From Escherichia phage CMSTMSU: a stretch of 64,000 bases of DNA. The position numbers and the translations under genes are program-made. The DNA lies in sequence record MH494197.1; one strand, given 5' to 3'. Below are positions 1 through 64,000 of this stretch, one piece after another. The notes beneath the pieces were generated by a model. It saw only the letters and a list, made by a program, of their open reading frames with translations, was not told where the DNA came from and searched no databases. Within the stretch, counting starts at the first letter, position 1; the number at the start of each line of letters is the position of its first letter.

Positions 1-249
1 CTTCCCAATGCACACGAATGCATTCAGTGAGAAGATAAATGTATACGCCATTACCATTAATTGACCAATAAAAGATAATTCAATATTATTCATGTTATCC
101 TCGTTTGCGGTATTTGATGCTTTGGTGCATTCTCTGAAAATGTGGAACTAATACATATTGTACGGTTTGCCAAATTACCATCAGATTATGGACAGCACCA
201 CCGAGTAGACCAAACACTACACAGATAATTGCCAGTACTGGATCACCAT

Positions 250-465
250 CTACCATACCCCATTTGAATATATGTAAAATCCATACAGTGATAAGTAGTA
301 ATAAACTAATCCAATACGTAGTAAAAATCCTGCATGTAATTCATAGTCATCAGCAATTTCATCGTATACGGTTTCCAAGAAGGATACACAGAAGAACTTG
401 CCAATAATAACAATTGTACTAATAAACAACATAGCAGTTAATATAATAAGTGCAATTTCCATCAC
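250..465 (-). CDS. small hydrophobic membrane protein
   Basis: 71-aa ORF, strongly hydrophobic; no recognisable motif. Confidence 0.4.
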   Translation of the reverse strand: MMEIALIILTAMLFISTIVIIGKFFCVSFLETVYDEIADDYELHAGFLLRIGLVYYYLSLYGFYIYSNGVW

Positions 466-526
466 ATCCCTCGTTTACGCTTTTGATTGCGTCTAAATTC
501 GGTTAGCCCACGACTAATCGGTGGCA

Positions 527-775
527 TCAGACTACATAAAAAATAACAGTTGTTGGCAATAACATGAAATCAATCATAGCTGTATCATCAGGTGGATCAC
601 ATACCAAATAATACAAACAAGTAATACTAATAATGGTTGACCCAATAAAAGGAATACAAAATTCTTTTATCTGTTTTTCAACATAATCAAACATCTTCAG
701 TACAAATAAAAATCCAACCCAACACATAATAAAATAGAATGAATACAACGTGTAAATCAATGTTAAGATATCCAT
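527..775 (-). CDS. small hydrophobic membrane protein
   Basis: 82-aa ORF, hydrophobic throughout. Confidence 0.4.
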   Translation of the reverse strand: MDILTLIYTLYSFYFIMCWVGFLFVLKMFDYVEKQIKEFCIPFIGSTIISITCLYYLVCDPPDDTAMIDFMLLPTTVIFYVV

Positions 776-907
776 TAGTACCTCGCATCAGGAACTTTAG
801 CACGTAATTTATGAACGACTGGGAACAACAACAAACTTACATATGCAATAGTTGAACCCCAATAGAATACTAATATAATTGGTTCACCATTGGAACGGAA
901 CCCTCTA

Positions 908-1453
908 CTAATCATTGAGTAGTGAATAATAGGCATAAACATCGCCATAAAACCATGCGTGTAATTTTAATTGCAGCATGTTATCAGAGATGAATACTGA
1001 AATTGGTCGTTTGAAGAACCACATCAGAAAGTAGAATCCAGCACTAAGAATATAGTACATAGTACTAACTTTCATATACCACGGCAGTAAGTGTAAAAAT
1101 ATTCCATCATTCCTCCGGTATCTTGTTTCGAAGTTCAATCATAACACAACAAAGTTTAATGGCCAAGTAAAAACTACACATATCATACCCAATGTACCGT
1201 AAACTGCGGAGAATGCTGGCAGTACCTTTCCTGTGAGTGTTGCTACAATACATGCTATCAATGTTGATGCAAACAACGATTGATTAATGAAAGAATTCAT
1301 AAAATCTTCACCATTACGCTTATAGAATTGTCGTTTAAAATACCATCCTAGAAACATAACTACCCAAAATGTTACATAACCTGTTAGAATAATCCCTGCA
1401 ATTGAATGTGCAACAGAACTACTCTTTAAAAACTCAAGATAAGCTTCAATCAT
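908..1453 (-). CDS. integral membrane protein with in-frame TGA at 1139-1141
   Basis: ORFs 1139..1453 and 908..1138 share one frame, separated only by TGA; GGAGA RBS before ATG at 1453; second part starts with TTG and has no RBS. Confidence 0.45.
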
Positions 1454-1456
1454 TAG

Positions 1457-1775
1457 AAATCTCCACGAATTTTTGCTCTACCATTAATGATGAGATTAAA
1501 CAAGTATATCAGCACCCAAATTAGTAATCCAAGGAATACAATATATTGTGATATTGAGTTCAAGTGAGGATTAGCACAATAAATTAAGTGTGCGATAAGA
1601 CCAACAATTGCAAACATACCTTGGATAATAGTGAAAAGAAGTAGTGAAATGTTTCCATCAGGATACAGTTTGAAAACGATTTTCTTTTTAAAATACCATA
1701 GTACTACAACTAGTGCATGATAAAAGAAAAACCAAACAGATAAATCAAAGTAATACTAAGCATTGTATCTGAATT
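1457..1775 (-). CDS. membrane protein, frame-disrupted near N-terminus
   Basis: hand translation: ~105 hydrophobic codons ending TAA that overlaps next ATG; initiating ATG lies in another frame. Confidence 0.3.
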
Positions 1776-1856
1776 AAAAACTCAAGCATATCGTATCTCC
1801 GGTGGTGAATATTAAGTTATAGTACTACACTATGGTAGTACTGTCAATACATGTAA

Positions 1857-2626
1857 TTAAATTTTCTCAAGGAACATGTTTTCTGCCATTGACTCCCAAT
1901 CATATGGAAATTTATTATACAGACCAGCGATCAGTACTGGCATACGCAGAGAAGGTGAACGCAGCTTTTCTTCGTTGTTCAGCATCCAGTTTAAGATAGC
2001 TTTACAACCATTTTTATTAACCCCATTGTTCTCAAGAATATTAGTCTTGTTCATGATGTTCTCAATGTGAATCATAACTTCTTCGTTAGTGAACAGTTGA
2101 AGATCAACAAAGATACTACGAGTAATCAGTGCATCAATGTGTGGTGCTAAACTGCTTTTACCTTTAGCAATCTGTGACAGGTTTTGTTCGTCAGGAAGAT
2201 TACCTTCCCACGGAATTCAAACTGCTTAGGAATACCCTGCTGTTCCGTACTTCCCAGAAGTTGCATAAGATACAACCCGCTTCTCTGACGTGTCCAACAC
2301 GGCTTTAAGTAAATCAATATTGGTTTCATCACTGAAGATATCAACGTCATCAAGTAACAGTACTGATGCGGCATGACGTGAACGATACAGTGCTTCGTAC
2401 AGACCCATAGTGGTTACTTTACCGCTGATCTTTTGTAGTCGATTTCAAAGTTATCATCAGCTTTCTGCAAACGCTGGTCAACGTTGTAAGTTTTTCCAAC
2501 ACCACCTTTACCAGATACAATCAGGGAATTGATTGAATTAGCTTGGGTATCAAGTAAACATTCCAAAGCTGCCATCATGCTGTTGAAGTTCTTTTCGATT
2601 TGGATTGCTTTCTCTGTACGGGTCAT
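1857..2626 (-). CDS. P-loop NTPase (AAA-type ATPase), frame-disrupted
   Basis: Walker A SGKGGVGKT, Walker B LLLDDVD, sensor-like VIFLTN; spread over ORFs 2414..2773, 2226..2408, 2147..2374, 1857..2075; true start MTRTEK near 2626. Confidence 0.6.
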
Positions 2627-2654
2627 GTCTTTATCCTCTTGAGTTGATGAAATG

Positions 2655-2690
2655 ATTATAGCAAAAGGGCTGACTAGTGTCAACCCTTTT
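2655..2690 (-). promoter_or_regulatory. hairpin-embedded sigma-70 promoter (terminator-promoter cassette)
   Basis: minus strand GGGTTGACacTAGTCAGCCCTTTTGCTATAAT, then GAGGA RBS and ATG of ATPase gene. Confidence 0.6.
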
Positions 2691-2813
2691 GTTTTAGATA
2701 ATTTGTACTTCATCATAGATCTTGCACGATTTGCTTTCCGGGTTATTTGTAAATTTATACCTAGTGGAATCAAGAATTATTTTAAATCTTCTTTCACATA
2801 GTACTCATATAAT

Positions 2814-3011
2814 TTAATTACTTTTGTATATTGAATCACATTGTCTACGCAATAGTTTATAGTATGCTTTACCACGAGGAAATAGTTTACGTGTATGTTC
2901 TCCTTTTCCCCACGGTCCTAAATATGTTTTACGCGTGTCGTGATTATTAAAGTTATTTGATACAGTTGATTTTGTACCAATCGGATCTTCCTTACTAAAA
3001 TAGATAGACAT
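2814..3011 (-). CDS. hypothetical protein
   Basis: 65-aa ORF, basic. Confidence 0.35.
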   Translation of the reverse strand: MSIYFSKEDPIGTKSTVSNNFNNHDTRKTYLGPWGKGEHTRKLFPRGKAYYKLLRRQCDSIYKSN

Positions 3012-3039
3012 TATAAAGTTCTCTCTTCACTAAGTTTTT

Positions 3040-3746
3040 GTATTAAACTATTTCGGTAGCTCCATACTTAAAGTAAATTTCCTTAATCATTTCAAGATTA
3101 TGGATGCTTGTAGTTTCAGACCAACCATCCTCCATCAATTCACGTTCAATAATACCTTTCGTATTATGGATTTTAATATTTTCAGTTTGAAACAGTTTCT
3201 TACATTCAGTTTCGGCAGCAATACAATCAACTGGATTTTCAAATTTAAAAGAGCTAATACGTTTTATATCATAATAACATTTTAAGTTTTGTTCATATTC
3301 ACGACGACCGAGGATTGTTTCAATTCCATATTTTAGCCCAATATATTCACCTGCATTACATATACCACTAATATATGCAATTTTTGATTGCGATGTGCCT
3401 TACGAGGATTGCCACATCCACGCAAATGTATAGATGGTGTTTGCCAGAATTCATCACCACTTTCTGGATCAATAATACACACATTAGTACGGGCATCAAT
3501 ATACTCTACTTTACTGTAATCATATTGTTCATCGTGAATTTCGTTAGCCCTGTTGATAAATTCATCAATTGACATTTTATTTTTCAGGCCAGTTGATATA
3601 TTAGCACGATCATTATTACCACATCCCATCAAATGTGATGATGGTGTTTGCCAGAATTCACCATATACTGGATCTATAATACATACCTTAGTACTGTTGT
3701 TTACGTATACGACCTTACTATAATCATACAGATTATCATGCACCAA
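3040..3746 (-). CDS. repeat-module protein (two YDYSKV...C-I-I-D-P-x-x-G-E-F-W-Q-T-P modules), frame-disrupted near 3330
   Basis: ORF 3333..3746 holds two ~60-aa internal repeats; reading continues in another frame to ~3040. Confidence 0.5.
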
Positions 3747-4615
3747 ATTGGCCTTCTCGATAAATTCATCAAGTGTTAAGCGTTTACTCTGTGCCGTTTT
3801 TCAAAACCACGGATTGGGTTTCCATGACCTTTCCAATGGTAGATTGGTTCTTGCCAGAATTCACCATATACTGGATCTACAATACATACCTTAGTCCATG
3901 CACCAGTATACTCCACTTTACTGTAGTCATATAAATGACCATGTACTGCACGAGAACGTTCAATAAAACTTCGTTGGTGAATGTTTTATTTACTGAAGTT
4001 CCTATACGCCCACGTTCCATGTTACCATGCTTGGATTTTAAATGGTCATATGGCGTTTGCCAGAATTCACCATACACTGGATCAATAATGCATACTGGAG
4101 TTTTACTATTAACATATTCTACGTTTGAATAATCGAACGTATTTCCAAAACGTTCGATAGCTTCAGCTATAAATGTTTCAGTTGTTTTTGATTTAAGTTT
4201 TTACCATTTTCAATGGCACGTTGTGGGCTACCTGCACCTTTTAAATGGGAGCTGGGTTCTTGCCAGAATTCACCATACACTGGATCAATAATACATACCT
4301 TAGTGCTATTATTTTTATAAACAACTTTACTATAATCATAGAGGTTGTTATGAACTTTTTCTGCTCGTTCTATAAACGTTTGGGTGGTTAATTTGCCAAC
4401 ACCTGAACGATATGGATTCCTGACCGCGAATGTGATGTGACGGAGTTTGCCAGAATTCACCATACACCGGATCAATAATGCATACTGGTTCTTTAGCTTT
4501 TACATACACTGCTTTTTCGTAATTATAGAGATCACCATGTACATTTCGTGCAGCAATTAAAAAGTTTCTTGGTCGGTAACACGCATTTTCTTTATCCCTA
4601 GTACGTTTCATTTCG
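3330..4615 (-). repeat. tandem array of at least 5 copies of a ~40-codon coding module
   Basis: motif YDYSKVVY..KVCIIDPVYGEFWQTPSSHL.G.G recurs in ORFs 3333..3746 (x2), 3877..4077, 4167..4475, 4348..4611 in different frames. Confidence 0.6.
4167..4611 (-). CDS. repeat-module paralogue(s), two overlapping frames
   Basis: ORFs 4167..4475 and 4348..4611 each carry one module; RBS and ATG at 4611. Confidence 0.4.
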
Positions 4616-4621
4616 ATAGAG

Positions 4622-4656
4622 CTATAATAGCAAAGGGCTGACCGAAGTCAACTCTT
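4622..4656 (-). promoter_or_regulatory. degenerate hairpin-promoter cassette
   Basis: TTGACTTCGGTCAGCCCTTTGCTATTATAG upstream of ATG at 4611. Confidence 0.45.
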
Positions 4657-4863
4657 TGATATGATAATATAATCATTCCATAAATTATATATATTGTTTT
4701 CAACACAATCATCATCGCTTAATTCTATAATTGACGAGATAAGTTCTGATAAGGTTTGTGTGTTCAAAACCGTATCACGATGTCTCAACCACCATTTCAT
4801 GGTGAGTGTTCGGATTTTGTACGGATTGTTTGAAAACTTGTATCTAGAAGTGTCAAGTATCAT
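4648..4863 (-). CDS. hypothetical protein
   Basis: 71-aa ORF. Confidence 0.35.
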   Translation of the reverse strand: MILDTSRYKFSNNPYKIRTLTMKWWLRHRDTVLNTQTLSELISSIIELSDDDCVENNIYNLWNDYIIISKS

Positions 4864-4875
4864 TTTAATCTCTAT

Positions 4876-5310
4876 TTACTTAATCATCTCGGTATAGTAC
4901 TCAGGTAACTCAACATCAGTAAATTTATACCACTTAGGCTTCATTTGGAGCTTCTCAATCAAGCGTTCACGAGACATTTTAATCTCTGAATCAGATGGTA
5001 CATAGTCCGCAAAACTCCGCAGGAAGCCGCTAATGTCGTTTAATTCAATGTTTTGAATCTTCATACCACGACGCAAACATTCGTTAACAATTTCAATATG
5101 ACGCTTCTGTAAGTACAATAACTTGTTGTAGAAGAATGTTACATGACCTGAACCTAACAGGTAAGTACTGTTAATTTTGAAATCACGTACACGCTTACGT
5201 GCTTGAACATGTTTTTGTACAGCACCAAATACACGTGGAAGTTCACGATATTCAGCCATCAGATGTTGGTCAGCAAGTTCTTTAACGTGTACTAAGTTAA
5301 TGCGGGTCAT
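4876..5310 (-). CDS. denV: pyrimidine dimer DNA glycosylase / endonuclease V
   Basis: [31 protein letters not shown]... closely matches T4 endonuclease V as recalled from memory; ATG at 5310 after GAGGATGAA RBS (track ORF starts at TTG 5367 and reads through the promoter hairpin). Confidence 0.85.
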
Positions 5311-5337
5311 GTATTCATCCTCTCGTCTTGATGAAAT

Positions 5338-5374
5338 AATTATAGCAAAAGGGCTGACCGAAGTCAACCCGTTT
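5338..5374 (-). promoter_or_regulatory. hairpin-embedded sigma-70 promoter
   Basis: GGGTTGACTTCGGTCAGCCCTTTTGCTATAAT: -35 TTGACT, 17-bp spacer, -10 TATAAT, UUCG tetraloop hairpin. Confidence 0.65.
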
Positions 5375-5720
5375 TGAAAGGATTTTTAATGGTTTTCGTA
5401 CTGTATGTATTTTGCTTTGTAGTTCTTCTTCCCACAAAACATTTATATTATAAACTAAATCATTGTAGTCACTGTTCACAAAGATAAAATCATACTTCTC
5501 ATTAAAAGTATGAGAAATCAATTTCATTTTCATAAGTATTATTGAACTTTTAAATTTATATGTTTCTTTTTCTTCTCCAGTTTTTGAACTTTGTATATTT
5601 TTATAAATTCCATGAATTCATCATTGGTCATTGTTTCAGCATCCAACAATACCCAACTTCACAATCTCATACCCGTCCAGATATCCGTAGGAACACTCAG
5701 GTGTTTCATAAGATGAACCA

Positions 5721-5972
5721 TCATAGATGCCCGCATTGGCTTTTGGAATTCTCAAGCAATCGTTGCAGTACTGATACGTCATCAAGAACGTAATACAAGT
5801 TAGCATATAAATCCGTTACAATACAGTACTCCAACATGTCAAATGTATCAATCGAAATTTCAACCTTAGCAAATCGTTTCTTTTCTTTATTATACAATGC
5901 GTACATATTAATCTCCATAATCAAGTTTAACCAACTTACCACACAGATACCCAAAGTTTTCTGGCTTCGCAT
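5721..5972 (-). CDS. hypothetical protein
   Basis: 83-aa ORF. Confidence 0.4.
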   Translation of the reverse strand: MRSQKTLGICVVSWLNLIMEINMYALYNKEKKRFAKVEISIDTFDMLEYCIVTDLYANLYYVLDDVSVLQRLLENSKSQCGHL

Positions 5973-6011
5973 CTGAATAGAAGAAGTCAGTACTCAACTC
6001 TGAATCCAATG

Positions 6012-6323
6012 CTAAAGCACACAACTCCACCCAAAATAAACCCTATGTTGTACTGGCTTACAACGTTTCTGTACAGTTACTAGTCCAGTACATGATGACC
6101 ACAACGTAGGGCAGATACCACTATCACTACGCTTGGAGTACTGCATCCAAGAACGTTCATTGAGGTTAGCTATCATCCCTGTTAAGAATAGCTTCCAACT
6201 TTTAAAGGTTGGAATCTTGATAGCATATTCCCCAATGAGTATGACAGTTCGTGTTGCACCTTTCAAATCTATATTCATATTTTTAATTAGAAGAACACAA
6301 ACCAAGTCCAGAATAAATTCCAC
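6012..6323 (-). CDS. hypothetical protein
   Basis: 103-aa ORF. Confidence 0.4.
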   Translation of the reverse strand: MEFILDLVCVLLIKNMNIDLKGATRTVILIGEYAIKIPTFKSWKLFLTGMIANLNERSWMQYSKRSDSGICPTLWSSCTGLVTVQKRCKPVQHRVYFGWSCVL

Positions 6324-6538
6324 ACTACAAATAAAGACATAGTGGTTTTATGTACAATATCAGCAGTACTGGTCCATCCTCCACCGTGTCCTATTCCATT
6401 TATGAATAGAACTAAGAACAAGATACCATTTACTACAATAGTACATAGTAAGTACACAAACACATTCCATGCAAGTTCAGGAGATACTAACGTAAATGGT
6501 AAAACAATTAGTAGTATTAGAACTAATAAAATTTTCAT
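6287..6538 (-). CDS. small membrane protein
   Basis: 83-aa hydrophobic ORF. Confidence 0.4.
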   Translation of the reverse strand: MKILLVLILLIVLPFTLVSPELAWNVFVYLLCTIVVNGILFLVLFINGIGHGGGWTSTADIVHKTTMSLFVVWNLFWTWFVFF

Positions 6539-6569
6539 TTATCGCCTCACTTAATTAACGTGACAATTA

Positions 6570-6746
6570 GTACGAATCAGATTCCCAGTACTCGATTGCT
6601 TCTTTCAGCAATTCTTTAGCACGTTGTTTTGCAATGCGAGCGGGTAACAGATATGTGTACATTAACTGACGCTTCACTTCATTCAGTGAAAGCTGTTCAT
6701 GGTACAGTGCATCCATCAGTCGATTACGAGTACGTAGTTTCATATA
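6570..6746 (-). CDS. small basic protein (58 aa)
   Basis: hand translation MKLRTRNRLMDALYHEQLS...; below track size cutoff. Confidence 0.35.
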
Positions 6747-6754
6747 AGTTATCC

Positions 6755-7309
6755 TTATTTCAAAGAATCATAGTAAGCAGTGTCAAAGATTGGAGTCATA
6801 ATAACATAGTCAATACGGTCAATGTAAGTTGAACTCCACATTTCTGGTTTGTCATAAAATTGACGCTCGCGTTCATTCATACGAGTCAGTACTTCTTCCA
6901 ATTTACTACGTGAAGCCATCAATGTATTACGCGATCCATAAGTGAAGTACTCAGTCCATTGATATTCATATTCAGTACTGATAGATTGAATAGTACCATC
7001 TTTGAAATGAGCTAAGGCATATCCTTTCTCTACAAAGTTATCAGGTGGAAGAACACCATCTGGATTAGTTTTCAATGCTTTGGTTAACTTTTCTTTAATT
7101 TCAGTTAACGTGCATACTGAACGAATGTTCTTCAGGTTTGATACTTGAAAATCACTGTACTTTCCAAAGAAAAATACACGCCAATCTTTAGGTTCATTAT
7201 CAGATACGGTAATATTCGGATGATGGGCGAGTAAACGAAGAAGGCCAGCTTTGTGACCGTTAATGTAGATCTCATGGATGTGGTTAGCAGTTTTCTTAAA
7301 AGTAATCAT
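6755..7309 (-). CDS. hypothetical protein (184 aa)
   Basis: long intact ORF; GAGGAA RBS; preceded by consensus promoter. Confidence 0.7.
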   Translation of the reverse strand: MITFKKTANHIHEIYINGHKAGLLRLLAHHPNITVSDNEPKDWRVFFFGKYSDFQVSNLKNIRSVCTLTEIKEKLTKALKTNPDGVLPPDNFVEKGYALAHFKDGTIQSISTEYEYQWTEYFTYGSRNTLMASRSKLEEVLTRMNERERQFYDKPEMWSSTYIDRIDYVIMTPIFDTAYYDSLK

Positions 7310-7354
7310 GACAATTCCTCGATTGTGGGGATGAGAAGTTCATCCCTTGATAAA

Positions 7355-7381
7355 CATTATACAGTACTGAATGAGTTTGTC
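7355..7381 (-). promoter_or_regulatory. sigma-70 promoter, TTGACA-N16-TATAAT with CAGTACTG in spacer
   Basis: minus strand TTGACAaactcattcagtactgTATAATg. Confidence 0.65.
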
Positions 7382-7384
7382 AAC

Positions 7385-7762
7385 TCAAAATAAATTCATT
7401 TCATGTGCGTATTGTGGTTCAAGATGCGATAAGTTTTTGAAGCTTTCTTTCAACTCAGCATCATCTACATACACCGTGCGTACATTCCCCATAGTGAAAC
7501 CTACCCACACAGTCATGTCACCAGTCCCTAAGCGTGGCATTGATAGCGAACCATCAGGTGAAACATCAAACGCTACACTGAAGTCATCAGTAACAACGTC
7601 TGAACCATTTTCGAGAATAATACATCCACTATCTTTAAGCTTCTGAATGTGGATAGCAGCCTCTACAGCACGTTTGAAGTTATAGTAAGACTCTTTATCC
7701 TCAAACATTGATTGTTTAATCAGACGCTTGTTTAGCTCGGTTACTTTGTGCATTTGACGCAT
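7385..7762 (-). CDS. hypothetical protein (125 aa)
   Basis: intact ORF. Confidence 0.6.
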   Translation of the reverse strand: MRQMHKVTELNKRLIKQSMFEDKESYYNFKRAVEAAIHIQKLKDSGCIILENGSDVVTDDFSVAFDVSPDGSLSMPRLGTGDMTVWVGFTMGNVRTVYVDDAELKESFKNLSHLEPQYAHEMNLF

Positions 7763-7792
7763 TACTTATCCATCTCCCACAGTTGTAGAATT

Positions 7793-8017
7793 TCATAAGA
7801 GCCGGTGGTGCTGGATTCCTGATCTCAGGAATTGAGTACTTTTAGGATTACCACCAGCATTAAATTCGTCAAGTAATGATTCCAGTTCGCGACGATCCTG
7901 AACAACATAAACACAATCACCTGAACCTTCTTCGAGAATCATTTCACTTCCTGCACAATCCCATACTGTTGAGATACATAGAATCTCTTTTGTATTTTTA
8001 TTACGCAATGCAAACAT
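7793..8017 (-). CDS. hypothetical protein
   Basis: 74-aa ORF. Confidence 0.45.
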   Translation of the reverse strand: MFALRNKNTKEILCISTVWDCAGSEMILEEGSGDCVYVVQDRRELESLLDEFNAGGNPKSTQFLRSGIQHHRLL

Positions 8018-8025
8018 AGTAATCC

Positions 8026-8229
8026 CTATCGATTTGGCATTTTATCTCGTAATTTCACAAGATAATCAATCACGGTACATCCTGAAATAAAGGTAATATA
8101 AGTACTGAAAAATCCTACCAGAATAAAGGCAACAAGCGTACTCCCATTTGGTTCTTCAGCTTTAATACCAATGATACCATCAGATGCAGTGAAAAATGTA
8201 GACATAAACGTTAGACAGATGTACATCAC
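8026..8229 (-). CDS. small membrane protein
   Basis: 67-aa hydrophobic ORF. Confidence 0.4.
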   Translation of the reverse strand: MMYICLTFMSTFFTASDGIIGIKAEEPNGSTLVAFILVGFFSTYITFISGCTVIDYLVKLRDKMPNR

Positions 8230-8369
8230 TAATAAGAATTCATGTTCTAATGACGGATAAAACGGTCAAAAGTTTATAAAATTTAAAGTACAGTAGGAGT
8301 ATACCAACAAAGGCATAGAAAGTAAACAGTGTTGTTATGATATATGATATTAAATTTAAATTATACATC

Positions 8370-8660
8370 TCAACGCTCCGGTAGATTATCACGTAATGTT
8401 TTGATTCGATTATACAATTTCATTGCTACATTCCCAAATAAACCAGAACCCATTACTAAAATGTATGCGATGATCATAGTAATAATTACAATAGTACCTA
8501 GACTGTAATGTACTGCACTGATACCCATTATTGTTTCTACAATGATGTGAGCAACAGAAATCACCAAAAGTACTACTACAATTGGATGATTTGGATACAT
8601 TCGGTTAAACAATGTTTTGTACTTAAAGAAGTACAGTACTCCACCAAATAAGAAGTACAC
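8370..8660 (-). CDS. membrane protein
   Basis: 96-aa hydrophobic ORF. Confidence 0.45.
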   Translation of the reverse strand: MYFLFGGVLYFFKYKTLFNRMYPNHPIVVVLLVISVAHIIVETIMGISAVHYSLGTIVIITMIIAYILVMGSGLFGNVAMKLYNRIKTLRDNLPER

Positions 8661-8719
8661 AATGTAGATTGATGCAACGGCATAAGCAAACGCATTAGTG
8701 TAAAAATCATTATCAATCC

Positions 8720-8983
8720 TTACTTTTCAGGGATTTTATTACGCCACTCATCGATGCGATGAAGCAGTTTAAAGAGCAAAAATATTGGAACTGTAGCTAT
8801 CATAGTAGCAATTGTTAGTAATGTCAACACCGATACGAGATTTAATTCGTCCGTACTATATCCACATACCAGTGCTTCAATTATCCCCACGTACATGCAC
8901 AGAACATCAAAATGAAATTGGTGCATCGTAGTATATGCGTTGATACAAGGTCGTGTATCGGAAGAATGCAATAATGTAACCAA
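8720..8983 (-). CDS. membrane protein
   Basis: 87-aa hydrophobic ORF. Confidence 0.45.
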   Translation of the reverse strand: MVTLLHSSDTRPCINAYTTMHQFHFDVLCMYVGIIEALVCGYSTDELNLVSVLTLLTIATMIATVPIFLLFKLLHRIDEWRNKIPEK

Positions 8984-9063
8984 ACATGTAATACACCCAA
9001 ACTAACGATACTATATAAAATGATACCTTATTAATTAATTCAAAATGATGTTCCATTTTACCC

Positions 9064-9366
9064 CTACATATATTCTAAGAATAATGTATTAGCTTCGTCT
9101 ATGTTCTTAAGATAATACATGTAATACAGATTTGGTTGTCCGTCTTTTGAACTCAAATCAAAGTACTTTAAACTATGCACCTTCATGACAAAAACAAATA
9201 ATGACTTAAAACCAATCTCACCGTACTTAATAAACAGTTCATCTAAATGAATGTAACTCTTAGTTTCAGATAATTCCTTCACATCAGCTTCAATTTCTTG
9301 TAAGCGAAGTTTACCGATTAAGTTTTCAAATGAACGCATGATCTTGTTCCTTATGCTGGTACACAA
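9064..9366 (-). CDS. hypothetical protein
   Basis: 100-aa ORF. Confidence 0.45.
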   Translation of the reverse strand: MCTSIRNKIMRSFENLIGKLRLQEIEADVKELSETKSYIHLDELFIKYGEIGFKSLFVFVMKVHSLKYFDLSSKDGQPNLYYMYYLKNIDEANTLFLEYM

Positions 9367-9520
9367 TTTTTTATAATGAATACACGTTTCATGAATGAAC
9401 TTTCATATACGTACTTCAGTTTACCATTTTCACGCATACGATGAAACACATCTTTACCGCTAGTACTCCATGTTGAACCAGTCTCTGCATCAACATTGTT
9501 CATTACACCAGATGTTACGT

Positions 9521-9763
9521 TTACCCGTACTTGAAGCTAAAGGTACTACCTTCTTCTACCAGAGGGATTGGTGTACTACGTTCATGTTCCAGTACAAGTT
9601 TACTGCCGATGATGTTGTACGAAGTTATCTTGCATTTTAAAACACCCATCTCTTGTGCAGTTGGGTAATTCTTCTCAAACAAATCAGATACTTCATTTGC
9701 ATAACAAACTGAACTAATCATAAGAAGTAATGAACTGATAGAACGGAAAATAACTTTTAACAT
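9521..9763 (-). CDS. secreted small protein
   Basis: N-terminal signal-peptide-like segment; GGAGG RBS; promoter cassette upstream. Confidence 0.55.
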   Translation of the reverse strand: MLKVIFRSISSLLLMISSVCYANEVSDLFEKNYPTAQEMGVLKCKITSYNIIGSKLVLEHERSTPIPLVEEGSTFSFKYG

Positions 9764-9789
9764 GTTTGCCTCCAGTAGTTGATGAAATG

Positions 9790-9826
9790 ATTATAGCAAA
9801 AGGGCCGACCGAAGTCAACCCTTTTC
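9790..9826 (-). promoter_or_regulatory. hairpin-embedded sigma-70 promoter
   Basis: GGGTTGACTTCGGTCGGCCCTTTTGCTATAAT. Confidence 0.65.
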
Positions 9827-9842
9827 TTTTATATTTTACATG

Positions 9843-10440
9843 TCATGTCTGGTTTTGGCTTTTCATTCTTTGGCTTTTCAAATGGATTTGGCTTAGGGAC
9901 TTTTTATCTTTGTCATCTTTAGCTTTCTTTTTGTTTTCTTTTTTATCCGATTTGTCAGCTTTGTCTTTCTTATCTTTTGAATCTTTGTCAGCTTTAGATT
10001 GTGGTTCCTCACATACAGCAGCTTTTGGCTCCGGCATATCACATGAGTTATCCACAGGTTTAATGAACTCTTTACAGTTGTAGAAGTATAAACTTTCATT
10101 GGTAGTAAGATTGTGGAATCTAAAGGTATTTTCACCATTAGTATATACTTTCTTAGTACTCTCAATATCATTACACATTGCAACCGTGTCACCGGAATTC
10201 ACGCTCGATACCTATTACATCCGACTTACGTTCAGATAGTATTCCAGACGTATATCGATCTTTGTTATCAAATGCATTGAACCCTATAGTTTTATTATTG
10301 TCATGTACCAATCCTCTAGTGTAAGACTTCGTATAGAACTCACCGTTTCTAAACTCCTGTCTAGCAATGGAGCACTGGTATTCAGTACTATAAACTATAT
10401 CAGTAAACAATACAAGTGAAAATAAAACATATTTAAACAT
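9843..10440 (-). CDS. secreted protein with Lys/Asp-rich C-terminal tail, frame-disrupted near 10195
   Basis: signal peptide MFKYVLFSLVLF... (ORF 10189..10440) continues into ORF 9843..10202 ending in a KDKKDKADK low-complexity tail. Confidence 0.45.
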
Positions 10441-10464
10441 TGCATTACCTCTTATAAAACCCTC

Positions 10465-10502
10465 AACAATATTTACAAAAGGTTGACCGAAGTCAACCTT
10501 TT
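10465..10502 (-). promoter_or_regulatory. hairpin-promoter cassette variant
   Basis: AAAAGGTTGACTTCGGTCAACCTTTTGTAAATATT; perfect palindromic stem, weaker -10. Confidence 0.5.
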
Positions 10503-10849
10503 AAATGTTTATTTTTATCTTTTCCAACACCACGGTCGTACTCTTTGAATGAGTTATCAAGTGTAGTTAGTGCATACTCATATGCTTCTGGTGATTCAAT
10601 GTCAACATCATCTGCACCATTTACTAAATCAGCCCACGCCTTTTGAAGTTTACGAGCATTGTTACCAACATTATCTTTAATCCAACTAATGTTTTGTTGA
10701 TACTTTTACTATCAGCACCTGCTTTTTACCAATCTCGGATATCCACATCATTAGCTTTTGAAGTTCATGAATTGATTTATCGGTCATTTCAAGATGTTCT
10801 TCTTCCATACCTTCGGAATCAGATGAACTAACGTCAATTCCATGTTTAG

Positions 10850-11955
10850 CTAATAGTTTACCAAGTTCAAAGAATGCAGCTTCAGCAGGAAGTCATAACC
10901 TTTCTCTTTGTAGTTATTCCATGCACTATCAAACTCGTCAACAAAACGGTTAGCATAATCTGGATTTTTAACTAATGCTTTATATACTGCCATTGCATGT
11001 TCAAAACCTTCTTTATCTGACCCAAACTCTTCCATCTCAGGACGATGAATGTATCCATCCATATCAACGGTATCAGGTAGATCTTCTTGCTCAGGCTCAA
11101 CATCTTTCTGTTCAACTGCACCTTCTTCATCTGCACGCTTTAGATAACCATCTGGTGTTACCTTCTCACCATGTTCGGCTTCATACTTTTTCATAGTGTT
11201 GAATGCAGCATCCATAGCTGTTACGAAGCGACTTTTCTCACCTTGTACATAAGATTTAAGTGCACTGTTAACTGCATCTGATACGAGCTTAACCTTATCG
11301 TCTTTACCTTCTAAACGGTTTTCAAGTTTAGCCAGTACATTCTTGACTTGCTGGGCATTAGCACGGTCTGCTTTACCAATACTATCAAAAGTTTTAAGAA
11401 TACCATCAAGACTTGCTTCACCCTGTTCAGGTTCTTTGGAATCTTCTTTGTGTGTACCTTCAAGTGCACGCATGATAGTACTGAATACTTCAGTAGGTTC
11501 AGTGCTCTTATTACCTTTCATTGCATCAAGTACAGCTTGTGCTTTACCTTTGAGTTCTTCTTTAGGAACTGCCTGTAGTGCTTTGACAATACCCTGAATC
11601 AACTGTGGTTTGTTAGCAAAGATCTTACCTAAGTTATCAGATAACTCTTTAACAGGGTTAGCTGCTTTAGGAGCTTCTGGTTTTGGTTCTTCTTTAGGAA
11701 CTGCTTGTTCTTTCTCAGCACGTTCCATATCAGCAAGGCGTTGTTTCTGTGTTGCGTTAAGAAGACCTAATGAGTTAACATAACGTAGCTTTTCTAGCTC
11801 AGTCATGTTCTCAGTACTCTTAACTTCACCTGCTTCTGCGTTTGCCTTACCAGCTAAACCTGTCCCTTGATTACGTGAACCACGTGACCCTGTCCTGCTT
11901 GGTAGCTATTTTGACGACGATTGCGTTCACTCCATTTATCAGAGTGACCTGCCAT
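10850..11955 (-). CDS. acidic charged protein (318 aa core), N-terminal extension frame-ambiguous
   Basis: intact ORF 10850..11806; Gly/Ser-rich upstream reading in two other frames (11807-11955) suggests a disrupted N-terminus. Confidence 0.6.
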
Positions 11956-12034
11956 GTTCCCGCCATTTTTATCAGTAAATTGACGGCATTTGATTTCTCT
12001 CCATAGATTTCATATTGTTTATTCTCTATGACTA

Positions 12035-12079
12035 TATTTATAGTATAAAGAAAAGGTTGACCGAAGTCAACCCTATTTT
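12035..12079 (-). promoter_or_regulatory. hairpin-promoter cassette
   Basis: GGTTGACTTCGGTCAACCTTTTCTTTATACT followed by TATAAATA. Confidence 0.5.
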
Positions 12080-12094
12080 CACTGTACTATACCA

Positions 12095-12421
12095 TTAGTA
12101 GTTACAGTCAGCTTTCGCTGTGAATGTTTTACTTTCTCCGCGTTGTGTGGTGATTCGTCCGAGTAAAGTAGTTTTGTCAATAGTCATTGTAGTTAGTACT
12201 GGAACATTACCTTCAAAGTCAATAGCTTTGAAATTGTAGGTGGTTTCATTCTCCACTACACTTGGACCAAAGAGTTCATATGTGTTGATTTCAAGTGTGT
12301 CACCATCCGAACGCATCAGTGTACAGTCCAGATTAGGAGTAGCCAGTACAGGGAAAGCCAAACACATCATCATTGCAATAATTAATTTCATTTCACTTCT
12401 CCTGTTTTTTCTTAGGATCAA
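12095..12421 (-). CDS. secreted/periplasmic protein
   Basis: 108-aa ORF with signal-peptide-like N-terminus MKLIIAMMMCLAFPVLA. Confidence 0.55.
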   Translation of the reverse strand: MILRKNRRSEMKLIIAMMMCLAFPVLATPNLDCTLMRSDGDTLEINTYELFGPSVVENETTYNFKAIDFEGNVPVLTTMTIDKTTLLGRITTQRGESKTFTAKADCNY

Positions 12422-12502
12422 CCAATGACCAAATGAAGAATCCGAGAATTACAAGTACCCACAGAATCATGATAAAGAAAGCAAACAGTACAATAGTATT
12501 TG

Positions 12503-12649
12503 TCAAAAGAAATACAATAGAATGTTCGACCCAATACTACATACAATCAATGCAGCTTCATGTTTAACAACACGAATGGCTGTAATGAGTGCGGGAAGAA
12601 ATCCGACAAATAACAGTACTAACGCATATAGTGATAATGTTTCAGCCAT
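12503..12649 (-). CDS. small membrane peptide (~48 aa)
   Basis: hand translation MAETLSLYALVLLFVGFLPALITA... Confidence 0.3.
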   Translation of the reverse strand: MAETLSLYALVLLFVGFLPALITAIRVVKHEAALIVCSIGSNILLYFF

Positions 12650-12657
12650 GATATCCC

Positions 12658-12771
12658 TTATTTGGTTTGTTCAGCACTAGGTGTATTGATATAGGTGTCA
12701 ATTGAATAACATACTGTACCCACTACAACAGCAGCGATTAGGGCAGCGATGATGAATTTAGTACCTTGCAT
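12658..12771 (-). CDS. small membrane peptide (~37 aa)
   Basis: hand translation MQGTKFIIAALIAAVVVGTVCYSIDTYINTPSAEQTK; directly after promoter cassette. Confidence 0.3.
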   Translation of the reverse strand: MQGTKFIIAALIAAVVVGTVCYSIDTYINTPSAEQTK

Positions 12772-12814
12772 AATTTAATACCTCACGTTGTTTGTATTTT
12801 GTATCACTTGATGA

Positions 12815-12857
12815 AAATATTATACGACAAAGGGCTGACCAAAGTCAACCCTTTTAA
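12815..12857 (-). promoter_or_regulatory. hairpin-embedded sigma-70 promoter
   Basis: GGGTTGACTTTGGTCAGCCCTTTGTCGTATAAT. Confidence 0.6.
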
Positions 12858-12936
12858 TTATTTTTAAACTTATGTTTTTCGCCTTCAATAGAGTTCACGA
12901 TGTCATCATGAATCTTGCGAAGGTTATGAGTTTTCT

Positions 12937-13239
12937 TTAGTGCTTCATGTAGTGCACGGAATGCTGCGTGTACTGTTGCCTTGAAGTGCTCTTTAGAGTC
13001 ACTTTAAGTTTCTCAATGATATCACGTACATAAATTGGATGTTCTTCAAATACACGATTCAATTCATGGCCTAGTGATTCTAAACTGAAAGCTTTTTCGC
13101 GTGAAGGACGATCATGTGCAAGACTTTGGTCAGGCTTTAGTAGACCTAGTGAATCAAGATACTTATGCTTATGTGCATTATCAATTCCAGAAATATCCAC
13201 ATCATGCGATGGATCTTTCTTATTCCATTTATCAACCAT
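12937..13239 (-). CDS. hypothetical protein
   Basis: 100-aa ORF. Confidence 0.45.
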   Translation of the reverse strand: MVDKWNKKDPSHDVDISGIDNAHKHKYLDSLGLLKPDQSLAHDRPSREKAFSLESLGHELNRVFEEHPIYVRDIIEKLKVTLKSTSRQQYTQHSVHYMKH

Positions 13240-13371
13240 TTCATACTCCTTAAAGAGATAAATTACTTTAATATTTATACTTCATGTGCTGTTTATTTCT
13301 ACAGACACTTAAGATTATATCACGTAAGAAATGGTTGTCCCAAAGTCAAATCAGTACTGTTTAAGTTCTGA

Positions 13372-13800
13372 ACTGAAGATAAAGGAATCCATATCTTCTA
13401 GTGTTAACTTCAAGTCCGGTGTGTACTTTAATATCACACATTCAGGTTTCTTAATGGCAGCTTGATAGGCAGCAATTGCCAACTGTTGAAGCTGCTCTGG
13501 CGTGTAGTTCATGCGTTCTGCATTGAATACGATGTTCTTAATATCACCACCGGCAGCTTCTCGAACTCACGCATAACAGCAGCCATCACATCATCAGATG
13601 TATTCTTATAAGCCCAATGAGGTAGTTGCATAACGTCATAAATCTCGCCATTGTCGTTCATAAGAGAGATCCATTTTTACCGTCCGATGAACTAAACAGA
13701 CGACCTTTAATAGCAATGTTCTCTACCAAATTAACAAAGGCAAATATGTCTTGCTCATTTAGCTCAATGCTATTAACGTTAATCCAACCCATACTACATC
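13372..13800 (-). CDS. hypothetical protein, frame-disrupted
   Basis: hand translation joins MGWINVNSIELNEQD... with ...GEIYDVMQLPHWAYKNTSDD... across a frame change. Confidence 0.35.
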
Positions 13801-13805
13801 TCCAG

Positions 13806-14240
13806 TTATAAATCACGAACGACATTCATTAAACACAATTTGGGCTTTATCGCATTCAAAACCCATATGCATTCTTTGTAAGTTGCTATTATAGCATCTA
13901 AATGCTCAGTTACAATGCTTTCTTGAAAATATTCTTCTTCATTGAGCTTTGCTAAATTAGTCACATCACATGTAGGTACTATAGTTCTGGATTGTACACC
14001 CATTCCATTATTGATATTGGTAAAATGTAAAATTTGTACTTCACCACACCGTTATCTACACTTATGATACATGTCAAATGTTCCAACTCAGTTAGTTCGG
14101 TATTACAAGTGACATGGATGAATCCAGCATTATAGGCTCTATAATCATCTACTAATATCTCAAAATCATTACGTTCAAATATAAGTGAAATGAGTTTGTC
14201 TTGTGGTTTAACCTTCTGAAATTTTAACGAATTTACGTAT
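13806..14240 (-). CDS. FQxS-motif family protein, frame-disrupted
   Basis: ORF 13806..14003 carries NEEEYFQESIV; upstream reading continues in another frame. Confidence 0.4.
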
Positions 14241-14375
14241 GATACTTTAATCTTAGATGAAATTATCTTTTACTAAGTGCAGTTAATTCTTCTTTAGCCT
14301 TAAAAGTTAAAGTTATAGGTCTAAATCTAGAACTTTTGTTCTTCTTTGATACTTTGAACTTACCTTTTCTATTCA

Positions 14376-14666
14376 TTAATTAAACCCCACATAAAGTAAA
14401 AGGGATGGCATATTACCAACCCTATATCTTTTATTTTTAATAGATTCATAAAGCAGAAACAACCAAATAAACATTGATGAACAAACTACTACTGGGATTA
14501 ATGTAAATTCAGTAAAGAATAAAAGTATTCCATAAGTTAGTATGCAACATAAGTTTACGTACATAATTGCTTCTGCATTTTTATTTTTCATTTTATATGC
14601 AATGAATGTTGGTGACCACATTACCAAAAATGCAAACAACGCACATATGATGATTATAGTTTCCAT
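14376..14666 (-). CDS. membrane protein
   Basis: 96-aa hydrophobic ORF. Confidence 0.45.
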   Translation of the reverse strand: METIIIICALFAFLVMWSPTFIAYKMKNKNAEAIMYVNLCCILTYGILLFFTEFTLIPVVVCSSMFIWLFLLYESIKNKRYRVGNMPSLLLYVGFN

Positions 14667-14746
14667 ATTACACCTCCGTAAAATAATGTTCTGTACTGCT
14701 ATTATTTACAGAGAATATCTGAAAAATTGATCTGATCAATTTTTAG

Positions 14747-14959
14747 TCACTTTACAATTTGAATCTTTTTGTACTGAACAATCACATTGTTCTTAAGGAA
14801 GATGATGGTCCCATAGGAACCTTGGGCTGCAACTTCAACAATATGGTTCTTATATGTTTCAGTATATCCTTCCATCTCGTTGATACACACTACATGATAC
14901 TTTGGTTTAGCACATACAACAGTACTCAAGAATAGCAGTACTAGTACTAGATATTTCAT
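14747..14959 (-). CDS. secreted small protein
   Basis: 70-aa ORF with signal peptide MKYLVLVLLFLSTVVCA. Confidence 0.5.
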   Translation of the reverse strand: MKYLVLVLLFLSTVVCAKPKYHVVCINEMEGYTETYKNHIVEVAAQGSYGTIIFLKNNVIVQYKKIQIVK

Positions 14960-15009
14960 TTTATTACCTTATAAACAAGAACAGGAATCCTTTTACGGAT
15001 TCCTATAAT

Positions 15010-15303
15010 TTAGTCCTTTAATGTACCATTGTGTAAACGATTATACACATCATTGCGACGCAACTCAACAATATCTTCAGCGTACTTCATTGTAAACGCC
15101 CATGCTTTTGGATGCACATTAAGCTTCATACGAATGCGATTCTTCATCAATTCACCGCTTAGGCGAACAAACTCATGAACACCACGACTTCCGTACTCTG
15201 AAATCAAATCATTGATGTACATGTTGCGAAGGGTTTCGTCTGTACATTCTTTAACCATTTCTACGTCTGCCACGATGCTTGCATTTACTGAAGTACTGAT
15301 CAT
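15010..15303 (-). CDS. hypothetical protein
   Basis: 97-aa ORF. Confidence 0.5.
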   Translation of the reverse strand: MISTSVNASIVADVEMVKECTDETLRNMYINDLISEYGSRGVHEFVRLSGELMKNRIRMKLNVHPKAWAFTMKYAEDIVELRRNDVYNRLHNGTLKD

Positions 15304-15349
15304 TTTAAGTTACCTTATTTGAATTGGACTGTAATTTTATCACCTTCAA

Positions 15350-15577
15350 CTACGAACTTACAGTCGTAGCGACGGCCATATCCATGTACATATGCTCAGA
15401 ATACCACGGAACATCAATCTCAGGATGCTCTGCGTATTGTAGCACTTCACGGTCACCAACAGTAGTGATGACAAAGGAATGTTCATCTCTCGCAAAACAA
15501 CTCAGCACCGGTGAACGATTGACAAACTCAGTGTCGTTACGCAAAGTAAAACCATTGTATTGTAATTTAAGCTTCAT
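15350..15577 (-). CDS. hypothetical protein
   Basis: 75-aa ORF. Confidence 0.45.
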   Translation of the reverse strand: MKLKLQYNGFTLRNDTEFVNRSPVLSCFARDEHSFVITTVGDREVLQYAEHPEIDVPWYSEHMYMDMAVATTVSS

Positions 15578-15591
15578 GATTATCCTCTAAG

Positions 15592-15840
15592 TTAATACCA
15601 TTCTTTTAAACCATCAAGTTCGGCTATGTGAGTAATTATAACACAGATAACACTCAGGTCAAGCATTATTTGCTCATAATTTAATTTTATTCTATCATCA
15701 TTGTATGCTCGAAAAACAACATCAAAGTCAAAGTAGTTATCGTTTTCATCATTCATTGGAATGATTCTATATCTACGTCTACCATCATCATTGAATACAG
15801 TCAAACACTGTTTGAATTTCTTCATTAACTGTGTAGTCAA
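15592..15840 (-). CDS. hypothetical protein
   Basis: 82-aa ORF. Confidence 0.45.
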   Translation of the reverse strand: MTTQLMKKFKQCLTVFNDDGRRRYRIIPMNDENDNYFDFDVVFRAYNDDRIKLNYEQIMLDLSVICVIITHIAELDGLKEWY

Positions 15841-15927
15841 TGCATTGTAATATGCAACATCATATTGTGTACAACGTGGGTCATTGGGTAGATAAAACGA
15901 TACAAATTTTTTAATTCTATTTGAGTC

Positions 15928-16245
15928 TTATCCATATACAGCCTCATGTATTACTCTTTTACTTTGGCGGTACTCATCCTTTGCTTCTTTCACTGACATG
16001 ATACGAACCAGTTTAGCACTACCACAATAGTACTGAACCTGACTACGACCAATGTCAACATGACTATCAGGAACTTCATATACTGATACAGCAAACCCTG
16101 CACGATGTAATTTACCCAAGTCCATAGTAAAGAACTTAAACAAATCATTCAAACTCTGACAGCCAAATGCCCAGCCACGTTTGATTGAATAGATTCCATC
16201 TTCAGTTGGTTCTGGTTGGAATTGCGAAGGCGTGGTCATGCACAA
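15928..16245 (-). CDS. hypothetical protein
   Basis: 105-aa ORF. Confidence 0.5.
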   Translation of the reverse strand: MCMTTPSQFQPEPTEDGIYSIKRGWAFGCQSLNDLFKFFTMDLGKLHRAGFAVSVYEVPDSHVDIGRSQVQYYCGSAKLVRIMSVKEAKDEYRQSKRVIHEAVYG

Positions 16246-16391
16246 ACGGTCAAATCCATTTTTAGTACTGTATCGTGAAGAGTACCGTGCGAACGGACCT
16301 ACTGTTTTGCTGGATCTAAGTTAGGTTCAATATAACTGAATTTAAGTTCAAAACGATATACGTACATAATTAAAATCCCAGTATTTGATGA

Positions 16392-16434
16392 AATAATTAT
16401 AACAAAAAGGCTGACCGAAGTCAACCTTTATTTT
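16392..16434 (-). promoter_or_regulatory. hairpin-embedded sigma-70 promoter
   Basis: AAGGTTGACTTCGGTCAGCCTTTTTGTTATAAT. Confidence 0.6.
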
Positions 16435-16642
16435 GAAGTTCTTGAACTAATTGTCGTACTTCTTTGATGTTACGACACTGCTTTACAGTGAAGTAATCAT
16501 ACTTACGACCATAGGTTCTTGGATCATCACCTTCCATATACTGCTGCACATCAAAGATTTGTAAGTAGGGATGCTGCATAACACGAATGTTACCACATTG
16601 ATAAATCAACATATGTTTAGTCCTCATATTTACACAAGCCAC
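16421..16642 (-). CDS. hypothetical protein
   Basis: 73-aa ORF. Confidence 0.4.
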   Translation of the reverse strand: MACVNMRTKHMLIYQCGNIRVMQHPYLQIFDVQQYMEGDDPRTYGRKYDYFTVKQCRNIKEVRQLVQELQNKG

Positions 16643-16965
16643 CGAATGTTGCCTGTTTTGCTGCCTTACGCATCATCACAAGTTTAACATACTGTTCGCC
16701 ATTACTATCTTCATATACATCAACTTGAAGAAATGCAAGCATATTGGGATCAGTATCGTTCGAGTACTGCGTAAAACTAATGTCACCTACGGTATGTTCT
16801 TTAACAAAATTATACACTTCACCGTCGATATAAACGATAGTATGGTCATCGCTATCACCTTGGTAAATGTGTTTAATATCACCTTCAGTACAGACTAGTC
16901 CGTAATGGTTCTGCATAAGACATACCACATATAATCATACAAACAAAAACAAAATTACTTTCATG
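16617..16965 (-). CDS. secreted protein, frame-disrupted at N-terminus
   Basis: signal-like MKVILFLFV... in one frame, body (ORF 16617..16928) in another. Confidence 0.4.
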
Positions 16966-17018
16966 ATTTGTTTCCTTTGGATAAAATGGATTTCTTCACT
17001 TTGTACTGCTTGTAGTTA

Positions 17019-17342
17019 TTATACCAAACATCGGTTACATAAATCAAGTACCAAAGTGATGGATATAATGATAGACCAATAAAACTGAAAAATACTTGTA
17101 TTAATAAAACCAATACAGTGCAGTGTAAATGCAACGATTAGAATACCAATCGTAATCATACTAGCTGAATATGGTACACTATCAGATGCGAACCATGAAT
17201 CAACCTTACTAATTAAAGTATACTTTCCAGTACTGACAGCATAAACAATTGCTGCTATACCAAATAATGCCATTGAAATAGTTATTACTGAGTTAATAAG
17301 AATCGGAGTAATTAATACATAAAGCATTACATCGTTTATCAT
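17019..17342 (-). CDS. membrane protein
   Basis: 107-aa hydrophobic ORF. Confidence 0.45.
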   Translation of the reverse strand: MINDVMLYVLITPILINSVITISMALFGIAAIVYAVSTGKYTLISKVDSWFASDSVPYSASMITIGILIVAFTLHCIGFINTSIFQFYWSIIISITLVLDLCNRCLV

Positions 17343-17525
17343 TTGTTATACCTTACAGTTCACAATGAATATTCAATTTATCAATGTCCTGATCGCGTTT
17401 ATTCGACGAATCTTGATAAATGACTATGTAAATATCCCCATCCTTTGTCTTGGGGTCCACTATCAATATTACATTTGCTATTATACCAGCATCTGATTTA
17501 TATGTCGATACCTTTTTATTCCCAA

Positions 17526-17747
17526 TCAAACTCTCGGCCTGAAACGGTAAACCTCATCATCTACGACAATATTGTTTCCATTTTGTGGGTCATTAGAAAG
17601 TACATGCCATGTTCCATCGTTTCCCATACAATCAAGGTAAGCAGGTACGGCTGTACTGAACCTTGAATAAAGCATGAATACTACAAACACCATTATCATT
17701 CTTATATATTTTTTCATTATAACCTCTAACGAGCAATACTTCTGCAC
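17526..17747 (-). CDS. secreted small protein
   Basis: 73-aa ORF with signal-like N-terminus. Confidence 0.4.
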   Translation of the reverse strand: MQKYCSLEVIMKKYIRMIMVFVVFMLYSRFSTAVPAYLDCMGNDGTWHVLSNDPQNGNNIVVDDEVYRFRPRV

Positions 17748-17794
17748 ATATTATTTGTACAGAAGTATTTAATACTATTAGAGACTTTTGAACG

Positions 17795-18121
17795 TTACTT
17801 CTTACTAGTTAGTTTATCTTTCAAGATATCAACCCAAATGGAAACTTTACCAGCAAACAATGCATTAGTAAACCATACAATACCAACAATGTTCTCAACT
17901 AAATTCATAATTGAAACAAATGGTCCAATTGGTAATACAAAACTTACTAACCATGACAGTACTGAAATAAGTACTACAACGAAGAAGATTCGTGCAATGG
18001 GTGAGTCTAACATAAACAACTCACGAAACTCATCACGCTCGGTTTCGTCTTTAATGAAGAATTCGAAAACCATAACCCATAACAGAATTAGAGCAGGAAT
18101 TGAAATTAGAACTGATAACAT
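17795..18121 (-). CDS. membrane protein
   Basis: 108-aa hydrophobic ORF. Confidence 0.45.
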   Translation of the reverse strand: MLSVLISIPALILLWVMVFEFFIKDETERDEFRELFMLDSPIARIFFVVVLISVLSWLVSFVLPIGPFVSIMNLVENIVGIVWFTNALFAGKVSIWVDILKDKLTSKK

Positions 18122-18168
18122 GTTTTATATCCTCAAGTTTAAGTGTTAAGTTTCAGACTACAAGAACC

Positions 18169-18196
18169 ATTATACAGTACTACAAACGTTTGTCAA
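18169..18196 (-). promoter_or_regulatory. sigma-70 promoter, TTGACA-N16-TATAAT
   Basis: TTGACAaacgtttgtagtactgTATAATg. Confidence 0.6.
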
Positions 18197-18422
18197 CAGG
18201 TTTTTCTTCAATAAGCATAAGATAACTGAAGACGAATAGTAATACAGATGCCATGTCAATAACCGTAAAGTTCACGGGAATGATAATAGACACTAGAACG
18301 AGTGCCACGTTTAGCAAGAATACCGTAGTGATATCCACCAGCTTTCGTTTAGTGGCTACTGCTACTAGTGTAGGGTAGAACATAAACAATAATGCGACTA
18401 CAAAACTCAATACTAGATACAT
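18180..18422 (-). CDS. membrane protein
   Basis: 80-aa hydrophobic ORF. Confidence 0.4.
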   Translation of the reverse strand: MYLVLSFVVALLFMFYPTLVAVATKRKLVDITTVFLLNVALVLVSIIIPVNFTVIDMASVLLFVFSYLMLIEEKPVDKRL

Positions 18423-18804
18423 TTCTTTTCACCTTAAGAAAATTATAACATAAAACAACCTCAACATCTGGCTCATCATACAAGTACTCAAAGCGTTCTT
18501 TACTACGCTTAGTACCGATGTACTCACCATTCTTATGCCAACGCCACCCACCACTCTCTGGTTGGTCAGACTTCAGTACTGGATGATAGCACAAGACAAT
18601 TTCTTCTGGACCTTCAATAAGGTTCTTGTACTTCGTCAAAATCTGTTCAAGCGTATCTGCTACACCATAAGATGGGTGCATAAGATAAGACTCAGGGCGT
18701 GCACGACCACTTGGTAGAATGTCATCAGTACTATTAAAGATAGCACGGAAGTCTTCTGACGTGTATAAACTTCCATCTTCATGGATCATGGGATACTCAT
18801 CCAC
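18349..18804 (-). CDS. hypothetical protein (151 aa)
   Basis: long ORF; C-terminal ~25 codons overlap ORF 18180..18422 and may be a frame artefact. Confidence 0.5.
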   Translation of the reverse strand: MDEYPMIHEDGSLYTSEDFRAIFNSTDDILPSGRARPESYLMHPSYGVADTLEQILTKYKNLIEGPEEIVLCYHPVLKSDQPESGGWRWHKNGEYIGTKRSKERFEYLYDEPDVEVVLCYNFLKVKRNVSSIEFCSRIIVYVLPYTSSSSH

Positions 18805-19310
18805 TACATCATAATCAGTGAAGTGTTCAATCGCATGTCCGGTCTGTAACCTGCGAGGATACCTGTATGTTTCGTCTGTACAATAGTCATAACAGATGTA
18901 CTATTGTTTACATTAGGATCATGAATTTCAGCCCAAAAGGATGATGAGGATCAAATGTAGCATTAACTAAAGTACAATCACCAATGTAGTCGAAATTAGT
19001 TTCTTTAAAGTTTAAAGAAACACCACGCAATGCCCAATCAGGAGAAGTGATGAAATTAAGATTAACTAACATAGTATCCTCAGTTGCGGTTGTTTTGATA
19101 CAGTTATTATATCAAAGACGTGTCAATTTGTACAACATTTATTGTAACTATTTCGTACATAAAATCAATTGCATTGAACTCTGCATACCACTCTACAATC
19201 TCACAAGCAGCATCAACTTGGTTTTCGCATTAACACGTCTGGCATAGGTGCTGCTCATTTTGAATCTACCATATTCATAGACATTGTAGACACCATGACA
19301 CCACCACATT

Positions 19311-19529
19311 TTAGTCATTAATGCTAGGCCATACAGTGAATTGTAAGTTCTGGTATTCGAATTTACCAATATCATTCTTCTTACGGAATGATTCTTCAAC
19401 CTGAATTTCTGCGTCGTACTGACCATCGGCCTTTACTACGTACTTAAAATTTTCTACATGTGAAAAACGATACCCGTCTCCGTCTTGCTTGGATACTTGA
19501 ACTGACCCTTCAACTAGATATAAATTCAT
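19311..19529 (-). CDS. hypothetical protein
   Basis: 72-aa ORF. Confidence 0.4.
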   Translation of the reverse strand: MNLYLVEGSVQVSKQDGDGYRFSHVENFKYVVKADGQYDAEIQVEESFRKKNDIGKFEYQNLQFTVWPSIND

Positions 19530-19558
19530 TTGTCATTCTCCATCATATTCAGTGAGTA

Positions 19559-19753
19559 TTACACTATGTACTGTTTCAACATAGCGTTGTGTTTTGGTGT
19601 GTTGTACTTAGTTACTTCATCAAACAATTTAAATAGTGCATGTGTTGGACTTAATGCACGAACAAACACATCAATCTTCTGTACTTCTTTCTTATAGCCA
19701 CGTACATTATTAAACTCAGACACATGCTCATAAACAATGTAGTAACGATTCAT
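19559..19753 (-). CDS. hypothetical protein
   Basis: 64-aa ORF. Confidence 0.4.
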   Translation of the reverse strand: MNRYYIVYEHVSEFNNVRGYKKEVQKIDVFVRALSPTHALFKLFDEVTKYNTPKHNAMLKQYIV

Positions 19754-20007
19754 ATATTAAGTAGTTCCATAAATTCATCGATCAAGGAAGTTCTAATGCA
19801 CATAACAAATTCAAAATCAACATCGATAGTATCGAGTAGTTTGAACAACTTTGGTACATTTGGGTCATTCAACTGGAAGTTATGAATCAAGCTCTGTTGA
19901 AACACACTTTCTTCAGTACTGTAATCAATAACAAAATATTCAGCTACACGGTGGTGAATAAACATCATATAATATCTGACGTTTATTGTGTGTTTCTGAA
20001 CCGACAA
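19750..20007 (-). CDS. FQxS-motif family protein
   Basis: motif TEESVFQQSLIHNF. Confidence 0.5.
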   Translation of the reverse strand: MSVQKHTINVRYYMMFIHHRVAEYFVIDYSTEESVFQQSLIHNFQLNDPNVPKLFKLLDTIDVDFEFVMCIRTSLIDEFMELLNI

Positions 20008-20261
20008 TATATAAGTTCTATTTCATACGAACCTGCCGAGGATCTATCATAAAACACAATTTCAGTACTGATTATTTCACTACCATCACTTCGTTCATGA
20101 AAACATACATCGGCATATCGTTTACCATTGGGCTTCAAAATCTCATGAGTTGTTTTACCATAACATTTATCAGTTTCAATGTGAATTTTGTCTTGATATT
20201 CAGAACGTCTTACATCATTTCCACGATTAAACAATAAGATCAACAACTCATTAATATCCAT
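19983..20261 (-). CDS. hypothetical protein
   Basis: 92-aa ORF. Confidence 0.45.
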   Translation of the reverse strand: MDINELLILLFNRGNDVRRSEYQDKIHIETDKCYGKTTHEILKPNGKRYADVCFHERSDGSEIISTEIVFYDRSSAGSYEIELIYCRFRNTQ

Positions 20262-20515
20262 TATTTCGCCTCGATAACCTTAAGGTTAACAAAATCACCT
20301 TTTACTTTCATGCATTTGAATTCAGTGCGAGTTTCATCCCCACTATCGCGAGGCCAATGAGTAGCAGAGTAGCACTGGTCAGGCGTTTTATATACACCTT
20401 CACCAATAGTACGAGTGATCTCACCATTGGTGAGAACTACTGCGAGATATAAAGTAAGCATGGGAATTCCTATAAAATTTATTAATAATAATAGCACCCA
20501 AACCAAGTACTGCAA
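20261..20515 (-). CDS. membrane/secreted protein
   Basis: 84-aa ORF, hydrophobic N-terminus. Confidence 0.4.
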   Translation of the reverse strand: MQYLVWVLLLLINFIGIPMLTLYLAVVLTNGEITRTIGEGVYKTPDQCYSATHWPRDSGDETRTEFKCMKVKGDFVNLKVIEAK

Positions 20516-20610
20516 TAATTGAAGATACCCACATTACCGCATTCACTGCACCAGTAAGTTCTTTATCAAACTCCTGCACTTCTTGCGGTAATCTTCCCAC
20601 TCTTTGTTAT

Positions 20611-20826
20611 TCACACTGCCACTCCTAATAGGTCGGTAGCTTTCTTCAGTACTACGTCAATTGTTTCCAGTACTGCACCTTTGTGTTCAATTGATACAAT
20701 ATTATTATAAGTATCAAGGTCCAAGTACTCCATGTATTCAGTTTTGAATACACGAACATCAGTACTAGTGATTTTAATATCACAACCTTTATCCCAAATA
20801 ACCTGCATCATTTCATTGGTAGTCAT
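20611..20826 (-). CDS. hypothetical protein
   Basis: 71-aa ORF. Confidence 0.4.
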   Translation of the reverse strand: MTTNEMMQVIWDKGCDIKITSTDVRVFKTEYMEYLDLDTYNNIVSIEHKGAVLETIDVVLKKATDLLGVAV

Positions 20827-21083
20827 TATTCAACCTTATCATAAACAAGTTTGTGTGTGCTTAGTACTTTGTTGAGATGTCGGGCATTCATATACATACA
20901 ATCGCTCTGACGTTTTTCCCAACCACCACAGATACGACCTGATTGTGTACATATTTCATACTCGTTAATAAAAGACTTACCTGTGAATGTACAATCCTGA
21001 CGAACTAAGTCTTTTGCACTAAACCTGCCGTCATCATTACATGCTGTAAGAAACATTGTACAGAATACAAAGACCACAGTCAA
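20826..21083 (-). CDS. putative lipoprotein
   Basis: N-terminal MTVVFVFCTMFLTAC lipobox-like. Confidence 0.5.
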   Translation of the reverse strand: MTVVFVFCTMFLTACNDDGRFSAKDLVRQDCTFTGKSFINEYEICTQSGRICGGWEKRQSDCMYMNARHLNKVLSTHKLVYDKVE

Positions 21084-21460
21084 TAGTTTTTAATCATTGA
21101 ACATCACCCCAACGGAAGCCCTTCATATAATTCAAATTCACCTCAACTAGTTCATGTGTTTTGTACACCAAATTGAGAGAGTTTTTGTAACATCACCGGT
21201 TCAGATTCATAATTCACACAATACCCTTCGATTCGGAGAACATTGTTAGTCCATGACTCCACTCAATCCAAATTTCATTTGGATAATAAACCATATCTTC
21301 GTTGAACGTATGGAATTGGTCCATTGGTAAGTGACCTTCAACTTCAATTACTTCAGCACTTCGTGCCAGTTTTCAAGCTTGTACTTTATTTCAGCAAGAA
21401 ATTCTTCATTATTCAGACGAGTTAAATCACCTGCTACACGTGTTGTATCAAGGCTCATTG

Positions 21461-21706
21461 TTATTCTCCATGAATTACGGAAGTGTTGATTCGTGTTTTA
21501 CCGCTAGTGTATCCAGTACTTGTATTTGCATTAGGACAATAAACTGTATACAAGGTTACGTCAGCACCGTCCTTTTGCATACGATAAATCTTACATCCGG
21601 CTTCTTTTAATTCAGTCGGGAGAATAAAATCACTTGTGCGTTCTTTGGTTGAAGCATCACATGCAGTGAGTAAAAATGCGACGAGTACTGCTACGATATA
21701 TTTCAT
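21461..21706 (-). CDS. putative lipoprotein
   Basis: N-terminal MKYIVAVLVAFLLTAC lipobox (LTAC); start overlaps stop of upstream gene. Confidence 0.55.
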   Translation of the reverse strand: MKYIVAVLVAFLLTACDASTKERTSDFILPTELKEAGCKIYRMQKDGADVTLYTVYCPNANTSTGYTSGKTRINTSVIHGE

Positions 21707-22014
21707 TAACGAACCTCCACTTCTTGAGAAAGAGCATGAGTCAGTGCATTTGAATTCGAACCATTCATTTCACGCTGACATACAAACATAATGGCATCTT
21801 GTACTGAACCTGCGATTTCATACTCACGACCTTCTGGATCAGTTACCAGATGTTCAACGATACAACCACCTCTCAGTACAGAAGCACCAGTACTTACACT
21901 AATTCTGTAACCTAAGAAATCAAACTGCATACATGCGTCAGTAGGTTTCATCCAATAACCGCTGTTTTGATTCAAATCGATGATTACAAAACCTTGAGTG
22001 TTAGTTTGAAACAT
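21706..22014 (-). CDS. hypothetical protein
   Basis: 102-aa ORF directly downstream of consensus promoter. Confidence 0.55.
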   Translation of the reverse strand: MFQTNTQGFVIIDLNQNSGYWMKPTDACMQFDFLGYRISVSTGASVLRGGCIVEHLVTDPEGREYEIAGSVQDAIMFVCQREMNGSNSNALTHALSQEVEVR

Positions 22015-22106
22015 AGTTAATTCCTCATTTAATTTAAAGGGCGGGAACGCAGTGACGAGTACGATTATGCTGTCTTTCCTTTCACTGCATTCCCTTTGAT
22101 ATAAAC

Positions 22107-22134
22107 ATTATACAGTACTGATATCTTATGTCAA
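22107..22134 (-). promoter_or_regulatory. sigma-70 promoter, TTGACA-N16-TATAAT
   Basis: TTGACAtaagatatcagtactgTATAATg. Confidence 0.6.
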
Positions 22135-22230
22135 GTATTAATCACCAAAAATCATCAGATACCCAAACCAACCCACACAGATGACTAAGCTAACAATACC
22201 AAAGATAATCTCTAAAGTCATGTTACATCC

Positions 22231-22431
22231 TTAATCAATGATTTTATATTCACGATGACCATAGAATCCAGCCTCAAGGATGCGATTACCGTCAGCATCT
22301 TCTAAATCCCACCCACGGGATGTTTCGGCAATAATAGTCATGATGTGACCTCTTGGGAAAATTCCACTCAAGGTGGATACATCCTCAAGTAATTGAACCT
22401 TCTTACCAACATTCGAATTTGATTTAAACAT
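22231..22431 (-). CDS. hypothetical protein
   Basis: 66-aa ORF. Confidence 0.4.
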   Translation of the reverse strand: MFKSNSNVGKKVQLLEDVSTLSGIFPRGHIMTIIAETSRGWDLEDADGNRILEAGFYGHREYKIID

Positions 22432-22635
22432 ACTTTACCCTTATTCGTTGATTACGTCAAGTACTTTGTCCAGTTTCTTACCAATACTATCCTTTGGTTT
22501 ATCACTATTCTGGAATACATTAGTACTGCAATACTCAGGACGGGTATTAGGAAACTTCTCGTTCATCCGAGTGACCATATACACCAAGAATGATACCTAC
22601 GATAAGAATGATGATTTGCATGATATATCCTCTAA

Positions 22636-22917
22636 TTAAATTACATACGGTTTATAGTAATGAATCTCGTTTGCGATTGCAGTGAAAACTTTATTATTAA
22701 ATCTTTCACCATAATCACGAAGTGATTCACCTTCTTCGCTTTCAATGAAGTAATTATATACTGGTAGACGTGCGGTGTCAACACCTATAAATGATTTCAT
22801 GTAAATTTGTACTAAACGATTCATTCCTTCATTTAAGCATTGCACCTCAAAGTGCTTGATACCTTTGTCTAAGTGTTTGAATGCATTCATGATACCACGT
22901 TTAAAATCACGCTGCAT
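22636..22917 (-). CDS. hypothetical protein
   Basis: 93-aa ORF. Confidence 0.45.
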   Translation of the reverse strand: MQRDFKRGIMNAFKHLDKGIKHFEVQCLNEGMNRLVQIYMKSFIGVDTARLPVYNYFIESEEGESLRDYGERFNNKVFTAIANEIHYYKPYVI

Positions 22918-23428
22918 AGTACTGAATAGATTCTCAGGAACACTGTAATAGGTGACATTGATTTAAGAATGTATGTATCTTTAGCATTCTTAATATACTC
23001 AATAAAGCAGTAGTTAACGTCAGGCTCGATAGAACGATCAGCGTTATGATACCAGTGTTTAAACTCACTGTACTCAGCGAACTTATGCTGGCGTAATGCG
23101 TTACAATCTTCACACAGTGCAGTCATGTTCTCTTTATCATTACCGCCCTGAAGACAGTCCAGTACATTATGGTCTAACGTCATGCGTACAAGGCGTTTCC
23201 TTTAAGTACATAAGGTCTGAATTTATAACGGTCTTTAGTACTGTGTTTATGTAAAGTGAATACCACATTGGATTCACCACAACAATCACATTTAAAGCCA
23301 TCACGTGACATTACATGAATGAGTTTTCGAGTATTTGGGCCGAACTCAGATTTAGTAATGTTGCCAACAATTTCTGATGGGTCGTAGTATTTTGAATTCC
23401 GGCGAATCAATTCATCTATAGTGCTCAT
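22887..23428 (-). CDS. HNH endonuclease (two overlapping frames)
   Basis: CDCCGES...HKH in ORF 23180..23428 plus DHNVLDCLQGGNDKENMTALCEDCN in ORF 22887..23183: two Cys pairs and His-Asn-His arrangement typical of HNH nucleases. Confidence 0.55.
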
Positions 23429-23480
23429 TTTATATTATTCCTTCTATGTTACAACCTATAATTATTTTTGTAACTTCGAT

Positions 23481-23654
23481 AACTCTTACCAAATGGTATC
23501 CGTGAAAAAGTTAAAACCATACATTTGTGCTAATGCATCGGCTTCAGATTTTGCACGGATACATGATAGATATAGTTCTCGTATATCGTCATCCAACGAT
23601 GCTTGTTTCTCGTCATTGATAACAATAGAACGAATCTCAAAACGAACACCATAA
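23481..23654 (-). CDS. small protein (~57 aa)
   Basis: hand translation MSYGVRFEIRSIVINDEKQ... Confidence 0.3.
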
Positions 23655-23928
23655 CTCATTTAGTTTGTCCAACAATTAGTTTCTCTCTAGTATTACTATT
23701 GTAACACCACATTAATTCTTCACCAACTGTTCTAAGTGAAACGCTGTTTACTTGTTCATAAGTACTGTCACGTACTGCAATGCATTGATTCATTGAATTC
23801 ATTGGGGTGATTTGTACACCAGATTGTGGTGAAAGAGCAATAATTAAAAGATTACTGAATTCATTAGATATTCCTTAGTGGTTAATCATCCATCTCTTCG
23901 AGATGTCTGTTCGCTTCTAATACTACGT

Positions 23929-23957
23929 ATTCTACGCGAATGAATCATAACTGTCAA
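23929..23957 (-). promoter_or_regulatory. sigma-70-like promoter, TTGACA-N17-TAGAAT
   Basis: minus strand TTGACAgttatgattcattcgcgTAGAAT. Confidence 0.45.
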
Positions 23958-23959
23958 GG

Positions 23960-24455
23960 ACTTTTAATATTGACGGGATTTGAGGAAGGATTTTTCTTCC
24001 CCACATGGAGGGAATTTGACGCTGATGGTATCAGAGCTATTGCATTGAAGATTACTCATAATGAGTGCGAAAGCGGGTCATCCTGTTTCTCTCTACTTCA
24101 GTTTCATATGACGGTCTACACTTTTAAACATAGTGTATCTTCATTAAGTATCTATGCAATCAAATACTTAATGTGAGTACTCAAATTTTGGACGCAACTT
24201 TCCTGTACAAAATTCGATAACTCTCCTTAGATAATTCGTAAGGTGTTATCCTTATATGTCTATCGAGGAACCATCAGCTATCCTAACGTGGTTCTTTATA
24301 CAGCCGCATTGCCGTGAGGGGTTCAAACTATGCCCACATCTAACGGGTTTCTTTTGCTGTTCGCTACAATGAAAAGCTCATCTATCCTTTACATTTTCAA
24401 GTGAAGTAGGGGAAGATTGTCAGTACCAGTACTGTCATTGTGATTGTACATAGAT
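23960..24455 (-). other. ~0.5-kb interval with no ORF over ~30 codons on either strand; candidate structured ncRNA or decayed gene
   Basis: stops in all minus frames every 15-30 codons; locally higher GC; lies between two promoters. Confidence 0.3.
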
Positions 24456-24487
24456 CATTGTATCACCATTAATAAATTTGTCCCATA

Positions 24488-24516
24488 AAAAGGCTGACCG
24501 AAGTCAACCCTTTAAT
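24488..24516 (-). terminator. UUCG-tetraloop hairpin terminator (cassette without a good -10)
   Basis: GGGTTGACTTCGGTCAGCCTTTTT downstream of sigma-factor gene. Confidence 0.5.
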
Positions 24517-24517
24517 C

Positions 24518-25480
24518 TTAAAAATCTTCGAACTCGTAACCTTGCATCTTCACCATCTTACGCAGTCGTTCCATTGCTTCAGAGTACTTACGGTGCAATG
24601 AAGAACGAGCAGTCATGACCTTACCCTTCTCATCTTCAAAACCACTCTCAATGATTTCTCGTAGCGTTTCTGGTTCAGAATAAGAACCAATACCATGTAC
24701 ACGTTCAATCAATTCACGGTCTTTGGCAGATAGGTTACTCATCATTTCTGCAATACTTTGTACCAGTGGGTACTGACAGTTTCTACGCCTAAGTTGTAAT
24801 CAGGTTCAACTGAAGTAACAATGTCAGATAATGTACTTTCTGAATCATTACTCATTTTCATATTCAATGCTACATAAGTGTTATTGTAAGTTAGACAATT
24901 CTTAACGTGTTGAATCTCAATACCAGTCTCTTTTGACACCATCTCAGGAGTTGGGTATTTACCATGTTTCCTTTGATACTCTTCTACACAACGTTTCACA
25001 TAAATGTTATTAACACTCATATAACGTGGGAAATGCACTAGATAATTAGCATCTGCACTTTCGTTATAGATTGTCATGTACACAGTTGTTGTTGCATATG
25101 TAATGAACTTAACATTTTGGTAGTGTCGAACGTATGAATTGCTCGCATTAAACCTTCAACACCATAAGAAATCTTATCTTCAAATGGGATGAAACATGTA
25201 CACTTACGTGCAACACTTACTACCATTGGATAGTTGTAGCGAACCAAAAGGTCAATATTCTTTTCAACGTCAATACCATCACGCACTGCTTGGATGAGCA
25301 TTTCATTCGTTATCCCTTTAGGGCGAGTTAAGCTGATACCTGTTTTGGTTTCTCAAACTTGTGACCGTCATGTTCTTCTTCTTCGACGGAATCAAGAGCC
25401 TCTAATACGTTGACTTCTTCACTAGCAAAACACTCATCCAGTACTTCTTCAGAAATTGCATTTAAATCAAGCTTTTTCAC
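24518..25480 (-). CDS. sigma-70-family RNA polymerase sigma factor, frame-disrupted
   Basis: region 2-like NYPMVVSVARK...EDKISYGVEGLMRAIHTFD (ORF 25074..25301), region 3-like YPTPEMVSKETGIEIQHV (24742..25083), region 4-like SAKDRELIERVHGIG...TLREI...RKYSEAMERLRK (24518..24745). Confidence 0.65.
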
Positions 25481-25602
25481 TTACTTCTCCTAATGAATGA
25501 AATCAAAAACGGTATACATTAATATTATCATCGGTATAGATATCATGGTTATGAACATCCATGAAGGTATCAAATACCTTATCAAGAAGAGTATTATACT
25601 CT

Positions 25603-25860
25603 TCATGTACTGCTATCAAGCATGTATTCACCACCACTACCCATAAAGAATGTATAATCATTATGGAGATAATCAATCTTCTTGGTAAACTTACCCTTAT
25701 TAACGATTAAGTGAATGATGTAATCTTTTGACACAAGAACACAGTGACAACTCGCCTTGCGGTCTGGTATCACAGTCTCTTGTGAAATCAAGTATCTCAG
25801 TACTTTGTTAATTTCACTAACCTCACCGCAAGCACTAAACAGTCGGTCGTGTACATACAA
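25603..25860 (-). CDS. hypothetical protein
   Basis: 85-aa ORF. Confidence 0.4.
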   Translation of the reverse strand: MYVHDRLFSACGEVSEINKVLRYLISQETVIPDRKASCHCVLVSKDYIIHLIVNKGKFTKKIDYLHNDYTFFMGSGGEYMLDSST

Positions 25861-26416
25861 TGTTTTTGTGAAACTACACCATAACTAAGTTTTGGTTTCA
25901 ACGGGAATAGGTTCAAAATGAACGTTGCTCAGTTGATGTCACTTTTGAATCAGTAAGTAATACTCCCAAGCGTTTATCAATATAAACAGTCGTCATATTA
26001 AACCTTATCTAAAATTTATCATAGATATAATATTCTTTATCGTTGAATACATTAATTCCGGATCGAAGCGTTGAAGTGTATTCATGTATAATGAACTTTT
26101 AAATAAAAATACAATGCAACAAATTCAGATATATGCATATTCTTTTTATTATTACATAAATTCTTTAGCATTTTAATGCTATCAAAATCATCTTTATCAT
26201 ATCTGTACTGGTAAAATTATATCTATTGAACTGACACTCATAGATACGAAGTGCCATTATGTCAATACATGCTTTAGATTTACAGTACTTATTCAATACG
26301 TCATAATCACCCACACATAATGCTACAAAGATTTTATGCAAGCGTAGCTTTACCTTCAATAGTATAATAACCAAAGAACTTACTGATTAAGTAATGTATA
26401 AATCTAAGCATTGGAT

Positions 26417-26674
26417 TTAGAATTTCTCCGAAATTACCAGTGTATCATCATAGTCATCAGCAACCGTATTCAGTACTTCCAAATTACTTTCACCAGAAAT
26501 ACTTTGTACTTCGTTCAAAAGATAGTTTAGATCAACTTTAGTTACTTTTTCTGAATCAAACACACAGAAAGTCAATTCAGCGTTTGGACAGATCTTCTTC
26601 AGATTATCAGCAACAACTTGTTTGAAGTTAAAAGATGGGAAGCAACGGTTAACTGCAACGAGAATAGATTTCAT
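26417..26674 (-). CDS. hypothetical protein
   Basis: 85-aa ORF. Confidence 0.45.
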   Translation of the reverse strand: MKSILVAVNRCFPSFNFKQVVADNLKKICPNAELTFCVFDSEKVTKVDLNYLLNEVQSISGESNLEVLNTVADDYDDTLVISEKF

Positions 26675-26748
26675 AATGTTTTCCTTTTTAGCTGATAATT
26701 AAATTAGGAGCACATTGTACTCCATGTTATTGGTTAAGTCAAATACTT

Positions 26749-27000
26749 TTAGATACCGAGTGCCGAATTTAATTCTTTACGCTTATTGTATGAATCAGAT
26801 TCAATCTTACTTTTCTTGTTGAAAAGGGATTCGATATCCTTATAGATTGCTTCGATAGATTTAGTTACTACCCATTCGGATTCCTGAAGCATAGCTTGAA
26901 GACGTGCGTACTCAACTTTGATAGTACTGCGAAGTTCTTCACAAGCTTCTTCGTTCTTAATTAGTGCTTCACTAAGTTCTTTGACCTTATCGATGTTCAT
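26749..27000 (-). CDS. coiled-coil small protein
   Basis: 83-aa ORF, charged heptad-like sequence. Confidence 0.45.
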   Translation of the reverse strand: MNIDKVKELSEALIKNEEACEELRSTIKVEYARLQAMLQESEWVVTKSIEAIYKDIESLFNKKSKIESDSYNKRKELNSALGI

Positions 27001-27054
27001 AAGTTCCTTACCATTTCCCAGTTTTGATGTAATAATTATATATCTCTCAATAAC

Positions 27055-27378
27055 TCACGTCAACTGTTTTCCGTACCTTTCTCTGCCATTTTTGTGATGT
27101 GCCATTTGAGTACTGATTTGTGTACCATAAAAATGTGAATGCAAAGACTGTAATGGCTGCTGAAGTAACACTATTAGATAAAGACCAAGTTGGATGTTAG
27201 TACCTAAAATAACAATAAATGGATATAACACAATCAATCTACTGTAAGGTTCGTCTCCAGTATCACGGATAAATCCAAGCCTTTCATGATCAGTATCCAT
27301 AGTGACAATTGGACAGAACATAAGTGCAGACATAACAGCAATACCAATTTGTGCTACATTGGCAATTGTAAACCACAA
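27055..27378 (-). CDS. membrane protein
   Basis: 107-aa hydrophobic ORF. Confidence 0.45.
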   Translation of the reverse strand: MWFTIANVAQIGIAVMSALMFCPIVTMDTDHERLGFIRDTGDEPYSRLIVLYPFIVILGTNIQLGLYLIVLLQQPLQSLHSHFYGTQISTQMAHHKNGRERYGKQLT

Positions 27379-27478
27379 AGGATTTAAACCATATGAAATG
27401 TTGTTTTCAGTACAGTAATACCCAAATGTATTGATTGCACAAACTAAAAATACAAAAATACAAATCTTATTGTATCCC

Positions 27479-27754
27479 TCATTTGTTTAGCTCCGTTAAT
27501 TTTCGTTTAACTTCAAGATCATAATACTCATCAGCATATGAGTTTTGAACAGTTCTTGTATATTCCAACATAACAAACATAGAACCACACACCCACAGAT
27601 AAGTATAGTAATCAAATACAAAAGCATAGATAATACATGGTATTAAAATAAATGTAAACACAAAACTATATCTCTTAGTACCGAATACTTTAACAAAAAG
27701 CAGACGGCGGCAATCACGTGCAAATGTATGAATACATATAGAAAATATAATCAA
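27479..27754 (-). CDS. membrane protein
   Basis: 91-aa hydrophobic ORF. Confidence 0.45.
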   Translation of the reverse strand: MIIFSICIHTFARDCRRLLFVKVFGTKRYSFVFTFILIPCIIYAFVFDYYTYLWVCGSMFVMLEYTRTVQNSYADEYYDLEVKRKLTELNK

Positions 27755-27899
27755 TGAATACCATGAAATGCCCGGATTACACCTGAAACATTTACAAGTT
27801 TATGTCCGTCTGAAACCCCAGTGCATTAAGCACTGGAGCCATAACCCAATAATAGCAATAAGAAATAGATACTTTGCATTGCTAAGTGTGAACATTATT

Positions 27900-28351
27900 T
27901 CAGTCCCCATGCCTTTTAATAGCATCCACTGCGTTCTGGTCTACGACTTCCTGTTTAGTAGCACTGGTTTGTAGTTTATCAATTACATAGTTCTTAGCAT
28001 CTTTTTCAATCATAAACTTACCATCAACTAAACACCCAAATACTTTAGAGTTACGTGCTGGATATGTCCCGATTTCATCAAGAGTACGAACTTTCTTATC
28101 AACTACAATTGCTTTGATGTAACCAGTTTCCAGTACTGTAGTAATGACAGTCATTTCGATTGCAATTGGTGACTCTTCCCAGAATGCAATCCACTTGGTG
28201 AAGCTGCGATCCGGTGAATCTTTGTTGGCTTCAGTTTAATTGCACTGTTGAAAATGTACTGCTTGAATCCATCTTCAACCACTTCACTGATACTTAGGTA
28301 TCCTTCACGTTCTTCTGCGTTGCGTTTGAATTGAGTAGCTAATACGTCCAT
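27900..28351 (-). CDS. hypothetical protein, probably one gene across two frames
   Basis: ORFs 28151..28351 and 27900..28154 abut with a frame change. Confidence 0.4.
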
Positions 28352-28404
28352 CGTTAAATCCTCTTGTCAGTTATTGCGGTACGAAGCTATTATACTGCCA
28401 TTTA

Positions 28405-28716
28405 CTATTTGGAGTCAACACATTTCAACAAGTATTTTTCTATGTATCTTATATGTGATGGTGGTAACAGTAAGTTTTCGTATCTAACCCTGTACACACT
28501 ACAATCGCCTAGATGAAAGTGACTGGTAGGATACAAGTCAGTTCTAATACTAACACGTTTACGATTATCAGTAAAGTTAATTAATGATTTTGGATTGTTA
28601 TTAGCATGAGTTCTTACAAAGTATTCAATTTCATTGAGTGCTTTTTCGTCGTATACATACTTGTCAAACACACCTAGTGTAAAGTACCTTGGATGGTACA
28701 TATATGAGAATAACAA
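28405..28716 (-). CDS. hypothetical protein
   Basis: 103-aa ORF. Confidence 0.45.
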   Translation of the reverse strand: MLFSYMYHPRYFTLGVFDKYVYDEKALNEIEYFVRTHANNNPKSLINFTDNRKRVSIRTDLYPTSHFHLGDCSVYRVRYENLLLPPSHIRYIEKYLLKCVDSK

Positions 28717-28843
28717 TGCAGGAATATACTTCTTTATCCTTCGTGTTTTGCAATAGCTGACGCATATGCAAAATGTGATGCATCAGAGAAGATGTTAAGA
28801 AAAATGAAATATGACACTAATAAACCTAGAATCAGCAAAAGTG

Positions 28844-29307
28844 TCATTCAAAACCTCTGTATTTTTCATATACTTCAACACATTCCATGATCTTGTCATC
28901 ATCGGTCATGTCATAACCCTGAAGAAATTCTTCTTTATCAACCTTAGCAGCCATCATGTCACCATCCGAGATCCTCGAATCATAGAATGTGTACATATCT
29001 TTATAGTACTGCTTGTTGTGCTGTTCATCCTTAACCTTAGCATACCCAGCACAAAACGATGGCGATTTGACTACATTCCATTTATGCTTTTTGATAGGCT
29101 TATCATTAGCATGTTTTTCACGGTATTGCTGGCGGTAACGTTCACGCATCTCAGGCATGTATTCTTCAGCAGTACGTTTTGGTTGGGCTTTCCTGTTCCA
29201 ATCGTCTTGATTGTTTGACGCTGGTCTTCCGCATGTGCTGGTGCAACAAAGCAGGAAGTACTGAATACAACAGCAGTGATTACTAGAAAGTGTTTAAACA
29301 TAATCAA
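28844..29307 (-). CDS. secreted protein, frame-disrupted
   Basis: signal peptide MIMFKHFLVITAVVFSTSCFVAPAHA (ORF 29071..29307) continues into ORF 28844..29158. Confidence 0.45.
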
Positions 29308-29893
29308 ACCTCTTTTACAATAATGTCGATTTGCACAGGAATAGCAATCTCACTGTTGCATGAATAAACATCTGCACAGTACTCAATATCTAGTACTTCA
29401 TAGTATTTTTCAAAGCCACAGATTGTAAGATTCAACGTAGCACCAATAGCTGGCAATACGGGAAAGGATAAAATGCAATTTTAGAATTAAATTCTTCATT
29501 AATATCTTGATATACAGTTGCTTGAATCATAATGGTAACTCCTGAAGTGGTTTAATAATACTCAGTACTGGGTGATTTTCAATCATTGGTCGCCCGTACA
29601 CCTGTTAGCACAACTGGAATCGAACTAATGTCTTTTACATAGTTGAATCCCTCAAATGTGAATTCTTGCTTTTTCTCATTATACAATACCCACAGAATAA
29701 CGTCAGCTTTTTTCTGTATATTTTTAACTGTCGAGTACTAACACATGGTCCAAAGTCGGTCCACGATTTGTACTTGATACCTTTCACTTCAATTCTTAAG
29801 TTGTTTACTTTGATATCACATTCCCCATCACGTCCATCACTTTGGAACGCTGGATCGATGTTAAGTGCAATACCTGAATAGTTTTCAATTTCA

Positions 29894-30157
29894 TTAAAAG
29901 TACAAATGACGCATGTTCACATACCATACCAACAAAATGACTGTGAGCGTGATTAAACCCATACGGCGATTTGCAGGTGCAAGAATTTTATATCGTTCGG
30001 ATTTCTCAATTGCTTTAGCCATAAAAGAATCAGCTTCATCTTTGTATAGCTTAACAGTCATTTTACCATTTTTCAGTACTAAACGTTTTTCTACAACACT
30101 CATAAAATCCCTTATTGATATTCCATTTAAGTATACGTCAAAACACAACTCAGTCAA
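29894..30157 (-). CDS. hypothetical protein
   Basis: 87-aa ORF. Confidence 0.45.
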   Translation of the reverse strand: MTELCFDVYLNGISIRDFMSVVEKRLVLKNGKMTVKLYKDEADSFMAKAIEKSERYKILAPANRRMGLITLTVILLVWYVNMRHLYF

Positions 30158-30159
30158 GG

Positions 30160-30195
30160 TGCTTTTTACCTATCTAGAATAAATACGTTATAATA
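30160..30195 (+). promoter_or_regulatory. plus-strand promoter candidate
   Basis: TTTACC-like -35, TATAAT -10, then GGAGG RBS and ATG at 30217. Confidence 0.4.
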
Positions 30196-30216
30196 ATTAT
30201 ACCAATGGAGGGATGA

Positions 30217-30489
30217 ATGTCAAGATCGATTGCTGCTGCTGGACGATATAAGTTCGGTGAATGTGGTTATATAGTCGATGGTGCAATTCTCAACGATGGG
30301 ACTAAACTCAAAAATGTTCGAATCTATCGTCAGAGAAGCCATAGATTATATGATTTACTTGATCCTGTAAGTAATGTAATTTATCGTAAAGTACAAATTA
30401 CAACAAAGGATATACAAGGATATCAATTAAACTACAACAAAACTAATGACCAAATCCTAAGTGAAATAAGAAAGAACTCTTTTTCGTAA
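30217..30489 (+). CDS. hypothetical protein (90 aa)
   Basis: GGAGG RBS 6 nt upstream; one of only two credible plus-strand genes. Confidence 0.6.
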   Translation: MSRSIAAAGRYKFGECGYIVDGAILNDGTKLKNVRIYRQRSHRLYDLLDPVSNVIYRKVQITTKDIQGYQLNYNKTNDQILSEIRKNSFS

Positions 30490-30590
30490 GAGGATACTCA
30501 GATGCTAAACTTGAATCAGATCCTACTGGGTTTGTTTATAAGTTTCTTTTGCACAAAACAATTCTAGGTAGTTCACAAACACTATATAAT

Positions 30591-31373
30591 ATGTACACCC
30601 CTGAATGCGGGATTATAGATAGAGATATAGACAACATCCTTATGTTCCCAACGTTCGTAGGTGATGATTTGGTAGGTGGTCGCCTATTCAACGCAGGTTC
30701 AGCCATTGATACAACTGGAATGCGTATTACCGTTATACTTCCTGACGGAACCGAGTACTTCACAACTGAAATAATTGATGATGTTTTTAGTATTCCAGTT
30801 GATCCAATTACTCAATCCGGTAAAGGAACCATCATACTCACTTCTGACATATATAATACCAAAACTATTGAATTTGATATACTAGAAAGCGGCGAAGATA
30901 TTGACTTCGTTACTTCAGTACTTCTATCTCAGTTTGAGTACACGTCTGATGGTATGTACATGGCAACTGTACCAGCTACTGTGCATGAACGTGGTGAGTA
31001 TCTTGCTCTACAAGCATACAGTGGTGATTTATTCCAAATTGGAGTAGACCTCATTGTAGATCCTAGCGGTAATATTACTGTGTACCAAACTGATGATGCT
31101 CCAATCTCATTGAGTATTATTGGTAAAACCTTACACACCACTCCATATCACAACACGTATACTGATAGTGATTGGGTAGATGATGGTGATTCTATGTACA
31201 CACTGTCCATTCCTGCCAGTGAACATGGTAAAATCCTCCCACAAGTTCAAGTCTATGCTGAAGACAATCACGTTGTACTAAGTGAAGTTGAACTAGATGC
31301 CGATGATAATGTTGTATTAAAAGTTGTTGAACCATTTGGCTGTACTGTAGTCATTGTTGGTTATAACGCATAA
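30591..31373 (+). CDS. acidic protein (~260 aa), function unknown
   Basis: track ORF 30549..31373; ATG for MYTPECGIID at ~30591; followed by hairpin terminator. Confidence 0.6.
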   Translation: MYTPECGIIDRDIDNILMFPTFVGDDLVGGRLFNAGSAIDTTGMRITVILPDGTEYFTTEIIDDVFSIPVDPITQSGKGTIILTSDIYNTKTIEFDILESGEDIDFVTSVLLSQFEYTSDGMYMATVPATVHERGEYLALQAYSGDLFQIGVDLIVDPSGNITVYQTDDAPISLSIIGKTLHTTPYHNTYTDSDWVDDGDSMYTLSIPASEHGKILPQVQVYAEDNHVVLSEVELDADDNVVLKVVEPFGCTVVIVGYNA

Positions 31374-31377
31374 CAAA

Positions 31378-31404
31378 AAGCCACTACATTGTAGTGGCTT
31401 TTCT
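31378..31404. terminator. rho-independent terminator between convergent genes
   Basis: AAAAAGCCACTACattgtaGTGGCTTTTC, A/T runs on both sides. Confidence 0.65.
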
Positions 31405-31439
31405 TTATCTATATCTTATTTGAAGTTTTACGTAGAACT

Positions 31440-32126
31440 TCTTCCAGTGTTTGTTCTGGATTAGCAATTGCAACAGTGTAAATCAAATCTTTGAATGCCT
31501 GTACTGCTTGCTCAGTTGCTTCTTTACCGAAGTTAGCTGAAATACTGCTAAACATATTTTCAGCACGTTCAGAACTAATTAGTTCATTAACAAAGGTATC
31601 AATCTCTTTTTGAGTTGACCAGTGGTCATGTCACCAATTAGCATTTCATCAACTTCTGGCTTTTCATCAGTACTAACACGTACATTTGTAAAACCAAATA
31701 CATCATCCAGTGAACCAAAACTATGTTTAACTTTAGTAACAATAGATGGCTTAGTGCGTTCTACTGGTTCTTCTTGTTTCTCTTCAGAATCAGTACTTGA
31801 TTCGTATGGCTTGTGAACATATGAGTGAGAACGTCATCAATGTTTTTAATCATACCTTCAACACGTTCTTCAGTTTTCTTAGTAACTTCTTTGAATGCTT
31901 GCTCAAGTAGACGATCTTGAACTGTAGTACGTACATCACCAACAACACCACGTAATTTTTCATTACACTGGTCTAGAATTGATAATAGTTCACCACTTTT
32001 AATTTTGTCAACCAATAAATCAAGGTCAGATTTAACTTCAGGTTTCTTCTCAATACCATTTAGTAAGCTGTTAAGCTCTTGAGCACCCTCAATCGCTTCT
32101 TGATGACTGGTAAATTGAACAGGCAC
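31440..32126 (-). CDS. hypothetical protein, frame-disrupted at C-terminus
   Basis: ORF 31761..32126 (121 aa); reading continues in another frame toward ~31440. Confidence 0.4.
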
Positions 32127-32238
32127 ATCAACACCATCTAGAACGATATTGAGTACTTTACCATCTACATAAGCGTAAGAGTAAGATTCTTTTTGAAGGA
32201 AATGGTTTTGAAGAAAATGTTGCTCATATTGTTACTCC

Positions 32239-32580
32239 TTATTTCCCAGATGCTGGGTATGTTTTAAACATATAGTGACATTGTACTAAATCATTGAATT
32301 TCAATCCAAAATCTTTAGTACCCATCAGTGTGTGATAAAAATAATGTGAAATCTCATTGGTTTCTGCATCTTTAATATAGATACCGAACTCGGTACAGCA
32401 GAACTGAACGACTTCATTATAACCTACTAATTTCGAAACAACAAGTACTTGATCATAAGAATTTGCATCAAAACGAATGATATACATATCTTCAGTTTCA
32501 GGATGCACAATCATACCACCACGTGAAATTATTTTGACAAAATTCTCGCTCAAGTACTGAATTGTTGAACTCATGTCCAT
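32239..32580 (-). CDS. hypothetical protein
   Basis: 113-aa ORF. Confidence 0.5.
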   Translation of the reverse strand: MDMSSTIQYLSENFVKIISRGGMIVHPETEDMYIIRFDANSYDQVLVVSKLVGYNEVVQFCCTEFGIYIKDAETNEISHYFYHTLMGTKDFGLKFNDLVQCHYMFKTYPASGK

Positions 32581-32904
32581 CTACGACTCCTTGCGTATAA
32601 CACGTCCTGTTAAGTGCTCGTCTGCACAGAACTTCATTATAAATGCCTTAAGATAGAAGTTGTCTAAGATGCGGTATGCTTGCTTCTTCATAACAACTTC
32701 CTTCTTTTCTACATCTACAATTATATCATGTTCTTCATGAAGTTCCGGATCATTTTGTAAGTTTGGAAATTTAGTACGCTCATAACCACCTATATCCTCC
32801 ATTTCCCATAAAATTCCAATCGCTACTGAAAGATCATGGTGAATTTGAAAATAGCCATTTGCAGCAGTGTAGATATAACCATGCTTGGTTATTGCATAAC
32901 CCAC
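32581..32904 (-). CDS. hypothetical protein
   Basis: 107-aa ORF. Confidence 0.5.
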   Translation of the reverse strand: MGYAITKHGYIYTAANGYFQIHHDLSVAIGILWEMEDIGGYERTKFPNLQNDPELHEEHDIIVDVEKKEVVMKKQAYRILDNFYLKAFIMKFCADEHLTGRVIRKES

Positions 32905-33093
32905 TTCTTACTCTCGGAATGCATCTCACGCTTCAATGCATATGGTGAGCGGGTAGCTTCTCTGGCTCTGGCTCACGGTTTTCGTTGTAAATCTCTTGTT
33001 CGATTCTCAACGCTTTATGATATGAGTATACATGAATTAGACGACAAAGTACAATAGTAATGCAACAAATAATTGTAAAATATATCAGATTAA

Positions 33094-33513
33094 TCATTTC
33101 AACCTCTGCATAGAAACGTACTCGTTGATTGCATCAACTAAATCATATCCAGACATCACCGTATCATTGATGGTCACATTGTACTTTTTACGAACTTGTG
33201 TACCATCTGTTTTACTGTATAGTGATCCATCTGGTTGAATTGCTAAAGTATTGTTTAGAATAAAATCAAACATTTCTTCTTTTGATAGATTTACAGTACA
33301 GGTGTCAATATGATCAGTACTTACCAATTCACGAGTATGTTTAACACCGTACTCGGTGTGTTCACCTACACTACGATGCAATACCTTTAACTGCTCCGCT
33401 GCTGTCTCTTCGTCATAGACATGAATAGTTTCAGTACTGTATAAAATATCTTGAATATTACCAGTACTTACTTCTGTCCATGTATCTTTGAAATGTGTTT
33501 TGATTGTTTTCAT
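33094..33513 (-). CDS. hypothetical protein
   Basis: 139-aa ORF. Confidence 0.55.
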   Translation of the reverse strand: MKTIKTHFKDTWTEVSTGNIQDILYSTETIHVYDEETAAEQLKVLHRSVGEHTEYGVKHTRELVSTDHIDTCTVNLSKEEMFDFILNNTLAIQPDGSLYSKTDGTQVRKKYNVTINDTVMSGYDLVDAINEYVSMQRLK

Positions 33514-33524
33514 ATTATCTCGTA

Positions 33525-33974
33525 TTAGTTATATGAAGTGAATAGATCAATACTTTCATCATCTACACTGATTAATTTACCAGTTGAACTAACAAACACA
33601 ATATTACCACCGGTGAGTTGAACACGCTGGTTTACTGAATATTGATCACTAAGGTTATAATTAGCCCATTCAACTACATAACGCTGTTCAACACCATTAG
33701 TATCATAAAGATAAACGTGTGTAACATCACGCATTTTTAAACGGTCTAACAGTGTAGAGTTATCCATGAAATCCGATGGTGTATCACTACGCAATGCAAT
33801 ACCGAACTCACCAATACCAGTACTAATAGTTAGACCGTTGGAAAAACGACTACAAAGAGTTTTCTCGTCAGCAATATGCATCCATAAAACATTCTTTACA
33901 TCAATCTCAATGAACTCACAATTTTCAAAAACTAAACCTACTTTAGAAACCTTACCATTAAATTGCATCATCAA
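33525..33974 (-). CDS. hypothetical protein
   Basis: 149-aa ORF. Confidence 0.55.
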   Translation of the reverse strand: MMMQFNGKVSKVGLVFENCEFIEIDVKNVLWMHIADEKTLCSRFSNGLTISTGIGEFGIALRSDTPSDFMDNSTLLDRLKMRDVTHVYLYDTNGVEQRYVVEWANYNLSDQYSVNQRVQLTGGNIVFVSSTGKLISVDDESIDLFTSYN

Positions 33975-33977
33975 CTC

Positions 33978-34406
33978 CTATTTTTTGTATTTTAAAATAA
34001 AATCTCTTGCTGCTTTCATAAGTTTAAATGGAATAGCTAATTCTTTAACAGTACTATCCATGAAATGTTCTTCTTCTGTATCATAGAATGTTGACGTGTA
34101 GTGTTCACAATCATCAATTCTATCCCAGATACTTGGCGTGTCAGCAATAACAGTGATTTGTTTATCAGTTTTGGTATGTGCCGCATGTACCGTAAATCCA
34201 ATATCACCCGTTTCAACACGAATTACAAACGATTTATCAGATATATAGCTCAACCAGCAATCTTTACCGAAGTATACAGTACTGTGTTTCTTCTCAAATG
34301 TATTACTGTTTTCAAGTACATCAATGACAATATCAACCTCATTATCACTTAAAATTTTATTCATATCATCTTCCTCGTAGGTTTCTGGCAATTTCAAATA
34401 TACCAT
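33978..34406 (-). CDS. FQxS-motif family protein
   Basis: motif DTEEEHFMDSTVKEL. Confidence 0.5.
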   Translation of the reverse strand: MVYLKLPETYEEDDMNKILSDNEVDIVIDVLENSNTFEKKHSTVYFGKDCWLSYISDKSFVIRVETGDIGFTVHAAHTKTDKQITVIADTPSIWDRIDDCEHYTSTFYDTEEEHFMDSTVKELAIPFKLMKAARDFILKYKK

Positions 34407-34770
34407 TTATGTTGTCAACTGACAATCCACACATATCGTATAATGTAGATAGCTGAAAGAACATATCTTCATCTATAGTAACATGTTCAATCTGCATTTG
34501 CAAGAGCACTTCACCAAGAAAATGATCGTATGTTTGTATCTTAAAAGAATCATAATATATATCAATGAAGAATTTTGGCACACCATAGAACGAAACGACA
34601 AGTACAATGTTGTCAGAAGCTTCACATGGAACACTCAATGTATTTTTAAATGAACGGTATTCAAATGTGTACGGGTCTACGTCACATGTATAGAATGAAC
34701 TACACCCTTCAGAAAATATTACACCATTTTCAATTAGCATAGATAGTGTATGTGGTGGAATTTTCAACAT
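34366..34770 (-). CDS. FQxS-motif family protein
   Basis: motif IDEDMFFQLSTLYDM. Confidence 0.5.
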   Translation of the reverse strand: MLKIPPHTLSMLIENGVIFSEGCSSFYTCDVDPYTFEYRSFKNTLSVPCEASDNIVLVVSFYGVPKFFIDIYYDSFKIQTYDHFLGEVLLQMQIEHVTIDEDMFFQLSTLYDMCGLSVDNINGIFEIARNLRGR

Positions 34771-35053
34771 TTAAATGTTTATCCTTTATTTTGTTGTACG
34801 TTTTATGTAGTACACCACAAATATAAAATAATTTACTTAGATTAGAATAACTTATGTTAGTTAGATCGTATACGAAATTTAGTTGCATGTACATATCTTC
34901 AGTTAAATCATACAACGATTCATCCACATCAATTACGATTTTGTGCGTGGTATCAATCTCTACTTTATTAGGCCACATATCAATAACATAATCATTACCA
35001 TGTTTTTCAGATATGGAAATGAACACATTATCGCTTTGTTCTAAAAACTCCAT
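34730..35053 (-). CDS. FQxS-motif family protein (divergent)
   Basis: motif TEDMYMQLNFVYDL. Confidence 0.45.
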   Translation of the reverse strand: MEFLEQSDNVFISISEKHGNDYVIDMWPNKVEIDTTHKIVIDVDESLYDLTEDMYMQLNFVYDLTNISYSNLSKLFYICGVLHKTYNKIKDKHLNVENSTTYTIYAN

Positions 35054-35211
35054 GTATCCGTTAAGAAATGATCCAGTTATTATCTCATATTCACCAGAAT
35101 AATACGTTGTTCTGGACTCAAATGCATTAAAAATATAAAACGATATGTTTGGTTGATATACTCATCCATTAAACTAATAACTTCTTTATTCATTACATTA
35201 ATCCCACAAGA

Positions 35212-35242
35212 AAAAGGCCGATTCATAATGAATCAGCCTTAA
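35212..35242 (-). terminator. rho-independent terminator
   Basis: hairpin GGCCGATTCAT/ATGAATCaGCC followed by T-run on minus strand. Confidence 0.5.
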
Positions 35243-35429
35243 GTATAACACAGTAGAAGTAAAATGTCAACTTCTAAAATACAGTATCAAAGAGGAATAA
35301 AAAGATACTGTTAGAGGGTAATGAATATAATGAACCATGAGGGTGATATCATTATACTTTAAAAGAGTGATAGCTTCTAGACAAAAGGAGGAATTCAGTA
35401 CCGACTAGAAGCTATCCGGTTAAACGATT

Positions 35430-35633
35430 TCAGTACTGAATGTTTAGTTTAGGATGAGTATGTCCATCTTCGATTTGCTTTAGAATCGAGTCGCGGATCT
35501 CTACTGCACCCTGATAACTGTATTTATCGTTCGGAACTACCCATGTATATTCACCATCAGTGGTTTTAAAATCAATACATGGATTGTCTCTGTATTCAGA
35601 TGCAATGATTGAAATAACATGCAATGAATTCAA
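35430..35633 (-). CDS. hypothetical protein
   Basis: 67-aa ORF. Confidence 0.4.
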   Translation of the reverse strand: MNSLHVISIIASEYRDNPCIDFKTTDGEYTWVVPNDKYSYQGAVEIRDSILKQIEDGHTHPKLNIQY

Positions 35634-36039
35634 TGAATGATTTGTATAAGGATAATTGTTATTGTCTCGGAACGTGAATGTTTTAGTTCATCAGGTGCAA
35701 CAATAAATTCCATTATTCATCCTCGTACTTCTTGAATGGTGGAACATCTCCATTGAAGTCTTTGCACATCTTAGTTGCACGAACTTCAGTATTGTTGTGG
35801 TAATTTTTCTTAAATTCATAAGAAACATAATTACGAATACCGTGTATGAATAATAGCAAGAACCAATGTACGACCAAATAAGCATAACAAATTCAAAACA
35901 TATTAAGCTCCGAGTTATGGATTAATCAAACGACACATACCAACTATAACATTTATCTCTTCTAATGTCAAGTCACCAATGTCATTTATCATTGAGTACT
36001 GGAATAATGACTCTTCTGTGTACTCAAAATCACGTACTG

Positions 36040-36273
36040 CTATAAAATTGGCTCCTTAGAAACATCTAATGTTATCTTAGCCATTGTACTATATAAATCA
36101 AATTGATACAAAATATTAGGAGAAGTATATGCTATGTATAAATTATTAGATTCTGATGGATGTACCAGTGTGAATACATCATAACATAATATTTTTATGT
36201 TAGGATCATCAAAATTACCAGTATGAAGATTCTTACGAACATCTTGCATTATACGAGTTATTAAACTAGTCAT
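36040..36273 (-). CDS. hypothetical protein
   Basis: 77-aa ORF. Confidence 0.4.
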   Translation of the reverse strand: MTSLITRIMQDVRKNLHTGNFDDPNIKILCYDVFTLVHPSESNNLYIAYTSPNILYQFDLYSTMAKITLDVSKEPIL

Positions 36274-36565
36274 TAAAGGGATTTGGAACCTCTTCTGGAA
36301 TCAATCTTTGAACTTTAAGTATAGCTTTAATGTCCTCAAATGTCAATCCATTTAGATCGTTTACGAGACAGTACTGGAAGAATTTTTCTTCAGTATCTAT
36401 ATCGTCAAAATTCAATTCAATTCCAGTGTCATAATAATCACTATTTACATTAGCAATTCTGATTTTAACTCGTTCAAAATACACATCAAATGAATAAAAA
36501 TGATCATTGATTTCATAACCAAGAAAAATATTAAAACATTTACTCAAATCAGTGGTTTCGTTCAA
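36266..36565 (-). CDS. FQxS-motif family protein
   Basis: motif DTEEKFFQYCLVNDL. Confidence 0.45.
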   Translation of the reverse strand: MNETTDLSKCFNIFLGYEINDHFYSFDVYFERVKIRIANVNSDYYDTGIELNFDDIDTEEKFFQYCLVNDLNGLTFEDIKAILKVQRLIPEEVPNPFND

Positions 36566-36697
36566 ATCGTCATCATAGCAAAAACTCTAACTTCACCAAT
36601 ATCTTTTAATTGTACATCATGTAGTGACCATGCGTTGTTTTTAATACGTAGTTCACCATTTTAACAATGTTGTATTTCATAGTGTACCTTTATTTTG

Positions 36698-36770
<73 letters not shown>

Positions 36771-36773
36771 TGA

Positions 36774-36856
<83 letters not shown>

Positions 36857-36907
36857 AGAAGTAAGATAACCAACAAGTCTCCATACTCTTTCGCATTGAG
36901 GGGAGGC

Positions 36908-36968
<61 letters not shown>

Positions 36969-37020
36969 GCCAAGTGTCGGCATAGGTGCAGCACTATAAA
37001 GTTCTTCAAGCTGTTTGGCA

Positions 37021-37110
<90 letters not shown>

Positions 37111-37112
37111 TA

Positions 37113-37237
<125 letters not shown>

Positions 37238-37256
37238 GCATACTCGAAGTACCTCT

Positions 37257-37294
<38 letters not shown>

Positions 37295-37313
37295 AACTGA
37301 ATACTTACATCCC

Positions 37314-37348
<35 letters not shown>

Positions 37349-37400
37349 ATAGGCACACACGGAACTGCTTTATAAGCTACTGAATCGGGAATCACAACCT

Positions 37401-37660
<260 letters not shown>

Positions 37661-37724
37661 TAATACCCGCTAGTAGTTTAAGTCTGCGGCGTTGAAGACA
37701 CCAAGTGAAGTCTTACCACGTAGT

Positions 37725-37964
37725 TTAGGTGAAATGACATATTTTGTCAATTTCTTTTACCGTACCAGTGATTGAATTCGTCTTCAGTAACATGTGGGTT
37801 CTGGAAATCGTATTCACGTTTCTTATGAAGTTTTTAGCTTGTTCTGCAATCTTAGTTCGTTGATCTTCTGGAATGTCGAATGTATTGTTACGTTTGCACC
37901 ATTCGTGCACTAATGCTTCCAGAAGGAACTGTTCAGTTTCTTTGACTAGAGTGATTTTAGTCAA
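37725..37964 (-). CDS. hypothetical protein
   Basis: 79-aa ORF. Confidence 0.4.
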   Translation of the reverse strand: MTKITLVKETEQFLLEALVHEWCKRNNTFDIPEDQRTKIAEQAKNFIRNVNTISRTHMLLKTNSITGTVKEIDKICHFT

Positions 37965-38075
37965 GCCTTTTCGATGTTCATATAATCATCGACATATCCA
38001 TTCCAAATAACAATCTCTGGATTGCCGTCAATCTCTTGAAGCATTTTGATCAAGTCATTCTTTTCATTTAAATTC

Positions 38076-38321
<246 letters not shown>

Positions 38322-38341
38322 AAGTATGCCATATTTGTTTC

Positions 38342-38527
38342 CTATGAAATGAATGTAGCGTTAATTCCCATTATAAATGCAAATATACCAAACAATATCA
38401 GACCGATTGGTACAAAGATCATAGATCTATTTCCATGTTTCGATAAAAATCGTTCAACTGTAATTAAACGTATTGATATCGGAACCATTATAATAATATA
38501 CAATATTGAAAGAATTAAAAGTTGCAT
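38342..38527 (-). CDS. small membrane protein
   Basis: 61-aa hydrophobic ORF. Confidence 0.4.
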   Translation of the reverse strand: MQLLILSILYIIIMVPISIRLITVERFLSKHGNRSMIFVPIGLILFGIFAFIMGINATFIS

Positions 38528-38556
38528 TTTAATTTCCTATTGTAATTTCGTTTTTG

Positions 38557-39352
<796 letters not shown>

Positions 39353-39711
39353 TCACCAACTTTAATTAAAAAATGGATGGTGACGCTTTTAAACGCCGCT
39401 GTTAATTCAGCTTTATAACCACCGTTTTAACTTGCCTTTCGGCTACCTTGACGTGGTGCGTACAGGCTACTAAAAGCAACTACTGTAAACATATTTCCAC
39501 GCCTTACCCTTTTAAATAAAAGTCCATCCGGTTTTCCAGTTTGGTGAAGGATAGTCACCTCTAGTTTAAACCTGCTAGTCAAGTAATAATTGCCTATCGT
39601 CCAATTATCAAACCCGTCTAGGTTAACATTCACCACTTCCTAGAGTACCAGAGATCTTGTTCTGGATTGCATCGACGTAACTTACACCATATACGTCTGA
39701 TTGTGGAATTC

Positions 39712-39745
<34 letters not shown>

Positions 39746-39805
39746 TTTACAAATCTGGACGTTCATCTTTAAACATATTAATCTCCTTGGTACTGAACTA
39801 TTTAT

Positions 39806-40218
<413 letters not shown>

Positions 40219-40235
40219 CTTTTTATTCATCGGTA

Positions 40236-40273
<38 letters not shown>

Positions 40274-40287
40274 TTAAATATGCTTTG

Positions 40288-40322
<35 letters not shown>

Positions 40323-40387
40323 AGAATCTAATGGTAGATAATAAGGATTCCACTTTATTTTTGGCGTTTCATCCACTCTTCATGTGT

Positions 40388-40557
40388 CATATTCGTACCA
40401 GTAGTTCAATTAAGTACATTTCATATGCTGGATCGTTGATAAGTTTATCATACAGATGTGGCTCTGAAATGAATTCCCAATGATACTTTAGCCATTTACC
40501 GATACCCGAATATCTAAAATTAATATCATTCATCCATTCTTCATGTGTCATTTTCGT

Positions 40558-40561
<4 letters not shown>
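40388..40561 (-). CDS. MTHEEW-family small protein, copy B (~55 aa)
   Basis: hand translation MTHEEWMNDINFRYSGIGKWLKYHWEFISEP...; stop overlaps ATG of a truncated third copy. Confidence 0.4.
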
Positions 40562-40712
<151 letters not shown>

Positions 40713-40735
40713 GGTTTAACCTTTAATTAAAATTG

Positions 40736-40814
<79 letters not shown>

Positions 40815-40818
40815 ATTT

Positions 40819-40934
<116 letters not shown>

Positions 40935-41019
40935 ATAGTCTGTTCCAATATTTATGATTCGGTTTCGGGATTAAATTTTATAAATTCATCTTTATGTTCA
41001 TCTTCAATTGCAATATCTT

Positions 41020-41241
41020 CTACGTCTTCAGGCCAGATTGTGGTGTCCCTTGGTAGAAGCGATAGTTATCGAATTCTGCACTACGTGTTCTTCCCTGTTC
41101 CCAACCAATAGTACAGTCATGATATACATCACCACTACGTGTACGAATGCTTATTGAGTCTTGTGTTTCATAAAGAACGTCAATGCGTGTGTTACGATTT
41201 GTATTGAATTTTTCAAAATGCATAGTAATCCCCAATAACAA
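41020..41241 (-). CDS. hypothetical protein
   Basis: 73-aa ORF. Confidence 0.45.
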   Translation of the reverse strand: MLLGITMHFEKFNTNRNTRIDVLYETQDSISIRTRSGDVYHDCTIGWEQGRTRSAEFDNYRFYQGTPQSGLKT

Positions 41242-41244
41242 TTG

Positions 41245-41463
41245 TTATTCTTGTGGTTTAGTTACACCAACACCAATAATACTTTTAATATCAATATGGA
41301 TATTAGCAAGTTCATTACTGTCAAACGGGTTAGTTTCAGTTACAACAACAGTGGTGTCATTAACTAAAACTACTGAACCTTTTACACGGTATCCCTGAAG
41401 GAGTACTTGTACATTGTCACCAGCGTTTAATGAGTTAATAACTTCTAATAGAGTAGATTCCAT
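41245..41463 (-). CDS. hypothetical protein
   Basis: 72-aa ORF. Confidence 0.45.
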   Translation of the reverse strand: MESTLLEVINSLNAGDNVQVLLQGYRVKGSVVLVNDTTVVVTETNPFDSNELANIHIDIKSIIGVGVTKPQE

Positions 41464-41473
41464 TTTATTTTCC

Positions 41474-41671
41474 TTACGGTTTACTATTTTTACGTTTTTC
41501 TGATTCGGGTACAGTTTTCATTTCACCAATACATAGTTCCATGATGAGTACACCTTTGTCATTATAACGTACTACATCTTCAATGTCAAAATGTCTCGCA
41601 CTATGAACAACTTCAATACATGCATCATCGGGATATGATTCCAATAATGCTACAAGTTCTGCTTTAGTCAC
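41474..41671 (-). CDS. hypothetical protein
   Basis: 65-aa ORF; GAGGAA RBS; promoter upstream. Confidence 0.45.
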   Translation of the reverse strand: MTKAELVALLESYPDDACIEVVHSARHFDIEDVVRYNDKGVLIMELCIGEMKTVPESEKRKNSKP

Positions 41672-41684
41672 TTTGGATTCCTCG

Positions 41685-41819
<135 letters not shown>

Positions 41820-41821
<2 letters not shown>

Positions 41822-41999
41822 ATCAATTATAATTAGGTGTTTCATTTCTTCAGTACTGAAGAATAAGCTATCACTGATCCTGTTACCATTGGAATCTACT
41901 ACATAATATATATTACCGTATTTCACCACTTCAATTCCATCAATTTCAATACGTGGTAACATGCGGATAATATCATCAGCACCGTACACTGATGACATA
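41820..41999 (-). CDS. small protein (~59 aa)
   Basis: hand translation MSSVYGADDIIRMLPRIEIDGIEVVKYGN... Confidence 0.3.
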
Positions 42000-42039
42000 A
42001 AACTTTTGTAGGATTAATAATTACTCTCATACTATATCT

Positions 42040-42213
42040 TCTATTTCCTAATTGCAAGCTCATAGATGAACCAGTGATTACTATCCGCATCAAGTACAAA
42101 TGATTTGAAAAGTTGTTTATCTTTTAACACATCATAATGACCTTGGCGTATACCAAAACCAAAAGGATTATGTTTAAATTTTAGTTCATCTAACCATTCT
42201 TTGTGTGTCATCT
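42040..42213 (-). CDS. MTHEEW-family small protein, copy D (~57 aa)
   Basis: hand translation MTHKEWLDELKFKHNPFGFGIRQGHYD... Confidence 0.4.
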
Positions 42214-42380
42214 TATTTTGTCCATGACTGCTATACTAAAATATGTACCAAAATCATCACAATTGATGATGTTGTTATAGTACTCGATTGTTACGCAATG
42301 ATATATACAATTCAAGCTTAAAATAGTATATATCTGCTGCATTTATATTATAGTGTAGATTAAACCACTCATCAAATGTC

Positions 42381-42716
42381 TTAGGCTGCATTATATTTAT
42401 CTTTATAAAAATCCATGATTTTAGTCAACAGTACTGCAATCGTATAATCTAAATCAGGATAAAGTAAATTGTACTGAAATTCTTCCTCTACACTATAGTT
42501 TGTGGTGCAGTACTGATAGTCTTTATAACCAATGGAAAAATGGTTAGGATACAATGTACAACGAAAACGATATGCTTCATCTGTCATATAATCATTGTAT
42601 TCAACACAGAAGTATAGTGATTTGGCATTTAATTCAATAAGCTCAACGAAACCATCAGGTAATGAATGGTTATAAATTACTGAATCTTCATTAAACCATT
42701 CATAGTATTTTTCCAA
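42381..42716 (-). CDS. FQxS-motif family protein (divergent)
   Basis: motif VEEEFQYNLLYPDLD. Confidence 0.45.
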   Translation of the reverse strand: MEKYYEWFNEDSVIYNHSLPDGFVELIELNAKSLYFCVEYNDYMTDEAYRFRCTLYPNHFSIGYKDYQYCTTNYSVEEEFQYNLLYPDLDYTIAVLLTKIMDFYKDKYNAA

Positions 42717-42802
42717 AAATCACTAATGGATACATCCAGACTTTGTATAGGTGGAGTAATGACAATTTGAACTTCGTTATTCATTTCGACCCTTACTATA
42801 TT

Positions 42803-43153
42803 TCACGTATGGGCTATCATACAGATCATAACTTTTTGTGCACGTTCTTTTCGGCGTTCATACATGATTCTATCATACTCTTTAGCTTTCTGATTTGCTT
42901 CATTATACAATTTTAAAATTAGCAAAAATGCATCAAGATCGGGATAGTTTGCTGGATTGATAGTACTCAGCATAAATCGTTCTTCTTCAGTTCTAGCTAA
43001 GTCAAATTCATACTTAATAGTTTTATACCCACTCCATTTATATATATGCGTTACTTTATTAGTAAGTACATTATATTCAACGAAGTCAGTACTACCATCA
43101 AGTACACGAGTAATCTTAATAGATGTACCAATGACAATCTGTACAGAACTCAT
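42803..43153 (-). CDS. FQxS-motif family protein
   Basis: motif TEEERFMLSTINPANYPDLD. Confidence 0.45.
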   Translation of the reverse strand: MSSVQIVIGTSIKITRVLDGSTDFVEYNVLTNKVTHIYKWSGYKTIKYEFDLARTEEERFMLSTINPANYPDLDAFLLILKLYNEANQKAKEYDRIMYERRKERAQKVMICMIAHT

Positions 43154-43267
43154 TTCTGAAGTTTTAAAGTAAAAATGTTATTACGGCGAAGATTAACTTC
43201 TCGATCTCCAATGCGAACATGCTTAATAACTTCCATTAATGGTTCTGGGACACCACGAATCGGCATG

Positions 43268-43834
43268 TTAGTATTCCTCAACAACGGTTAGGAATCTATC
43301 CCAACCAGTATAAGTGAAATGATCAAAGTATTGTTTTTCGCCACCTACCATATATACTTCAATTAAACCGTGGTCGAAATAATTTTTGGTTTTAACTTCA
43401 GTTACAATTGCTTTATGTCTGAAACCATTATAATCAGTATATGTTACAATATCGTGAATTTTGATATTATCAGGTGTATAAGTGTTGGCGTTATTATTGA
43501 GAACATGAAGATGATGGTCTACGATTTCTTTACTGGAAATTACCCCAAATATGTTACCAGAAAATACTTTATTACCATTACAGGTCAATGCCCAGCCATC
43601 ACCAACTTCAATAGATTCAAATACATAATGTGTGCAAATTTTAGATACATCTGATGTATCCCAGTAATCACCATCAAGATTGGTGAATTTATAAACAGTT
43701 TTGAGTTTTTCGCCATCAAATGAAAGCAATGATACTCCGATAACAACCGTTCCGTCTTTAAGAATAATATTAAATTTATTATTTGTATTAAAGTATGCTT
43801 CTGACTCAGATGAGTTGAATTTAATAAAGTTCAT
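43268..43834 (-). CDS. hypothetical protein (188 aa)
   Basis: long intact ORF. Confidence 0.65.
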   Translation of the reverse strand: MNFIKFNSSESEAYFNTNNKFNIILKDGTVVIGVSLLSFDGEKLKTVYKFTNLDGDYWDTSDVSKICTHYVFESIEVGDGWALTCNGNKVFSGNIFGVISSKEIVDHHLHVLNNNANTYTPDNIKIHDIVTYTDYNGFRHKAIVTEVKTKNYFDHGLIEVYMVGGEKQYFDHFTYTGWDRFLTVVEEY

Positions 43835-43997
43835 ATGTTCTCCTTAGTAAGTCATAGTATTATATCAGAGTTTCATTGCACTTACCAGCATGTTTTCATA
43901 ACTTCTGTGATGTAAATCATTTTATCTTTTAGTTCATAAGGGATGCAAATTTCACGGGCTTAACGTTGTGTTCTTTTGAAACTCATCCTCTTCGGAA

Positions 43998-44270
43998 TCA
44001 GCCGTAAAATGGATGCGTCACAAAGTTATCATCAACTGGACGATTATGTGGTTTCATTAATGCATCATGATTGACAAAATAATAAGCATCAATATCAGGA
44101 CGGAAATACAAACAATCAACCTTAATGCACGGGTGTAACCATAAGGACAAAGAATATGTTATTTGGTTACCAATTTGTCTTGGACCAGATGCAATTGTAT
44201 TGATGTTATTTTTATCTTGTACCATTTCATAAATGAAATCTATCATTTCACGTAGTTCAGATTCAGTCAT
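43998..44270 (-). CDS. hypothetical protein
   Basis: 90-aa ORF; AAGGAA RBS. Confidence 0.5.
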   Translation of the reverse strand: MTESELREMIDFIYEMVQDKNNINTIASGPRQIGNQITYSLSLWLHPCIKVDCLYFRPDIDAYYFVNHDALMKPHNRPVDDNFVTHPFYG

Positions 44271-44282
44271 TTTATTTCCTTA

Positions 44283-44307
44283 AAAAATACCCAGTACTAG
44301 ACTGGGT
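44283..44307 (-). terminator. rho-independent terminator
   Basis: hairpin TACCCAG-tctagta-CTGGGTA followed by TTTTTT on minus strand. Confidence 0.6.
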
Positions 44308-44486
44308 ATAAAGTAATGTTCAATCAGATTTCTTTTCGTAATCTGCAAAACAGTCAGGATTGTTGCACACAGTGAATCAACTGCTGCTGCGTTTTCATCA
44401 AGGGATTTCGCTAGTTCTTGAATCTCTTGAAGTTTTACTACTAAGTCAATTTTTGATTACTCATTACTTCTCCTATTGAATGTATT

Positions 44487-44792
44487 TTAGATGTTAATTT
44501 TGATACCAGATAGATCCAGTACTTTACGTATAGTAGGTTCTGGTTCAGGCTGAACAACCTCTTCAGGCTCTTGTACTGGAATCTTTGTGTTAATATTTAG
44601 ACCATCTTGAAGAATTTCAGGGATAATTCCATGCTGCACATCATTGTACATAGACACAACAGTTTCTGCACAAGATAACATTTCACGAACTTTAAACTGA
44701 TATCCTTGTGGTAAATCTTTGATGATTTCCATAACATCTAATAACTTCGTTTGTACATCAATAAGAATACTGTTTGATTTATCTGCGTCCAT
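44487..44792 (-). CDS. hypothetical protein
   Basis: 101-aa ORF. Confidence 0.5.
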   Translation of the reverse strand: MDADKSNSILIDVQTKLLDVMEIIKDLPQGYQFKVREMLSCAETVVSMYNDVQHGIIPEILQDGLNINTKIPVQEPEEVVQPEPEPTIRKVLDLSGIKINI

Positions 44793-44831
44793 TAATCCAA
44801 CTCCACTACGTTATTTTTTTCTTTGTATTTA

Positions 44832-45281
44832 CTACAGTGGGTGAATCATTTTTGTCACATCACCTCGTAATTTCTTTTCTAGTGCGATGATACGCTTTAA
44901 TGTCTTAATTGACGGTCGTTTCTTTGTTAGCTCGGCTTTTGCTTCAGTATAATACTTTCGGATATATCCATATGCATAATACTTAGAACCAATAAAAATT
45001 TCAGCAACGGCTGGCTGATAACTCATTTCGTACCCATTAATGTCCACGGGTGATGCATAAAATACAATATTTGTATTACACGAAGAAATTTTAGCAACCA
45101 GTAAGTTAGCTTCAAGTTTATTCAAAATCAACGTAGTGGTTTCTTCTGCCTCGTCACTGTACTGCATAGCTGACATTAGAAGTTGAAAGGACTTGAAGTA
45201 ATTACTACCACTGATTACCGTATTGAAGATTAAGCCCAATGTAATCAGTACTAGTGTACCAAGACATATAAACAAAACCAA
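44832..45281 (-). CDS. membrane-anchored protein
   Basis: 149-aa ORF with N-terminal hydrophobic segment. Confidence 0.55.
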   Translation of the reverse strand: MVLFICLGTLVLITLGLIFNTVISGSNYFKSFQLLMSAMQYSDEAEETTTLILNKLEANLLVAKISSCNTNIVFYASPVDINGYEMSYQPAVAEIFIGSKYYAYGYIRKYYTEAKAELTKKRPSIKTLKRIIALEKKLRGDVTKMIHPL

Positions 45282-45358
45282 TATTCAACACTCATTAATA
45301 TATCCTCAGTTTGTATTTTATTAAAAGCCCCATCAACATTGATGAGGCAGGAAATCAA

Positions 45359-45568
45359 TTACTTACGGTTTGCTTTACGCAGTTCAGAAAGTTCTTCTTG
45401 TAGACTTTTCTTCCATGCAATTAGATGAGCAAAACGGATTGGCCTTGCACCAGTACCGTGAAATACTGCGAGAGCTTCTTCAGCTTGATGAATCTGGAAC
45501 TGAATGTAGTTCACAGTGCGGTCGAAGTCGGTGATATCTAGTACTTGTGCGTTAGTTTCTTTAGCCAT
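45359..45568 (-). CDS. hypothetical protein
   Basis: 69-aa ORF. Confidence 0.45.
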   Translation of the reverse strand: MAKETNAQVLDITDFDRTVNYIQFQIHQAEEALAVFHGTGARPIRFAHLIAWKKSLQEELSELRKANRK

Positions 45569-45704
45569 TTTAATACCCTTTTATTTCTTTTTATGAAAAA
45601 CCCTCATCATTGAGGAATGGTTTGCATTTTACATCTGCCGATAATATACATTATATCATACTTTTCAGCGTTGTCCCAAAAATTAATTATTTTTAGAACA
45701 AATT

Positions 45705-46037
45705 TCACGACTGGTAACTCTGTTTCGTTTGATTCGGATTCATTATATCCGTTCTTCGTGAGAACGTCAATAACTTTTTAGAATCGATTGTAAATTTATC
45801 AAGTTCAGTATAACGATAATAACCAATGGTCTGACTGAACTCATACTCACGACGCTGACGGCAACATGTTTGTGTTTCTGACATAATTGCATTGATTAGA
45901 TAATAAGATTCAGTACTATCATTGTTTGGTACATAAATCTTACCATCAAAATGAATCACTTCATGCTTATTCATACAGTGAGTTAATCTCCGATTGAAGA
46001 ATTGAAATAATTTCCTTTTGAAGACCTGTAATTTCAC
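45705..46037 (-). CDS. hypothetical protein
   Basis: 110-aa ORF. Confidence 0.45.
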   Translation of the reverse strand: MKLQVFKRKLFQFFNRRLTHCMNKHEVIHFDGKIYVPNNDSTESYYLINAIMSETQTCCRQRREYEFSQTIGYYRYTELDKFTIDSKKLLTFSRRTDIMNPNQTKQSYQS

Positions 46038-46234
46038 TGTTCAGTGAGGATAAACGTTTGGTCAATGCCATAAACTGTTTAGCGTCTTCTTTGGAACGGT
46101 CGTTACGAACTTTATCGGAACTCCAGTTAGCGTATGATTGCTCATCTTTTTGTTAAGAATGTCCCAGTCCAAACGGACTAGTTTTCGTTCTTTCTTAAGT
46201 TCGCTTAGGCGAGATTTCATTTCTTCTTTAGTCA

Positions 46235-46441
46235 TTACAAGGTTCCTTTCATAAAGTCAGGGATAACGATTACGATAGAAGGATTATACTCCACATATCC
46301 ATTCTTTGTCAATAGACTTTTGATATCAGAAATAACATTATCATGTTGTTCCATATCTTTATCGCAGTGAATTTCCAATTCTTTTAGGAAAGGTTGTTTA
46401 ACTGAAATTGATTGGGTCAGTGTTTGAATACGCTGCATCAT
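46235..46441 (-). CDS. hypothetical protein
   Basis: 68-aa ORF. Confidence 0.4.
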   Translation of the reverse strand: MMQRIQTLTQSISVKQPFLKELEIHCDKDMEQHDNVISDIKSLLTKNGYVEYNPSIVIVIPDFMKGTL

Positions 46442-46649
46442 ATCAATTGGATCAGACTGAACTCATTACCAACATAAAGTGTGCCAGATGCATCCTTTTC
46501 AAGTAAGACTTCTAAAATTTTCATTTTGTACCCTTTAATGTACCAAAATTACGTAGAGTAAATCCGGAACTGGGAAATATACATCACAGTCAATGTCAGG
46601 ATTAATTGTCACTACCTCATTACACATTATATCACGAATCCACTTCCGT

Positions 46650-46997
46650 CTACGATTTTTGCATTAAATCGTTCCATTCTTTTCGTTCAATAACATATGT
46701 GTTAATCAAACACAAGTCATGACCACGTTTCGAAATATAACCAAGTACTACATCATTGTGGACAACACGTATAGTAACTTTTCCAATTCGAGTTCCTCGT
46801 ACTGCATTAGTACTAGTATCGTCGTAAATCAGTTCTATCCTAAGTGAACCATTAGATATAAGAGTTGTGGTATATTTTGAAACCATATTCTCAATTTCTT
46901 GAGTTAAATCGTCTCGGTTAAGGTACTCAAACACCGAATATGTCAACTCATTTGCATCCAAATATTGGACTGTTGGAAGCTGGGCAACCATATCCAA
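46650..46997 (-). CDS. hypothetical protein
   Basis: 115-aa ORF. Confidence 0.5.
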   Translation of the reverse strand: MDMVAQLPTVQYLDANELTYSVFEYLNRDDLTQEIENMVSKYTTTLISNGSLRIELIYDDTSTNAVRGTRIGKVTIRVVHNDVVLGYISKRGHDLCLINTYVIERKEWNDLMQKS

Positions 46998-47061
46998 AGA
47001 TACAGGTTCTATGTATATTTTTCAATATCAGATGTTTTGACGAATAGATACCCTTCTAGCG

Positions 47062-47352
47062 TCATTGAACTAACAATTTCCGCATAATAAGAGTACAGAT
47101 AAAAACATTCGTCTCATTCGAATCAGTTTCTACCCAAACCTCTGGCTGTTTCATCTCATATTGTTGTAGAATTCGTTGTGTAAACCCAATGTAAAATCCA
47201 AGATTAACATCGGATTGAGTTTCAAATGGATTAAACATCAAATATGGATATTTGTCAAGATACTCATTGAACTTACGCTGGGTATCTCTATCACAATCAA
47301 TGATGTACTTTCGGAATTCAGAAATAATTACTTTTTCCAATGACATAATCAA
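47062..47352 (-). CDS. hypothetical protein
   Basis: 96-aa ORF. Confidence 0.5.
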   Translation of the reverse strand: MIMSLEKVIISEFRKYIIDCDRDTQRKFNEYLDKYPYLMFNPFETQSDVNLGFYIGFTQRILQQYEMKQPEVWVETDSNETNVFICTLIMRKLLVQ

Positions 47353-47546
47353 TCCTCACGATGCATATAGTACATAAACATCGCCAACCATATGCAGAAT
47401 CCCACGCAACGAAGAAACAGATCAACTGTTGGGTCTGTACCACCATTAACTTGGTAAACGATTACTGGGATTAAAGAAATAGCAATAGACACTGTACATA
47501 AGATGAATGCAACAAACACCTCAAACATAAACTTAATCGTTTCCAT
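47349..47546 (-). CDS. small membrane protein
   Basis: 65-aa hydrophobic ORF; start overlaps upstream stop. Confidence 0.45.
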   Translation of the reverse strand: METIKFMFEVFVAFILCTVSIAISLIPVIVYQVNGGTDPTVDLFLRCVGFCIWLAMFMYYMHRED

Positions 47547-48117
47547 TATTATCCTTCAATGTGTAGTGTAGTACATCTAAAAAGTTATACATTGATTCAT
47601 TACGCATAACCTTGATTGTTAAATTACCACAACCCAACATACGTTTGAGGCGACGCTTCACAGCAGTTAAATCATGAGAACTATTTGTGTACAGACCATT
47701 AACCTGTCCGAACAGTAGGAACATGAAGAATGTAATCATAATTCATTAGTAAGCGTTGATTATATTTCTTTAATGCTTGCTTGTATTCTGAAATATTTTC
47801 AAAGAATGTACAATAACGGTCATAACGATTCATTTTATTCAAAATTGAAATACGAAAAGCGTTACCACTATTCCAATCATCTTCAGTTGGGTTTGGGTTG
47901 ATATGTGCCATGTTAGCTGTACTATACCCACCACTTGTGAAAACTTCAGAATATCCATTCTCAAAACATACAATGTTGCTTTGTGTCCTCGGAATTCTTT
48001 ACGGTACTTTGACAGAACTTGAATGTGATTACGCTTGGACTTGTACATTTCGTAACCTTCATAATCGCCACTGAATTCACAAATTTTATCAACACCAGCC
48101 ATTTCGTATATCCTCAT
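47533..48117 (-). CDS. hypothetical protein (~195 aa), spread over three frames
   Basis: ORFs 47839..48117, 47699..47911, 47533..47739 overlap serially. Confidence 0.4.
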
Positions 48118-48633
48118 TTGATTAATATAGGAGTATTATACATACTCCATTTTCATGTGTCAAGCTTTATAATACGGAAGACTTTTCACTAAAGATTCTG
48201 ACGTATTATTTTTACCCATGTACTACCGTTGTCATTGGATACATATCCAATACCATTAACAAACTTACGCATAATACCAGTAAAAATATTAGTATACACC
48301 ATTACTCAGTATCCTTTGGTTTAGAATGTAAACCATACTTTTCATCATAACGATCATAGGTAGTGCCATTAGTACTAGTTTTGATGCTTTCGGTGCGATT
48401 GATTGGTTCGATTTTGACACCACGATAACCAATCTCTTCTTTAAATTGTTCCCATGATTCACGTAGACTCATTTTAGTCCCTTTTTGTTATTTCATACAC
48501 TCACGTAGGTCAATCTTTTCAACTGAACCACCGAGTACTAGATAGTGAAAATTAGAATCTTTGTTTGCCATATTCAAAAGATCTGCTTTCTGTTGAAGCG
48601 TAAAGCGTGAAGTACTGTTACGTACTGGCATAG

Positions 48634-48828
48634 TTACTCCTTAAAGTAGATATCACGAATTTGCTTAATCATCTCTAACTCTTGAAGTCCTATCATACCA
48701 AAGTTTTCTTGTACTGTCAACTGTTGGAAGTACATTTCCTCTAAATTATTATAAGGAATATCCACTAATGATAAAGGTACTCGTTCTTCACTGAATGCCA
48801 GATCTTCAACTAAATGTTTTATAATCAT
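48634..48828 (-). CDS. FQxS-motif family protein
   Basis: motif NNLEEMYFQQLTVQENF. Confidence 0.45.
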   Translation of the reverse strand: MIIKHLVEDLAFSEERVPLSLVDIPYNNLEEMYFQQLTVQENFGMIGLQELEMIKQIRDIYFKE

Positions 48829-49207
48829 AACAGTAAATGAATCTTTTGTATATGAAATTTGTAAAACGTTTGGTTAGTAGTGAACATTGTGTTTGATGGA
48901 TGGAAACCCATTTCAACAAATACTGTATCTTTATCATTATGTGTGCAATATGTACATCTTGAATTCGCAAGAACTTTAGATTTTGGGTAATAAAATCACC
49001 CAGCAACTTCTGTCGTTTCCAGTCCTCATATACAACTGGATGCTTAACCTTCTTCAAACGGTGCAGTACTGTCATAGTTTTTCCAGTCCAATGAATCGAA
49101 ATCGATTTGTTCAGGGTTATCAACAGCGACAACTCGTGCATTATGAAGAGTTTCAAAGTAGCCGTTCCACGGTGTTCGTAATGGAACTGTCACATCGCCA
49201 ACTTTAA

Positions 49208-49453
49208 CTAAGAATGAATATTCTGGTGATATTGGGTCAAACCACTCTTTTGTTTAGCATTTTCGACGATGGTTTCGTGTTCTTTTGTATAGCAATTATC
49301 TTGCTTCATATAAAACACCCAATGCTCTTTTAGGCACTGTAAAGCAGCAACTGCTTCCTCTTTAGAAGACCATTGAATATCAATTGTATTAAGAACGTCA
49401 TAACAATTTTCAGTATCACCTGTAGTGTAATGTACTTCAATGCAGTATTTCAT
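49208..49453 (-). CDS. hypothetical protein
   Basis: 81-aa ORF. Confidence 0.45.
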   Translation of the reverse strand: MKYCIEVHYTTGDTENCYDVLNTIDIQWSSKEEAVAALQCLKEHWVFYMKQDNCYTKEHETIVENAKQKSGLTQYHQNIHS

Positions 49454-49487
49454 TATTCAACACCTTTTAGTAATTTACAAATTTCAA

Positions 49488-49907
49488 TCATATGATAATA
49501 ACATGTATTCCAAAATTGCCCAGTAGTACTACCAACATCATGCACAGTACTTTGTTGGAAAACATATTCATCATTGAACAACTTTTAATGTCATCAATGT
49601 AAAATTCTGGTTTTGAATCATTATTGTATTCAATACTCGTTTCACCATCTGGATCAAGTGAAATTGATGATATGTCGTGAATTCCTATCGGATTTGTTGG
49701 ATAAATTCTCAACGTAAGAGGATAGAAGTCTGGATCGGTTTCATATGTATATTCGATTATGTAATTACCATCTCCAGTGATTGAGTTATATTTAAATGTA
49801 GGTTCAAATACATTATGGATATTATAGCCTAGTTTATTCATCTCGTTAAGATGTAATAATATTTTATGTAAAGTCCCTAATACATGAATCAAATTATCAA
49901 TTTTCAT
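49488..49907 (-). CDS. hypothetical protein
   Basis: 139-aa ORF. Confidence 0.5.
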   Translation of the reverse strand: MKIDNLIHVLGTLHKILLHLNEMNKLGYNIHNVFEPTFKYNSITGDGNYIIEYTYETDPDFYPLTLRIYPTNPIGIHDISSISLDPDGETSIEYNNDSKPEFYIDDIKSCSMMNMFSNKVLCMMLVVLLGNFGIHVIII

Positions 49908-50007
49908 TTACGATCCTTTGAAAAGTTCAGTTTAAAAGTTTTACCAAATTCCATTGTAGCTTTACCCAGATTGTTAATATTTTCTTTCAACATTTCTTGC
50001 ATCTTTC

Positions 50008-50205
50008 TCACACTTTCATTCCGGCTTCTTCTTCTTTGCGGAGGATTGGTCGCAATCGTTCCTGAATATCGTTGAAACGTGTATTGAGTTCAACCAATGA
50101 TTCATATGTGAAATCTTTCATGTCGATGATAGTACTTCGTTGAAAGAATTCTTCTTCGGATAAATTACTTAAAATGATTTTATCACTACCAATAGATAAT
50201 GTCAA
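50008..50205 (-). CDS. FQxS-motif family protein
   Basis: motif LSEEEFFQRSTIIDM. Confidence 0.45.
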   Translation of the reverse strand: MTLSIGSDKIILSNLSEEEFFQRSTIIDMKDFTYESLVELNTRFNDIQERLRPILRKEEEAGMKV

Positions 50206-50481
50206 TTCATCATCTTGATTTTTTTAATTACAATACGTACAGGTGATTTTATAGTAATGTGAACATCATGATTATTAAAAGTTTCAGTTTTGTTTGACGT
50301 TCTGAATTGTAGTCTTCCGGTTAGTGCGTGTACTGGCATTGGGTTCTTTTACCAGTAATAACATCTTCCCACGAATCAAGGATATTATTAATAATTTTAA
50401 CATAAGGAACTGTCATATATGCACCTATGAAAAATCCACGCATAGCGTGGATCTGTAATTAATCGAGTATAGTAACTTCAA

Positions 50482-50988
50482 TCAAACGAATTTCGATGAA
50501 TTCGTTTTCAGTTTCCATGATGAACCTAATTTCTTATTAAGTTCAGTTTTAACATCACTTTTAAATTTTCCCATAGTATTAGGAATAATTTGTTTGGTTA
50601 GTTTATCGTAACCACAATAAAACATAGGTTTCTCCCTTCGAGATATTAGCTGAACAAAATCCTTTGGATATGCAGGTATATTATGCATCACTTCATGAAT
50701 GCACTCAGTACTTGAATCTTGTACTTTGTACATTACATTAAGTTTACCTTTGAAAGTGCCAATCATATCAACAATAATACCTTTACCGGATTTAAGTAAA
50801 GTTCCATTCTTTGTATGAGAACAATAGAATACCTCATCACCAATATTAGGATAGTACAAATTAAATTCTAATTCTTCCTTTGATGACTGACGTTGAAATT
50901 TCATTACACGTTCAGTATAGGTGGGGTAGTTCTTCATGTTCAAAAGAATATCTCTCTTAGTAAGTGTGATATAACTGGCATAGTCCAT
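50482..50988 (-). CDS. hypothetical protein (168 aa)
   Basis: intact ORF; start overlaps methyltransferase C-terminus. Confidence 0.55.
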   Translation of the reverse strand: MDYASYITLTKRDILLNMKNYPTYTERVMKFQRQSSKEELEFNLYYPNIGDEVFYCSHTKNGTLLKSGKGIIVDMIGTFKGKLNVMYKVQDSSTECIHEVMHNIPAYPKDFVQLISRREKPMFYCGYDKLTKQIIPNTMGKFKSDVKTELNKKLGSSWKLKTNSSKFV

Positions 50989-51798
50989 CCATTCCCAAGC
51001 ATTTTGTATGCTTGTGTCTTACTAGACACTTTAAAGAAATCTACAGGAATACCCTGTAATTTACAACATTCTACTACACTTAAGTGTCTATAGTCAATAT
51101 TTCTTTTACCATTCTCCAATAGATATTGACGATTAATCGTTGGTCACGAAACACCAACTGTCGTCTTGATTTATTAAAGTACTGGTTACAATCACCACCC
51201 TTAAAATAGTTAGCATCTATACAGTACGAAGCGGTTCTGTCAGTGTACCAACCATCTTCAATGATATCTTGAAGTTTAGGGCATTTGATAATGCAGGTGG
51301 TATAAAAAGCTTATCAGTACTGCACCAGTAGTATCTCTGCCTGAAGTGAGGCGTATAATGCTGGGAATTTATCAGTACTGGTGTGATTCCTAAAATACTA
51401 TTAATGTATTCTTTGAAATCTTCCTTCATTTTAACATTCTCGAACAGAAATTGCAAGTTTGGATTTACACTTTTGATGTGCTCAAAAATATCAACCATAA
51501 CCAAAAATAACTGTCCACGTATATCATTCAAGCCACCTTGCTTACCAGCAACAGACCGAGCTTGACATGGGAATCCTCCCATGAGTAAATCTATCTTATC
51601 CCACTCAATATTCCATTCTTTCCACTTAGTCACATCACCTAACTGGATAATATCAGGAAAATTCTCGGAAGATTCAGCAATTGCGTACTTGTCAATTTCA
51701 GATGAGTAATATTTTTCAACTGGAATACCTGCATCTGCCAATGCCATATATCCAACGCTCATTCCATTAAAAGTGACAGTACTCTGATAGGTTTCATA
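50940..51798 (-). CDS. DNA (cytosine-5)-methyltransferase, frame-disrupted
   Basis: N-terminus MKPIRVLSLL (motif I region), GGFPCQ (motif IV) and ENV (motif VI) in ORF 51217..51762, C-terminus ...ECCKLQGIPVDFF...MLGNGWTMPVI (motifs IX/X) in a third frame. Confidence 0.65.
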
Positions 51799-51849
51799 TA
51801 AAATCCTTTTATATTGTTAAGGTACTATAATACATTATAGCATCTTATT

Positions 51850-52436
51850 TAGAAATCTTCCAGACTTTTTCATCGCACCATCGAGAAGTACAGATGATCG
51901 CAGATGCAAGAATTGAAGCACTGGCTCGACCACCACCAAGTAAGTACTGGCTAATGACACCAATCATATTGAAGACTTTATCATACTCAGCAAGGAGTTC
52001 AAAATCCTTCTTCCAACATTGATATTCTTCTTCAGTAACATTAAACTCATCACCAAGTTCATTTAAAATCTTTTAAGTACTGCACGATGTTCACTCATCT
52101 GATTCCCCATATCGTTCGTCGTAAAAATCATCATCACGGTCCAATGGTTCTTTTGGTTTTCTGCCATATATTTCCTCACATGGTAAATGTATTATCACCA
52201 TCCATATCTTCATCTGTAGCTTCAGCTAAGGTCTTAATCGTTAGCAATTCACGCTTCACGTACAACATGAAGACCTTTTCATAATTACCGAACATCATCT
52301 CAGGTGACATGTAATTCTCCGTTACAATGACGATTGGACGGCCCTGTGACAGCATACGAAACATAGTACGGTATTTGTCAAAGGTGCGAAATTCATCCAT
52401 GTTCATCATGTGGCGTTTACGAACTACTTTAGTCAT
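51850..52436 (-). CDS. hypothetical protein, frame-disrupted
   Basis: ORF 52176..52436 (86 aa) with downstream continuation in another frame. Confidence 0.4.
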
Positions 52437-52450
52437 TTTGATACCTTTAG

Positions 52451-52711
52451 TTAATTGAACTCGATTTCTGGATAATGATTATAGAACATCTCACGTACTG
52501 CGTCAAGCTGTTCTTTAAATTTCTCAATGTCATCAAGAGTTAGTACAGTGTTACTAACTGTACTCAACTGAAAAAGTGCCTCTTCAGTACTGTTTTCTGA
52601 TAAATCAAATGTACATGATGAATCATCTGTTATAATATTATCACATATTTCAAATGTGTCAATATGAACATCATTGAGTAGATCACCACTATAATCATTA
52701 TATATGAACAC
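52451..52711 (-). CDS. FQxS-motif family protein
   Basis: motif STEEALFQLSTVSN. Confidence 0.5.
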   Translation of the reverse strand: MFIYNDYSGDLLNDVHIDTFEICDNIITDDSSCTFDLSENSTEEALFQLSTVSNTVLTLDDIEKFKEQLDAVREMFYNHYPEIEFN

Positions 52712-52907
52712 AAAAATGTATGATGGTTTTTATCTCAGTTTCTGACTCATAGGCTACCAAATCATATGTTACGTAACATTTAAAGTCAGGTGAATCGTAT
52801 TCCATAGATACAATTCCTATATCACGATATTGATTCGCTTCACTGATTAAATCCGGTATAGGTGTAATACTAAGTAAATGGAAAAACTGTCCGGATTTAG
52901 CATTTGA

Positions 52908-53351
52908 TTACCTTCGGTTTTGCTCTGTGATATCAAACATAGATAGAACGAAATCATTTAGCTTTTCAACACAATTGATTATAGTGCTTAAATCAGAATA
53001 ACTAACTGTTAAATTTTTAACAAGAGATTCCTGAAAGTATCCTTCTTCAGTTGAGCAATAACTCACATTTGAGATAGTCTCATAATGTATATCTTTGCTT
53101 GTTTTACATGTTATAATTTCTATTATATCCGATGTTGTGTTATATAATAATATAAATGTTGTTGTTCGTGAATTCTTATTGTAAAATGCGAGTTCAGTGC
53201 TGTCATATGTTTTCTCAATAAGAACATTGTACTCTTCCGAAAACGATGTGGAAATTCTAATTATCTCTTCTGGATCAGGAACATAAGAGCCATCAAATTT
53301 ACAAGACAATGCAATTTCAAAATGATTTTTTATTTCATCAATTTTCATCAT
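52908..53351 (-). CDS. FQxS-motif family protein
   Basis: motif STEEGYFQESLVKNL. Confidence 0.5.
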   Translation of the reverse strand: MMKIDEIKNHFEIALSCKFDGSYVPDPEEIIRISTSFSEEYNVLIEKTYDSTELAFYNKNSRTTTFILLYNTTSDIIEIITCKTSKDIHYETISNVSYCSTEEGYFQESLVKNLTVSYSDLSTIINCVEKLNDFVLSMFDITEQNRR

Positions 53352-53382
53352 AGCTCACCATTTAATTTGCTATTTACATATT

Positions 53383-53742
53383 CTAATGCTTTTTAACAAT
53401 GCCAATTTCGGTAACTCCTATTACATTTTTCTCGATTAACGACAATTGAAATAGTTCATCTTCCTCAATATCAATACTATGGGTTCTTGACCAATAATCG
53501 TTGAAGTCATATGCATATCGTATTGTATTTTCTTTAATATCAAGTACCAATATAACCATACCATCGTGTAGGTATGTCAGTGTTTTTCCGTATATATTAA
53601 AAATTAACCTATCTGGTGTACCCAATGGAAGATGAATTATATTTTGTGTAGTTCCAACAATAACAAAATCATTATCTATATTTTTATTCAAGTCACCTAG
53701 AATGTCATATATAGTAGTCATGTTAATCTTGACCCTCAGCAT
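53383..53742 (-). CDS. FQxS-motif family protein
   Basis: motif IEEDELFQLSLIEKN. Confidence 0.5.
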   Translation of the reverse strand: MLRVKINMTTIYDILGDLNKNIDNDFVIVGTTQNIIHLPLGTPDRLIFNIYGKTLTYLHDGMVILVLDIKENTIRYAYDFNDYWSRTHSIDIEEDELFQLSLIEKNVIGVTEIGIVKKH

Positions 53743-53757
53743 TTCTGATGATTCGCA

Positions 53758-53988
53758 TTACTTCTCTGGATACGTTGTATACTTTTTATAGTACTCAAAT
53801 GTAACTGAACCAAAATCATTAACAGTACTATCCATGAAGAACGATTCTTCGGTGCAATACACACCAGTAATTGAAACATGCTCTTGATGGAATTTAGCAT
53901 CTTTCCAGTAACGGAATTCGAAAATAAATTGACCGTCATGACCGACCCTACAACACTCAGCACGGTCACTGTCTACGCAGCAAATCAC
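53758..53988 (-). CDS. FQxS-motif family protein
   Basis: motif CTEESFFMDSTVNDF. Confidence 0.45.
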   Translation of the reverse strand: MICCVDSDRAECCRVGHDGQFIFEFRYWKDAKFHQEHVSITGVYCTEESFFMDSTVNDFGSVTFEYYKKYTTYPEK

Positions 53989-54138
53989 AATATCCCTTTC
54001 GAGTCATACCAGATATTTCCAATATTTGTTTCAATAACTGCATAATCAATTTTTGTAGAATTGGGAATTACACCTTTTTGCCAGTACTAGACTGGTATTA
54101 TCAATATCCAGTAAACTTACCATATCAACTCCCCACTA

Positions 54139-54534
54139 TTACTGTGTTTTAATTTCTAACAATTCACTATACATCTTCTTCAATTGTACAATATCTTCAT
54201 ATAAAATACCACCCATATCATCAATCAAAGAACGTTGGAATAGTGATTCATCTGACTGTATCGTGTCCAAATCAGAAATTTTCAATACTGTAACTGGGTT
54301 TAGGGTGTTTACAATAAGTTTGTTTGTGTATGGTATGTATGTGATCTTGATATTCATTTCCGAATCAAGGGCATACAACCTCAAAACAGACAAATCACCA
54401 CAAAGTTGGATTTTTGGTTCATCAAACTCATCAGACCACCACATAGTACTAGTCATATAATTGACGTGTTGGTTCAAATGTGATATATCCAAATCGAAAT
54501 AATATTTTAGTTCATTGTGTAAATCTAAACTCAT
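54139..54534 (-). CDS. FQxS-motif family protein
   Basis: motif QSDESLFQRSLIDDM. Confidence 0.5.
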   Translation of the reverse strand: MSLDLHNELKYYFDLDISHLNQHVNYMTSTMWWSDEFDEPKIQLCGDLSVLRLYALDSEMNIKITYIPYTNKLIVNTLNPVTVLKISDLDTIQSDESLFQRSLIDDMGGILYEDIVQLKKMYSELLEIKTQ

Positions 54535-54589
54535 AAATTTATCCTCTATGCATCATTATCTTACAGTGTAGGATAAACCCACGATAATG

Positions 54590-54838
54590 TCAAGATGTGA
54601 ATTGCTTATACCAGTGATACAGTTCTTTCAATTCTTCAGTACTGAATAGAACATCTTCAATCGTTGTTTGTTGGAAGTGGTAATCTTCGTTTAAGTACAT
54701 TGAAATATTTTTATATACTTTTCGATTACATTTCCCAAGAAATGATGTTCTTTTGGATGTATATTCAATAAATGTTAACTTATCTAATTCTACATCCAAT
54801 GACAATTTCATACAGTATTCAGTATCATCTACGTACAT
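54590..54838 (-). CDS. FQxS-motif family protein
   Basis: motif NEDYHFQQTTIEDV. Confidence 0.5.
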   Translation of the reverse strand: MYVDDTEYCMKLSLDVELDKLTFIEYTSKRTSFLGKCNRKVYKNISMYLNEDYHFQQTTIEDVLFSTEELKELYHWYKQFTS

Positions 54839-54993
54839 AAGTTTATTTGAATAACAATCAACTGTGATATATTCTTTATGTGAGAATTGGTATATACCAT
54901 TAAATTTTTACCATTTGTACTTCTGAATTTTTCAAGGTAATAAGAGAGTGGTTTAGATATTGTACTACCAATAGTATTATTCATAGAACCTCA

Positions 54994-55019
54994 AAATTTA
55001 GACAAGAAAAATGCCCCGA
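54994..55019 (-). terminator. rho-independent terminator
   Basis: GC-rich hairpin GCCCCGA-agg-TCGGGGC followed by T-run on minus strand. Confidence 0.6.
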
Positions 55020-55139
55020 AGGTCGGGGCAGTACGAAAAAGATTTTGTACAAAAAGGGAATAATACAATAAAATAATAACGCATCATTATTATGTAAGGG
55101 AGGAAAGTAACATGATAATGTTAACCATTACTGGTATAA

Positions 55140-55687
55140 TTATTTATCATTTAATTCTTTTAATTGAGCTTGTATATCACCAGAAAGTTTACGGATTTTC
55201 TTGAAACAGTAAACACTATCATCAAGTTCAAGTTCTAGGCCGTGTGTGATTGCATAAAGCATTTCAGCAAGTACTAGATCCTGACGCATCCAGTTACCAT
55301 TCTTATAGGTTGTCATTACACAATAAGGACAGTGGCTGTTTCCGGTTTGTTTACCGAACACAGATTGGATTGTATCATGCTTGAAACCCACAAAGATTGG
55401 TTGATCTTGTTGATTTCAGCTACTACGTCCATTTGTGCACCAGTGTTGATTGCAAACACTTGGTCACCGTTCTCGGTTTTGTTAATGTTTAGTTCAATAT
55501 CACTACCAAGTTTACGAACAGCCAATGTATAAAGTAGGATTTCATACATATCATAATTGGTTGTTTCGCCATTTGGTGCAGTTACATCGAGACTAACACC
55601 ATGCATTTTAACTTCAGTACTGAATCCATCTTTATCTGCTAGAAAATCAGTGATTTGTTCAGTTAGGATTTTAATTTGGTCAATCAT
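55140..55687 (-). CDS. hypothetical protein (~180 aa), two frames
   Basis: ORFs 55316..55687 and 55140..55391 overlap with a frame change; contains SHCPYC. Confidence 0.45.
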
Positions 55688-55711
55688 TATTCATATCCTT
55701 ATGTTGGAAAA

Positions 55712-55735
55712 GCCCCCATTACGGAGGCTTTTGTT
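55712..55735 (-). terminator. rho-independent terminator
   Basis: hairpin AAAGCCTCC/GGGGGCTTT with flanking T-run. Confidence 0.45.
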
Positions 55736-55742
55736 AATCTAA

Positions 55743-56170
55743 TTATAGGGAAGCTTCGTATTCAGCTACAATGTCAACCATCTCATTGACAAAGTTGATG
55801 TGGTCATGAGTTACAGTACGGAAATCATAAACCAGTGATTGTTGGAAGAATACGTCTTCAGCCAGATTACCTTCAAAGTTCAGGTCGATGTTTTCTTCAT
55901 CGTTGGTTGGAGCAACTTTGATATTTAGTTGATTTTCATCAACGACCAATTTCACTACACAACCCAATGCAATCGCCAGTACATAGGCAGGTTTCTTAGC
56001 TGCTTCAGAACGGAATGGAGCACGTAGTGCAAATGGTGCTGCTAATCTCATCATTCAGTTCTTTATATTTAACGTTAATCATCAGTTCTTCAATTTTGAC
56101 GCTCTCGATTACACGACCAGTTTCAGCAGCGAAGAAAGAGTGGTTACGGATAGTTTGTTCGATATTCATG
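55743..56170 (-). CDS. FQxS-motif family protein, frame-disrupted N-terminus
   Basis: motif LAEDVFFQQSLVYDF in ORF 55743..56054; N-terminal MNIEQTIRNHSFFAAETG... in adjacent frame. Confidence 0.45.
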
Positions 56171-56362
56171 TGTTATTCCTTATATAGATTGCTAAAGTTA
56201 CGAAGATTACGGTTTGCTTTAAACTGTTTTAAATCACCAAATCTATCATCAACGATAAAAGTGGCAGCCTGTTTTGATTGGCATATTGTACAAATCAACA
56301 TACCCTGTATTGTATACTCGGTTGAACAATTTGTACAGTACTTTTTTCATAAAGTTCAGTAC

Positions 56363-56698
56363 TCATAAAACCTTCACATCAGTACGTTTATCTCTTTCTT
56401 CTTTCTTTACCTCATCGGAGCGGGTATCTTCTAATTGTAACACAACTTCTTTCAGAATGTCAACATCAATCATTGCTTCTTTGTATTGAAAGTCGTTTAC
56501 GCCGAAAATATACTTCAATGCAACCCATACACGTTTGTACCATTTTAAGAAAGGATTCAAACGCATACTCACCAGACATTGACCAAGTTTATCATCTCCA
56601 TGTTCTTGTGTCAAGTCAAATTGTGAAATGTGAACACAATGTTCCGTATTATCGCCACAACTACAACGTACTATAAATTCTTTGCTGTCTTTGCTCAT
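56363..56698 (-). CDS. hypothetical protein
   Basis: 111-aa ORF. Confidence 0.5.
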   Translation of the reverse strand: MSKDSKEFIVRCSCGDNTEHCVHISQFDLTQEHGDDKLGQCLVSMRLNPFLKWYKRVWVALKYIFGVNDFQYKEAMIDVDILKEVVLQLEDTRSDEVKKEERDKRTDVKVL

Positions 56699-56833
56699 AC
56701 TGGATAAGCCTTCATAAATTGTTTTAGAACTCCAAACTTAGAAGCACTGTAATCATACTGATAACTTAGCTCACGTTTATCATTCATTCGATAAACCATA
56801 TGATTGTTTGGATAACCTATTCTAACAGGTTTG

Positions 56834-57127
56834 TTAGGATTTGCAAAAAATTGCCCATTCTTTTACAGGAAAAACGTTTTCAGATAACATCTTCACATCT
56901 TTACTGTAATACTTCATTGCTTGGGTACAGTGCTTGTAATCTTCTGCACTCAGTTCTTCACACACAACACTGTGCGTTTCAGTACTGGATACCCATGACT
57001 CTTCTTCATAATATAAGTCAATTACATCTTCTACTGTATAGCTATCAGGTAAATCATAATATACCCAATTACTAAAACCAGAGCTTACACCAACTCGAAT
57101 TCGATAGTACTTCATATTTTTTATCAT
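56834..57127 (-). CDS. hypothetical protein
   Basis: 97-aa ORF. Confidence 0.5.
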   Translation of the reverse strand: MIKNMKYYRIRVGVSSGFSNWVYYDLPDSYTVEDVIDLYYEEESWVSSTETHSVVCEELSAEDYKHCTQAMKYYSKDVKMLSENVFPVKEWAIFCKS

Positions 57128-57348
57128 CCGATTTTACATAATAGTAACATACAATGCAGTGAATTACAAGAAGAATAATTTCTACTACATTCAGTGCCAC
57201 AACATGCCCTTGTGGGACCGTAAGTGACAATAACAACATTATAGTAGGTATTACGAATATTGTCCATGTTTTTTCATTTTATTTCCTTAATGTAGGCAAA
57301 TGGTAAAAATACAACCTCTACACGGAAATGCAGTTGCGAGTGCATCAA

Positions 57349-57765
57349 CTATAGATTTGTTTTATTACATTGCCATACTTTTGTAACTTTGTGTTGGAAT
57401 ACCTTGCCATCTTTTACTAACCAATACATTTGCATTTTAACAGTACAGTTATCAGATGGTATTAGTAAATCTTCCATATCATATGAATTAAAGATTCTCT
57501 CGTTCATATAATCTCCTAGTGAAAAAGCCAGATTCTTTCTTATATATTCGGCGACACAATCAGTAGTTTGTGTATTTGTGAATGCAACAACTTCATTCGA
57601 TACACCATTCCCATTACACAATGGACAAATCCCCATATACTTAGGTGTTGGAACTGTATCTAGTTTATATTTCCCTGAAGATATCATGTATTGTTGTGGT
57701 AATACATCCAAAGAAATAATATAATCTTCATCGAATTGCTTACAACATACCCAACATTTACTCAT
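57349..57765 (-). CDS. Cys-rich putative zinc-binding protein
   Basis: 138-aa ORF with CWVCC and CPLC motifs. Confidence 0.5.
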   Translation of the reverse strand: MSKCWVCCKQFDEDYIISLDVLPQQYMISSGKYKLDTVPTPKYMGICPLCNGNGVSNEVVAFTNTQTTDCVAEYIRKNLAFSLGDYMNERIFNSYDMEDLLIPSDNCTVKMQMYWLVKDGKVFQHKVTKVWQCNKTNL

Positions 57766-57961
57766 TGTGGTTCTCCTTCAAAACAATTCTTATATCTTCG
57801 AATGTTTTAACAAACCAGTCATGTTCATCAGATACATCAACCACCTTCCCACCATAAACATAGTAATGATAGAAGGGTAACTTACTTTTCCTCAATCGTT
57901 CAGCAAGTTCTGGGTTTTGAAATATCTTAGCACATATTGCATCCGGATACGAGAAATGCAT
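57758..57961 (-). CDS. hypothetical protein
   Basis: 67-aa ORF. Confidence 0.4.
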   Translation of the reverse strand: MHFSYPDAICAKIFQNPELAERLRKSKLPFYHYYVYGGKVVDVSDEHDWFVKTFEDIRIVLKENHNE

Positions 57962-58237
57962 TCGGGTGTCATTTCAATACGGTCGTGCATATACTTGTTC
58001 GCCGCTGCTTTGCAGCAGCACCGACACTTTTCTAAGATCATCATGTTTCTGGCCTGTTAAAACCAAAAATAAAAAGTTTCTACCGATGGGAACCAACCGT
58101 AGGGTTCTAAGGTAAAACTATGTGACGAAAAGTTAGATAGATCCCTACCTAACTTAGTTTTAGCTTTACTATAGATATTAATGTGTCTGTATCCGTCATC
58201 AGTAGGGTCAATATAGTTAAATGACTCTTCAGGAAAT

Positions 58238-58597
58238 TCAAACATAATTACTCTTCTTCACCAGATGGTGTACCACGTAGTTTATCAAAATCAACCCAAA
58301 TGCCATGCTGGTTTTGAAGCGACATTTCTCATAGTACCAGCTATAGTCTGTTTCAACACCGGAAATTGAACGAACACTACAGTCATACATATTGTATAAA
58401 TGTGTACGTACAATGAATGTTCCGATAAGAAGAACAAACACAACAATACCAGTACAGATCTTTGGATGATCCATAATTAGGTCCAACACAGAACTGGTTT
58501 CAGTACTATCCATTTTACTACGACCGATGGCAACAAATTTCAGTACTGCTAATGATACCAGTAATGAAATAACAAGAACACTCAAATAAATTAGCAT
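58238..58597 (-). CDS. membrane protein
   Basis: 119-aa ORF with several hydrophobic segments. Confidence 0.5.
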   Translation of the reverse strand: MLIYLSVLVISLLVSLAVLKFVAIGRSKMDSTETSSVLDLIMDHPKICTGIVVFVLLIGTFIVRTHLYNMYDCSVRSISGVETDYSWYYEKCRFKTSMAFGLILINYVVHHLVKKSNYV

Positions 58598-59163
58598 ATT
58601 TAGACTCCTACACCAAAACGTAAAAGGATGTTATTAACAAACACAAAATCAAATGGAGACTTTGGTTCAGATACCGAGTACTGAAAAGTTTCAGTGGCAA
58701 AATTTTCCCTATTATGCCATGTTGATGAATCGATTAGTAATTGTTTATCACCAATTGACGTTGAATGTAATGGGACGTGTGCTGATGAATTTATGGAATA
58801 CGCATTTAGTTTTCCTTGTTCATCAAATGTAACACAAAGGTAATATCTCTTCTCAACATCAGGGAACGCTCTTTAATATACGAATATATTGATTCATTCA
58901 AATCATCATCATCCCTTGTCTTAGAACCGAGAACTTGAGCAAAAGACAAATGACGTTTAGGTTGGATCGTTCCGGTCTTTTAGAATGAATTCTTTGGTTA
59001 AGTAAAAGTTATTGTGTTTTACCTCAATATTAACAGTTTTGAAGTTTGTGATTTTATCATATACGTTCCTAAAACTGTTATATCCCATGTACTAATTTCC
59101 TGCATCGTTGCAGTAACTAGTTCTTCTAGTTCTTGGATAAATGGCAAATCGTCTTGATTAAAT

Positions 59164-59718
59164 CTAATCACAGTTTTCATATACCTTTTTCAAATTCATG
59201 ATTTCAAGAAGACTATATTCTTTTTCACTAATCAAATCTTCAGTGAGTGCTTCTGGTTCGGTGTTACAATACAACTTCCCATTAATGATAACATAACCAT
59301 TGCTAAGATACAACGCACTCATTATCTGTTGGCCTTCTTTAGCATTGACTGCTATACCAGCATTTGTTACAACAAGCCCATTGTTTGCAAATGCTGATGT
59401 TAGTTCTGACCATTCAACTGATATTAAATCACGATAGTCTTTTGATACTTTTATATTAACAATACAAGCAACTCTTGTAATAGATGGAGTACTAATCGTA
59501 TACATCTGTGGGTGTTGGTAGTTTGAGTTATATGTTTGTGGTGTATTAACAGCAGTTCCTGAATTCGGAGTTGTTGGCATAATTACTTGATCCATATTTG
59601 GAACAGCCGTTCTTAGTGATGCAATACGCCCAGTTTCATCCAATTTCAAAACTAAACGATGAGTTTTATCCTCAGAGTGATACGGGAATAGACCACCGGA
59701 ATTCATATTTTGAAGCAT
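59164..59718 (-). CDS. hypothetical protein (184 aa)
   Basis: long intact ORF. Confidence 0.6.
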   Translation of the reverse strand: MLQNMNSGGLFPYHSEDKTHRLVLKLDETGRIASLRTAVPNMDQVIMPTTPNSGTAVNTPQTYNSNYQHPQMYTISTPSITRVACIVNIKVSKDYRDLISVEWSELTSAFANNGLVVTNAGIAVNAKEGQQIMSALYLSNGYVIINGKLYCNTEPEALTEDLISEKEYSLLEIMNLKKVYENCD

Positions 59719-59797
59719 TTTAATTAATTCATAAGTATTTTTAAAAACATAATAAATCCTATAGAAAATGGGAGTACAATGTACTCCCAGATTTAGA

Positions 59798-60350
59798 TTA
59801 TAGTTTAATTACTTCTTGGATACCAGTATCCATTGCTTTCTTAGTGCGTGTATCAGAAACTACTGTACATAAATGTTCAATATTTTCACTTGGGAATGTG
59901 TTAGTATCAAGAATTTTGGAGTTCCAGAAACCTTTACGGAACTTAGCATAATCAGTACACTGGTCAATTTTCATTTTCTGAAGATTGTTGAACTGTGTAC
60001 GTCCCGACTCGATAGTTACCATAAGTTCTTGATAAATCTTAGGATCGAGATTAGGAACCTGTTGTTGAATCTGTGACATCACAAACTTCTGGTCAACACC
60101 TTCACGACCTTTAAAGTATGTTTCGATGGTTTCTTTCAATGCATCCTTATACTTATCAGAAACTTGTACTTTTTCTTGAATGACAAGAGTGTATTTACTT
60201 AGTTGACTTTCTGATGCATCATAGTACTTTTAATATTACCTTCAAATTCAACAGCACGGTCATGTGCATCTACATACATACTAACTGAACCAATTGCCAT
60301 AAGACCGAATACAACAACAACACCAATCAATGCAATAATTTTACCATTCA
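59798..60350 (-). CDS. N-terminally membrane-anchored protein, frame-disrupted
   Basis: hand translation MNGKIIALIGVVVVFGLMAIGSV... (TM anchor) continues into ORF 59798..60139. Confidence 0.4.
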
Positions 60351-60656
60351 TAACTTGTTATCCCTCATATAAAGGCCAATGAAAATAGATACAATCAGTA
60401 ATAAAATAGAAGCACCGATGAGAACATCTTTACGTGGTTCCATTTTTACAGACAAGTACTCGAACTCTTTATTAGAGAGTCTTTCAAACTTTGTGTCAAT
60501 ATTATGCACTTCTTTTCTCAACAAGTCAAGAGTTAATTTTTCATTTAATGCATCCATTCGCATCTTAGCATGTAGTTCTTCGTTCTTCATGCCTTGTGCA
60601 AAGGAAGTGCTATCAAATTTAACAATCTTCCCATCATTATCAATTCCAAAGAACAT
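60348..60656 (-). CDS. C-terminally membrane-anchored coiled-coil protein
   Basis: 102-aa ORF ending in hydrophobic LIGASILLLIVSIFIGLY. Confidence 0.5.
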   Translation of the reverse strand: MFFGIDNDGKIVKFDSTSFAQGMKNEELHAKMRMDALNEKLTLDLLRKEVHNIDTKFERLSNKEFEYLSVKMEPRKDVLIGASILLLIVSIFIGLYMRDNKL

Positions 60657-60712
60657 AATAACATCATTCTTCTTACCACCACGCCACGAAGCGAGTGTTG
60701 CCTCAACAAAAT

Positions 60713-60934
60713 CTACGTTTTATAATCATAAACCAAAACTTGGATGTTGACTTGTTTACGTGCACCCATAGTTTTTAGTTCTTCACGCAGATACTCATCA
60801 TAACCATCTACATTATAATTAGTAGTGTTGATTACATGGTGTGTTTTATAATAGTCTACCACACTTGGGTATTCTGGTAAAGTACTAAGATATTTCTCAT
60901 CATACATTTCATGTAATTCATCAGGACTGAACAA
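60713..60934 (-). CDS. hypothetical protein
   Basis: 73-aa ORF. Confidence 0.4.
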   Translation of the reverse strand: MFSPDELHEMYDEKYLSTLPEYPSVVDYYKTHHVINTTNYNVDGYDEYLREELKTMGARKQVNIQVLVYDYKT

Positions 60935-61075
60935 TGAGTTTTATCAGCGAACAGATAGTTAATATAAGAACTTTCTGCGGCAGCATAATCCCCAATGTTA
61001 ACCTGTTGCCAGCGTGGAGGGTCATTGTACCCTGACGGTTTACTCGCTCAATCTCAAACTTCCCTACAGTACTTT

Positions 61076-61438
61076 TTACATACCAGTCAACTTCGTATGA
61101 ATAATCAAATACCTTATAGGACTCACATTCACGATGGGATTTCCCTTACTATCATAACGAGTTCTGCATTTCTCGTGCCACGTGTAATGCTTACATGAGC
61201 TTGATTGTGTACAAAACTCCTTGTGATTATATTTGGATGTTACCTGCCCATTTAGAATCTCTACATCGTACAATTGACTGTAGTTGATTGCATATGAGAT
61301 ACCAAGCACAAGAGCAGCACCAACTATACAACAACCAATATGAATCAACAGTTCTTTAGTACTGATATGCTTATCATACATGTATTTCATAACAAATACA
61401 ACGATAAGTGAAGGAATCAACAGAATAATAAAATTCAT
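61076..61438 (-). CDS. membrane-anchored Cys-rich protein
   Basis: N-terminal TM segment; start overlaps upstream stop. Confidence 0.5.
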   Translation of the reverse strand: MNFIILLIPSLIVVFVMKYMYDKHISTKELLIHIGCCIVGAALVLGISYAINYSQLYDVEILNGQVTSKYNHKEFCTQSSSCKHYTWHEKCRTRYDSKGNPIVNVSPIRYLIIHTKLTGM

Positions 61439-62130
61439 GTATTAGTCCAGTTTAAGTTTATTGAGACAATAGGAGATTTGGATAGCTTCACGTGCTGCAT
61501 CATACAGGGGTGATGTAATTCCAAACCATTAATACCACATTTTTCTACATACTTCACGAATTTAGCTAACTGCACTGACACAATCTCATCCATTTCGGTG
61601 CGAGCTTCTTCATTCAATAAACGCTTCAGGGTTCGTGCGTTTTCAGGAGCATCATATTTCCACAAATCACCAACATTCAATAGTTTTAAGTGATTAGCTT
61701 GTAAAATACTACAGTCGAAGTTACATCCATTTCCCCAAATTGAATGTTCAACCTCTTTACCATAACAATCAAAACGGATATCTTTCCAGAAATCGACAAT
61801 ACCATTAGAAGTAAAGATTTGTTTGGATTTACCATTAGGACCGTACAATTCTGGTGCAACTAGTGCCATAGTACTGGCAACTTCAGCATATGCATTAGGA
61901 TATTCCTTCTGACATGTATTCATCCAGAAATCCATTGCACCTGCATCTGATTTCAGCCCAGCGTTGACTTGTGCTTGGTATGGTAACTTAACATATACAA
62001 ATTGTCTGATATCATGTTCAGGTTTACTTGGAACAACTACTGCTGCATAATTTGGAATAATAATATCATAACCAGAGTTTTCAGGAGTACCGAGAGCTTC
62101 AATATCAACACTAACATGACGGCGTTTCAT
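61435..62130 (-). CDS. putative 3'-5' exonuclease (DnaQ-like DEDD superfamily)
   Basis: 231-aa intact ORF; VDIEALG (Exo I-like D-x-E) and GNGCNFDCSIL (Exo II-like). Confidence 0.5.
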   Translation of the reverse strand: MKRRHVSVDIEALGTPENSGYDIIIPNYAAVVVPSKPEHDIRQFVYVKLPYQAQVNAGLKSDAGAMDFWMNTCQKEYPNAYAEVASTMALVAPELYGPNGKSKQIFTSNGIVDFWKDIRFDCYGKEVEHSIWGNGCNFDCSILQANHLKLLNVGDLWKYDAPENARTLKRLLNEEARTEMDEIVSVQLAKFVKYVEKCGINGLELHHPCMMQHVKLSKSPIVSINLNWTNT

Positions 62131-62207
62131 ATTTCGTTCCTTATCTGTATATTAAAAGAGTGCGTTTCAATAAGAACATTATATTGAAAACGCACTCTTG
62201 TCAACTA

Positions 62208-63418
62208 TTACTTGTTAGCTTTTTCAGCAATTTCACGAAGAGTATCTTCAAGTTCATGAGAGAGTTTTGCGATTTCAATCTTAGCTCGCTCACGCTCTTC
62301 TTTACCTTTCTTCTCTTCAATCAGTACTGCTTCGATGCTATCGATCATTGTTTTGTGTACATTACGCAATGTTTTAATATCCACGATACCACGATTATTT
62401 GCTTTAGCAGCATCCAACATGTTAGTTGCTACCATTTTAGAGTTTACTTCGAGTAAACGGTTAGTTTCATTGTCAATCAGATTACCCAACTCATTGTCTT
62501 TACGTTGACGTTCGGAAATCAACTGTTCAGCCAATTGTGATTTCCATGCTGGAATAACAACTGATTTCAAATCCTCAAACTTAGAAACAGTGTTGAGGTT
62601 TACTTTCTTCATACTCATCAGGCGAGGACCGCTCAGTTCACACATCATGATAAGACGACGAATCTTATCTTCCTGCTTAGATAGAGCTTCACAAATCATC
62701 TTTTGCTCGGATTGCAAAAGAATCAACGTCAGGGTTCGCTTGCATTGCTACCAATTCAGCATCTTGTGCTTTGGTAACTTCTTCCAACTCAACTAACGTA
62801 TCACGTAGTTCAAAGAGATAGTTTTGTTTTCGTTGTAAGCAGTGTCTAGCCATGCACATTCCCATGCTGGCGGTTAATACCAACCTGAAGAGTGTTCATG
62901 ATTTCATCAATTTGTTCTTTACTGTTTTTGTACTGATCGCCAACTTTCTGTTTAGCATTAACAAAAGTTTTTGACCCAGCCTACGATTGATTTATCATCC
63001 TGTAGACTATCAATATCAACTGCACGAGTCAATGTCAAGATAGTAGTAATAGACTTACCGAATTCGGTATTATCATCAGTTACGTTAACTTTTGACATGA
63101 TTTCATCAGCCAAACGTCCAACACCTGCCCCAGCAGTGGTTCCGATGGTATTAATATTCTGCACAGTTAAAGCCATACTGTTGCCTTTAGTATCTTTCAG
63201 TACTGGAAGTGACTTGGACTGTTGTTCGAAGATATCAGTTGCGTCAATTGTGTGTGCTGCTGTTTTGGTAGTACGTTTGGCAGTTTTGGTTGCTTTGGCT
63301 TGTTTAACTGTTGCTTTTTCGGATTGATTTCTTTCTCGGACATTGTGTATTCCTCAGTTAATTTAAGATAGTGTTGCTCAGTGATAAACATTCTACAGGC
63401 AACACTCAGTACTGTCAA
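62208..63418 (-). CDS. PspA/TelA-like coiled-coil protein, fragmented over four frames
   Basis: ORFs 63197..63418, 62958..63176, 62689..62883, 62208..62726 abut or overlap serially; charged helical sequence DTLVELEEVTKAQDAELVAMQ. Confidence 0.4.
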
Positions 63419-63425
63419 CTACTTT

Positions 63426-63986
63426 TTACTCTTTATTTCCATACGCTAGGTTGCGAATGATATTGGCAGTATCTTCATCGACTGCTTTACCAGTTTGTGC
63501 TTGTAAACGACCTATAATCAATGGGATAGTGATAGTTTGAATATCAATCATTCGGCTCATATCAATCTGATACTGCTTACTAACACCAACAATACTAGTT
63601 TCAGTCATTGCTGTTGAAATACCCATTTTCATAATACGTTCAAGCGTTAGTTCATATTCAAATGGATCTTCCAAACGACGAATTGCATATTCACACCCAA
63701 TCTTACCATACTCAAGTTCATTTTTGATTTCACGAACTTCATCACGAATTTCAGTGAATAAAGACGTAATACCACTAAACTTGTTAGTATCGTACTTCAC
63801 GGCCTCATTCAATGCTTTCATTACTTTTGGCAAATCAGATGGTTGAACTTTGATATCTGCTTTCCCAAACAACTTCTGTGCAAAGGTAGGTTTCAACGGG
63901 AATAACTTTTCCAGTGCTGTTGTAAGGTTACCCATTAATAAACGGATATAATCACTGTGTTGTTGTAGTGCTGCGTTCAAATCCAA
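63426..63986 (-). CDS. hypothetical protein (186 aa or longer)
   Basis: intact ORF; may extend past the window edge. Confidence 0.55.
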   Translation of the reverse strand: MDLNAALQQHSDYIRLLMGNLTTALEKLFPLKPTFAQKLFGKADIKVQPSDLPKVMKALNEAVKYDTNKFSGITSLFTEIRDEVREIKNELEYGKIGCEYAIRRLEDPFEYELTLERIMKMGISTAMTETSIVGVSKQYQIDMSRMIDIQTITIPLIIGRLQAQTGKAVDEDTANIIRNLAYGNKE

Positions 63987-64000
63987 TTGTCGCTCAGAGA

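What the first reader, a model, noticed from the sequence alone, without database searches (positions are those of the whole stretch)
1139..63418. Pervasive frame disruptions and one in-frame TGA
At least a dozen genes are split across frames: ATPase 1857-2626, sigma factor 24518-25480, methyltransferase 50940-51798, PspA/TelA-like 62208-63418, HNH 22887-23428, and loci at 47533-48117 and 55140-55687. The membrane protein at 908-1453 has an in-frame TGA at 1139-1141. Genes such as denV, the 318-aa ORF and the exonuclease are intact, so the density is roughly one break per several hundred bp. Indel sequencing error is the simplest explanation; decay of an accessory region or programmed recoding are alternatives. 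The TGA could be a nonsense mutation or a readthrough site.
Basis: seen in the sequence. Interest (0 to 1): 0.5.

Follow-up and report, generated by a model that had tools for sequence, protein, structure and literature searches.

The report
Nanopore-type sequencing errors, not broken genes
The many "broken" genes in this jumbo E. coli phage sequence are best explained as a sequencing artefact: bases are missing at the two kinds of site where unpolished Oxford Nanopore assemblies typically lose them, so this is not gene decay or recoding.

Summary
The window comes from an Asteriusvirus-type jumbo E. coli phage (121Q/PBECO4 group). It is 97.5-99% identical to WPEC3, Ecwhy_1, fEgEco12, WPEC5, EC.P1 and BF17, whose genes are intact.

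Base-by-base alignment shows 249 small differences private to the window:
- All are deletions of 1-4 nt. There are no insertions in well-aligned sequence.
- Mean spacing is 254 nt, and they are spread evenly over the 64 kb.
- 179 shorten homopolymers. The chance of shortening rises with run length: 0.1% at 1-2 nt, 5% at 4, 31% at 5, 85% at 6 and 100% at 7-8.
- 34-35 sit on CCWGG (Dcm) motifs. The window has no CCWGG at all, against 0.5-0.7 per kb in relatives. All 26 conserved sites are corrupted, while control motifs are 93-96% intact.

About 73% of genes are frameshifted, far more than "a dozen".

The TGA at 1139-1141 is a premature stop caused by an A6 to A5 deletion. It lies near the junction of two separate genes, not inside one gene.

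This is the published Oxford Nanopore consensus error profile (homopolymers plus Dcm motifs). It is an artefact of low interest.

The parts
1..64000 (.). Window-wide set of 249 small window-private deletions (206 of 1 nt, 32 of 2 nt, 9 of 3 nt, 2 of 4 nt; 305 nt missing in all). There are no insertions in well-aligned sequence. Classes: 179 in homopolymers of 3 nt or more, 34 at CCWGG, 12 beside runs of 4 nt or more, 24 other.
   Evidence: MAFFT alignments to three relatives per segment plus WPEC3 for 1800-4900. Density is 11-23 events per 4-kb bin throughout.
775..1453 (-). Deletions lie after 949 (2 nt), 1094 (A6 to A5) and 1168 (A6 to A5).
   Evidence: Relatives annotate 336-nt and 348-nt CDSs with a 1-nt stop/start overlap.
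1139..1141 (-). TGA. This is a premature stop reached out of frame after the deletion at 1168. It is not an in-frame stop inside a single gene and not a readthrough site.
   Evidence: Frame tracing.
1857..2626 (-). ATP-binding protein gene, split. Deletions after 2181 (T5 to T4), 2246 (2 nt in CCAGG) and 2430 (T5 to T4). Repair gives 257 aa, the WPEC3 CDS length.
   Evidence: Only a weak AAA_16 match, below the Pfam cut-off.
3043..4586 (-). Endonuclease gene broken into at least four ORFs by six deletions (after 3380, 3796, 3964, 4197, 4418, 4558). Repair gives 516 aa, the WPEC3 CDS length.
4876..5310 (-). denV (endonuclease V). It looks intact but carries two compensating deletions: 2 nt in a CCTGG after 5007 and 1 nt of GGG after 5021. 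The protein reads [10 protein letters not shown] where WPEC3 has GFPAEFCQDYV.
10509..12013 (-). Virion structural protein, 503 aa after repair. Six deletions: after 10511, 10691, 10722, 10887, 11887 and 11984 (CCTGG).
22636..23428 (-). HNH endonuclease gene, split. Deletions after 22936 and 23198. Repair gives 264 aa, the reference length.
24518..25480 (-). Sigma-factor gene split into four ORFs. Deletions after 24767, 25114 and 25342. Repair gives 321 aa with Sigma70 regions 2 and 3.
30217..31373 (+). Plus-strand virion structural protein gene, also split (90 aa plus 274 aa) by a deletion after 30480. Repair gives 385 aa, the reference length. This shows that both strands are affected.
47533..48117 (-). 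Hypothetical gene, split. Deletions after 47709 (2 nt in CCTGG) and 47962 (A5 to A4). Repair gives a 195-aa ORF measured from the first possible start codon. The matching relatives' CDS is annotated at 573 nt (190 aa) from a later start.
   Evidence: (CDS at L001 3759-4331).
50940..51797 (-). C5-cytosine DNA methyltransferase gene, split. Deletions after 51141 (GGG), 51278 (GGGG) and 51768 (A5). Repair gives 286 aa, the reference length.
   Evidence: PF00145, 3.4e-35.
55140..55687 (-). Hypothetical gene, split. Deletions after 55355 (3 nt in CCAGG) and 55391 (A4 to A3). Repair gives 183 aa, the reference length.
61442..62130 (-). DnaQ-like exonuclease. One 1-nt deletion after 61507 alters the C-terminus (231 aa in the window, 229 aa after repair).
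62208..63418 (-). TelA-like gene split into four ORFs. Deletions after 62708 (2 nt in CCTGG), 62821, 62860, 62967 and 63314. Repair gives the full 380-aa TelA protein.
   Evidence: PF05816, profile positions 14-331 of 332.

Best explanation
The window is a consensus sequence of a normal, functional Asteriusvirus-type jumbo coliphage. It appears to have been assembled from native-DNA Oxford Nanopore reads (R9-era basecalling) without effective short-read or methylation-aware polishing.

Two systematic basecalling errors survive in such a consensus:
1. Homopolymer runs are under-called by one base, increasingly so as the run gets longer.
2. 5-methylcytosine at Dcm sites (CCWGG) distorts the current signal, and 1-3 bases of the motif are dropped.

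Each lost base shifts the reading frame, so ORF callers and human readers see genes split across frames. The TGA at 1139-1141 is one such downstream consequence. The phage's genes are not broken in reality.

Shown here: the pattern of differences and the fact that repair restores the ORFs. Inferred: the sequencing platform and the methylation, since no reads are available.
For: 1. **Identity of the window.** It is 97.5-99% identical to six independently sequenced phages from Finland, Thailand, China and Poland (countries as given in the records fetched), all with intact, tightly packed genes.
2. **Direction of change.** There are 249 private small deletions and 0 insertions. A two-sided binomial test gives p = 2e-75.
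3. **Dependence on run length.** Runs conserved in three relatives are shortened in the window at the rates below, and are never lengthened.

| Run length in relatives | Shortened in window |
|---|---|
| 1-2 nt | 0.1% |
| 3 nt | 0.8% |
| 4 nt | 4.6% (G/C 4-mers about 43%, A/T 4-mers about 1%) |
| 5 nt | 31% |
| 6 nt | 85% |
| 7-8 nt | 100% |

   - A and T runs behave alike (31% against 32% at length 5), so the effect is strand-symmetric.
   - The window has 15 runs of length 6 where about 81 are expected, and 2 runs of length 7 or more where about 19 are expected.
4. **CCWGG.**
   - There are 0 sites in 64 kb, against 11-18 per 20-31 kb locus in nine reference loci.
   - All 26 sites conserved in the relatives are altered, 24 of them by deletion. 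Control motifs GGWCC, GATC, CTWAG, GCWGC, ACWGT and CAWTG are 94-96% intact, and the single CCSGG site is intact.
5. **Unbiased scan.** A 4-6-mer scan recovers only these two classes.
6. **Repair.** Re-inserting the reference bases restores reference-length ORFs at every locus tested. Coding density rises from 0.77 to 0.90 and median ORF length from 82 to 115 aa. The repaired proteins match Pfam families (TelA almost end to end).
7. **No sign of selection.** 38 of 249 events are intergenic although only about 10% of the DNA is intergenic. The density is even (11-23 per 4 kb). Sigma factor and structural genes are hit.
8. **Control genome.** TH47, which is more divergent from the references than the window is, has only 4 small private deletions in the same 20 kb, against 86 in the window.
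9. **Literature.** Wick, Judd and Holt 2019 (PMC6591954) report that ONT consensus errors on native Enterobacteriaceae DNA are dominated by Dcm-motif (CCAGG/CCTGG) errors and then by homopolymer-length errors.
Against: - No reads, quality values or record metadata are available, so the platform is inferred from the error spectrum alone.
- The exact source record was not found. It is not in IMG/VR, and no phage record in the collection is identical.
- 24 of the 249 deletions (about 10%) fall in neither class. Three homopolymer differences (after 45567, 48478 and 63422) are shared with TH47; the first and last lie between ORFs, so these are probably real polymorphisms. A small minority of the events may therefore be genuine.
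- 'Repair' uses the relatives' bases, so it cannot by itself prove the true sequence of this isolate.
Confidence: 0.96

Rival explanations
1. Genuine pseudogenisation: an accessory region of the phage genome is decaying through real frameshift mutations.
For: Many of the genes are small hypothetical accessory genes. Homopolymers are natural slippage hot-spots. Three homopolymer length differences are shared with phage TH47 and look real.
Against: - Real slippage yields both gains and losses. Here the count is 249 losses and 0 gains.
- Every one of about 34 CCWGG sites is destroyed by a deletion, while control motifs are untouched. No mutational process is known to do this.
- 73% of genes are hit, including the sigma factor, virion structural proteins and all genes of 250 aa or more, at uniform density over 64 kb. 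A phage in that state would not be viable, yet the rest of the sequence is 98-99% identical to viable phages.
- Coding sequence is hit as often as intergenic sequence.
Confidence: 0.01
2. Programmed recoding: ribosomal frameshifting at the breaks and readthrough or reassignment of the TGA at 1139-1141.
For: Homopolymeric A/T runs can act as slippery sequences. Phages do use programmed frameshifts in a few genes, such as tail chaperones.
Against: - Relatives at 98-99% identity encode the same proteins in a single frame at every site, so no recoding signal is conserved.
- Up to six shifts per gene would be needed.
- Events occur equally in intergenic DNA.
- The TGA is reached only because of a 1-nt deletion 30 nt upstream. 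The real stop of that gene is 30 nt further on, overlapping the next gene's ATG.
- TGA is used as an ordinary stop elsewhere in the window, so there is no code reassignment.
Confidence: 0.005
3. Sequencing artefact from a different platform: flow-based homopolymer errors (454 or Ion Torrent) or poorly corrected PacBio CLR, rather than Nanopore.
For: Flow-based chemistries also mis-size homopolymers in a length-dependent way (own knowledge).
Against: - Those platforms sequence amplified DNA, or in the case of PacBio show no Dcm-linked deletion bias, so they cannot explain the 100% loss of CCWGG sites.
- Flow-based errors include over-calls as well as under-calls, and PacBio CLR errors are insertion-rich (own knowledge). 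Here there are no insertions at all.
- The combination of Dcm-motif and homopolymer errors is the one described for ONT (PMC6591954).
Confidence: 0.025

Closest known systems
Oxford Nanopore consensus error profile on native enterobacterial DNA (Wick, Judd and Holt 2019, Genome Biol 20:129, PMC6591954)
   Same: The same two dominant residual error classes appear: errors at the Dcm motif CCAGG/CCTGG and wrong homopolymer lengths. They persist in the assembly consensus. The overall error level is of the order of a few tenths of a percent; here 305 bases are missing from about 64.3 kb, or 0.47%.
   Different: That paper benchmarked a Klebsiella chromosome against a reference built from the same isolate. 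Here the 'truth' is inferred from 97.5-99% relatives and no reads are available. In this window the CCWGG errors are almost all deletions (24 of 26). I did not check how that paper splits Dcm-site errors between deletions and substitutions.
Asteriusvirus jumbo coliphages (121Q, PBECO4, Ecwhy_1, WPEC3, fEgEco12)
   Same: Same gene order, 84-99% nucleotide identity, the same tRNA block and the same small minus-strand gene arrays.
   Different: Those records have uninterrupted ORFs, 0.5-0.7 CCWGG per kb and a normal homopolymer spectrum. The window has none of these.
Programmed -1/+1 ribosomal frameshifting in phage genes (for example the tail assembly chaperone G/GT)
   Same: Adjacent ORFs in different frames encode parts of one protein, sometimes at A/T-rich runs.
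   Different: Programmed sites are conserved among relatives, occur once per genome region and sit at defined slippery heptamers. Here the relatives have no shift, about 107 genes are affected, and intergenic DNA is affected too.

Membership tests
Oxford Nanopore (R9-era) unpolished consensus artefact | Indel errors strongly biased towards deletions | tested here: met
   249 deletions against 0 insertions in well-aligned sequence.
Oxford Nanopore (R9-era) unpolished consensus artefact | Homopolymer under-calling that rises steeply with run length and is the same on both strands | tested here: met
   Shortening rates are 0.1%, 0.8%, 4.6%, 31%, 85% and 100% for runs of 1-2, 3, 4, 5, 6 and 7-8 nt. 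A5 is shortened at 31% and T5 at 32%.
Oxford Nanopore (R9-era) unpolished consensus artefact | Systematic errors at Dcm-methylated CCWGG motifs | tested here: met
   All 26 conserved sites are corrupted and the window has 0 CCWGG. Control motifs are 93-96% intact. The k-mer scan finds no other motif.
Oxford Nanopore (R9-era) unpolished consensus artefact | Errors independent of coding status, strand and gene function | tested here: met
   15% of events fall in the 10% of DNA that is intergenic. Plus-strand and minus-strand genes are both hit. Density is even per 4 kb.
Oxford Nanopore (R9-era) unpolished consensus artefact | Read-level or metadata proof of the platform, and disappearance of the errors on polishing | not testable with these tools
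   No reads or record metadata are available. The source record was not found.
Genuine pseudogenes or decaying region | Disruptions of mixed type (insertions, deletions, nonsense substitutions), concentrated in dispensable genes, with relaxed substitution patterns | tested here: not met
   Only deletions are seen, at two sequence contexts. Sigma factor and structural genes are hit, and all genes of 250 aa or more are hit.
Programmed ribosomal frameshift or stop-codon readthrough | The frameshift or stop is conserved at the same position in related genomes | tested here: not met
   Relatives have single-frame ORFs at all sites. The TGA at 1139-1141 is out of frame in the relatives.

The most novel reading that the evidence does not exclude
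The error footprint may double as a methylation map. Every CCWGG in 64 kb is miscalled, which suggests the packaged phage DNA is essentially fully C5-methylated at CCWGG. The phage encodes its own 286-aa C5-cytosine methyltransferase (50940-51797). That enzyme, rather than host Dcm, might install the protective Dcm-like methylation, for example against EcoRII-type restriction. Nothing here separates the phage enzyme from host Dcm. The reading that the frameshifts themselves are biological has a probability below 0.02.
Probability: 0.3. Interest if true: 0.2.

Novelty: not a real feature. Interest (0 to 1): 0.04.

Why it matters
This matters only for data hygiene.
- Gene calls, protein clusters and 'pseudogene' or 'recoding' inferences drawn from this sequence would be wrong for roughly three quarters of its genes.
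- About 35 apparent CCWGG losses could be misread as restriction-site avoidance.
- The sequence should be polished or flagged before any comparative use.
- The two-signature test used here is a quick, read-free way to recognise such assemblies. It asks for deletion-only changes, homopolymer length dependence and total CCWGG loss relative to close relatives.
- A minor by-product is indirect evidence that the virion DNA carries 5mC at CCWGG.

Tried and rejected
- **Three-reference alignment for 1880-4650.** The window carries a different allele there, only about 70% identical to Ecwhy_1, WPEC5 and BF17. The MAFFT events in that stretch were spurious and no repair was made. A dedicated search found WPEC3 at 99%, and the analysis was redone against it.
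- **Search for the source record.** An exact-match scan of IMG/VR, using a 34-mer that spans a CCWGG deletion, found nothing. No phage record matches the window end to end at more than 99% identity.
- **Is TH47 equally error-ridden?** TH47 is an unannotated, 'UNVERIFIED' record. It is not: it has 12 CCWGG sites, a normal homopolymer spectrum and only 4 small private deletions. It served instead as a negative control.
- **A Dam (GATC) error signature.** None was found. 83 of 88 sites are intact, like the controls.
- **A third systematically corrupted motif**, which might point to another methyltransferase. None was found.
- **Natural CCWGG avoidance.** Rejected. Relatives carry the motif at the frequency I estimate from base composition, about 0.6 per kb. 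In the window the motif is lost through frame-breaking deletions.


Full report
**What the window is.** The 64-kb window has about 35% GC, and almost all genes lie on the minus strand. Megablast against the phage collection places it among the Asteriusvirus-type jumbo coliphages (121Q/PBECO4 group).
- Ecwhy_1, fEgEco12, WPEC3, WPEC5, EC.P1, BF17, Turkey3 and vB_Ec-M-J match at 97.3-98.6%. 121Q and PBECO4 match at 84-87%.
- For window 44001-64000 the matched stretches in relatives are 100-180 nt longer than the 20,000-nt query. This was the first hint that the window is missing bases.
- The annotated relatives show an uninterrupted, tightly packed array of genes. Examples are the TelA-like gene (1143 nt), the methyltransferase (861 nt), the sigma factor (966-969 nt), the HNH endonuclease (795 nt) and a structural protein (1488-1512 nt).

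**Checking the observation.** I aligned the window to three relatives per segment with MAFFT. I scored the differences where the window stands alone against all three.
- Window 1880-4650 carries a different allele from those three relatives, so I used WPEC3, which is 99% identical there.
- The result is 249 small private events, all deletions in the window: 206 of 1 nt, 32 of 2 nt, 9 of 3 nt and 2 of 4 nt, 305 nt in all.
- There are no insertions in well-aligned sequence. A binomial test gives p = 2e-75.
- Mean spacing is 254 nt. Every 4-kb bin holds 11-23 events.

**Where the deletions fall: homopolymers.** 179 events shorten a homopolymer of 3 nt or more, and 12 more abut a run of 4 nt or more. 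For runs conserved in all three relatives, the chance that the window's copy is shorter rises steeply with run length, as the table shows.

| Run length in relatives | Shortened in window |
|---|---|
| 1-2 nt | 0.1% |
| 3 nt | 0.8% |
| 4 nt | 4.6% (G/C 4-mers about 43%, A/T 4-mers about 1%) |
| 5 nt | 31% |
| 6 nt | 85% |
| 7-8 nt | 100% |

- No run is ever longer in the window.
- A-runs and T-runs behave identically.
- The window has 15 runs of 6 nt and 2 of 7 nt or more, where the relatives predict about 81 and about 19.

**Where the deletions fall: CCWGG.** 34 events (35 if the denV site judged against WPEC3 is counted) remove 1-3 bases from a CCWGG motif.
- The window contains no CCWGG at all. 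Nine reference loci carry 0.50-0.68 per kb, which is what I estimate from base composition.
- All 26 sites conserved among the relatives are altered in the window, 24 of them by deletion.
- Control motifs (GGWCC, GATC, CTWAG, GCWGC, ACWGT, CAWTG and non-Dcm NCWGG) are 93-96% intact, and the single CCSGG site is intact.
- An unbiased scan of all 4-, 5- and 6-mers recovers only poly-A/T, poly-G/C and CCWGG-containing words as enriched.
- The remaining 24 events (10%) are mostly single bases inside purine-rich, low-complexity stretches.

**Repair test.** Re-inserting the relatives' bases at the 249 sites restores reference-length ORFs everywhere I looked.

| Locus | Length after repair |
|---|---|
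| ATP-binding protein, 1857-2626 | 257 aa |
| Endonuclease, 3043-4586 | 516 aa |
| Virion structural protein, 10509-12013 | 503 aa |
| HNH endonuclease | 264 aa |
| Sigma factor | 321 aa |
| 47533-48117 | 195 aa from the first possible start (relatives annotate 190 aa) |
| C5-methyltransferase | 286 aa |
| 55140-55687 | 183 aa |
| TelA-like protein | 380 aa |
| Plus-strand structural gene, 30217-31373 | 385 aa |

- Coding density rises from 0.77 to 0.90, and median ORF length rises from 82 to 115 aa.
- The repaired proteins match Pfam families: PF00145 at 3e-35, Sigma70 regions 2 and 3, and TelA over profile positions 14-331 of 332.

**The TGA at 1139-1141.** Relatives have two separate genes here, of 111 and 115 aa, whose stop and start overlap by one base. 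In the window:
- An A6 to A5 deletion after 1168 throws the upstream gene out of frame, so it runs into TGA at 1139-1141. This is 30 nt before its true stop at 1107-1109.
- A second A6 to A5 deletion after 1094 shifts the body of the downstream gene into that same frame.
- A 2-nt deletion after 949 ends it early.
- The apparent 'membrane protein with an in-frame TGA' is therefore a chimera of two genes created by deletions. It is neither a nonsense mutation in one gene nor a readthrough site.

- The 318-aa ORF is a fragment of the 503-aa structural protein, which has six deletions.
- denV carries a 2-nt loss in a CCTGG and a 1-nt loss in GGG fourteen bases on. Together these restore the frame but replace PAEFCQ with LRSFA.
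- The exonuclease has a 1-nt loss near its 3' end.

**Explanation.** Deletion-only indels, length-dependent homopolymer compression and complete corruption of the Dcm motif together form the published consensus error profile of Oxford Nanopore basecallers on native DNA of Enterobacteriaceae.
- Wick et al. 2019 found that Dcm-motif errors, followed by homopolymer-length errors, made up most residual assembly errors. Nanopolish corrected only about 70-80% of the Dcm errors (PMC6591954).
- The motif signal requires native, methylated DNA. From general knowledge of the platforms, this argues against flow-based sequencing of amplified DNA and against PacBio CLR, whose errors are insertion-rich.
- A control genome, TH47, is more divergent from the references than the window is. 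It shows only 4 small private deletions in the same 20 kb, against 86 in the window, and has normal CCWGG and homopolymer counts.
- Three homopolymer differences shared by the window and TH47 (after 45567, 48478 and 63422) are probably genuine polymorphisms; the first and last lie between ORFs. They show what real indels look like here: rare, and not breaking genes.

**Rivals.**
- Real gene decay is excluded for practical purposes. The reasons are the one-sided direction of change, the 100% hit rate at a methylation motif, the equal targeting of intergenic DNA, the hits in sigma-factor and virion genes, and the uniform density.
- Programmed recoding is excluded because relatives at 98-99% identity read straight through every site, and because up to six shifts per gene would be needed.

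**What is not shown.** The platform and the methylation are inferred, since no reads or metadata could be consulted and the source record was not found. The repaired bases are those of the relatives, not of this isolate.

**Verdict.** Its preferred interpretation, indel sequencing error, is supported and can be sharpened to a Nanopore-type consensus artefact. This is not a biological feature, and its interest is low. Its practical value is as a warning against using gene calls from this sequence, and as indirect evidence that the virion DNA is 5mC-methylated at CCWGG.

Noticed in passing
window 50940-51797 (minus strand), together with all about 35 former CCWGG sites: The phage encodes its own 286-aa C5-cytosine methyltransferase (PF00145). 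The error footprint implies that its DNA is methylated at every CCWGG site. Whether the phage enzyme or host Dcm is responsible is unknown.
   Followed up: partly
window 1880-4650: This is a mosaic segment. The ATP-binding protein and the 516-aa endonuclease region are 99% identical to WPEC3 only. They are about 70% identical, or unalignable, to Ecwhy_1, WPEC5 and BF17, which carry different genes there. This looks like allele or module exchange among Asteriusviruses.
   Followed up: partly
window 36697-40908 (minus strand): A block of six tRNA genes: Thr(TGT) twice in tandem, Asn(GTT), Met(CAT), Ser(GCT) and Ser(TGA). It lies in a region where relatives differ by insertions of HNH endonuclease genes and in tRNA content.
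   Followed up: no
window 39737 (69 nt present only in the window); 34129/34159 and 39972 (9-nt events); 57268 (79-nt indel among relatives): These larger length differences are mostly multiples of three and are not in error-prone contexts. They look like genuine polymorphisms rather than artefacts.
   Followed up: no
window 45567, 48478, 63422: Three 1-nt homopolymer differences from Ecwhy_1, WPEC3 and fEgEco12 are shared with phage TH47. Those after 45567 and 63422 lie between ORFs; the alignment at 48478 is ambiguous. They are probably real, so a few of the 249 'errors' may be true variants.
   Followed up: partly
88 conserved GATC sites across the window: There are no excess errors at Dam sites (83 of 88 intact, like the control motifs). 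Either the basecaller coped with 6mA at GATC, or the phage DNA is not Dam-methylated.
   Followed up: no
L001/L004 (MH791411.1 Ecwhy_1) and L011 (MT446416.1 TH47): Both public relatives are flagged 'UNVERIFIED' in GenBank, and TH47 has no annotation. In the compared 20 kb, however, TH47 has normal CCWGG and homopolymer counts and few private indels, and Ecwhy_1 has normal CCWGG and homopolymer counts.
   Followed up: partly

Follow-up and report, generated by a model that had tools for sequence, protein, structure and literature searches.

The closest described systems are the promoter-early stem-loop (PeSL) cassettes of T4-like phages, where they also act as crossover points for gene swapping. 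Phages phi1 and RB49 provide the only case in which PeSL activity and mini-circles have been measured: both promoter and terminator activity were recorded and recombination mini-circles were formed (Arbiol et al. 2010, PMC2839356). In these PeSLs a strong promoter of sigma-70-like type, preceded by an AT-rich tract, is combined with a stem-loop terminator, and the composite mediates modular shuffling. The stem-loops are polyG/polyC, occupy any of five positions with respect to the promoter and may overlap the -35 box (PMC2839356). A second set is known from the Schizo-T-even Vibrio phages nt-1 and KVP40, for which degraded '1/2 PeSLs' were also described (Comeau, Arbiol & Krisch 2014, PMC4122927). 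The 'morons' of lambdoid phages are likewise accessory genes with their own promoter and terminator that are individually transcribed, but their regulatory sequences lack the form of a repeated, conserved cassette and are not regarded as agents of the recombination (PMC2839356).

We analysed a 64,000-nucleotide stretch of Escherichia phage CMSTMSU (MH494197.1; hereafter the window), an Asteriusvirus-like jumbo coliphage with ~98% identity to WPEC3, whose nearest relatives are Asteriusvirus (121Q, G17, PBECO4) and not Straboviridae. It carries nine copies of a repeated cassette that most probably represents a PeSL-type composite of terminator and early promoter, punctuating the small-gene early region of the phage. 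As PeSLs are already known from T4-like phages, the cassette type is not new in kind, yet we found no report of PeSLs in the Asteriusvirus-like group in the literature searched. In architecture, and very nearly in sequence, the cassette matches the PeSLs of nt-1 and KVP40, sharing with them the order A3-4 G3, hairpin with the -35 box inside it, C3 T3-6, -10 box and CATC(G/A)AAAC leader. The published nt-1 PeSL region contains the variants AAAAAGGGTTGACAGATGTCAGCCCTTTTTTGTATCAT (at 44.6 kb) and GGGTTGCTTCGGCAGCCC, the KVP40 cassette reads GAAAAGGGTTGACTGCGGTCAGCCCTTTCGCGTATTAT, and BLAST aligned the Vibrio phage PeSL with the window cassette at 83% identity over 52 nt. In both settings the cassettes lie between small early ORFans and are linked to insertions, deletions and replacements between close relatives (PMC4122927). 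The differences are that nt-1 and KVP40 are Straboviridae of Vibrio rather than Asteriusvirus jumbo phages of E. coli, and that the -35 box is the consensus TTGAC(T/A) in the window as against TTGYVH in their PeSLs. Unlike the PeSLs of phi1 and RB49, the window cassette keeps to one fixed arrangement: its 5' arm holds the -35 box, its loop is cUUCGg and its T-run falls within the spacer. It differs from morons in that a single repeat unites terminator and promoter.

The traits by which PeSLs are recognised recur here: short junctions occupied by a cassette, sigma-70 boxes with an AT-rich tract, a stable stem-loop, a 3' end with Shine-Dalgarno sequence and start codon (seven copies), a hyperplastic region of small genes, rearrangements between close relatives and chimeric cassettes. 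An exception is residence in a T4-type myovirus, the relatives of this phage being Asteriusvirus, which is a matter of the original scope of the definition rather than of mechanism. ARNold had already marked the very same, homologous hairpins as rho-independent terminators in the GenBank record of G17 and in Table S8 of the CBB supplement (Torf39, 515, 518, 520; for example GGGTTGACTTCGGTCAGCCCTTTTTGCTATAC in CBB). Both sources list them as terminators only; the embedded promoter was not recognised, and the CBB promoter list consists of other sequences.

A regular-expression scan of the 64 kb with GTTGAC-N4-GTCRRC returned exactly nine matches, all on the minus strand and at the coordinates first annotated (cores at 2669, 4637, 5353, 9804, 10482, 12056, 12834, 16410 and 24493), in agreement with the nine members of repeat family D2; neither search found a tenth copy in the window. 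Each copy is ~50 bases long, and all nine are intergenic and on the coding strand. They lie between 2.6 and 24.5 kb, amid ~66 small genes labelled 'hypothetical' in relatives, and there are none from 24.5 to 64 kb. In G17, 6-9 nt lie between the upstream stop codon and the beginning of the hairpin; ~40 nt separate the hairpin's end from the next start codon; in six cases the junction bearing the cassette measures 54-106 bp. The 32-mer said to recur with small variations is exact only at 5339-5370, with one mismatch at 9790-9821 and three at 16396-16427, where shuffles gave an expectation of zero; the remaining copies are more diverged. A longer conserved unit of 72 nt (family D4; 2619..2690, 5303-5374, 9754-9825 and 16360-16431, minus strand) extends from the hairpin to the start codon and takes in the -10 box, a YATTTCATCAA start region and the Shine-Dalgarno sequence. 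The placement of every copy shortly before a ribosome-binding site and start codon holds for seven, in which 26-47 nt separate the -10 box from the start codon and a GAGG or GGAG motif precedes ATG; the copy at 24488 lacks this arrangement and is followed by ~460 nt without an annotated gene.

The promoter first described, TTGACT with a 17-bp spacer and TATAAT, is matched to different degrees. Five copies are consensus (TTGAC(A/T), 17-18 bp, TATAAT, usually with an extended -10 TG), agreeing at 11-12 of 12 positions. In the copy at 2655..2690, AAAAGGGTTGAC-ACTA-GTCAGCCCTTTT is followed by GC-TATAAT (fold -20.3 kcal/mol, z -6.7); its -35 box, TTGACA, lies at 2683-2678, TG at 2663-2662 and the -10 box at 2660-2655 (spacer 17 bp), with a predicted start site near 2648 and the start codon of a homolog of the WPEC3 'ATP-binding protein' at 2626. 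The copy at 5338..5374 holds the exact 32-mer, with TTGACT, 17 bp and TATAAT at 5339-5367; it stands before denV (endonuclease V, start 5310), which it is predicted to drive, and homology is lost at 5369-5375 in 6/6 relatives. At 9790..9826 the same boxes and spacing occupy 9790-9818, ahead of a start codon at 9763, and the 3' arm GTCGGCCC gives two U·G pairs. The copy at 12815..12857 has TTGACT, 18 bp and TATAAT at 12819-12848, without TG, and homology breakpoints fall at 12808-12829 in G17, 121Q and TH47. The fifth, at 16392..16434, reads AAAGGTTGAC-TTCG-GTCAGCCTTTTTG-TTATAAT, with TTGACT, 17 bp and TATAAT at 16396-16424 and a start codon at ~16367.

Two further copies are near-consensus (-10 box 5/6, 10/12 positions). 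At 4622..4656, the hairpin GAGTTGAC-TTCG-GTCAGCCC carries TTGACT and TATTAT with a spacer of 16 bp in the window (4624-4651) and 17 bp in WPEC3, and the next gene, starting at ~4586, is a homolog of the WPEC3 'endonuclease'. At 12035..12079, GGGTTGAC-TTCG-GTCAACC is followed by TTTTCTT, with TTGACT, 17 bp and TATACT at 12042-12070; the next gene is a homolog of a virion structural protein, and homology with G17, 121Q and CRJP21 stops at 12079. The last two copies are terminator-like and have no credible -10 box. The hairpin at 10465..10502, AAAAGGTTGAC-TTCG-GTCAACCTTTT with a T-run (T7 in relatives), has a degenerate AATATT/TAAATA, only AATATT falling within 10468-10496. The copy at 24488..24516, directly 3' of the phage sigma-factor gene, is a hairpin and T-run only, and ARNold places a terminator at the homologous G17 site. 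These two degraded copies resemble the '1/2 PeSLs' (PMC4122927) and probably act only as terminators.

The spacer length requires some caution, since the window contains systematic single-base deletions in homopolymers: bases are missing at 128 gaps relative to WPEC3 against 4 in the reverse direction, and runs of at least six are ~5-fold depleted. The T-run after the stem is T4 in the window and T5 or longer in 6/6 relatives (T5-T7), and so the 17 bp that can indeed be read in most promoter copies of the window is probably 18 bp in the real phage. An 18-bp spacer, as in the relatives, is suboptimal, for which TG compensates.

As RNA, the nine copies have folding energies between -13 and -20 kcal/mol, with z-scores from -3.8 to -6.7. 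In 9/9 the minus strand gives the more stable RNA of the two, because U·G, the preferred pair in cassette stems, becomes C·A on the opposite strand. The UUCG loop ascribed to the element occurs in 7/9 copies, being replaced by ACUA at 2669 and UUUG at 12834. In a set of 92 unique cassettes drawn from several phage lineages, pairing holds in 95.2% of cells, and two-sided changes occur in 49 cells as opposed to 10.1 in shuffles, with 0/500 shuffles reaching 49; all six unconstrained stem pairs covary. The cassettes also have the sequence features of intrinsic terminators (a GC-rich stem ≥5 bp long, a 3-8 nt loop and a U-rich tract directly after the stem), and a terminator scanner returned hits in the window at 5370-5351, 16429-16406, 12074-12053 and 4652-4637. 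Together, these observations support selection of the hairpin on the gene strand as RNA. In the predicted fold the A-tract can pair with the U-tract, which might reduce termination efficiency.

Selection of the promoter half is supported as well. The window contains 23 exact TTGAC-N15-19-TATAAT sites, every one on the minus strand, the expectation being 0.9; an A-tract lies upstream of the cassette promoters, and CAT is conserved at the expected start-site position. In the distant relative PA5oct, RNA-seq puts TTGAC and TATAATA motifs at start sites. A point against the main reading is that the phage also has a sigma-like factor gene of its own, and the holoenzyme serving the cassette promoters may be that of the host or one formed with this factor.

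Could the cassettes be terminators only, the TTGAC of the stem and the downstream TATAAT being incidental and the next genes expressed by read-through or from other promoters? The G17 and CBB annotations name terminators alone, the copies at 10465-10502 and 24488-24516 have no good -10 box, and many further sigma-70-like promoters in the window lack a hairpin. Nevertheless, we regard this as very unlikely: in IMG/VR, a public viral-contig collection, 45 of 62 unique copies of an 18-mer hairpin (73%) have a -10 box of at least 5/6 at 16-19 bp, compared with 2.9% of random positions, and 41 of those 45 have the extended TG; conservation runs on through the -10 box, CAT start region and leader, as in the 72-nt unit; and the 5' arm is constantly TTGAC in the window and six relatives, whereas the arm that pairs with it has changed between A and G. 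Conversely, the near-perfect inverted repeat GGGTTGAC/GTCAACCC, centred on the -35 box, has the classic geometry of a repressor site, and large lytic phages silence their early promoters as infection proceeds. It could then be a DNA operator through which a dimeric phage or host protein switches early promoters off, with no function of the hairpin as RNA. However, the form seen most often is not symmetric as DNA: in 75/92 cassettes GTCAG stands in place of GTCAA and gives U·G, such that RNA pairing is kept while the DNA palindrome is broken. At the outer stem positions GC, AU, UA and CG replace one another freely by covariation, stems differ in length, the loops are of RNA-stabilising types (UUCG in 96/162, or GNRA) closed by C-G, and a T-run always follows the stem. 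One common repressor is also unlikely for an element found in phages that are not related to each other, one of them a member of the Herelleviridae that infects a Gram-positive host. The operator is the least probable of the explanations considered.

A third possibility is that the cassettes are selfish or portable recombination linkers that spread with the small genes they flank, regulation being secondary. Comparison of close relatives shows that gene modules between cassettes have been replaced, inserted or reordered. The slot at 2690-4637 has at least five different contents among seven phages, through one cassette the ends of five upstream genes are combined in varying ways with three downstream genes across phages, and near-identical cassettes bound such chimeric junctions and hypervariable slots and are carried by distant phage lineages. 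Breakpoint clusters in homology lie within 30 bp of a cassette in 7/28 cases against 0.9 expected (P ~2e-5, although the counts are not independent events), and the enrichment persists against a null of 9/66 intergenic junctions (P = 0.007). PeSL mini-circles have, moreover, been demonstrated in phi1 and RB49 (PMC2839356). Yet the majority of clusters (21/28) lie elsewhere, no recombinase or target-site duplication was found associated with the cassettes, and the strict conservation of promoter and terminator features is what regulatory selection predicts. As the main explanation, a linker role is therefore unlikely, but it is compatible with a terminator-promoter cassette and does not exclude it. 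Within the main reading, the comparison of relatives shows that, with ~50 bp nearly identical at many intergenic sites, the cassettes also serve as portable homology for recombination.

The original suggestion that one element both ends a transcript and starts the next is supported, in that it fits every sequence test run, and we infer from these that the cassettes function as terminator and promoter. RNA polymerase arriving from the upstream gene would transcribe AAAA-GGGUUGAC-UUCG-GUCAGCCC-UUUUU, and the nascent RNA would fold into a GC-clamped hairpin of 8-12 bp with a cUUCGg tetraloop, followed by the U-tract, at which the transcript would be terminated or at least stabilised. In duplex DNA, the same bases would constitute a near-consensus sigma-70 promoter with an A-tract resembling an UP element, in which the 5' arm supplies the -35 TTGAC(T/A), the 3' arm and T-run form the 17-18 bp spacer, and TGn-TATAAT leads to a CAT start site and a ~20 nt leader with a Shine-Dalgarno sequence. 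With terminator and promoter in one cassette, each downstream gene or gene group would be an insulated unit, started early in infection by host RNA polymerase.

The cassette, a minus-strand repeat of hairpin and T-run that in most copies also holds a -10 box, is quite probably a composite of terminator and promoter of the type known from T4-like phages as promoter-early stem-loops (PeSLs). A GTTGAC-N4-GTCRRC scan of the whole 64 kb gave nine copies and none elsewhere, all on the minus strand and all where the initial annotation had placed them (2655-2690, 4622-4656, 5338-5374, 9790-9826, 10465-10502, 12035-12079, 12815-12857, 16392-16434 and 24488-24516). Repeat finding independently gave the identical nine as family D2, and four of them have in common a 72-nt unit running from the hairpin through to the start codon (family D4). 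The cassette is repeated, and lies between genes on the gene strand. The 32-mer quoted for it is exact only at 5339-5370, with one mismatch at 9790-9821 and three at 16396-16427; shuffled sequences gave no match. The proposed promoter, TTGACT and TATAAT 17 bp apart, holds in somewhat wider form for five copies (TTGACA or TTGACT, 17-18 bp, TATAAT), four of which have TG ahead of the -10 box. The remaining four are weaker, with TATTAT at 4622-4656, TATACT at 12035-12079, a weak -10 box at 10465-10502 and no -10 box at 24488-24516. The UUCG loop, claimed for the cassette as a whole, is found in seven copies and fails in two. Folding calculations give the nine hairpins -13 to -20 kcal/mol as RNA (z-scores -3.8 to -6.7), and no Rfam family reaches its gathering threshold at any cassette, in the whole window or in four related loci. 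The other 18 consensus promoters of the window lack the cassette hairpin. The only further composite seen in the window, on the minus strand after a stop codon at 62140-62204, has TTGACA-N15-TATAAT with a 16-bp hairpin (AAGAGTGCGTTTCAAT / ATTGAAACGCACTCTT, then TTTT) around the -10 box, and looks like a PeSL of the class in which the stem-loop overlaps the -10 box.

The window has a GC content of 32-38% and a negative GC skew throughout, and its minus strand holds nearly all ORFs as well as all 23 exact matches to TTGAC-N15-19-TATAAT, compared with 0.9 expected in 64 kb. By megablast it belongs with the Asteriusvirus-like jumbo coliphages (121Q, PBECO4, G17), and WPEC3 is the closest record (~98% identity). 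The cassette region is a series of small early genes, mostly 'hypothetical', and also holds denV, a phage sigma-factor gene and free-standing HNH endonucleases. Homopolymer runs of at least 6 are ~5-fold depleted in the window (2.3 per 10 kb versus 12-16 in five relatives), and bases present in WPEC3 are missing from the window at 128 gaps, 90 of them in homopolymers, versus four gaps in the reverse direction. Errors of assembly or sequencing likely account for such one-way single-base deletions, mostly in homopolymers (e.g. 1857-2626, 3043-4586, 10509-11989); genes that are whole in relatives (ATP-binding protein, 516-aa 'endonuclease', virion structural protein) are each split into several ORFs. 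Because the window is homopolymer-compressed, many of its ORFs are fragmented and the T-run of the cassette is shortened to T4; in all six relatives (WPEC3, G17, 121Q, CRJP21, TH47, Turkey3) the corresponding sites have T5, or as many as T7. Gene positions were transferred from the WPEC3 annotation, since frameshifting deletions make simple ORF calling unreliable. The shortened T-run suggests that the true -35/-10 spacer of the main cassette class is probably 18 bp, not 17; cassettes in other phages have spacers of 17 bp in 49 cases and 18 bp in 59.

A correctly spaced, extended -10 promoter is strongly enriched beside the hairpin. IMG/VR yielded 62 unique copies of the 18-mer hairpin, 45 of which have a -10 hexamer matching at least 5/6 at 16-19 bp, versus 2.9% for random positions in the same loci, and 41 of these 45 carry TG at -15/-14. 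Conservation extends past the -10 box, with CAT where transcription is expected to start and a leader rich in A and C, up to the Shine-Dalgarno sequence. In the distant relative PA5oct, a phage that depends on host polymerase, RNA-seq start sites bear TTGAC and TATAATA motifs.

The hairpins are strand-specific, covary and are followed by U-tracts. Minus-strand RNA folds more stably than plus-strand RNA in each of the nine copies, because U·G pairs of GGGUUGAC/GUCAGCCC turn into C·A mismatches on the opposite strand. We assembled a wider set from the window, the six relatives, an IMG/VR scan with GGTTGACTTCGGTCRRCC (47 loci) and several reference phages. Across its 92 unique cassettes, standard pairs fill 95.2% of cells, and changes on both sides affect 49 cells versus 10.1 in shuffles, a count reached by none of 500 shuffles; shifting the partner column abolishes the covariation signal. 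All six outer stem pairs, which the search pattern left free, covary (e.g. GGG/CCC, GTAC/GTAC, GGGA/TCCC, TGG/CCA). Opposite the first T of TTGAC there is U·G in 75 cassettes and U-A in 17; we infer that U·G preserves RNA pairing here and avoids a second TTGAC on the opposite strand. Loops are mainly UUCG (96 of 162) or GNRA types, closed by C-G. To judge from the sequence, these features point to an RNA hairpin with a U-tract, that is, a putative intrinsic terminator, and they argue against a DNA operator. In the G17 record the homologous hairpins are annotated as terminators by ARNold, and the CBB paper enters GGGTTGACTTCGGTCAGCCC... as Torf39, 515, 518 and 520, with no such entry in its promoter list. 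A plus-strand antisense promoter was considered at the perfectly palindromic copies 10482 and 12056 (named by their cores) and rejected, there being no -10-like hexamer at 17 bp.

The kind of element is already known, and there is experimental precedent for its dual function. In coliphages phi1 and RB49, PeSLs are intergenic cassettes with a strong sigma-70-like promoter, an AT-rich tract upstream and a stem-loop terminator, which may sit between, or overlap, the -35 or -10 boxes; their promoter and terminator activities were measured via lacZ fusions, and recombination between PeSLs gives mini-circles and gene swaps (Arbiol et al., 2010, PMC2839356). PeSLs were later extended to PST/T4 and nt-1/KVP40, the nt-1 stem-loops being given as A3-4 G3-loop-C3 T3-4 (Comeau et al., 2014, PMC4122927). 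The published nt-1 PeSL region contains AAAAAGGGTTGACAGATGTCAGCCCTTTTTTGTATCAT and AAAAGGGTTGCTTCGGCAGCCCTTTTTTGTTATTCT with CATCGAAACGA leaders, and KVP40 carries GAAAAGGGTTGACTGCGGTCAGCCCTTTCGCGTATTAT...TTCATCAAC; since these match in layout, the window cassette is of the nt-1/KVP40 PeSL type, in a different phage lineage. Our literature searches gave only an unrelated regulon paper for the exact sequence TTGACTTCGGTCA, no description of composite elements in work on 121Q/PBECO4/RaK2 promoters or terminators, and nothing useful on bifunctional promoter/terminator elements in general. The RaK2 genome paper leaves promoters and terminators unmentioned, and the N1M2 jumbo-phage paper deals with an unrelated, phiKZ-like promoter. 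What is new is the cassette in 121Q/RaK2-type jumbo phages, where we found it listed only as a terminator, together with its strand-asymmetric U·G signature and its near-identity across unrelated phage lineages.

A host origin was rejected: the cassette has no match in 5,426 complete E. coli genomes and is therefore a phage element. BLAST of a 58-nt cassette found 603 places in 172 phage records, among them Rak2-like jumbo phages (121Q, RaK2, CBB, fHe-Yen9; 6-10 copies per genome), T4-like Vibrio and Aeromonas phages, rV5-like Vequintavirinae (CR3) and Brochothrix phage A9 (Herelleviridae), which has a Gram-positive host. All these lineages have an identical layout and share a stretch of 35-50 bp (A-tract, GGGTTGAC-UUCG-GTCAGCCC, T-run, TGn-TATWAT, CATCGAAAC leader), a recurrence that sets convergence against horizontal transfer. 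If the cassette were one horizontally circulating module, it would serve as a universal homology linker through which early-gene cassettes could pass between unrelated virulent phages; we consider this reading, with the added speculation of a polymerase hand-over, to be unlikely. The cassette sequence is nearly wholly set by function: TTGAC serves as the -35 box, with its C closing the loop, the C-G-closed UUCG loop supplies stability, the stem base is G-rich on the 5' side and C-rich on the 3' side, and the U-tract fits within the spacer, with TGn-TATAAT next. Therefore, convergence among lineages is plausible. The T7 A1 promoter likewise has TTGACT, and its start, AUCGAGAGG, resembles the CATCGAAAC leaders.

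The initial annotation had pointed to related genomes as a check, and in these the cassette is kept, with homology breakpoints and chimeric junctions at cassettes. Breakpoints from local BLAST of window positions 1-28000 against the six relatives form 28 clusters, seven of which lie within 30 bp of a cassette versus 0.9 expected by length (P ~2e-5); with any of 66 intergenic junctions, nine of them with cassettes, as a stricter null, P = 0.007, the counts being of non-independent events. The majority of breakpoints lie away from cassettes, which on these alignments are favoured, non-exclusive, putative crossover sites. Homology stops at 5369-5375 in all six relatives. With the genomes divided at their cassettes, the seven phages show at least five contents, unrelated to one another, in the slot 2690-4637, from the denV module to the ATP-binding-protein gene, and the slot 12079-12815 is likewise variable. 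At base level, the same cassette links five upstream gene ends (ORFx, a G17_00097-like gene, an HNH endonuclease, a DUF4379 gene and gene 219) with three downstream genes (denV, a gene-220-like ORF and a DUF4379 gene) in varied combinations; the DUF4379 module is upstream of denV in TH47 and downstream of it in Turkey3. In the window a small ORF (5375-5640) lies directly upstream of the denV cassette; TH47 carries this ORF, with its cassette, at another position. At the denV-upstream site itself there is an HNH endonuclease gene in WPEC3 (L006 7651-8064), Turkey3 and TH47 and nothing in G17, 121Q and CRJP21. Free-standing homing-endonuclease genes seem to occupy the same slots as cassettes.

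Several other features were observed in the window and related loci. The palindrome AGTACT occurs 165 times in the window versus 17.8±4 in shuffles, and CAGTACTG 40 times versus 0.84 (e.g. 7362-7369, 18574-18581, 22113-22120, 40196-40203). These sites lie ~every 300 bp, within genes and in one promoter class (TTGAC...CAGTACTGTATAAT); WPEC3, G17, 121Q, RaK2 and CBB fragments have the same 8-18-fold excess, which is absent in CR3 and Brochothrix A9, and we found no literature on it. Six tandem units of ~204 bp (3427-4542; 60-80% identical, family D1), in an ORF homologous to the WPEC3 'endonuclease' CDS125, imply a protein of repeated ~68-aa modules; a 161-bp tandem duplicate lies at 40368-40689 (family D5). 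An Rfam scan at the gathering threshold gave five tRNA genes in the early region (36698-40908, minus strand), where relatives are annotated with Ser, Met, Thr and Asn tRNAs. In related loci of CBB, 121Q and uncultured jumbo phages (L025, L029, L032, L038, L042, L045, L055, L056), many cassettes and other sigma-70-like promoters would drive, instead of a gene, a conserved ~50-nt non-coding unit, repeated 3-4 times per 10 kb. It reads ...CATTGGCAGATAAGCC..TA(A/G)CCCAYAGGGTGC(A/G)G..TATCTAT and is followed by AGTACT and then a second promoter (AAAAAGTACTTGCA...TATAAT). The unit, which has no copy in the window and no Rfam family at the gathering threshold in L025, L032, L045 and L055, may be a family of small phage RNAs.

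In a PeSL-type composite, the reading we favour, transcripts from upstream would end, or gain stability, at the hairpin, and host sigma-70 holoenzyme would initiate 7 nt past the -10 box. Each unit would thereby be insulated, and upstream polymerases kept from running over the promoter. E. coli RNA polymerase frequently remains on DNA after intrinsic termination and may re-initiate nearby (PMC6978380). More speculatively, with the upstream transcript ending within the next promoter, polymerase would be left sitting at the -35 and -10 boxes; given such retention, a terminator within a promoter might pass the enzyme straight to the next start.

The G17 record and the CBB paper treat these hairpins solely as terminators; taking the embedded promoter into account alters the predicted early operon map, in which many small early genes would become separately driven, insulated units. 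With terminator, UP-like tract, -35, extended -10 and leader in ~65 bp, the cassette is also a very compact natural part. The junctions around denV provide concrete examples of cassette-mediated gene swapping, and the PeSL model of a 'mobile regulatory cassette' now reaches beyond T4-like phages to the giant Rak2/121Q-like phages.

Follow-up and report, generated by a model that had tools for sequence, protein, structure and literature searches.

A tandem module array in a jumbo coliphage as a probable single homing-endonuclease-type gene split by missing homopolymer bases

The region between positions 3,040 and 4,615 of a 64,000-nucleotide stretch of DNA from Escherichia phage CMSTMSU (MH494197.1, here called the window) raises the question of what kind of gene it holds. 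Copies of a short coding module lie head-to-tail in this region, and the open reading frames (ORFs) that encode them overlap and change frame. The original prediction, made from the sequence alone, left two possibilities: a recent duplication with frame decay or a multi-module protein mis-split by indels. The present analysis favors the second. With a probability of roughly 85%, the locus is one free-standing gene of the homing endonuclease type, carried by an Asteriusvirus-like jumbo coliphage, in which six modules are joined to a nuclease domain with a GIY-YIG fold and the frame breaks result from the under-calling of homopolymer runs.

The gene occupies positions 3043..4586 on the minus strand and corresponds to a protein of 516 amino acids. 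In the window, it appears as ORF fragments in three frames and measures 1544 nt, compared with 1551 nt in its intact relatives. The closest public sequence is that of Escherichia phage WPEC3, a 384-kb Asteriusvirus-like jumbo phage, which is 99.5% identical at the DNA level over window positions 2900-4900. There, the whole array is annotated as one 1551-nt coding sequence, “endonuclease” (CDS125). The same intact 516-aa protein (P0001) is encoded by an independent 354-kb metagenome contig from ENA (L004). The repaired window translation differs from the WPEC3 protein by one residue, and the allele is nearly identical (98%) across three genomes.

The array consists of six modules, one more than the minimum of five that had been predicted. 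A repeat search recovered a 113-nt core in six copies, which lie at 3427, 3631, 3834, 4040, 4243, and 4430, are spaced by 204, 203, 206, 203, and 187 nt, and show 60–80% identity to the reference copy. The minus strand carries all six modules head-to-tail, and they recur every 187–206 nt, a periodicity visible at the DNA level. Module 1 (aa 1-64) covers 4398..4586, module 2 (aa 65-132) covers 4195..4397, and module 3 (aa 133-200) covers 3991..4194; these are followed by module 4 (aa 201-269) at 3786..3990, module 5 (aa 270-337) at 3582..3785, and module 6 (aa 338-402) at 3387..3581. The repeat unit is 63–69 codons long and contains a conserved core of ~40 codons preceded by a helix and a linker. 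The module length of ~40 codons given in the original prediction holds for this core and not for the full unit. The motif (Y/F)(D/N)Y(S/E)(K/N)(V/A)..Y.....VCI(I/V)DP..G(D)EFWQ.P..H was found six times when the minus strand was translated in all three frames. As predicted, two copies (modules 5 and 6) share one ORF, of 137 aa (3333..3746), and the copies differ in frame, with all three minus-strand frames being used. When the intact homologue was compared with the window by tblastn, the module-to-module E-values ranged from 1e-10 to 1e-65, and no further copy of the module was detected elsewhere in the 64 kb.

The divergence between the copies bears directly on their age. Tandem Repeats Finder yields nothing in the array region because the DNA copies are too diverged. 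The identity between modules is 42–66% for the protein, 50–66% for the DNA, and 31–60% at third codon positions; the duplication must therefore be old, and the idea of a recent one is contradicted. The conservation of the modules lies at the protein level and is maintained by selection on the protein.

The modules are homologous to the CapR/DUF723/DUF4379 treble-clef DNA-binding modules. A phmmer search with the full protein returned more than 7900 relatives (best E = 4.5e-284). The best of them align across the module array, at 40–50% identity and with 76% of the protein covered, and nearly all carry precomputed matches to PF05265 (DUF723) and PF14311 (DUF4379, “probable treble clef zinc finger”). 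The intact protein P0001 has a precomputed PF05265 match at E ≤ 1e-5, and PHROG 681, “endonuclease”, matches the protein with E = 2.7e-63. The Pfam models PF05265.19, PF14311.12, and PF21817.3 gave no match to the full protein at E ≤ 10. The same models also miss other zinc-less relatives, and they detect the canonical P0003 at 6e-28 (DUF4379) and 2e-19 (DUF723). No NCBIfam model matched the protein. Pfam matches to PNP_phzG_C and Colicin_D were spurious, being driven by low complexity or repeats and having no matched stretches; a Peptidase_C58 match in relatives was spurious in the same way. Nothing meaningful was found in the PDB at the sequence level, either with the protein or with the profile of its nuclease domain, and TUP1, at E 0.15, was rejected. 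In a phage collection, 1949 related places were found in 588 records, where they are annotated variously as endonuclease, homing endonuclease, or DUF723/DUF4379 protein.

Structural modeling gave a consistent picture of the module. In the AF2 model, every module reached a pLDDT >90 and folds into a helix of 12 residues, a beta-hairpin, and another, short helix. The model had 211 matches in BFVD at E ≤ 0.001, and the names of these matches include zinc-ribbon, CapR-homology, T5orf172, and GIY-YIG proteins from phages and giant viruses. Foldseek found no match to the whole-chain model in the PDB at E ≤ 0.001, which is expected because the chain is flexible and has multiple domains. CapR, from Vibrio cholerae PLE satellites, has a homologous module whose DNA binding has been shown experimentally and needs its four cysteines (PMC8096241). 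Repeated CapR/DUF723/DUF4379 DNA-binding domains are a regular feature of T5orf172 homing endonucleases (Barth et al. 2023, PMC10448857), and similar arrays are fused to Vsr/EDxHD-like nucleases in phage group II introns (PMC12350094). The nucleic-acid-binding role proposed by the original prediction is supported by this homology, and the array of six modules would be expected to bind DNA.

The second proposed role, metal binding, did not hold. In the consensus of relatives (...YDYSKV.Y....TKVCIICPEHGEFWQ.P..HL.G.GCPKC), the zinc ligands are the second Cys of “CIIC”, the His of “EHG”, and the “CPKC” pair. In the six modules, these columns hold Asp, Tyr (Ser in module 6), and Asn/Ser and Arg/Lys, respectively. 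The ligand columns read C, H, C, and C in 781 of the 939 sampled modules, and none of the six modules has the four zinc ligands of the canonical form (a C-x2-H or C-x2-C knuckle plus C-x2-C). The conserved Cys that had suggested metal binding is that of VCII, and its column varies across the family (C, T, I, K, or L), so that this residue belongs to the core and is not a ligand. Since all four canonical ligand positions are replaced, metal binding is unlikely. Judged from these columns, the six modules appear to be metal-free, zinc binding having presumably been lost.

The replacement residues are not confined to the window. The D/Y(F)/N(H,S)/R pattern recurs in a coherent subgroup that comprises P0064, P0037, P0121, P0020, most of P0002, and the Turkey3 allele described below, and it accounts for 126 of the 939 modules in a sample that is biased towards the query. 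Within this query-biased sample, proteins in which all modules lack the ligands pair only with tails of the GIY-YIG type. It is about an even bet that the modules form a zinc-independent lineage of the CapR/DUF723/DUF4379 treble clef, with a conserved D/Y(F)/N(H,S)/R set, that active endonucleases still use as an array for reading DNA. The four residues perhaps hold the fold together through a salt bridge and hydrogen bonds. If this is true, a natural zinc finger has been converted to a metal-free fold, and it would offer a compact modular scaffold for the recognition of long targets. DNA-binding modules that have no zinc ligand at all and yet are under purifying selection would be mildly new.

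The C-terminal 114 amino acids (aa 403-516; 3046..3386, minus strand) are a divergent T5orf172/MUG113-like domain with a GIY-YIG fold, that is, with a beta-beta-alpha-beta-alpha core, and the six tandem modules are fused to it. Residues 403-516 gave no Pfam match to T5orf172 (PF10544) or MUG113 (PF13455) (E ≤ 1 / E ≤ 0.1), and when the nuclease domain by itself was used as the query of a word-indexed protein search, only one relative was returned. An exhaustive profile (HMM) search found 489 cluster representatives, in all of which the nuclease domain is C-terminal, and the family profile detects the domain of the window with an E-value of 1.3e-51. The N-terminal parts of the proteins in this family matched CapR (58 of 85), DUF723 (19), and DUF4379 (13). 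When C-terminal segments were taken in isolation, MUG113 was recognized in 24 of 60 (best 1.6e-5) and T5orf172 in 20 of 60 (best 9.4e-4). A comparison of the nuclease-family profile with the GIY-YIG-like tail of P0020 by hhalign was in register and not significant (E 0.14). Eight residues are invariant in the family: Y407, K421, G423, R431, E461, D489, G490, and E493. Among these, Y407, R431, and E461 sit in the secondary-structure elements in which the catalytic Tyr (strand 1), Arg (helix 1), and Glu (helix 2) of such nucleases are expected. The invariant residues are consistent with an active GIY-YIG-type site, in which these three would be equivalent to the catalytic residues, and the protein would be expected to cleave DNA.

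The gene belongs to a known class, the modular phage homing endonucleases, whose architecture was described in 2023, and is itself uncharacterised. The T5orf172 homing endonucleases (Barth et al. 2023, PMC10448857; e.g., ICP1 gp174) likewise begin with a row of related modules, each of ~60 aa, and end in a domain of the T5orf172/MUG113 type from the GIY-YIG superfamily; their DNA also contains degenerate repeats, which recombine within the genes. Like the gene of the window, these endonuclease genes are free-standing, stand at the boundaries of variable regions, and occur as several paralogues per genome (five places in WPEC3). They differ in that the modules studied here are without all four zinc-ligand residues, the nuclease domain on its own sequence stays below the Pfam thresholds for T5orf172 and MUG113, and six modules are at the high end. 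The gene thus adds another member to a large modular class that marks recombination boundaries.

Unlike the protein described here, CapR has a single module, in which the CxxC...CxC zinc site is required for binding, and it is a repressor without a nuclease domain (PMC8096241). The DUF4379/DUF723 endonucleases with Vsr/EDxHD-like (PD-(D/E)xK) domains, including those of group II intron genes (PMC12350094), use the same module family in the same “beads on a string” layout with 3–10 modules, and most of the top phmmer relatives are such fusions. However, their catalytic domain is another one (consensus ...LDF.LP.....IE..G.QH...), and their canonical modules have kept the zinc ligands. I-TevI and the T4 Seg proteins, whose phage genes are free-standing or carried by introns, resemble the present protein in that a nuclease with the GIY-YIG fold is linked to a DNA-binding region of modular build. 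In I-TevI, the order of domains is reversed, with the nuclease at the N-terminus, and the NUMOD-type DNA-binding parts of I-TevI and Seg (helix-turn-helix, minor-groove helix, and a zinc finger as a linker) are unrelated to the present modules.

The surroundings of the gene provide information on its mobility. The flank upstream of the gene, promoter included, retains 92% identity in Turkey3 and WPEC5 until 13 nt short of the ATG, and in both phages the same site is occupied by a diverged five-module allele (L006 3684-4982 and L005 3599-4982, both on the minus strand), which is equally ligand-less and has the same type of nuclease. The Turkey3 allele encodes 432 aa, and that of WPEC5 is annotated as two overlapping coding sequences with internal deletions. 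TH47 has no such gene at this site, and its full-length homologue, with 34% identity, lies on the far side of denV (L002 ~5104-6597, minus strand). A clean empty site was sought in TH47 and not found, as the flanking small ORFs are present in a rearranged order. At this one locus, allele replacement and sporadic presence are found between conserved flanks. A second presence/absence polymorphism of an endonuclease gene adjoins the array gene: an HNH endonuclease gene stands just upstream of denV in WPEC3 (CDS128; L003 5651-6064) and is missing from the window, where 266 nt (5375-5641) align to TH47 instead (L002 3658-3975, 90%). Because of the allele swaps, the absence from TH47, and the extra HNH gene, the denV neighborhood can be regarded as a hot spot of endonuclease genes, as is expected for homing endonuclease genes at the boundaries of exchange. 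Elsewhere in the window, six tRNA genes lie on the minus strand at 36697-40908 (two adjacent Thr(tgt), Asn(gtt), Met(cat), Ser(gct), and Ser(tga)), and the WPEC3 counterpart of this cluster has an HNH/NUMOD4 endonuclease gene among the tRNAs.

A gene of this kind would probably act by homing. The string of modules would read a long DNA target and position the nuclease so that it could cut a phage genome without this allele, and recombinational repair during co-infection would then copy the gene together with its flanks. No target sequence of the endonuclease was found.

A sigma-70-like promoter was predicted, by consensus match only, at 4624..4651 on the minus strand (TTGACT, a 16-nt spacer, and TG-TATTAT). 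From the end of the -10 hexamer to the endonuclease ATG the distance is 38 nt, and a short hairpin overlaps the promoter. The spacer is 17 nt long in WPEC3 because a base at 4631 is missing here. Similar intergenic elements, each with a short GC hairpin (GGGTTGAC-TTCG-GTCAGCCC) and a near-consensus sigma-70 promoter (TTGACA/T, a spacer of 16–17 nt, and TG-TATAAT), were observed on the minus strand at 2655-2693, 4624-4657, and 5339-5375, and more copies are present in the related loci L002, L005, and L006. These elements are probably a family of early promoters.

An early-type predicted promoter of its own and an allele that hardly varies among three genomes could also be expected of a protein that is intact and has been domesticated, either as a sequence-specific DNA-binding regulator like CapR or as a nuclease that acts, like Odn, against competitors or satellites, and both roles have precedent (PMC8096241, PMC10448857). 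However, the residues that are invariant across the 489 representatives are all kept, including the expected Tyr, Arg, and Glu of the GIY-YIG type, and the allele replacement and presence/absence at the locus are typical of mobile endonuclease genes. Domestication is for these reasons considered rather unlikely.

The remaining question is whether the frame breaks are real. A base-by-base alignment of window positions 2900-4900 with WPEC3 showed two substitutions and nine missing bases, and all nine are in homopolymer runs. Seven of the nine fall inside the gene, at six sites, and the metagenome contig agrees with WPEC3 at all six. Runs of five bases, instead of six in both relatives, are found at 3380 (a frame break that separates module 6 from the nuclease domain), 3796 (modules 4/5), 4197 (modules 2/3), and 4558, near the 5' end of the gene. 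At 3964, at the start of module 4, four bases stand in place of five, and at 4418, at the end of module 1, a C/G run has lost two bases (two in place of four); both are frame breaks. The missing base at 4558 puts a false upstream start at 4611 seemingly in frame. Each frame break is thus a missing homopolymer base relative to two intact relatives, and of the two alternatives in the original prediction, the mis-splitting of a multi-module protein by indels is the correct one.

The same pattern extends over the whole window. The alignment with WPEC3, which spans 46 kb, contains 220 gap events in which the window lacks bases and only nine in the other direction. Homopolymers hold 167 of the 220 events, mostly runs of 5–6 A or T and 3–4 C or G (lengths in WPEC3). 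Relative to WPEC3, these deletion-biased errors occur about once per 210 nt window-wide, and the frameshift density at the endonuclease gene equals the window average. Every gene that was checked is affected at a similar density, with four virion structural genes, a sigma-factor gene, and denV among them, and essentially every gene in the window, including the virion structural genes, is frame-broken relative to WPEC3. A viable phage cannot bear such a load of frameshifts; therefore, the overlapping frames are attributed to homopolymer under-calling and not to frame decay. The overlapping-frame look of the array is an assembly artefact and not a biological feature.

The gene might also be a true decaying pseudogene, a homing endonuclease gene that degenerates after fixation through real frameshifts. 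Such decay is common among homing endonuclease genes, and the WPEC5 allele with its two annotated coding sequences would fit it. Nevertheless, a genome with this deletion bias, which does not spare four virion structural genes, would not be viable, and the gene has only the two substitutions against seven missing bases, with every break in a homopolymer. A pseudogene is accordingly very improbable. That the fragments are separate small genes, for several of which possible start codons are present, or are joined by programmed ribosomal frameshifting is scarcely credible, since six shifts of mixed sign would be required, the fragment boundaries lie inside modules, and the near-identical relatives have one continuous ORF.

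For the single endonuclease gene split by under-called homopolymers, the consequence reaches beyond this locus. With about one dropped base per 210 nt, the ORF structure is unreliable throughout the window, and split genes, overlapping frames, and “decay” here should be presumed artefacts until the sequence is polished. BFVD holds a 136-aa viral UniProt protein (A0A2Z5HHL4) that is 98% identical to part of the gene and close in length to the 137-aa fragment ORF, which suggests that some deposited genome annotates the endonuclease gene in fragments. Other affected positions in the window include 2181, 2246, 2430, 5008, 10511-11984, 24767-25342, 30479, and 31425-32189. At the first three of these, four bases are missing (two of them at 2246), and for this reason the gene for a 257-aa ATP-binding/FleQ-like protein of the relatives appears here, on the minus strand at 2147-2773, as three overlapping ORF fragments.

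What the first reader, a model, noticed from the sequence alone, without database searches (positions are those of the whole stretch)
4876..5310. T4 endonuclease V (DenV) homologue
An intact 145-codon gene whose N-terminal 35 residues are nearly identical to T4 DenV as I recall it, with similarity continuing through the protein. Its own ATG at 5310 has a GAGGATGAA RBS and a hairpin promoter.
Basis: established knowledge. Interest (0 to 1): 0.45.

Follow-up and report, generated by a model that had tools for sequence, protein, structure and literature searches.

The report
Jumbo-phage copy of T4 DenV
This is an ordinary, already-annotated UV-damage repair gene (T4 endonuclease V / pyrimidine-dimer glycosylase) of a 121Q-like jumbo coliphage, and the only odd stretch in it is almost certainly a pair of sequencing errors.

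Summary
The ORF is real: window 5310->4876 on the minus strand, 144 aa plus a stop codon. It matches Pfam Pyr_excise (57 bits, cut-off 23) and PHROG 1183 "endonuclease V N-glycosylase UV repair enzyme" (2.6e-55). It aligns almost end to end with the crystallised T4 enzyme (2END, E=6e-49, about 60% identity). The catalytic N-terminal Thr2 and Glu23 are conserved, as are the DNA-binding Arg/Lys residues.

The window comes from an Asteriusvirus, a 121Q/PBECO4-like jumbo coliphage.

The new point is about sequence quality. Against three close relatives the window shows almost only deletions: 103 deletions against 2 insertions in 23.5 kb. They sit in homopolymers or at CCWGG (Dcm) sites, and the whole 64-kb window has no CCWGG site at all. 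That is the signature of systematic basecalling error.

Two such deletions fall inside denV, 15 nt apart, and restore the frame. They garble residues 97-101 (PAEFCQ becomes LRSFA). Undoing them gives a 145-aa protein 100% identical to the annotated protein of phage WPEC3.

The "hairpin promoter" is also real. It is a TTGACT-N17-TATAAT promoter whose -35 box lies in an 8-bp UUCG hairpin, and it recurs 8 times in the window.

The parts
4876..5310 (-). denV-like CDS (144 aa as written, stop TAA at 4878-4876): pyrimidine-dimer DNA glycosylase / AP lyase
5008..5023 (-). Stretch read out of frame between two deletions. CCC is written as CC at 5023-5022, and CA is missing from a CCAGG site between 5009 and 5008. 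Residues 97-101 read LRSFA instead of PAEFCQ. Probable sequencing errors.
5319..5322 (-). Shine-Dalgarno GAGG (within GAGAGGA), 8 nt upstream of the ATG; invariant in WPEC3 and 121Q
5339..5367 (-). Sigma-70-type promoter: TTGACT, 17-nt spacer, TG-extended TATAAT (11/12 matches). Inferred transcription start near A5332.
5351..5370 (-). 8-bp hairpin GGGTTGAC-UUCG-GUCAGCCC followed by a T run. It is terminator-like and contains the -35 box.
4648..4863 (-). 71-aa ORF of unknown function directly downstream, probably co-transcribed with denV. Its TGA stop lies inside the next hairpin.
4624..4652 (-). Second copy of the hairpin/promoter cassette (TTGACT, 16-nt spacer, TATTAT). Inferred end of the denV transcription unit and start of the next.

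Best explanation
The gene encodes the Asteriusvirus (121Q/PBECO4-like jumbo coliphage) orthologue of T4 endonuclease V (DenV, T4-PDG). This is a small all-alpha, bifunctional base-excision enzyme.

Mechanism, inferred from the family:
- After the initiator Met is removed, the alpha-amino group of the N-terminal Thr attacks C1' of the 5' pyrimidine of a cis-syn cyclobutane pyrimidine dimer.
- The catalytic Glu (Glu23, or Glu22 in mature numbering) assists.
- A Schiff-base intermediate forms, the glycosyl bond is cut, and beta-elimination nicks the strand 3' of the abasic site.
- This starts short-patch repair of UV damage in the infecting phage genome.

Expression, inferred from the sequence: the gene is transcribed early by host sigma-70 RNA polymerase from its own near-consensus promoter, as a two-gene unit (denV plus a 71-aa ORF). 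That unit is bracketed by two copies of a hairpin cassette that looks like an intrinsic terminator and a promoter in one.

The divergent residues 97-101 and the length of 144 rather than 145 aa are artefacts of two sequencing errors. The true protein is most likely identical to WPEC3 XTQ13324.1.

Shown here: homology, residue conservation, the promoter/RBS/hairpin sequences, and the error signature. Inferred: enzymatic activity, timing of expression, and terminator function.
For: Homology:
- Pfam Pyr_excise 2.4e-15, 57.1 bits against a cut-off of 23.
- PDB 2END, 1ENK, 1VAS and 2FCC (T4 endonuclease V), E=6e-49 to 8e-48, query 1-130 against chain 1-131.
- PHROG 1183, 2.6e-55, covering profile positions 1-137 of 139.
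- tblastn finds 1100 phage records, 1091 with at least 80% coverage. Tequatroviruses, including T4 denV, are about 60% identical.

Residues invariant with T4: T2, R3, E20, Y21, R22, E23, P25, R26, R116 (T4 R117), K120 (T4 K121), W127-Y128-K129 (T4 W128-Y129-K130). The roles of the N-terminal Thr amine and the catalytic Glu are described in PMC3285167.

Context:
- Megablast places the window in Asteriusvirus at 97-98% identity, with the gene annotated as endonuclease V in WPEC3, 121Q, BF17, Ecwhy_1 and others.
- The paper on the related jumbo phage CBB lists a UV repair endonuclease V (CBB_519), whose number falls inside the early region CBB_390-546 that holds most of the RpoD-like promoters (PMC5259590).
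- A jumbo-phage review notes T4 endonuclease V in a subset of jumbo phages (PMC7824862).

Expression signals.

Error signature:
- All 21 indels against BF17 and WPEC3 are deletions in the window.
- Against Turkey3 there are 103 deletions and 2 insertions in 23.5 kb. Of the deletions, 70 are in homopolymers and 13 at CCWGG, matching the 13 CCWGG sites of Turkey3.
- The 64-kb window has 0 CCWGG sites, and no homopolymer of 7 or more in the 24-kb stretch compared with Turkey3.
- The corrected ORF is 145/145 identical to WPEC3.
Against:
- The AlphaFold model from the single sequence was poor (pLDDT 53.5), so the fold rests on sequence identity to the solved structure.
- NCBIfam has no model that hits the protein.
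- If the sequence as written were real, loop residues 97-101 would differ from all relatives, with unknown effect.
- The C-terminal aromatic motif is WYKFT rather than T4's WYKYY, and a 14-aa tail follows that T4 lacks.
- Promoter-like sites are not enriched overall in the 2.5-kb scan (9 found, 10.9 expected). The promoter call therefore rests on the quality and recurrence of this particular motif.
- Covariation in the hairpin is weak: one compensatory pair, no better than shuffles.
Confidence: 0.93

Rival explanations
1. The sequence as written is biologically real. On this reading it is a natural compensated frameshift (-1 nt, then -2 nt 15 nt later) that gave this phage a DenV variant with a rewritten surface loop (LRSFA, one residue shorter).
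For: The frame is restored and the ORF is uninterrupted. The phenylalanine at position 100 is retained. No read data are available to test the sequence directly.
Against: One deletion shortens a C3 run. The other removes CA from a CCAGG site. Every CCWGG site of the relatives is damaged in the window, which has 0 such sites in 64 kb. Deletions outnumber insertions 103 to 2, and they break many ORFs that are intact in relatives, including the neighbouring 516-aa endonuclease, which has 7 frameshifts against only 9 mismatches across the whole 2.6-kb alignment with WPEC3. No phage record carries this variant (best match 96.6%), and the exact protein is not on record in the assemblies searched.
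Confidence: 0.04
2. The gene is a decaying or inactive relic of denV that no longer repairs UV damage.
For: denV is dispensable in T4 (established knowledge). The C-terminal tail is polymorphic among Asteriusviruses, 145 aa against 171 aa.
Against: All catalytic and DNA-binding residues are conserved. The gene keeps its own near-consensus promoter and RBS, both invariant in three phages. The protein is 87-100% conserved across the genus, and many of the DNA differences from 121Q within the gene leave the protein unchanged.
Confidence: 0.02
3. The protein is a family member with a shifted or broadened role. It might be a general AP lyase, or a glycosylase for other lesions, with the extra C-terminal tail mediating a jumbo-phage-specific interaction.
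For: There is a 14-aa tail (41 aa in 121Q) beyond the T4 C-terminus, and WYKFT replaces WYKYY. By established knowledge, family members such as the Chlorella virus enzyme differ in dimer-isomer range.
Against: About 60% identity to T4 DenV over the whole catalytic core, with all known functional residues retained. Nothing in the neighbourhood suggests another pathway.
Confidence: 0.05

Closest known systems
Phage T4 endonuclease V (DenV, T4-PDG; PDB 2END, 1VAS, 2FCC; Pfam PF03013)
   Same: About 60% identity over residues 1-130. Shared features: N-terminal Met-Thr-Arg, Glu23, Arg3/22/26, Arg117 and Lys121 equivalents, and Trp-Tyr-Lys near the C-terminus. Similar size, and a phage-borne gene with its own promoter.
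   Different: 144/145 aa against 138. The C-terminus is [18 protein letters not shown] instead of WYKYYGKAIYA. The gene sits in a jumbo-phage early region rather than in the T4 genome.
Endonuclease V of Asteriusvirus phages: WPEC3 XTQ13324.1 and 121Q gp217 YP_009101804.1. Also the homologue CBB_519 of the related Rak2-like phage CBB (not itself aligned here).
   Same: Same locus and the same promoter/RBS. 97% (as written) or 100% (after correcting two indels) identical to WPEC3, and 87% identical to 121Q. The CBB homologue is described in PMC5259590.
   Different: As written, residues 97-101 differ, which is probably an artefact. 121Q, BF17 and Ecwhy_1 carry a longer 171-aa form with a different acidic tail.
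Coupled intrinsic terminator / sigma-70 promoter elements
   Same: The cassette combines a GC-rich hairpin and T run with TTGACT-N17-TATAAT. By its abstract, a 2026 preprint reports widespread coupling of promoters and terminators in bacteria (listed; the text could not be read).
   Different: Here the -35 hexamer is itself the 5' arm of the hairpin, and the unit is a repeated, nearly identical 32-nt cassette (8 copies in the window). Function as terminator and promoter is untested.

Membership tests
Pyrimidine dimer DNA glycosylase / T4 endonuclease V (Pfam PF03013 Pyr_excise; PHROG 1183) | Profile match above the curated threshold | tested here: met
   Pfam 57.1 bits against a gathering score of 23, E=2.4e-15. 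PHROG 1183 at 187 bits, E=2.6e-55, profile positions 1-137 of 139.
Pyrimidine dimer DNA glycosylase / T4 endonuclease V | Near full-length alignment to the experimentally characterised, crystallised T4 enzyme | tested here: met
   phmmer against PDB: 2END_A E=6.3e-49, query 1-130 against chain 1-131 of 138.
Pyrimidine dimer DNA glycosylase / T4 endonuclease V | Thr immediately after the initiator Met, so that the mature N-terminal alpha-amine can act as the Schiff-base nucleophile | tested here: met
   The sequence starts M-T-R, with the same start as annotated in WPEC3 and 121Q. Role of the N-terminal Thr amine: PMC3285167.
Pyrimidine dimer DNA glycosylase / T4 endonuclease V | Catalytic glutamate (Glu23 in gene numbering, Glu22 in the mature protein) | tested here: met
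   E23 is invariant within the motif [11 protein letters not shown], which is identical to T4. Role: PMC3285167.
Pyrimidine dimer DNA glycosylase / T4 endonuclease V | Basic DNA-binding residues Arg3, Arg22, Arg26, Arg117 and Lys121 (their roles are taken from established knowledge of the T4 enzyme-DNA complex) | tested here: met
   R3, R22, R26, R116 and K120 are invariant columns in the alignment with T4.
Pyrimidine dimer DNA glycosylase / T4 endonuclease V | C-terminal aromatic segment (T4 Trp128-Tyr129-Lys130-Tyr131-Tyr132) | tested here: inconclusive
   W127-Y128-K129 are conserved, followed by Phe-Thr instead of Tyr-Tyr and a 14-aa extension.
Pyrimidine dimer DNA glycosylase / T4 endonuclease V | All-alpha endonuclease V fold | tested here: inconclusive
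   The single-sequence AlphaFold2 model is helical but of low confidence (pLDDT 53.5, pTM 0.48), so no fold search was run. The fold is inferred from about 60% identity to 2END.
Pyrimidine dimer DNA glycosylase / T4 endonuclease V | CPD-specific glycosylase plus AP-lyase activity; rescue of UV sensitivity | not testable with these tools
   Needs a biochemical nicking and borohydride-trapping assay and a UV-survival complementation test.
Sigma-70 (RpoD) dependent promoter | -35 and -10 hexamers at 16-18 nt spacing upstream of the gene | tested here: met
   TTGACT-17-TATAAT with TG, 11/12 matches. Invariant in WPEC3 and 121Q. The hairpin/-35 core recurs 8 times, against 0 expected by chance; a recognisable -10 follows in most copies. 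The transcription start is not mapped.

The most novel reading that the evidence does not exclude
The 32-nt cassette upstream of denV (GGGTTGAC-TTCG-GTCAGCCC-TTTT-GC-TATAAT) recurs 8 times on the coding strand of this early region. It may be a dedicated dual-function unit in which one hairpin terminates the upstream transcript while its own 5' arm serves as the -35 box for the next. That would cut the jumbo-phage early region into insulated mini-operons, denV plus the 71-aa ORF being one of them. For denV itself, the only non-trivial reading left is that the compensated frameshift is real.
Probability: 0.4. Interest if true: 0.3.

Novelty: already known. Interest (0 to 1): 0.08.

Why it matters
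For biology it matters little. It confirms that 121Q-like jumbo coliphages carry a T4-type UV-repair glycosylase in their early region, as published and as annotated in dozens of genomes.

For the scan it matters more. This window carries systematic indel errors: contracted homopolymers and destroyed CCWGG sites. Any 'frameshifted', 'fragmented' or 'locally divergent' gene seen in it should therefore be treated as a probable artefact until it is checked against relatives or reads.

Tried and rejected
- AlphaFold2 on the single sequence gave a low-confidence model (pLDDT 53.5). No fold search was run on it because the matches would be meaningless.
- NCBIfam has no model that hits the protein.
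- The exact-sequence look-up found no public contig encoding the 144-aa protein as written.
- Rfam found nothing credible in 4400-5700. The one hit (E=0.58, a human lncRNA family) is chance.
- Pfam found nothing credible for the neighbouring 71-aa and 89-aa ORFs, the WPEC3 HNH gene, or the 516-aa endonuclease.
- Covariation analysis of the 8 hairpin copies did not exceed the shuffles, so the hairpin is conserved but not proven by covariation.
- The 2026 preprint on promoter-terminator coupling could not be opened, and two paper-reading runs failed on term syntax.
- The large protein-database searches (search for homologous proteins, the search of protein representatives) and the metagenome and genome scans were deliberately not run. 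The identity of the gene was already settled by PDB, Pfam, PHROGs and annotated phage genomes.
- The 163-aa ORF starting at TTG 5367 was rejected because that TTG is the -35 box. An N-terminal extension would also bury the catalytic Thr, and relatives start at MTR.

Full report
**Observation**

On the minus strand an ORF starts at ATG 5310 and ends with TAA at 4878-4876. It is 144 codons plus the stop. The longer 163-aa entry in the mechanical ORF list begins at a TTG (5367) that is in fact the -35 hexamer of the promoter. Relatives annotate the same MTR... start.

Residues 1-35 are 31/35 identical to T4 DenV, and similarity continues to residue 130. GAGG at 5322-5319 lies 8 nt before the ATG and is invariant in two other phages.

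**What it is**

- Pfam Pyr_excise (PF03013) scores 57.1 bits against a gathering score of 23.
- PHROG 1183, "endonuclease V N-glycosylase UV repair enzyme", scores 187 bits, E=2.6e-55, over essentially the whole profile.
- Against the PDB, the six best hits are all T4 endonuclease V entries (2END, 1ENK, 1ENJ, 1ENI, 2FCC, 1VAS), at E=6e-49 to 8e-48, query 1-130 against chain 1-131.
- In the alignment with T4 the functionally critical positions are invariant: Thr2, directly after the initiator Met; Arg3; Glu20-Tyr21-Arg22-Glu23; Pro25-Arg26; Arg116 and Lys120 (T4 Arg117 and Lys121); and Trp127-Tyr128-Lys129 (T4 128-130).
- The mechanism of the family is an N-terminal threonine alpha-amine forming an imine with C1' of the lesion's deoxyribose, assisted by the active-site glutamate and followed by beta-elimination. 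It is described in PMC3285167, and I infer it applies here.

**Where it comes from**

Megablast puts the window in the genus Asteriusvirus, the 121Q/PBECO4/phAPEC6-like jumbo coliphages of 350-385 kb. Identity is 97-98% over 24 kb to BF17, Turkey3, WPEC3, fEgEco12 and others. In these records the orthologue is annotated as "endonuclease V", "pyrimidine dimer DNA glycosylase" or similar.

tblastn finds the family in 1100 phage records. The nearest relatives outside the genus are the Tequatroviruses, including T4 itself, at about 60% identity.

The literature already records this. The paper on the Rak2-like phage CBB lists a UV repair endonuclease V (CBB_519), whose number falls inside the presumed early region CBB_390-546 where most RpoD-like promoters lie (PMC5259590). 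A comparative review notes T4-type endonuclease V in a subset of jumbo phages (PMC7824862). The finding is therefore a correct identification of a known gene.

**The one anomaly, and its explanation**

Residues 97-101 read LRSFA where WPEC3 and 121Q read PAEFCQ/PAEFCN and T4 reads PQEFRG. The DNA alignment shows why. The window has CC where the relatives have CCC (5023-5022). Fifteen bases later it lacks two bases, CA in WPEC3, from a CCAGG site (between 5009 and 5008). This is a -1/-2 pair that restores the frame.

This is not peculiar to denV.

- Against BF17 and WPEC3, all 21 indels in about 5 kb are deletions in the window. Nearly all are contractions of A, T, G or C runs, or losses at CCAGG.
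- Against Turkey3 over 23.5 kb there are 339 mismatches, 103 deletions and only 2 insertions. Of the deletions, 70 are in homopolymers and 13 at CCWGG, matching the 13 CCWGG sites in that stretch of Turkey3.
- The entire 64-kb window contains no CCWGG site. In the 24-kb stretch compared with Turkey3, runs of 7 or more are absent and runs of 6 are depleted (5 against 23).
- GATC and CCSGG counts are unaffected.

One-directional homopolymer contraction, together with specific destruction of the Dcm methylation motif, is the known signature of uncorrected long-read basecalling (established knowledge), not of evolution.

The same errors explain two other features. They split the neighbouring 516-aa HNH-type endonuclease (intact in WPEC3, PHROGs 681/559) into five or more ORF fragments at 3333-4611. 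They also make the upstream ORF (5315-5533) appear to read through the denV promoter into the RBS, whereas BF17 has an 89-aa gene that ends before the hairpin.

Restoring the three bases gives a 145-aa protein that is 145/145 identical to WPEC3 XTQ13324.1. No phage record and no indexed assembly carries the protein as written. I put the probability that the loop variant is real at about 4%.

**Expression signals**

Upstream of denV lies TTGACT (5367-5362), a 17-nt spacer, and TG-TATAAT (5344-5339), 11 of 12 consensus positions. The -35 hexamer forms the 5' arm of an 8-bp hairpin, GGGUUGAC-UUCG-GUCAGCCC (5370-5351). The hairpin is flanked by an A-tract and a U-tract and has a predicted energy of -16.3 kcal/mol, z=-5.0 against shuffles.

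The 21-nt core recurs 8 times in the window, all on the minus (coding) strand between 4.6 and 24.5 kb, against 0 expected by chance. Most copies are followed by a TATAAT-like box, and five of them by a conserved (T)TTCATCAA. The cassette is invariant upstream of denV in WPEC3 and 121Q, although the genes upstream of it differ.

Pairing is kept in 98% of cells across the 8 copies. Only the outermost pair shows a compensatory change (G-C to A-U), and the covariation statistics do not exceed the shuffles. The hairpin is therefore conserved but not proven by covariation.

A second copy (4652-4624) overlaps the stop codon of the 71-aa ORF that follows denV. I infer a two-gene early transcription unit (denV plus the 71-aa ORF) bracketed by two terminator/promoter cassettes, with a start near A5332. 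None of this is mapped experimentally.

**Comparison and membership**

All sequence-testable defining features of the T4 endonuclease V family are met: the profile thresholds, the near full-length alignment to the solved enzyme, the N-terminal Thr, the catalytic Glu and the basic DNA-binding residues. The C-terminal aromatic motif is only partly kept (WYKFT against WYKYY), and a 14-aa tail follows. In 121Q, BF17 and Ecwhy_1 the tail is 41 aa and different, so the extreme C-terminus is polymorphic within the genus.

The fold could not be confirmed independently, because the single-sequence AlphaFold model was poor. At about 60% identity to a crystal structure this is not a real doubt. Activity is not testable here.

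**Verdict**

It is of low interest in itself. The useful by-products are the demonstration that the window carries systematic indel errors, which affect the reading of every ORF in it, and the description of the repeated hairpin-promoter cassette.

Noticed in passing
whole window (quantified on 5000-29000; examples at 7479, 5732, 5008, 4420): Systematic indel errors relative to three close relatives. There are 103 deletions against 2 insertions in 23.5 kb, mostly 1-nt contractions of homopolymers plus losses at every CCWGG (Dcm) site. The 64-kb window has 0 CCWGG sites, and the 24 kb compared has no run of 7 or more. This looks like an uncorrected long-read assembly, so many ORFs in the window will appear frameshifted.
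   Followed up: yes
window 4632-4652, 5348-5368, 9799-9819, 10477-10497, 12051-12071, 12829-12849, 16405-16425, 24488-24508 (all minus strand): Eight copies of a hairpin/promoter cassette, (A)n-GGGTTGAC-TTCG-GTCAGCCC-TTTT. Most are followed by TATAAT and five by a conserved (T)TTCATCAA. The -35 box is the 5' arm of a terminator-like hairpin. This may be a coupled terminator/promoter unit of the early region.
   Followed up: partly
window 3333-4611 (minus strand): A string of overlapping ORF fragments with a motif repeated five or more times (...YDYSKV.Y.N..TKVCIIDPVYGEFWQTP..HL.G.G...). It corresponds to one intact 516-aa HNH-type (homing?) endonuclease in WPEC3 (CDS125; PHROGs 681/559/4605). 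In the window it is broken by 7 homopolymer deletions, so this is an artefact and not a pseudogene.
   Followed up: partly
window 5315-5533 (minus strand): This 72-aa ORF seems to run through the denV promoter and end inside the denV RBS. In BF17 and Ecwhy_1 the corresponding gene is 89 aa and stops before the hairpin. The difference is explained by deletions at about 5602, 5387 and 5350. The gene is absent at this position in 121Q and is replaced by an HNH endonuclease gene in WPEC3.
   Followed up: partly
window 4876-4915, against L002 3400-3516 (121Q) and L003 2389-2904 (BF17): The DenV C-terminal tail is polymorphic in the genus. There is a short form (145 aa, ...[11 protein letters not shown]) in WPEC3, Turkey3 and this window, and a long acidic form (171 aa) in 121Q, BF17 and Ecwhy_1. 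The breakpoint lies within the last ~35 nt of the gene, next to a variable region that holds endonuclease genes in some genomes. This may be recombination or homing-associated co-conversion.
   Followed up: no
window ~24800-26400 (by co-linearity with Turkey3 L005 19883-21368): The same early region carries genes annotated in relatives as an RNA polymerase sigma factor and an ATP-dependent protease (HslV-like). Neither was examined here.
   Followed up: no

Follow-up and report, generated by a model that had tools for sequence, protein, structure and literature searches.

The closest described systems are the exclusion lipoproteins Llp of T5 and Cor of T1, phi80 and N15 (both PHROG 1119) and Rtp45, small periplasmic proteins that carry a lipid anchor and an intramolecular pair of Cys. 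In the model for this type of protein, they are anchored in the outer membrane, on its inner leaflet, and prevent adsorption by binding the phage's own outer-membrane receptor from the periplasmic side. T1 cor is located between tail genes, and Rtp45 follows the gene for the receptor-binding protein Rtp44. Further envelope factors, namely Imm and Sp (spackle) of T4, TrbK of RP4 and Ltp of the Streptococcus phage TP-J34, are produced early or constitutively and block DNA entry or the tail lysozyme after adsorption. Of these, TrbK and Ltp are lipoproteins tethered to the membrane.

A sequence-only reading of a 64,000-nt stretch of Escherichia phage CMSTMSU (MH494197.1; in the following, this whole stretch is called the window) had proposed that two small lipoproteins block the phage's own outer-membrane receptor. 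The two genes are called lipoA and lipoB here. They share the small size, the lipid anchor, the periplasmic location and the Cys pair with Llp, Cor and Rtp45, but they do not show mature-domain similarity to Llp or Cor. The second Cys of Llp and of Cor is close to the C-terminus, whereas the two Cys of lipoA are 19 residues apart. In addition, T1 cor and Rtp45 lie among tail or receptor-binding genes, whereas lipoA and lipoB are part of a probably early operon. In contrast to Llp and Cor, lipoA carries a predicted inner-membrane retention signal and belongs to a family that spans very different phages. Imm, Sp, TrbK and Ltp are functional analogues only, and Imm and Sp, unlike lipoA and lipoB, are not lipoproteins.

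The best matches of the window were genomes of Asteriusvirus (PBECO4/121Q-like jumbo coliphages, about 96%), and, judged by these matches, the window is Asteriusvirus jumbo coliphage sequence. Its load of homopolymer deletions is about one per 220 nt. From a total of 197 gap events in the window, 151 were 1-nt deletions, and homopolymers of at least 4 nt hosted 101 of 149 single deletions. The CMSTMSU assembly is a MinION and Canu draft, and the genome announcement describes no polishing step. Because uncorrected nanopore deletions break the genes about every 220 nt, the window is not readable at face value.

The lipoA gene (21461-21706, minus strand) is intact and encodes a prolipoprotein of 81 aa with an ATG start codon and a GGAGG Shine-Dalgarno motif 8 nt upstream. 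The N-terminus, MKYIVAVLVAFLLTAC followed by Asp, comprises the predicted signal peptide (residues 1-15) and the lipobox L-L-T-A-C16, with the Cys codon at 21659-21661 and Asp at position +2 (Cys-Asp-Ala). The PROSITE PS51257-type lipoprotein rule was applied as our own regular expression; it asks for Lys or Arg among residues 1-7, an uncharged h-region and the motif [LVI][ASTVI][GAS]-C, whose Cys has to be one of residues 15-35. lipoA passed this rule in full, with Lys2, the h-region AVLVAF and LL-T-A-C at position 16. The mature protein has 66 aa and includes two invariant residues, Cys23 and Cys42 (mature numbering). The lipobox Cys is kept in 39 of 39 homologues, and the dN/dS, computed across 8 genomes, was 0.12, compared with 0.05-0.33 for neighbouring genes.

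An exhaustive search yielded 67 lipoA homologues. lipoA is a clear member of PHROG 902 (3.1e-14 for the full length, 1.4e-7 for the mature part), which was also matched by 37 of 39 mature homologues. It shares the signature of this family, i.e., a signal peptide with a lipobox, LPxEL..CK[IV][YF], VVxCPN.xT.T, GK and three invariant Cys. Nevertheless, this membership explains little because the function of the family is undescribed; PHROG 902 and PHROG 31263, the family of lipoB, are both listed with "unknown function". The precomputed tag PF16225 (DUF4884), which is attached to all lipoA homologues, was not reproduced for the family by a local Pfam hmmscan. Members of the family are present in no fewer than 566 phage genomes or records. 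Among these are Asteriusvirus, Vequintavirinae, Felixounavirus, Erwinia jumbo phages, 114-kb Vibrio phages and myophages of Acinetobacter and Serratia. In the three other lineages that were inspected, the gene lies among small early genes beside a DNA polymerase, ligase or helicase gene. T1 has no family member, and no T1-like phage was among the matches listed for tblastn with lipoA-family queries. In the T1-like phage Henu8, a protein labelled "DUF4884" coexists with Cor.

An Asp at position +2 leads to avoidance of LolCDE (PMC5727369). By this rule, retention of lipoA in the inner membrane is predicted. The Asp was found in 9 of 9 Asteriusvirus sequences and in 20 of 39 family members; the position is occupied by Asn in the Felix O1-type gp90 homologue and by Ser, Thr or Glu in others. 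As Asp+2 is not universal, inner-membrane anchoring is not a requirement of the family as a whole.

The second gene, lipoB (20826-21097, minus strand), is damaged in the window. In relatives it encodes a prolipoprotein of 91 aa, which starts with MIKKLLTVVFVFCTMFLTAC followed by Asn, including Lys3-Lys4 and Cys20 ahead of NDDG. As written in the window, the ORF covers only 20826-21083 (85 aa), has a TTG start and begins with MTVVFVFCTMFLTAC15-N. The true ATG is at 21095-21097, from which the window reads MIKNY followed by a stop codon, and one A is missing from an A6 run at about 21091. In an alignment with fEgEco12 and vB_Ec-M-J, two internal losses were found, one of 1 nt (20907/20908) and one of 2 nt (20881/20882). 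The 26 nt between them (20882-20907) are out of frame and encode WEKRQSDCMYMNARH in the window versus WEKRQERLYVYECPGH in relatives. Thus, the three deletions cost the gene its ATG and its Lys-Lys start and scramble nine internal codons. The ORF in the window misses one criterion of the lipoprotein rule, as it starts at TTG and has no Lys or Arg in the n-region, and this is due to the A lost from the A6 run. Programmed frameshifting at the A run was considered, but a sequencing error is preferred because the same deletion bias is found throughout the window.

The lipobox of lipoB is FVFCTM-FL-T-A-C20 (C15 in the ORF of the window), with the Cys codon at 21039-21041, and its Cys is kept in 7 of 7 homologues. 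Three Cys of the mature protein, C1, C17 and C53 (mature numbering), are invariant across Rak2-like phages, and the dN/dS was 0.17 (8 genomes). lipoB is a member of PHROG 31263, with an end-to-end match of 1.6e-50, albeit the copy in the window carries the three deletions. Within Asteriusvirus, orthologues share 94-100% identity, and for those of Munch, SE_PL, fENko-Kae01 and EJP2 the identity is about 40%; the distribution is confined to Rak2-like jumbo phages. The residue at position +2 is Asn (Cys-Asn-Asp), which by rule predicts sorting to the outer membrane; two homologues have Cys-Asp-Asp instead. Homology between lipoA and lipoB was suggested by a YVYxCP / VVxCPN motif, but it was not supported by hhalign (3.6%).

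The sequence-only reading was right that both ORFs, which lie on the minus strand at 21461-21706 and 20826-21083, have hydrophobic starts that end in L-T-A-C. Its claim of a lipobox in both ORFs holds in full for lipoA, whereas lipoB as written in the window lacks Lys or Arg in the n-region. Matches to a relaxed lipobox expression are not rare: among the window's 1193 combinations of start codon and ORF (minimum length 40 aa), there were 20. The two genes are judged to be real because the lipobox Cys is invariant in both families and both are under purifying selection. Together with the rule, this comparative evidence upholds the description as small lipoproteins, and it supports the view that lipoA and lipoB encode small predicted secreted lipoproteins.

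Both genes are part of an operon that is preceded by a perfect sigma-70 consensus promoter with an extended -10 region (22107-22134, minus strand; TTGACA-16 nt-TGTATAAT), 93 nt upstream of the first gene. An identical promoter is present in fEgEco12. Ten perfect TTGACA-N16-18-TATAAT sites were found in the window, compared with 0.14 expected by chance, and all of them are on the minus strand, which is the coding strand. This promoter consensus indicates that lipoA and lipoB are probably early genes that would be transcribed by the host RNA polymerase soon after infection. The first gene of the operon (21706-22014, minus strand) encodes a 102-aa protein of PHROG 26720 (unknown function), in which both a signal peptide and a transmembrane segment are absent, and its stop codon overlaps the start of lipoA. 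The neighbourhood contains small hypothetical early genes, an HNH endonuclease gene and a sigma factor gene; in fEgEco12, it also includes the further small membrane proteins g530 and g523 and an unannotated 27-aa peptide.

The span that had been assigned to two lipoproteins also contains a third gene, which encodes 122 aa in relatives (PHROG 22236). In the window, only a remnant is left (21094-21458, minus strand), split by four 1-nt deletions into three ORFs of 36 aa. In relatives, this gene overlaps lipoA or is at most 2 nt away from it, and it overlaps lipoB. Its product has no signal peptide and no transmembrane segment (maximal Kyte-Doolittle hydrophobicity over 19 residues 0.21) and is therefore presumably cytoplasmic. 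The idea that lipoA, the 122-aa gene and lipoB form one functional module was rejected because an export signal is absent from the 122-aa protein and because the lipoA and lipoB homologues of EJP2 are far apart, with about 29 genes between them. In EJP2 and Munch, the search gave no lipoA-family match closer than 2.5 kb to the lipoB homologue. Taken together, the results strongly support that lipoA and lipoB are independent conserved genes in a tightly packed operon.

On the basis of the lipobox rule and the established lipoprotein biogenesis of E. coli, each precursor would be exported by Sec, Lgt would add a diacylglycerol to the lipobox Cys, signal peptidase II (LspA) would remove the signal peptide, and Lnt would acylate the new N-terminus. 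The predicted products are beta-rich periplasmic domains of 66 aa (lipoA) and 72 aa (lipoB) on a tether of about ten residues, and in each domain the two invariant Cys are probably linked by a disulfide. A short helix and four strands make up the AF2 model of lipoA, but this model is weak (pLDDT 63), as is that of lipoB (pLDDT 47), and neither gave an informative fold match. In Pfam and NCBIfam, neither lipoA nor lipoB nor their neighbours had a match above the cut-off, and the lipoA-family profile found nothing among PDB sequences (best E = 1.4). The TrbK model TIGR04359 gave 15.2 bits, below its cut-off of 23 and with a match that includes the signal peptide. No homologue of known function supports a specific activity of lipoA or lipoB.

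We tentatively propose that the two proteins act as early modifiers of the envelope of the infected cell. For lipoA, a periplasmic role that is independent of the receptor is deemed most likely: it might stop a superinfecting phage at a step after adsorption, such as the penetration of its tail tip or the entry of its genome, or it might serve as an envelope shield. Allosteric masking of an outer-membrane receptor in the style of Llp, Cor and Rtp45 seems less likely for lipoA. Of the two proteins, lipoB, with its confinement to Rak2-like jumbo phages, is the more plausible one to have an outer-membrane target that is specific to its lineage. An exclusion factor in an arms race might show diversifying selection, but no gene-wide signal was found in either gene among the 8 genomes. 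The best overall explanation, which includes an early periplasmic function in protection or post-adsorption exclusion, is given a probability of about 30%.

An exclusion lipoprotein of the Llp/Cor/Rtp45 type, as either or both of the two proteins, is considered unlikely. The mature size (6-8 kDa), the lipid anchor and the invariant Cys pair would fit, and T5 Llp is likewise early and from a virulent phage. Relatives are labelled "Cor superinfection exclusion protein" or "lytic conversion lipoprotein", full-length lipoA matched PHROG 1119 with 1.5e-3, and the full-length family matched Llp with a probability of 82% in hhalign. However, after removal of the signal peptide none of 39 mature lipoA-family sequences matched PHROG 1119 (E <= 0.01), and the hhalign values for the mature family dropped to 1.5% for Llp and 0.2% for Cor; the positive controls, mature Llp (1.4e-11) and mature T1 Cor (1e-20), were readily detected. 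Mature lipoB matched PHROG 31263 only and not PHROG 1119. The labels of the relatives therefore rest on the signal peptide. Their unreliability is also evident from g556 of fEgEco12, a candidate for a third "lytic conversion lipoprotein" that was rejected because it bears the label yet has no lipobox Cys. Moreover, no tail-fibre or receptor-binding gene adjoins lipoA or lipoB, lipoA has Asp at +2, and as the receptor of Asteriusvirus flagella have only been suggested. The lipoA family is common to Felix O1-like, rV5-like and jumbo phages, and a plug for one specific receptor seems hard to reconcile with this range. For lipoB, Asn+2 and the restriction to one lineage speak in favour of the model. 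In summary, the proposed block of the phage's own receptor is not supported, and for lipoA the lack of mature-domain similarity, the gene context, Asp+2 and the range of phages with the family run against it, whereas superinfection exclusion in a broad sense is possible.

The proteins might instead act in the periplasm by inhibiting or modulating an envelope enzyme of the host or the phage, and serve host takeover, anti-defence or lysis timing and not the exclusion of other phages. Candidate targets include a peptidoglycan hydrolase, lysozyme or protease, a sensor of envelope stress and a defence that resides in the envelope. This reading is rather unlikely, though the probably early genes beside other small membrane proteins are in agreement with it, and a conserved target in the periplasm would fit the wide distribution in virulent phages, whatever their host receptor. 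Many periplasmic inhibitors are likewise small beta domains with a probable disulfide as predicted here, and one family member gave a non-significant match to the protease inhibitor Inh (E = 0.11). On the other hand, no significant match to any inhibitor family was found, and no conserved partner gene is nearby. Small phage lipoproteins are very often o-spanins, the Rz1-like outer-membrane subunits of lysis, and one of 39 full-length family members matched an Rz-like spanin PHROG (6.9e-4). This match was also lost without the signal peptide, and neither an adjacent or embedding i-spanin gene nor a neighbour with an N-terminal transmembrane segment and a periplasmic coiled coil was found; the protein encoded between the two genes has no transmembrane segment (maximum 0.21). 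As endolysin and holin genes were likewise not found nearby, the promoter of the operon is an early one, lipoA has Asp+2 and the gene lies beside replication genes in other lineages, an o-spanin is very improbable. That the ORFs are functionless, either chance matches to a lipobox or decaying pseudogenes, is hardly credible. The frequency of relaxed matches, the missing ATG and internal frameshift of lipoB and the shattered middle gene would be compatible with it. But the damage fits the excess of 1-nt deletions and its homopolymer bias in the whole window as well as the MinION and Canu draft described above, and intact genes under purifying selection were present in 8 of 8 better-quality relatives compared.

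As things stand, lipoA and lipoB are an ordinary pair of conserved hypothetical genes. For the annotation of these phages, the results mean that genes of the CMSTMSU window are unsafe to read at face value, and that the labels "Cor" and "lytic conversion lipoprotein", which are spreading in Asteriusvirus annotations, carry no evidence for receptor masking of the FhuA type. lipoA marks a small, probably early lipoprotein family in phages far beyond this genus. A doubtful extension of the preferred receptor-independent reading is that PHROG 902 represents a widespread, unrecognised class of early periplasmic lipoproteins, in enterobacterial phages often tethered to the inner membrane, for receptor-independent exclusion or envelope protection. 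Virulent myoviruses (Asteriusvirus, rV5-like, Felix O1-like and Acinetobacter phages) and 114-kb Vibrio phages could use such proteins, and the mechanism would be distinct from that of Llp, Cor and Rtp45. If this is true, it would bear on the design of cocktails with phages of the Felix O1, rV5 and jumbo types, and the family would form a second mechanistic class alongside Llp and Cor.

The span at 20826-21706 carries two small minus-strand genes at its two ends: lipoA (21461-21706, 81 aa, ATG start, MKYIVAVLVAFLLTAC-DAS...) and lipoB, which is read in the window as an 85-aa ORF with a TTG start (20826-21083, MTVVFVFCTMFLTAC-NDD...). Between them, the window contains three 36-aa ORF fragments and nothing else. 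As the sequence-only reading had noticed, the hydrophobic N-termini of both ORFs end in L-T-A-C. lipoA agrees fully with the PROSITE PS51257-type rule (Lys2, uncharged core, L-L-T-A-C, Cys at position 16). The same reading had called both proteins small lipoproteins. The lipobox rule, the conserved cysteines and the dN/dS values speak for this, whereas the lipoB form in the window needed correction, as it has a weak start codon and an n-region that lacks a charge owing to a 1-nt deletion. In eight better-quality Asteriusvirus genomes, dN/dS was 0.12 for lipoA and 0.17 for lipoB, and both values are inside the span seen in neighbouring genes (0.05-0.33). Both are thus conserved, lipobox-carrying genes under purifying selection. 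Agreement with the rule, conservation among homologues and this selection lend good rule-based and comparative support to the assignment of both as lipoproteins.

In a megablast search, the region matched Asteriusvirus (PBECO4/121Q-like) jumbo coliphages, with fEgEco12 and vB_Ec-M-J as the best matches (about 96% identity). The alignment of the window with these two genomes was used to locate deletions in lipoB and in the 122-aa gene between lipoA and lipoB. Where lipoB starts, an A6 run is short of one A, and therefore the true ATG at 21097 leads to MIKNY-stop in the window, but to MIKKLLTVVFVFCTMFLTAC in the relatives. In addition, lipoB has two internal deletions, of 1 nt and 2 nt, which shift the reading frame of 26 nt (WEKRQSDCMYMNARH in the window versus WEKRQERLYVYECPGH in the relatives), and the identical frameshifted stretch is present in the deposited CMSTMSU protein (UNVERIFIED_ORG). 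The middle gene is broken by four 1-nt deletions and is intact in the relatives. lipoA has no indels compared with the relatives, and its 81-aa form with the end ...HGE is also known from other genomes. Over about 38 kb aligned with fEgEco12 (window 1-41798), 197 gap events were found, equivalent to a small indel about every 220 nt; in 151 of them, mostly at homopolymers of 4-7 nt, the window lacks a single nucleotide. Of 149 single deletions, 101 are in homopolymers of 4 nt or more. The genome was assembled from MinION reads with Canu, and the announcement's description contains no polishing step (PMC6256653). Because of the window-wide 1-nt homopolymer deletions and this assembly procedure, we conclude from the comparison that lipoB and the middle gene owe their damage to sequencing error. 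Pseudogenisation of the two genes and programmed frameshifting in lipoB were both rejected, since the excess of 1-nt deletions throughout the window fits sequencing error. At this indel rate many ORFs of the window must be artificially broken, and ORF-based findings need comparison with relatives.

Orthologues of both proteins, entered as hypothetical proteins, are already on deposit from dozens of Asteriusvirus genomes. The two families were previously catalogued as PHROG 902 (lipoA) and PHROG 31263 (lipoB). In the phAPEC6 record (MK817115), both ORFs are intact (828-1103 and 1471-1716 of the compared locus L017), yet both are unannotated. When mature lipoA was the query of an exhaustive phmmer search, 67 representatives were obtained at E < 1e-3. 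Signal peptide, lipobox (with its Cys aligned) and two additional invariant cysteines are common to all 39 members of the alignment, and the family signature is LPxEL..CK[IV][YF] ... VVxCPN.xT.T..GK. With tblastn, the family was found in at least 566 phage records, from Asteriusvirus, Vequintavirinae, Felixounavirus, Erwinia jumbo, Vibrio, Acinetobacter (including T4-like Acj61) and Serratia phages; no temperate phages were among the matches listed. lipoB homologues were found only in Rak2-like jumbo phages, with identities of 94-100% within Asteriusvirus and about 40% in Munch, SE_PL, fENko-Kae01 and EJP2, and all have the lipobox and invariant C1, C17 and C53. A precomputed Pfam tag, PF16225 (DUF4884), is attached to every lipoA-family protein (P0001-P0143), unmarked, i.e. 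at E <= 1e-5; a local Pfam-A hmmscan gave no DUF4884 match in the family even at E <= 10. On a 193-kb metagenomic phage contig, a 108-aa lipoprotein is encoded directly 3' of the lipoA-family gene (L010/L011 6294-6620); it matches the family profile weakly (E = 1.1e-5) and is probably a tandem paralogue.

In GenBank, relatives name lipoA "Cor superinfection exclusion protein", and both lipoA and lipoB "lytic conversion lipoprotein". Full-length lipoA matched PHROG 902 at 3e-14, but the Cor/Llp profile PHROG 1119 only at 1.5e-3 and over residues 1-50. PHROG 1119 was matched by 3 of the 39 full-length family members, and, for the full-length family versus T5 Llp, hhalign gave 82% probability, confined to the signal peptide and a short C-x-x-Y-x-M-Q stretch. 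After removal of the signal peptide, none of the 39 matched PHROG 1119, whereas 37 still matched PHROG 902, and the hhalign probabilities fell to 1.5% for Llp and 0.2% for T1 Cor. Llp and T1 Cor in their mature forms served as positive controls and matched PHROG 1119 at 1.4e-11 and 1e-20, respectively; the Llp sequence was checked against PDB entries 8a60 and 7qjf, and that of Cor came from the T1 record. As judged by these profile comparisons, a relation of the mature domains of lipoA and lipoB to Llp/Cor is absent. Because the signals vanish without the signal peptide while the controls persist, the labels are artefacts of signal-peptide similarity. In the fEgEco12 record, g556 (L003 31199-31450) is also labelled "lytic conversion lipoprotein", yet its protein (MFKYVLFSLVLFTDIVYSTEYQC...) has no lipobox Cys; the label seems to have been given to any small signal-peptide protein.

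The possibility that lipoA and lipoB form one module was rejected. About 29 genes separate the homologues in EJP2, the surroundings of the lipoB homologue in EJP2 and Munch contain no lipoA-family match up to a distance of 2.5 kb, and no export signal was seen in the 122-aa middle protein. The two are therefore independent genes. Profile-profile comparison gave a probability of only 3.6%, leaving common ancestry without support; a short beta-strand-Cys-Pro motif near the last invariant Cys is common to both (RLYVYECPG in lipoB, TLYTVYCPN in lipoA).

All Asteriusvirus lipoA sequences have Cys-Asp-Ala. Asp at +2 is a LolCDE-avoidance signal (PMC5727369), and therefore inner-membrane retention is predicted for them. 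This is not a rule for the family, because only 20 of the 39 members have Asp+2 and the Felix O1-type homologue gp90 has Asn. In lipoB, the lipobox Cys is followed by Asn-Asp, or by Asp-Asp in two homologues. We infer that lipoA would reside on the inner and lipoB on the outer membrane.

The gene order in the relatives is 102-aa gene, lipoA, 122-aa gene, lipoB, 71-aa gene, with start and stop codons overlapping or almost abutting; the stop of the 102-aa gene overlaps the lipoA start. The sole sizeable upstream intergenic gap contains, 93 nt ahead of the 102-aa gene, a sigma-70 promoter of perfect consensus that includes an extended -10 element (22107-22134, minus strand, TTGACA-16-TGTATAAT); this promoter is identical in fEgEco12. 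Perfect TTGACA-N16-18-TATAAT sites occur ten times in the window, compared with 0.14 expected by chance, and all ten are on the minus, i.e. coding, strand. The other nine are at 2655-2683, 7356-7383, 18169-18196, 22753-22781 (apparently inside the HNH endonuclease gene), 30196-30223, 37142-37169, 41561-41589, 46283-46312 and 48135-48163, and several of the ten have the motif CAGTACTGTATAAT in common. The window looks like a long early region with many consensus promoters read by host RNA polymerase, which would also transcribe the lipoA/lipoB operon early.

Several further small ORFs were noticed. An unannotated 27-aa hydrophobic ORF (MTLEIIFGIVSLVICVGWFGYLMIFGD, 22138-22221, minus strand; L001 3525-3741) lies immediately upstream of the operon promoter, is kept in fEgEco12 with two Ile-to-Val changes and may encode a small membrane peptide. 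The lipoprotein genes have genes for small predicted membrane proteins on both sides: g530 (48 aa, C-terminal transmembrane segment; L001 1970-2116, window about 20421-20600) and g523 (60 aa, N-terminal transmembrane segment; L001 3952-4134, window about 22441-22620). The ORF at 20261-20515 is a g531 homologue with an added hydrophobic N-terminal extension that may be an indel artefact. Between window positions 22015 and 22230, relatives differ by an insertion/deletion of about 350 bp (L002 3525-4090, L013 2025-2591). The segment contains an extra 279-nt ORF (e.g. EcMJ_511) and is present in vB_Ec-M-J, PBECO4, UB and phAPEC6, but missing from the window, fEgEco12, ph0011 and Ecwhy_1. A 76-aa ORF at 29071-29301 (minus strand, MFKHFLVITAVVFSTSC-FVAPAHA-EDQ...) matches the lipobox regex in its relaxed form; its resemblance to a signal peptidase I substrate, cut after AHA, is closer, and it may be another small secreted protein.

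lipoA and lipoB are small phage-encoded lipoproteins without an assigned function. The precursors would be exported by Sec and lipidated by Lgt/LspA/Lnt, and the product would be a tethered periplasmic beta domain of small size, probably with a disulfide bond. We tentatively favour, with a probability of roughly 0.3, an early protective or exclusion role at the envelope after adsorption, by analogy with T4 Imm/Sp, RP4 TrbK and TP-J34 Ltp. It is rather doubtful that the tethered domain serves as a periplasmic inhibitor or host-takeover factor; an o-spanin is highly improbable, and the probability that these conserved ORFs have no function is close to negligible.

The sequence-only reading had proposed blocking of the phage's own receptor, the Llp-type masking that the GenBank labels also imply. 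This proposal found no support: the mature lipoA family does not match Llp/Cor, no tail-fibre or receptor-binding gene adjoins lipoA or lipoB, and the range of phages is broad and hard to reconcile with a plug specific for one receptor. In T1, cor lies among tail genes, and rtp45 follows its receptor-binding protein gene; in contrast, the neighbours of lipoA and lipoB are small early genes, and genes for an HNH endonuclease and a phage sigma factor are close by. The lipoA homologues of a Felix O1-type phage, a Certrevirus and a 114-kb Vibrio phage likewise have small genes around them and adjoin DNA polymerase, ligase or helicase genes. Flagella have been suggested as the receptor of Asteriusvirus SHEFM2K (PMC11895373). 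Receptor masking is overall unlikely, although somewhat more plausible for lipoB.

In summary, the analysis had three useful outcomes. The Cor/Llp label was corrected, the window was shown to be full of nanopore deletions, and lipoA was recognised as a member of a large uncharacterised lipoprotein family of virulent phages, which is probably expressed early and would be cheap to test.
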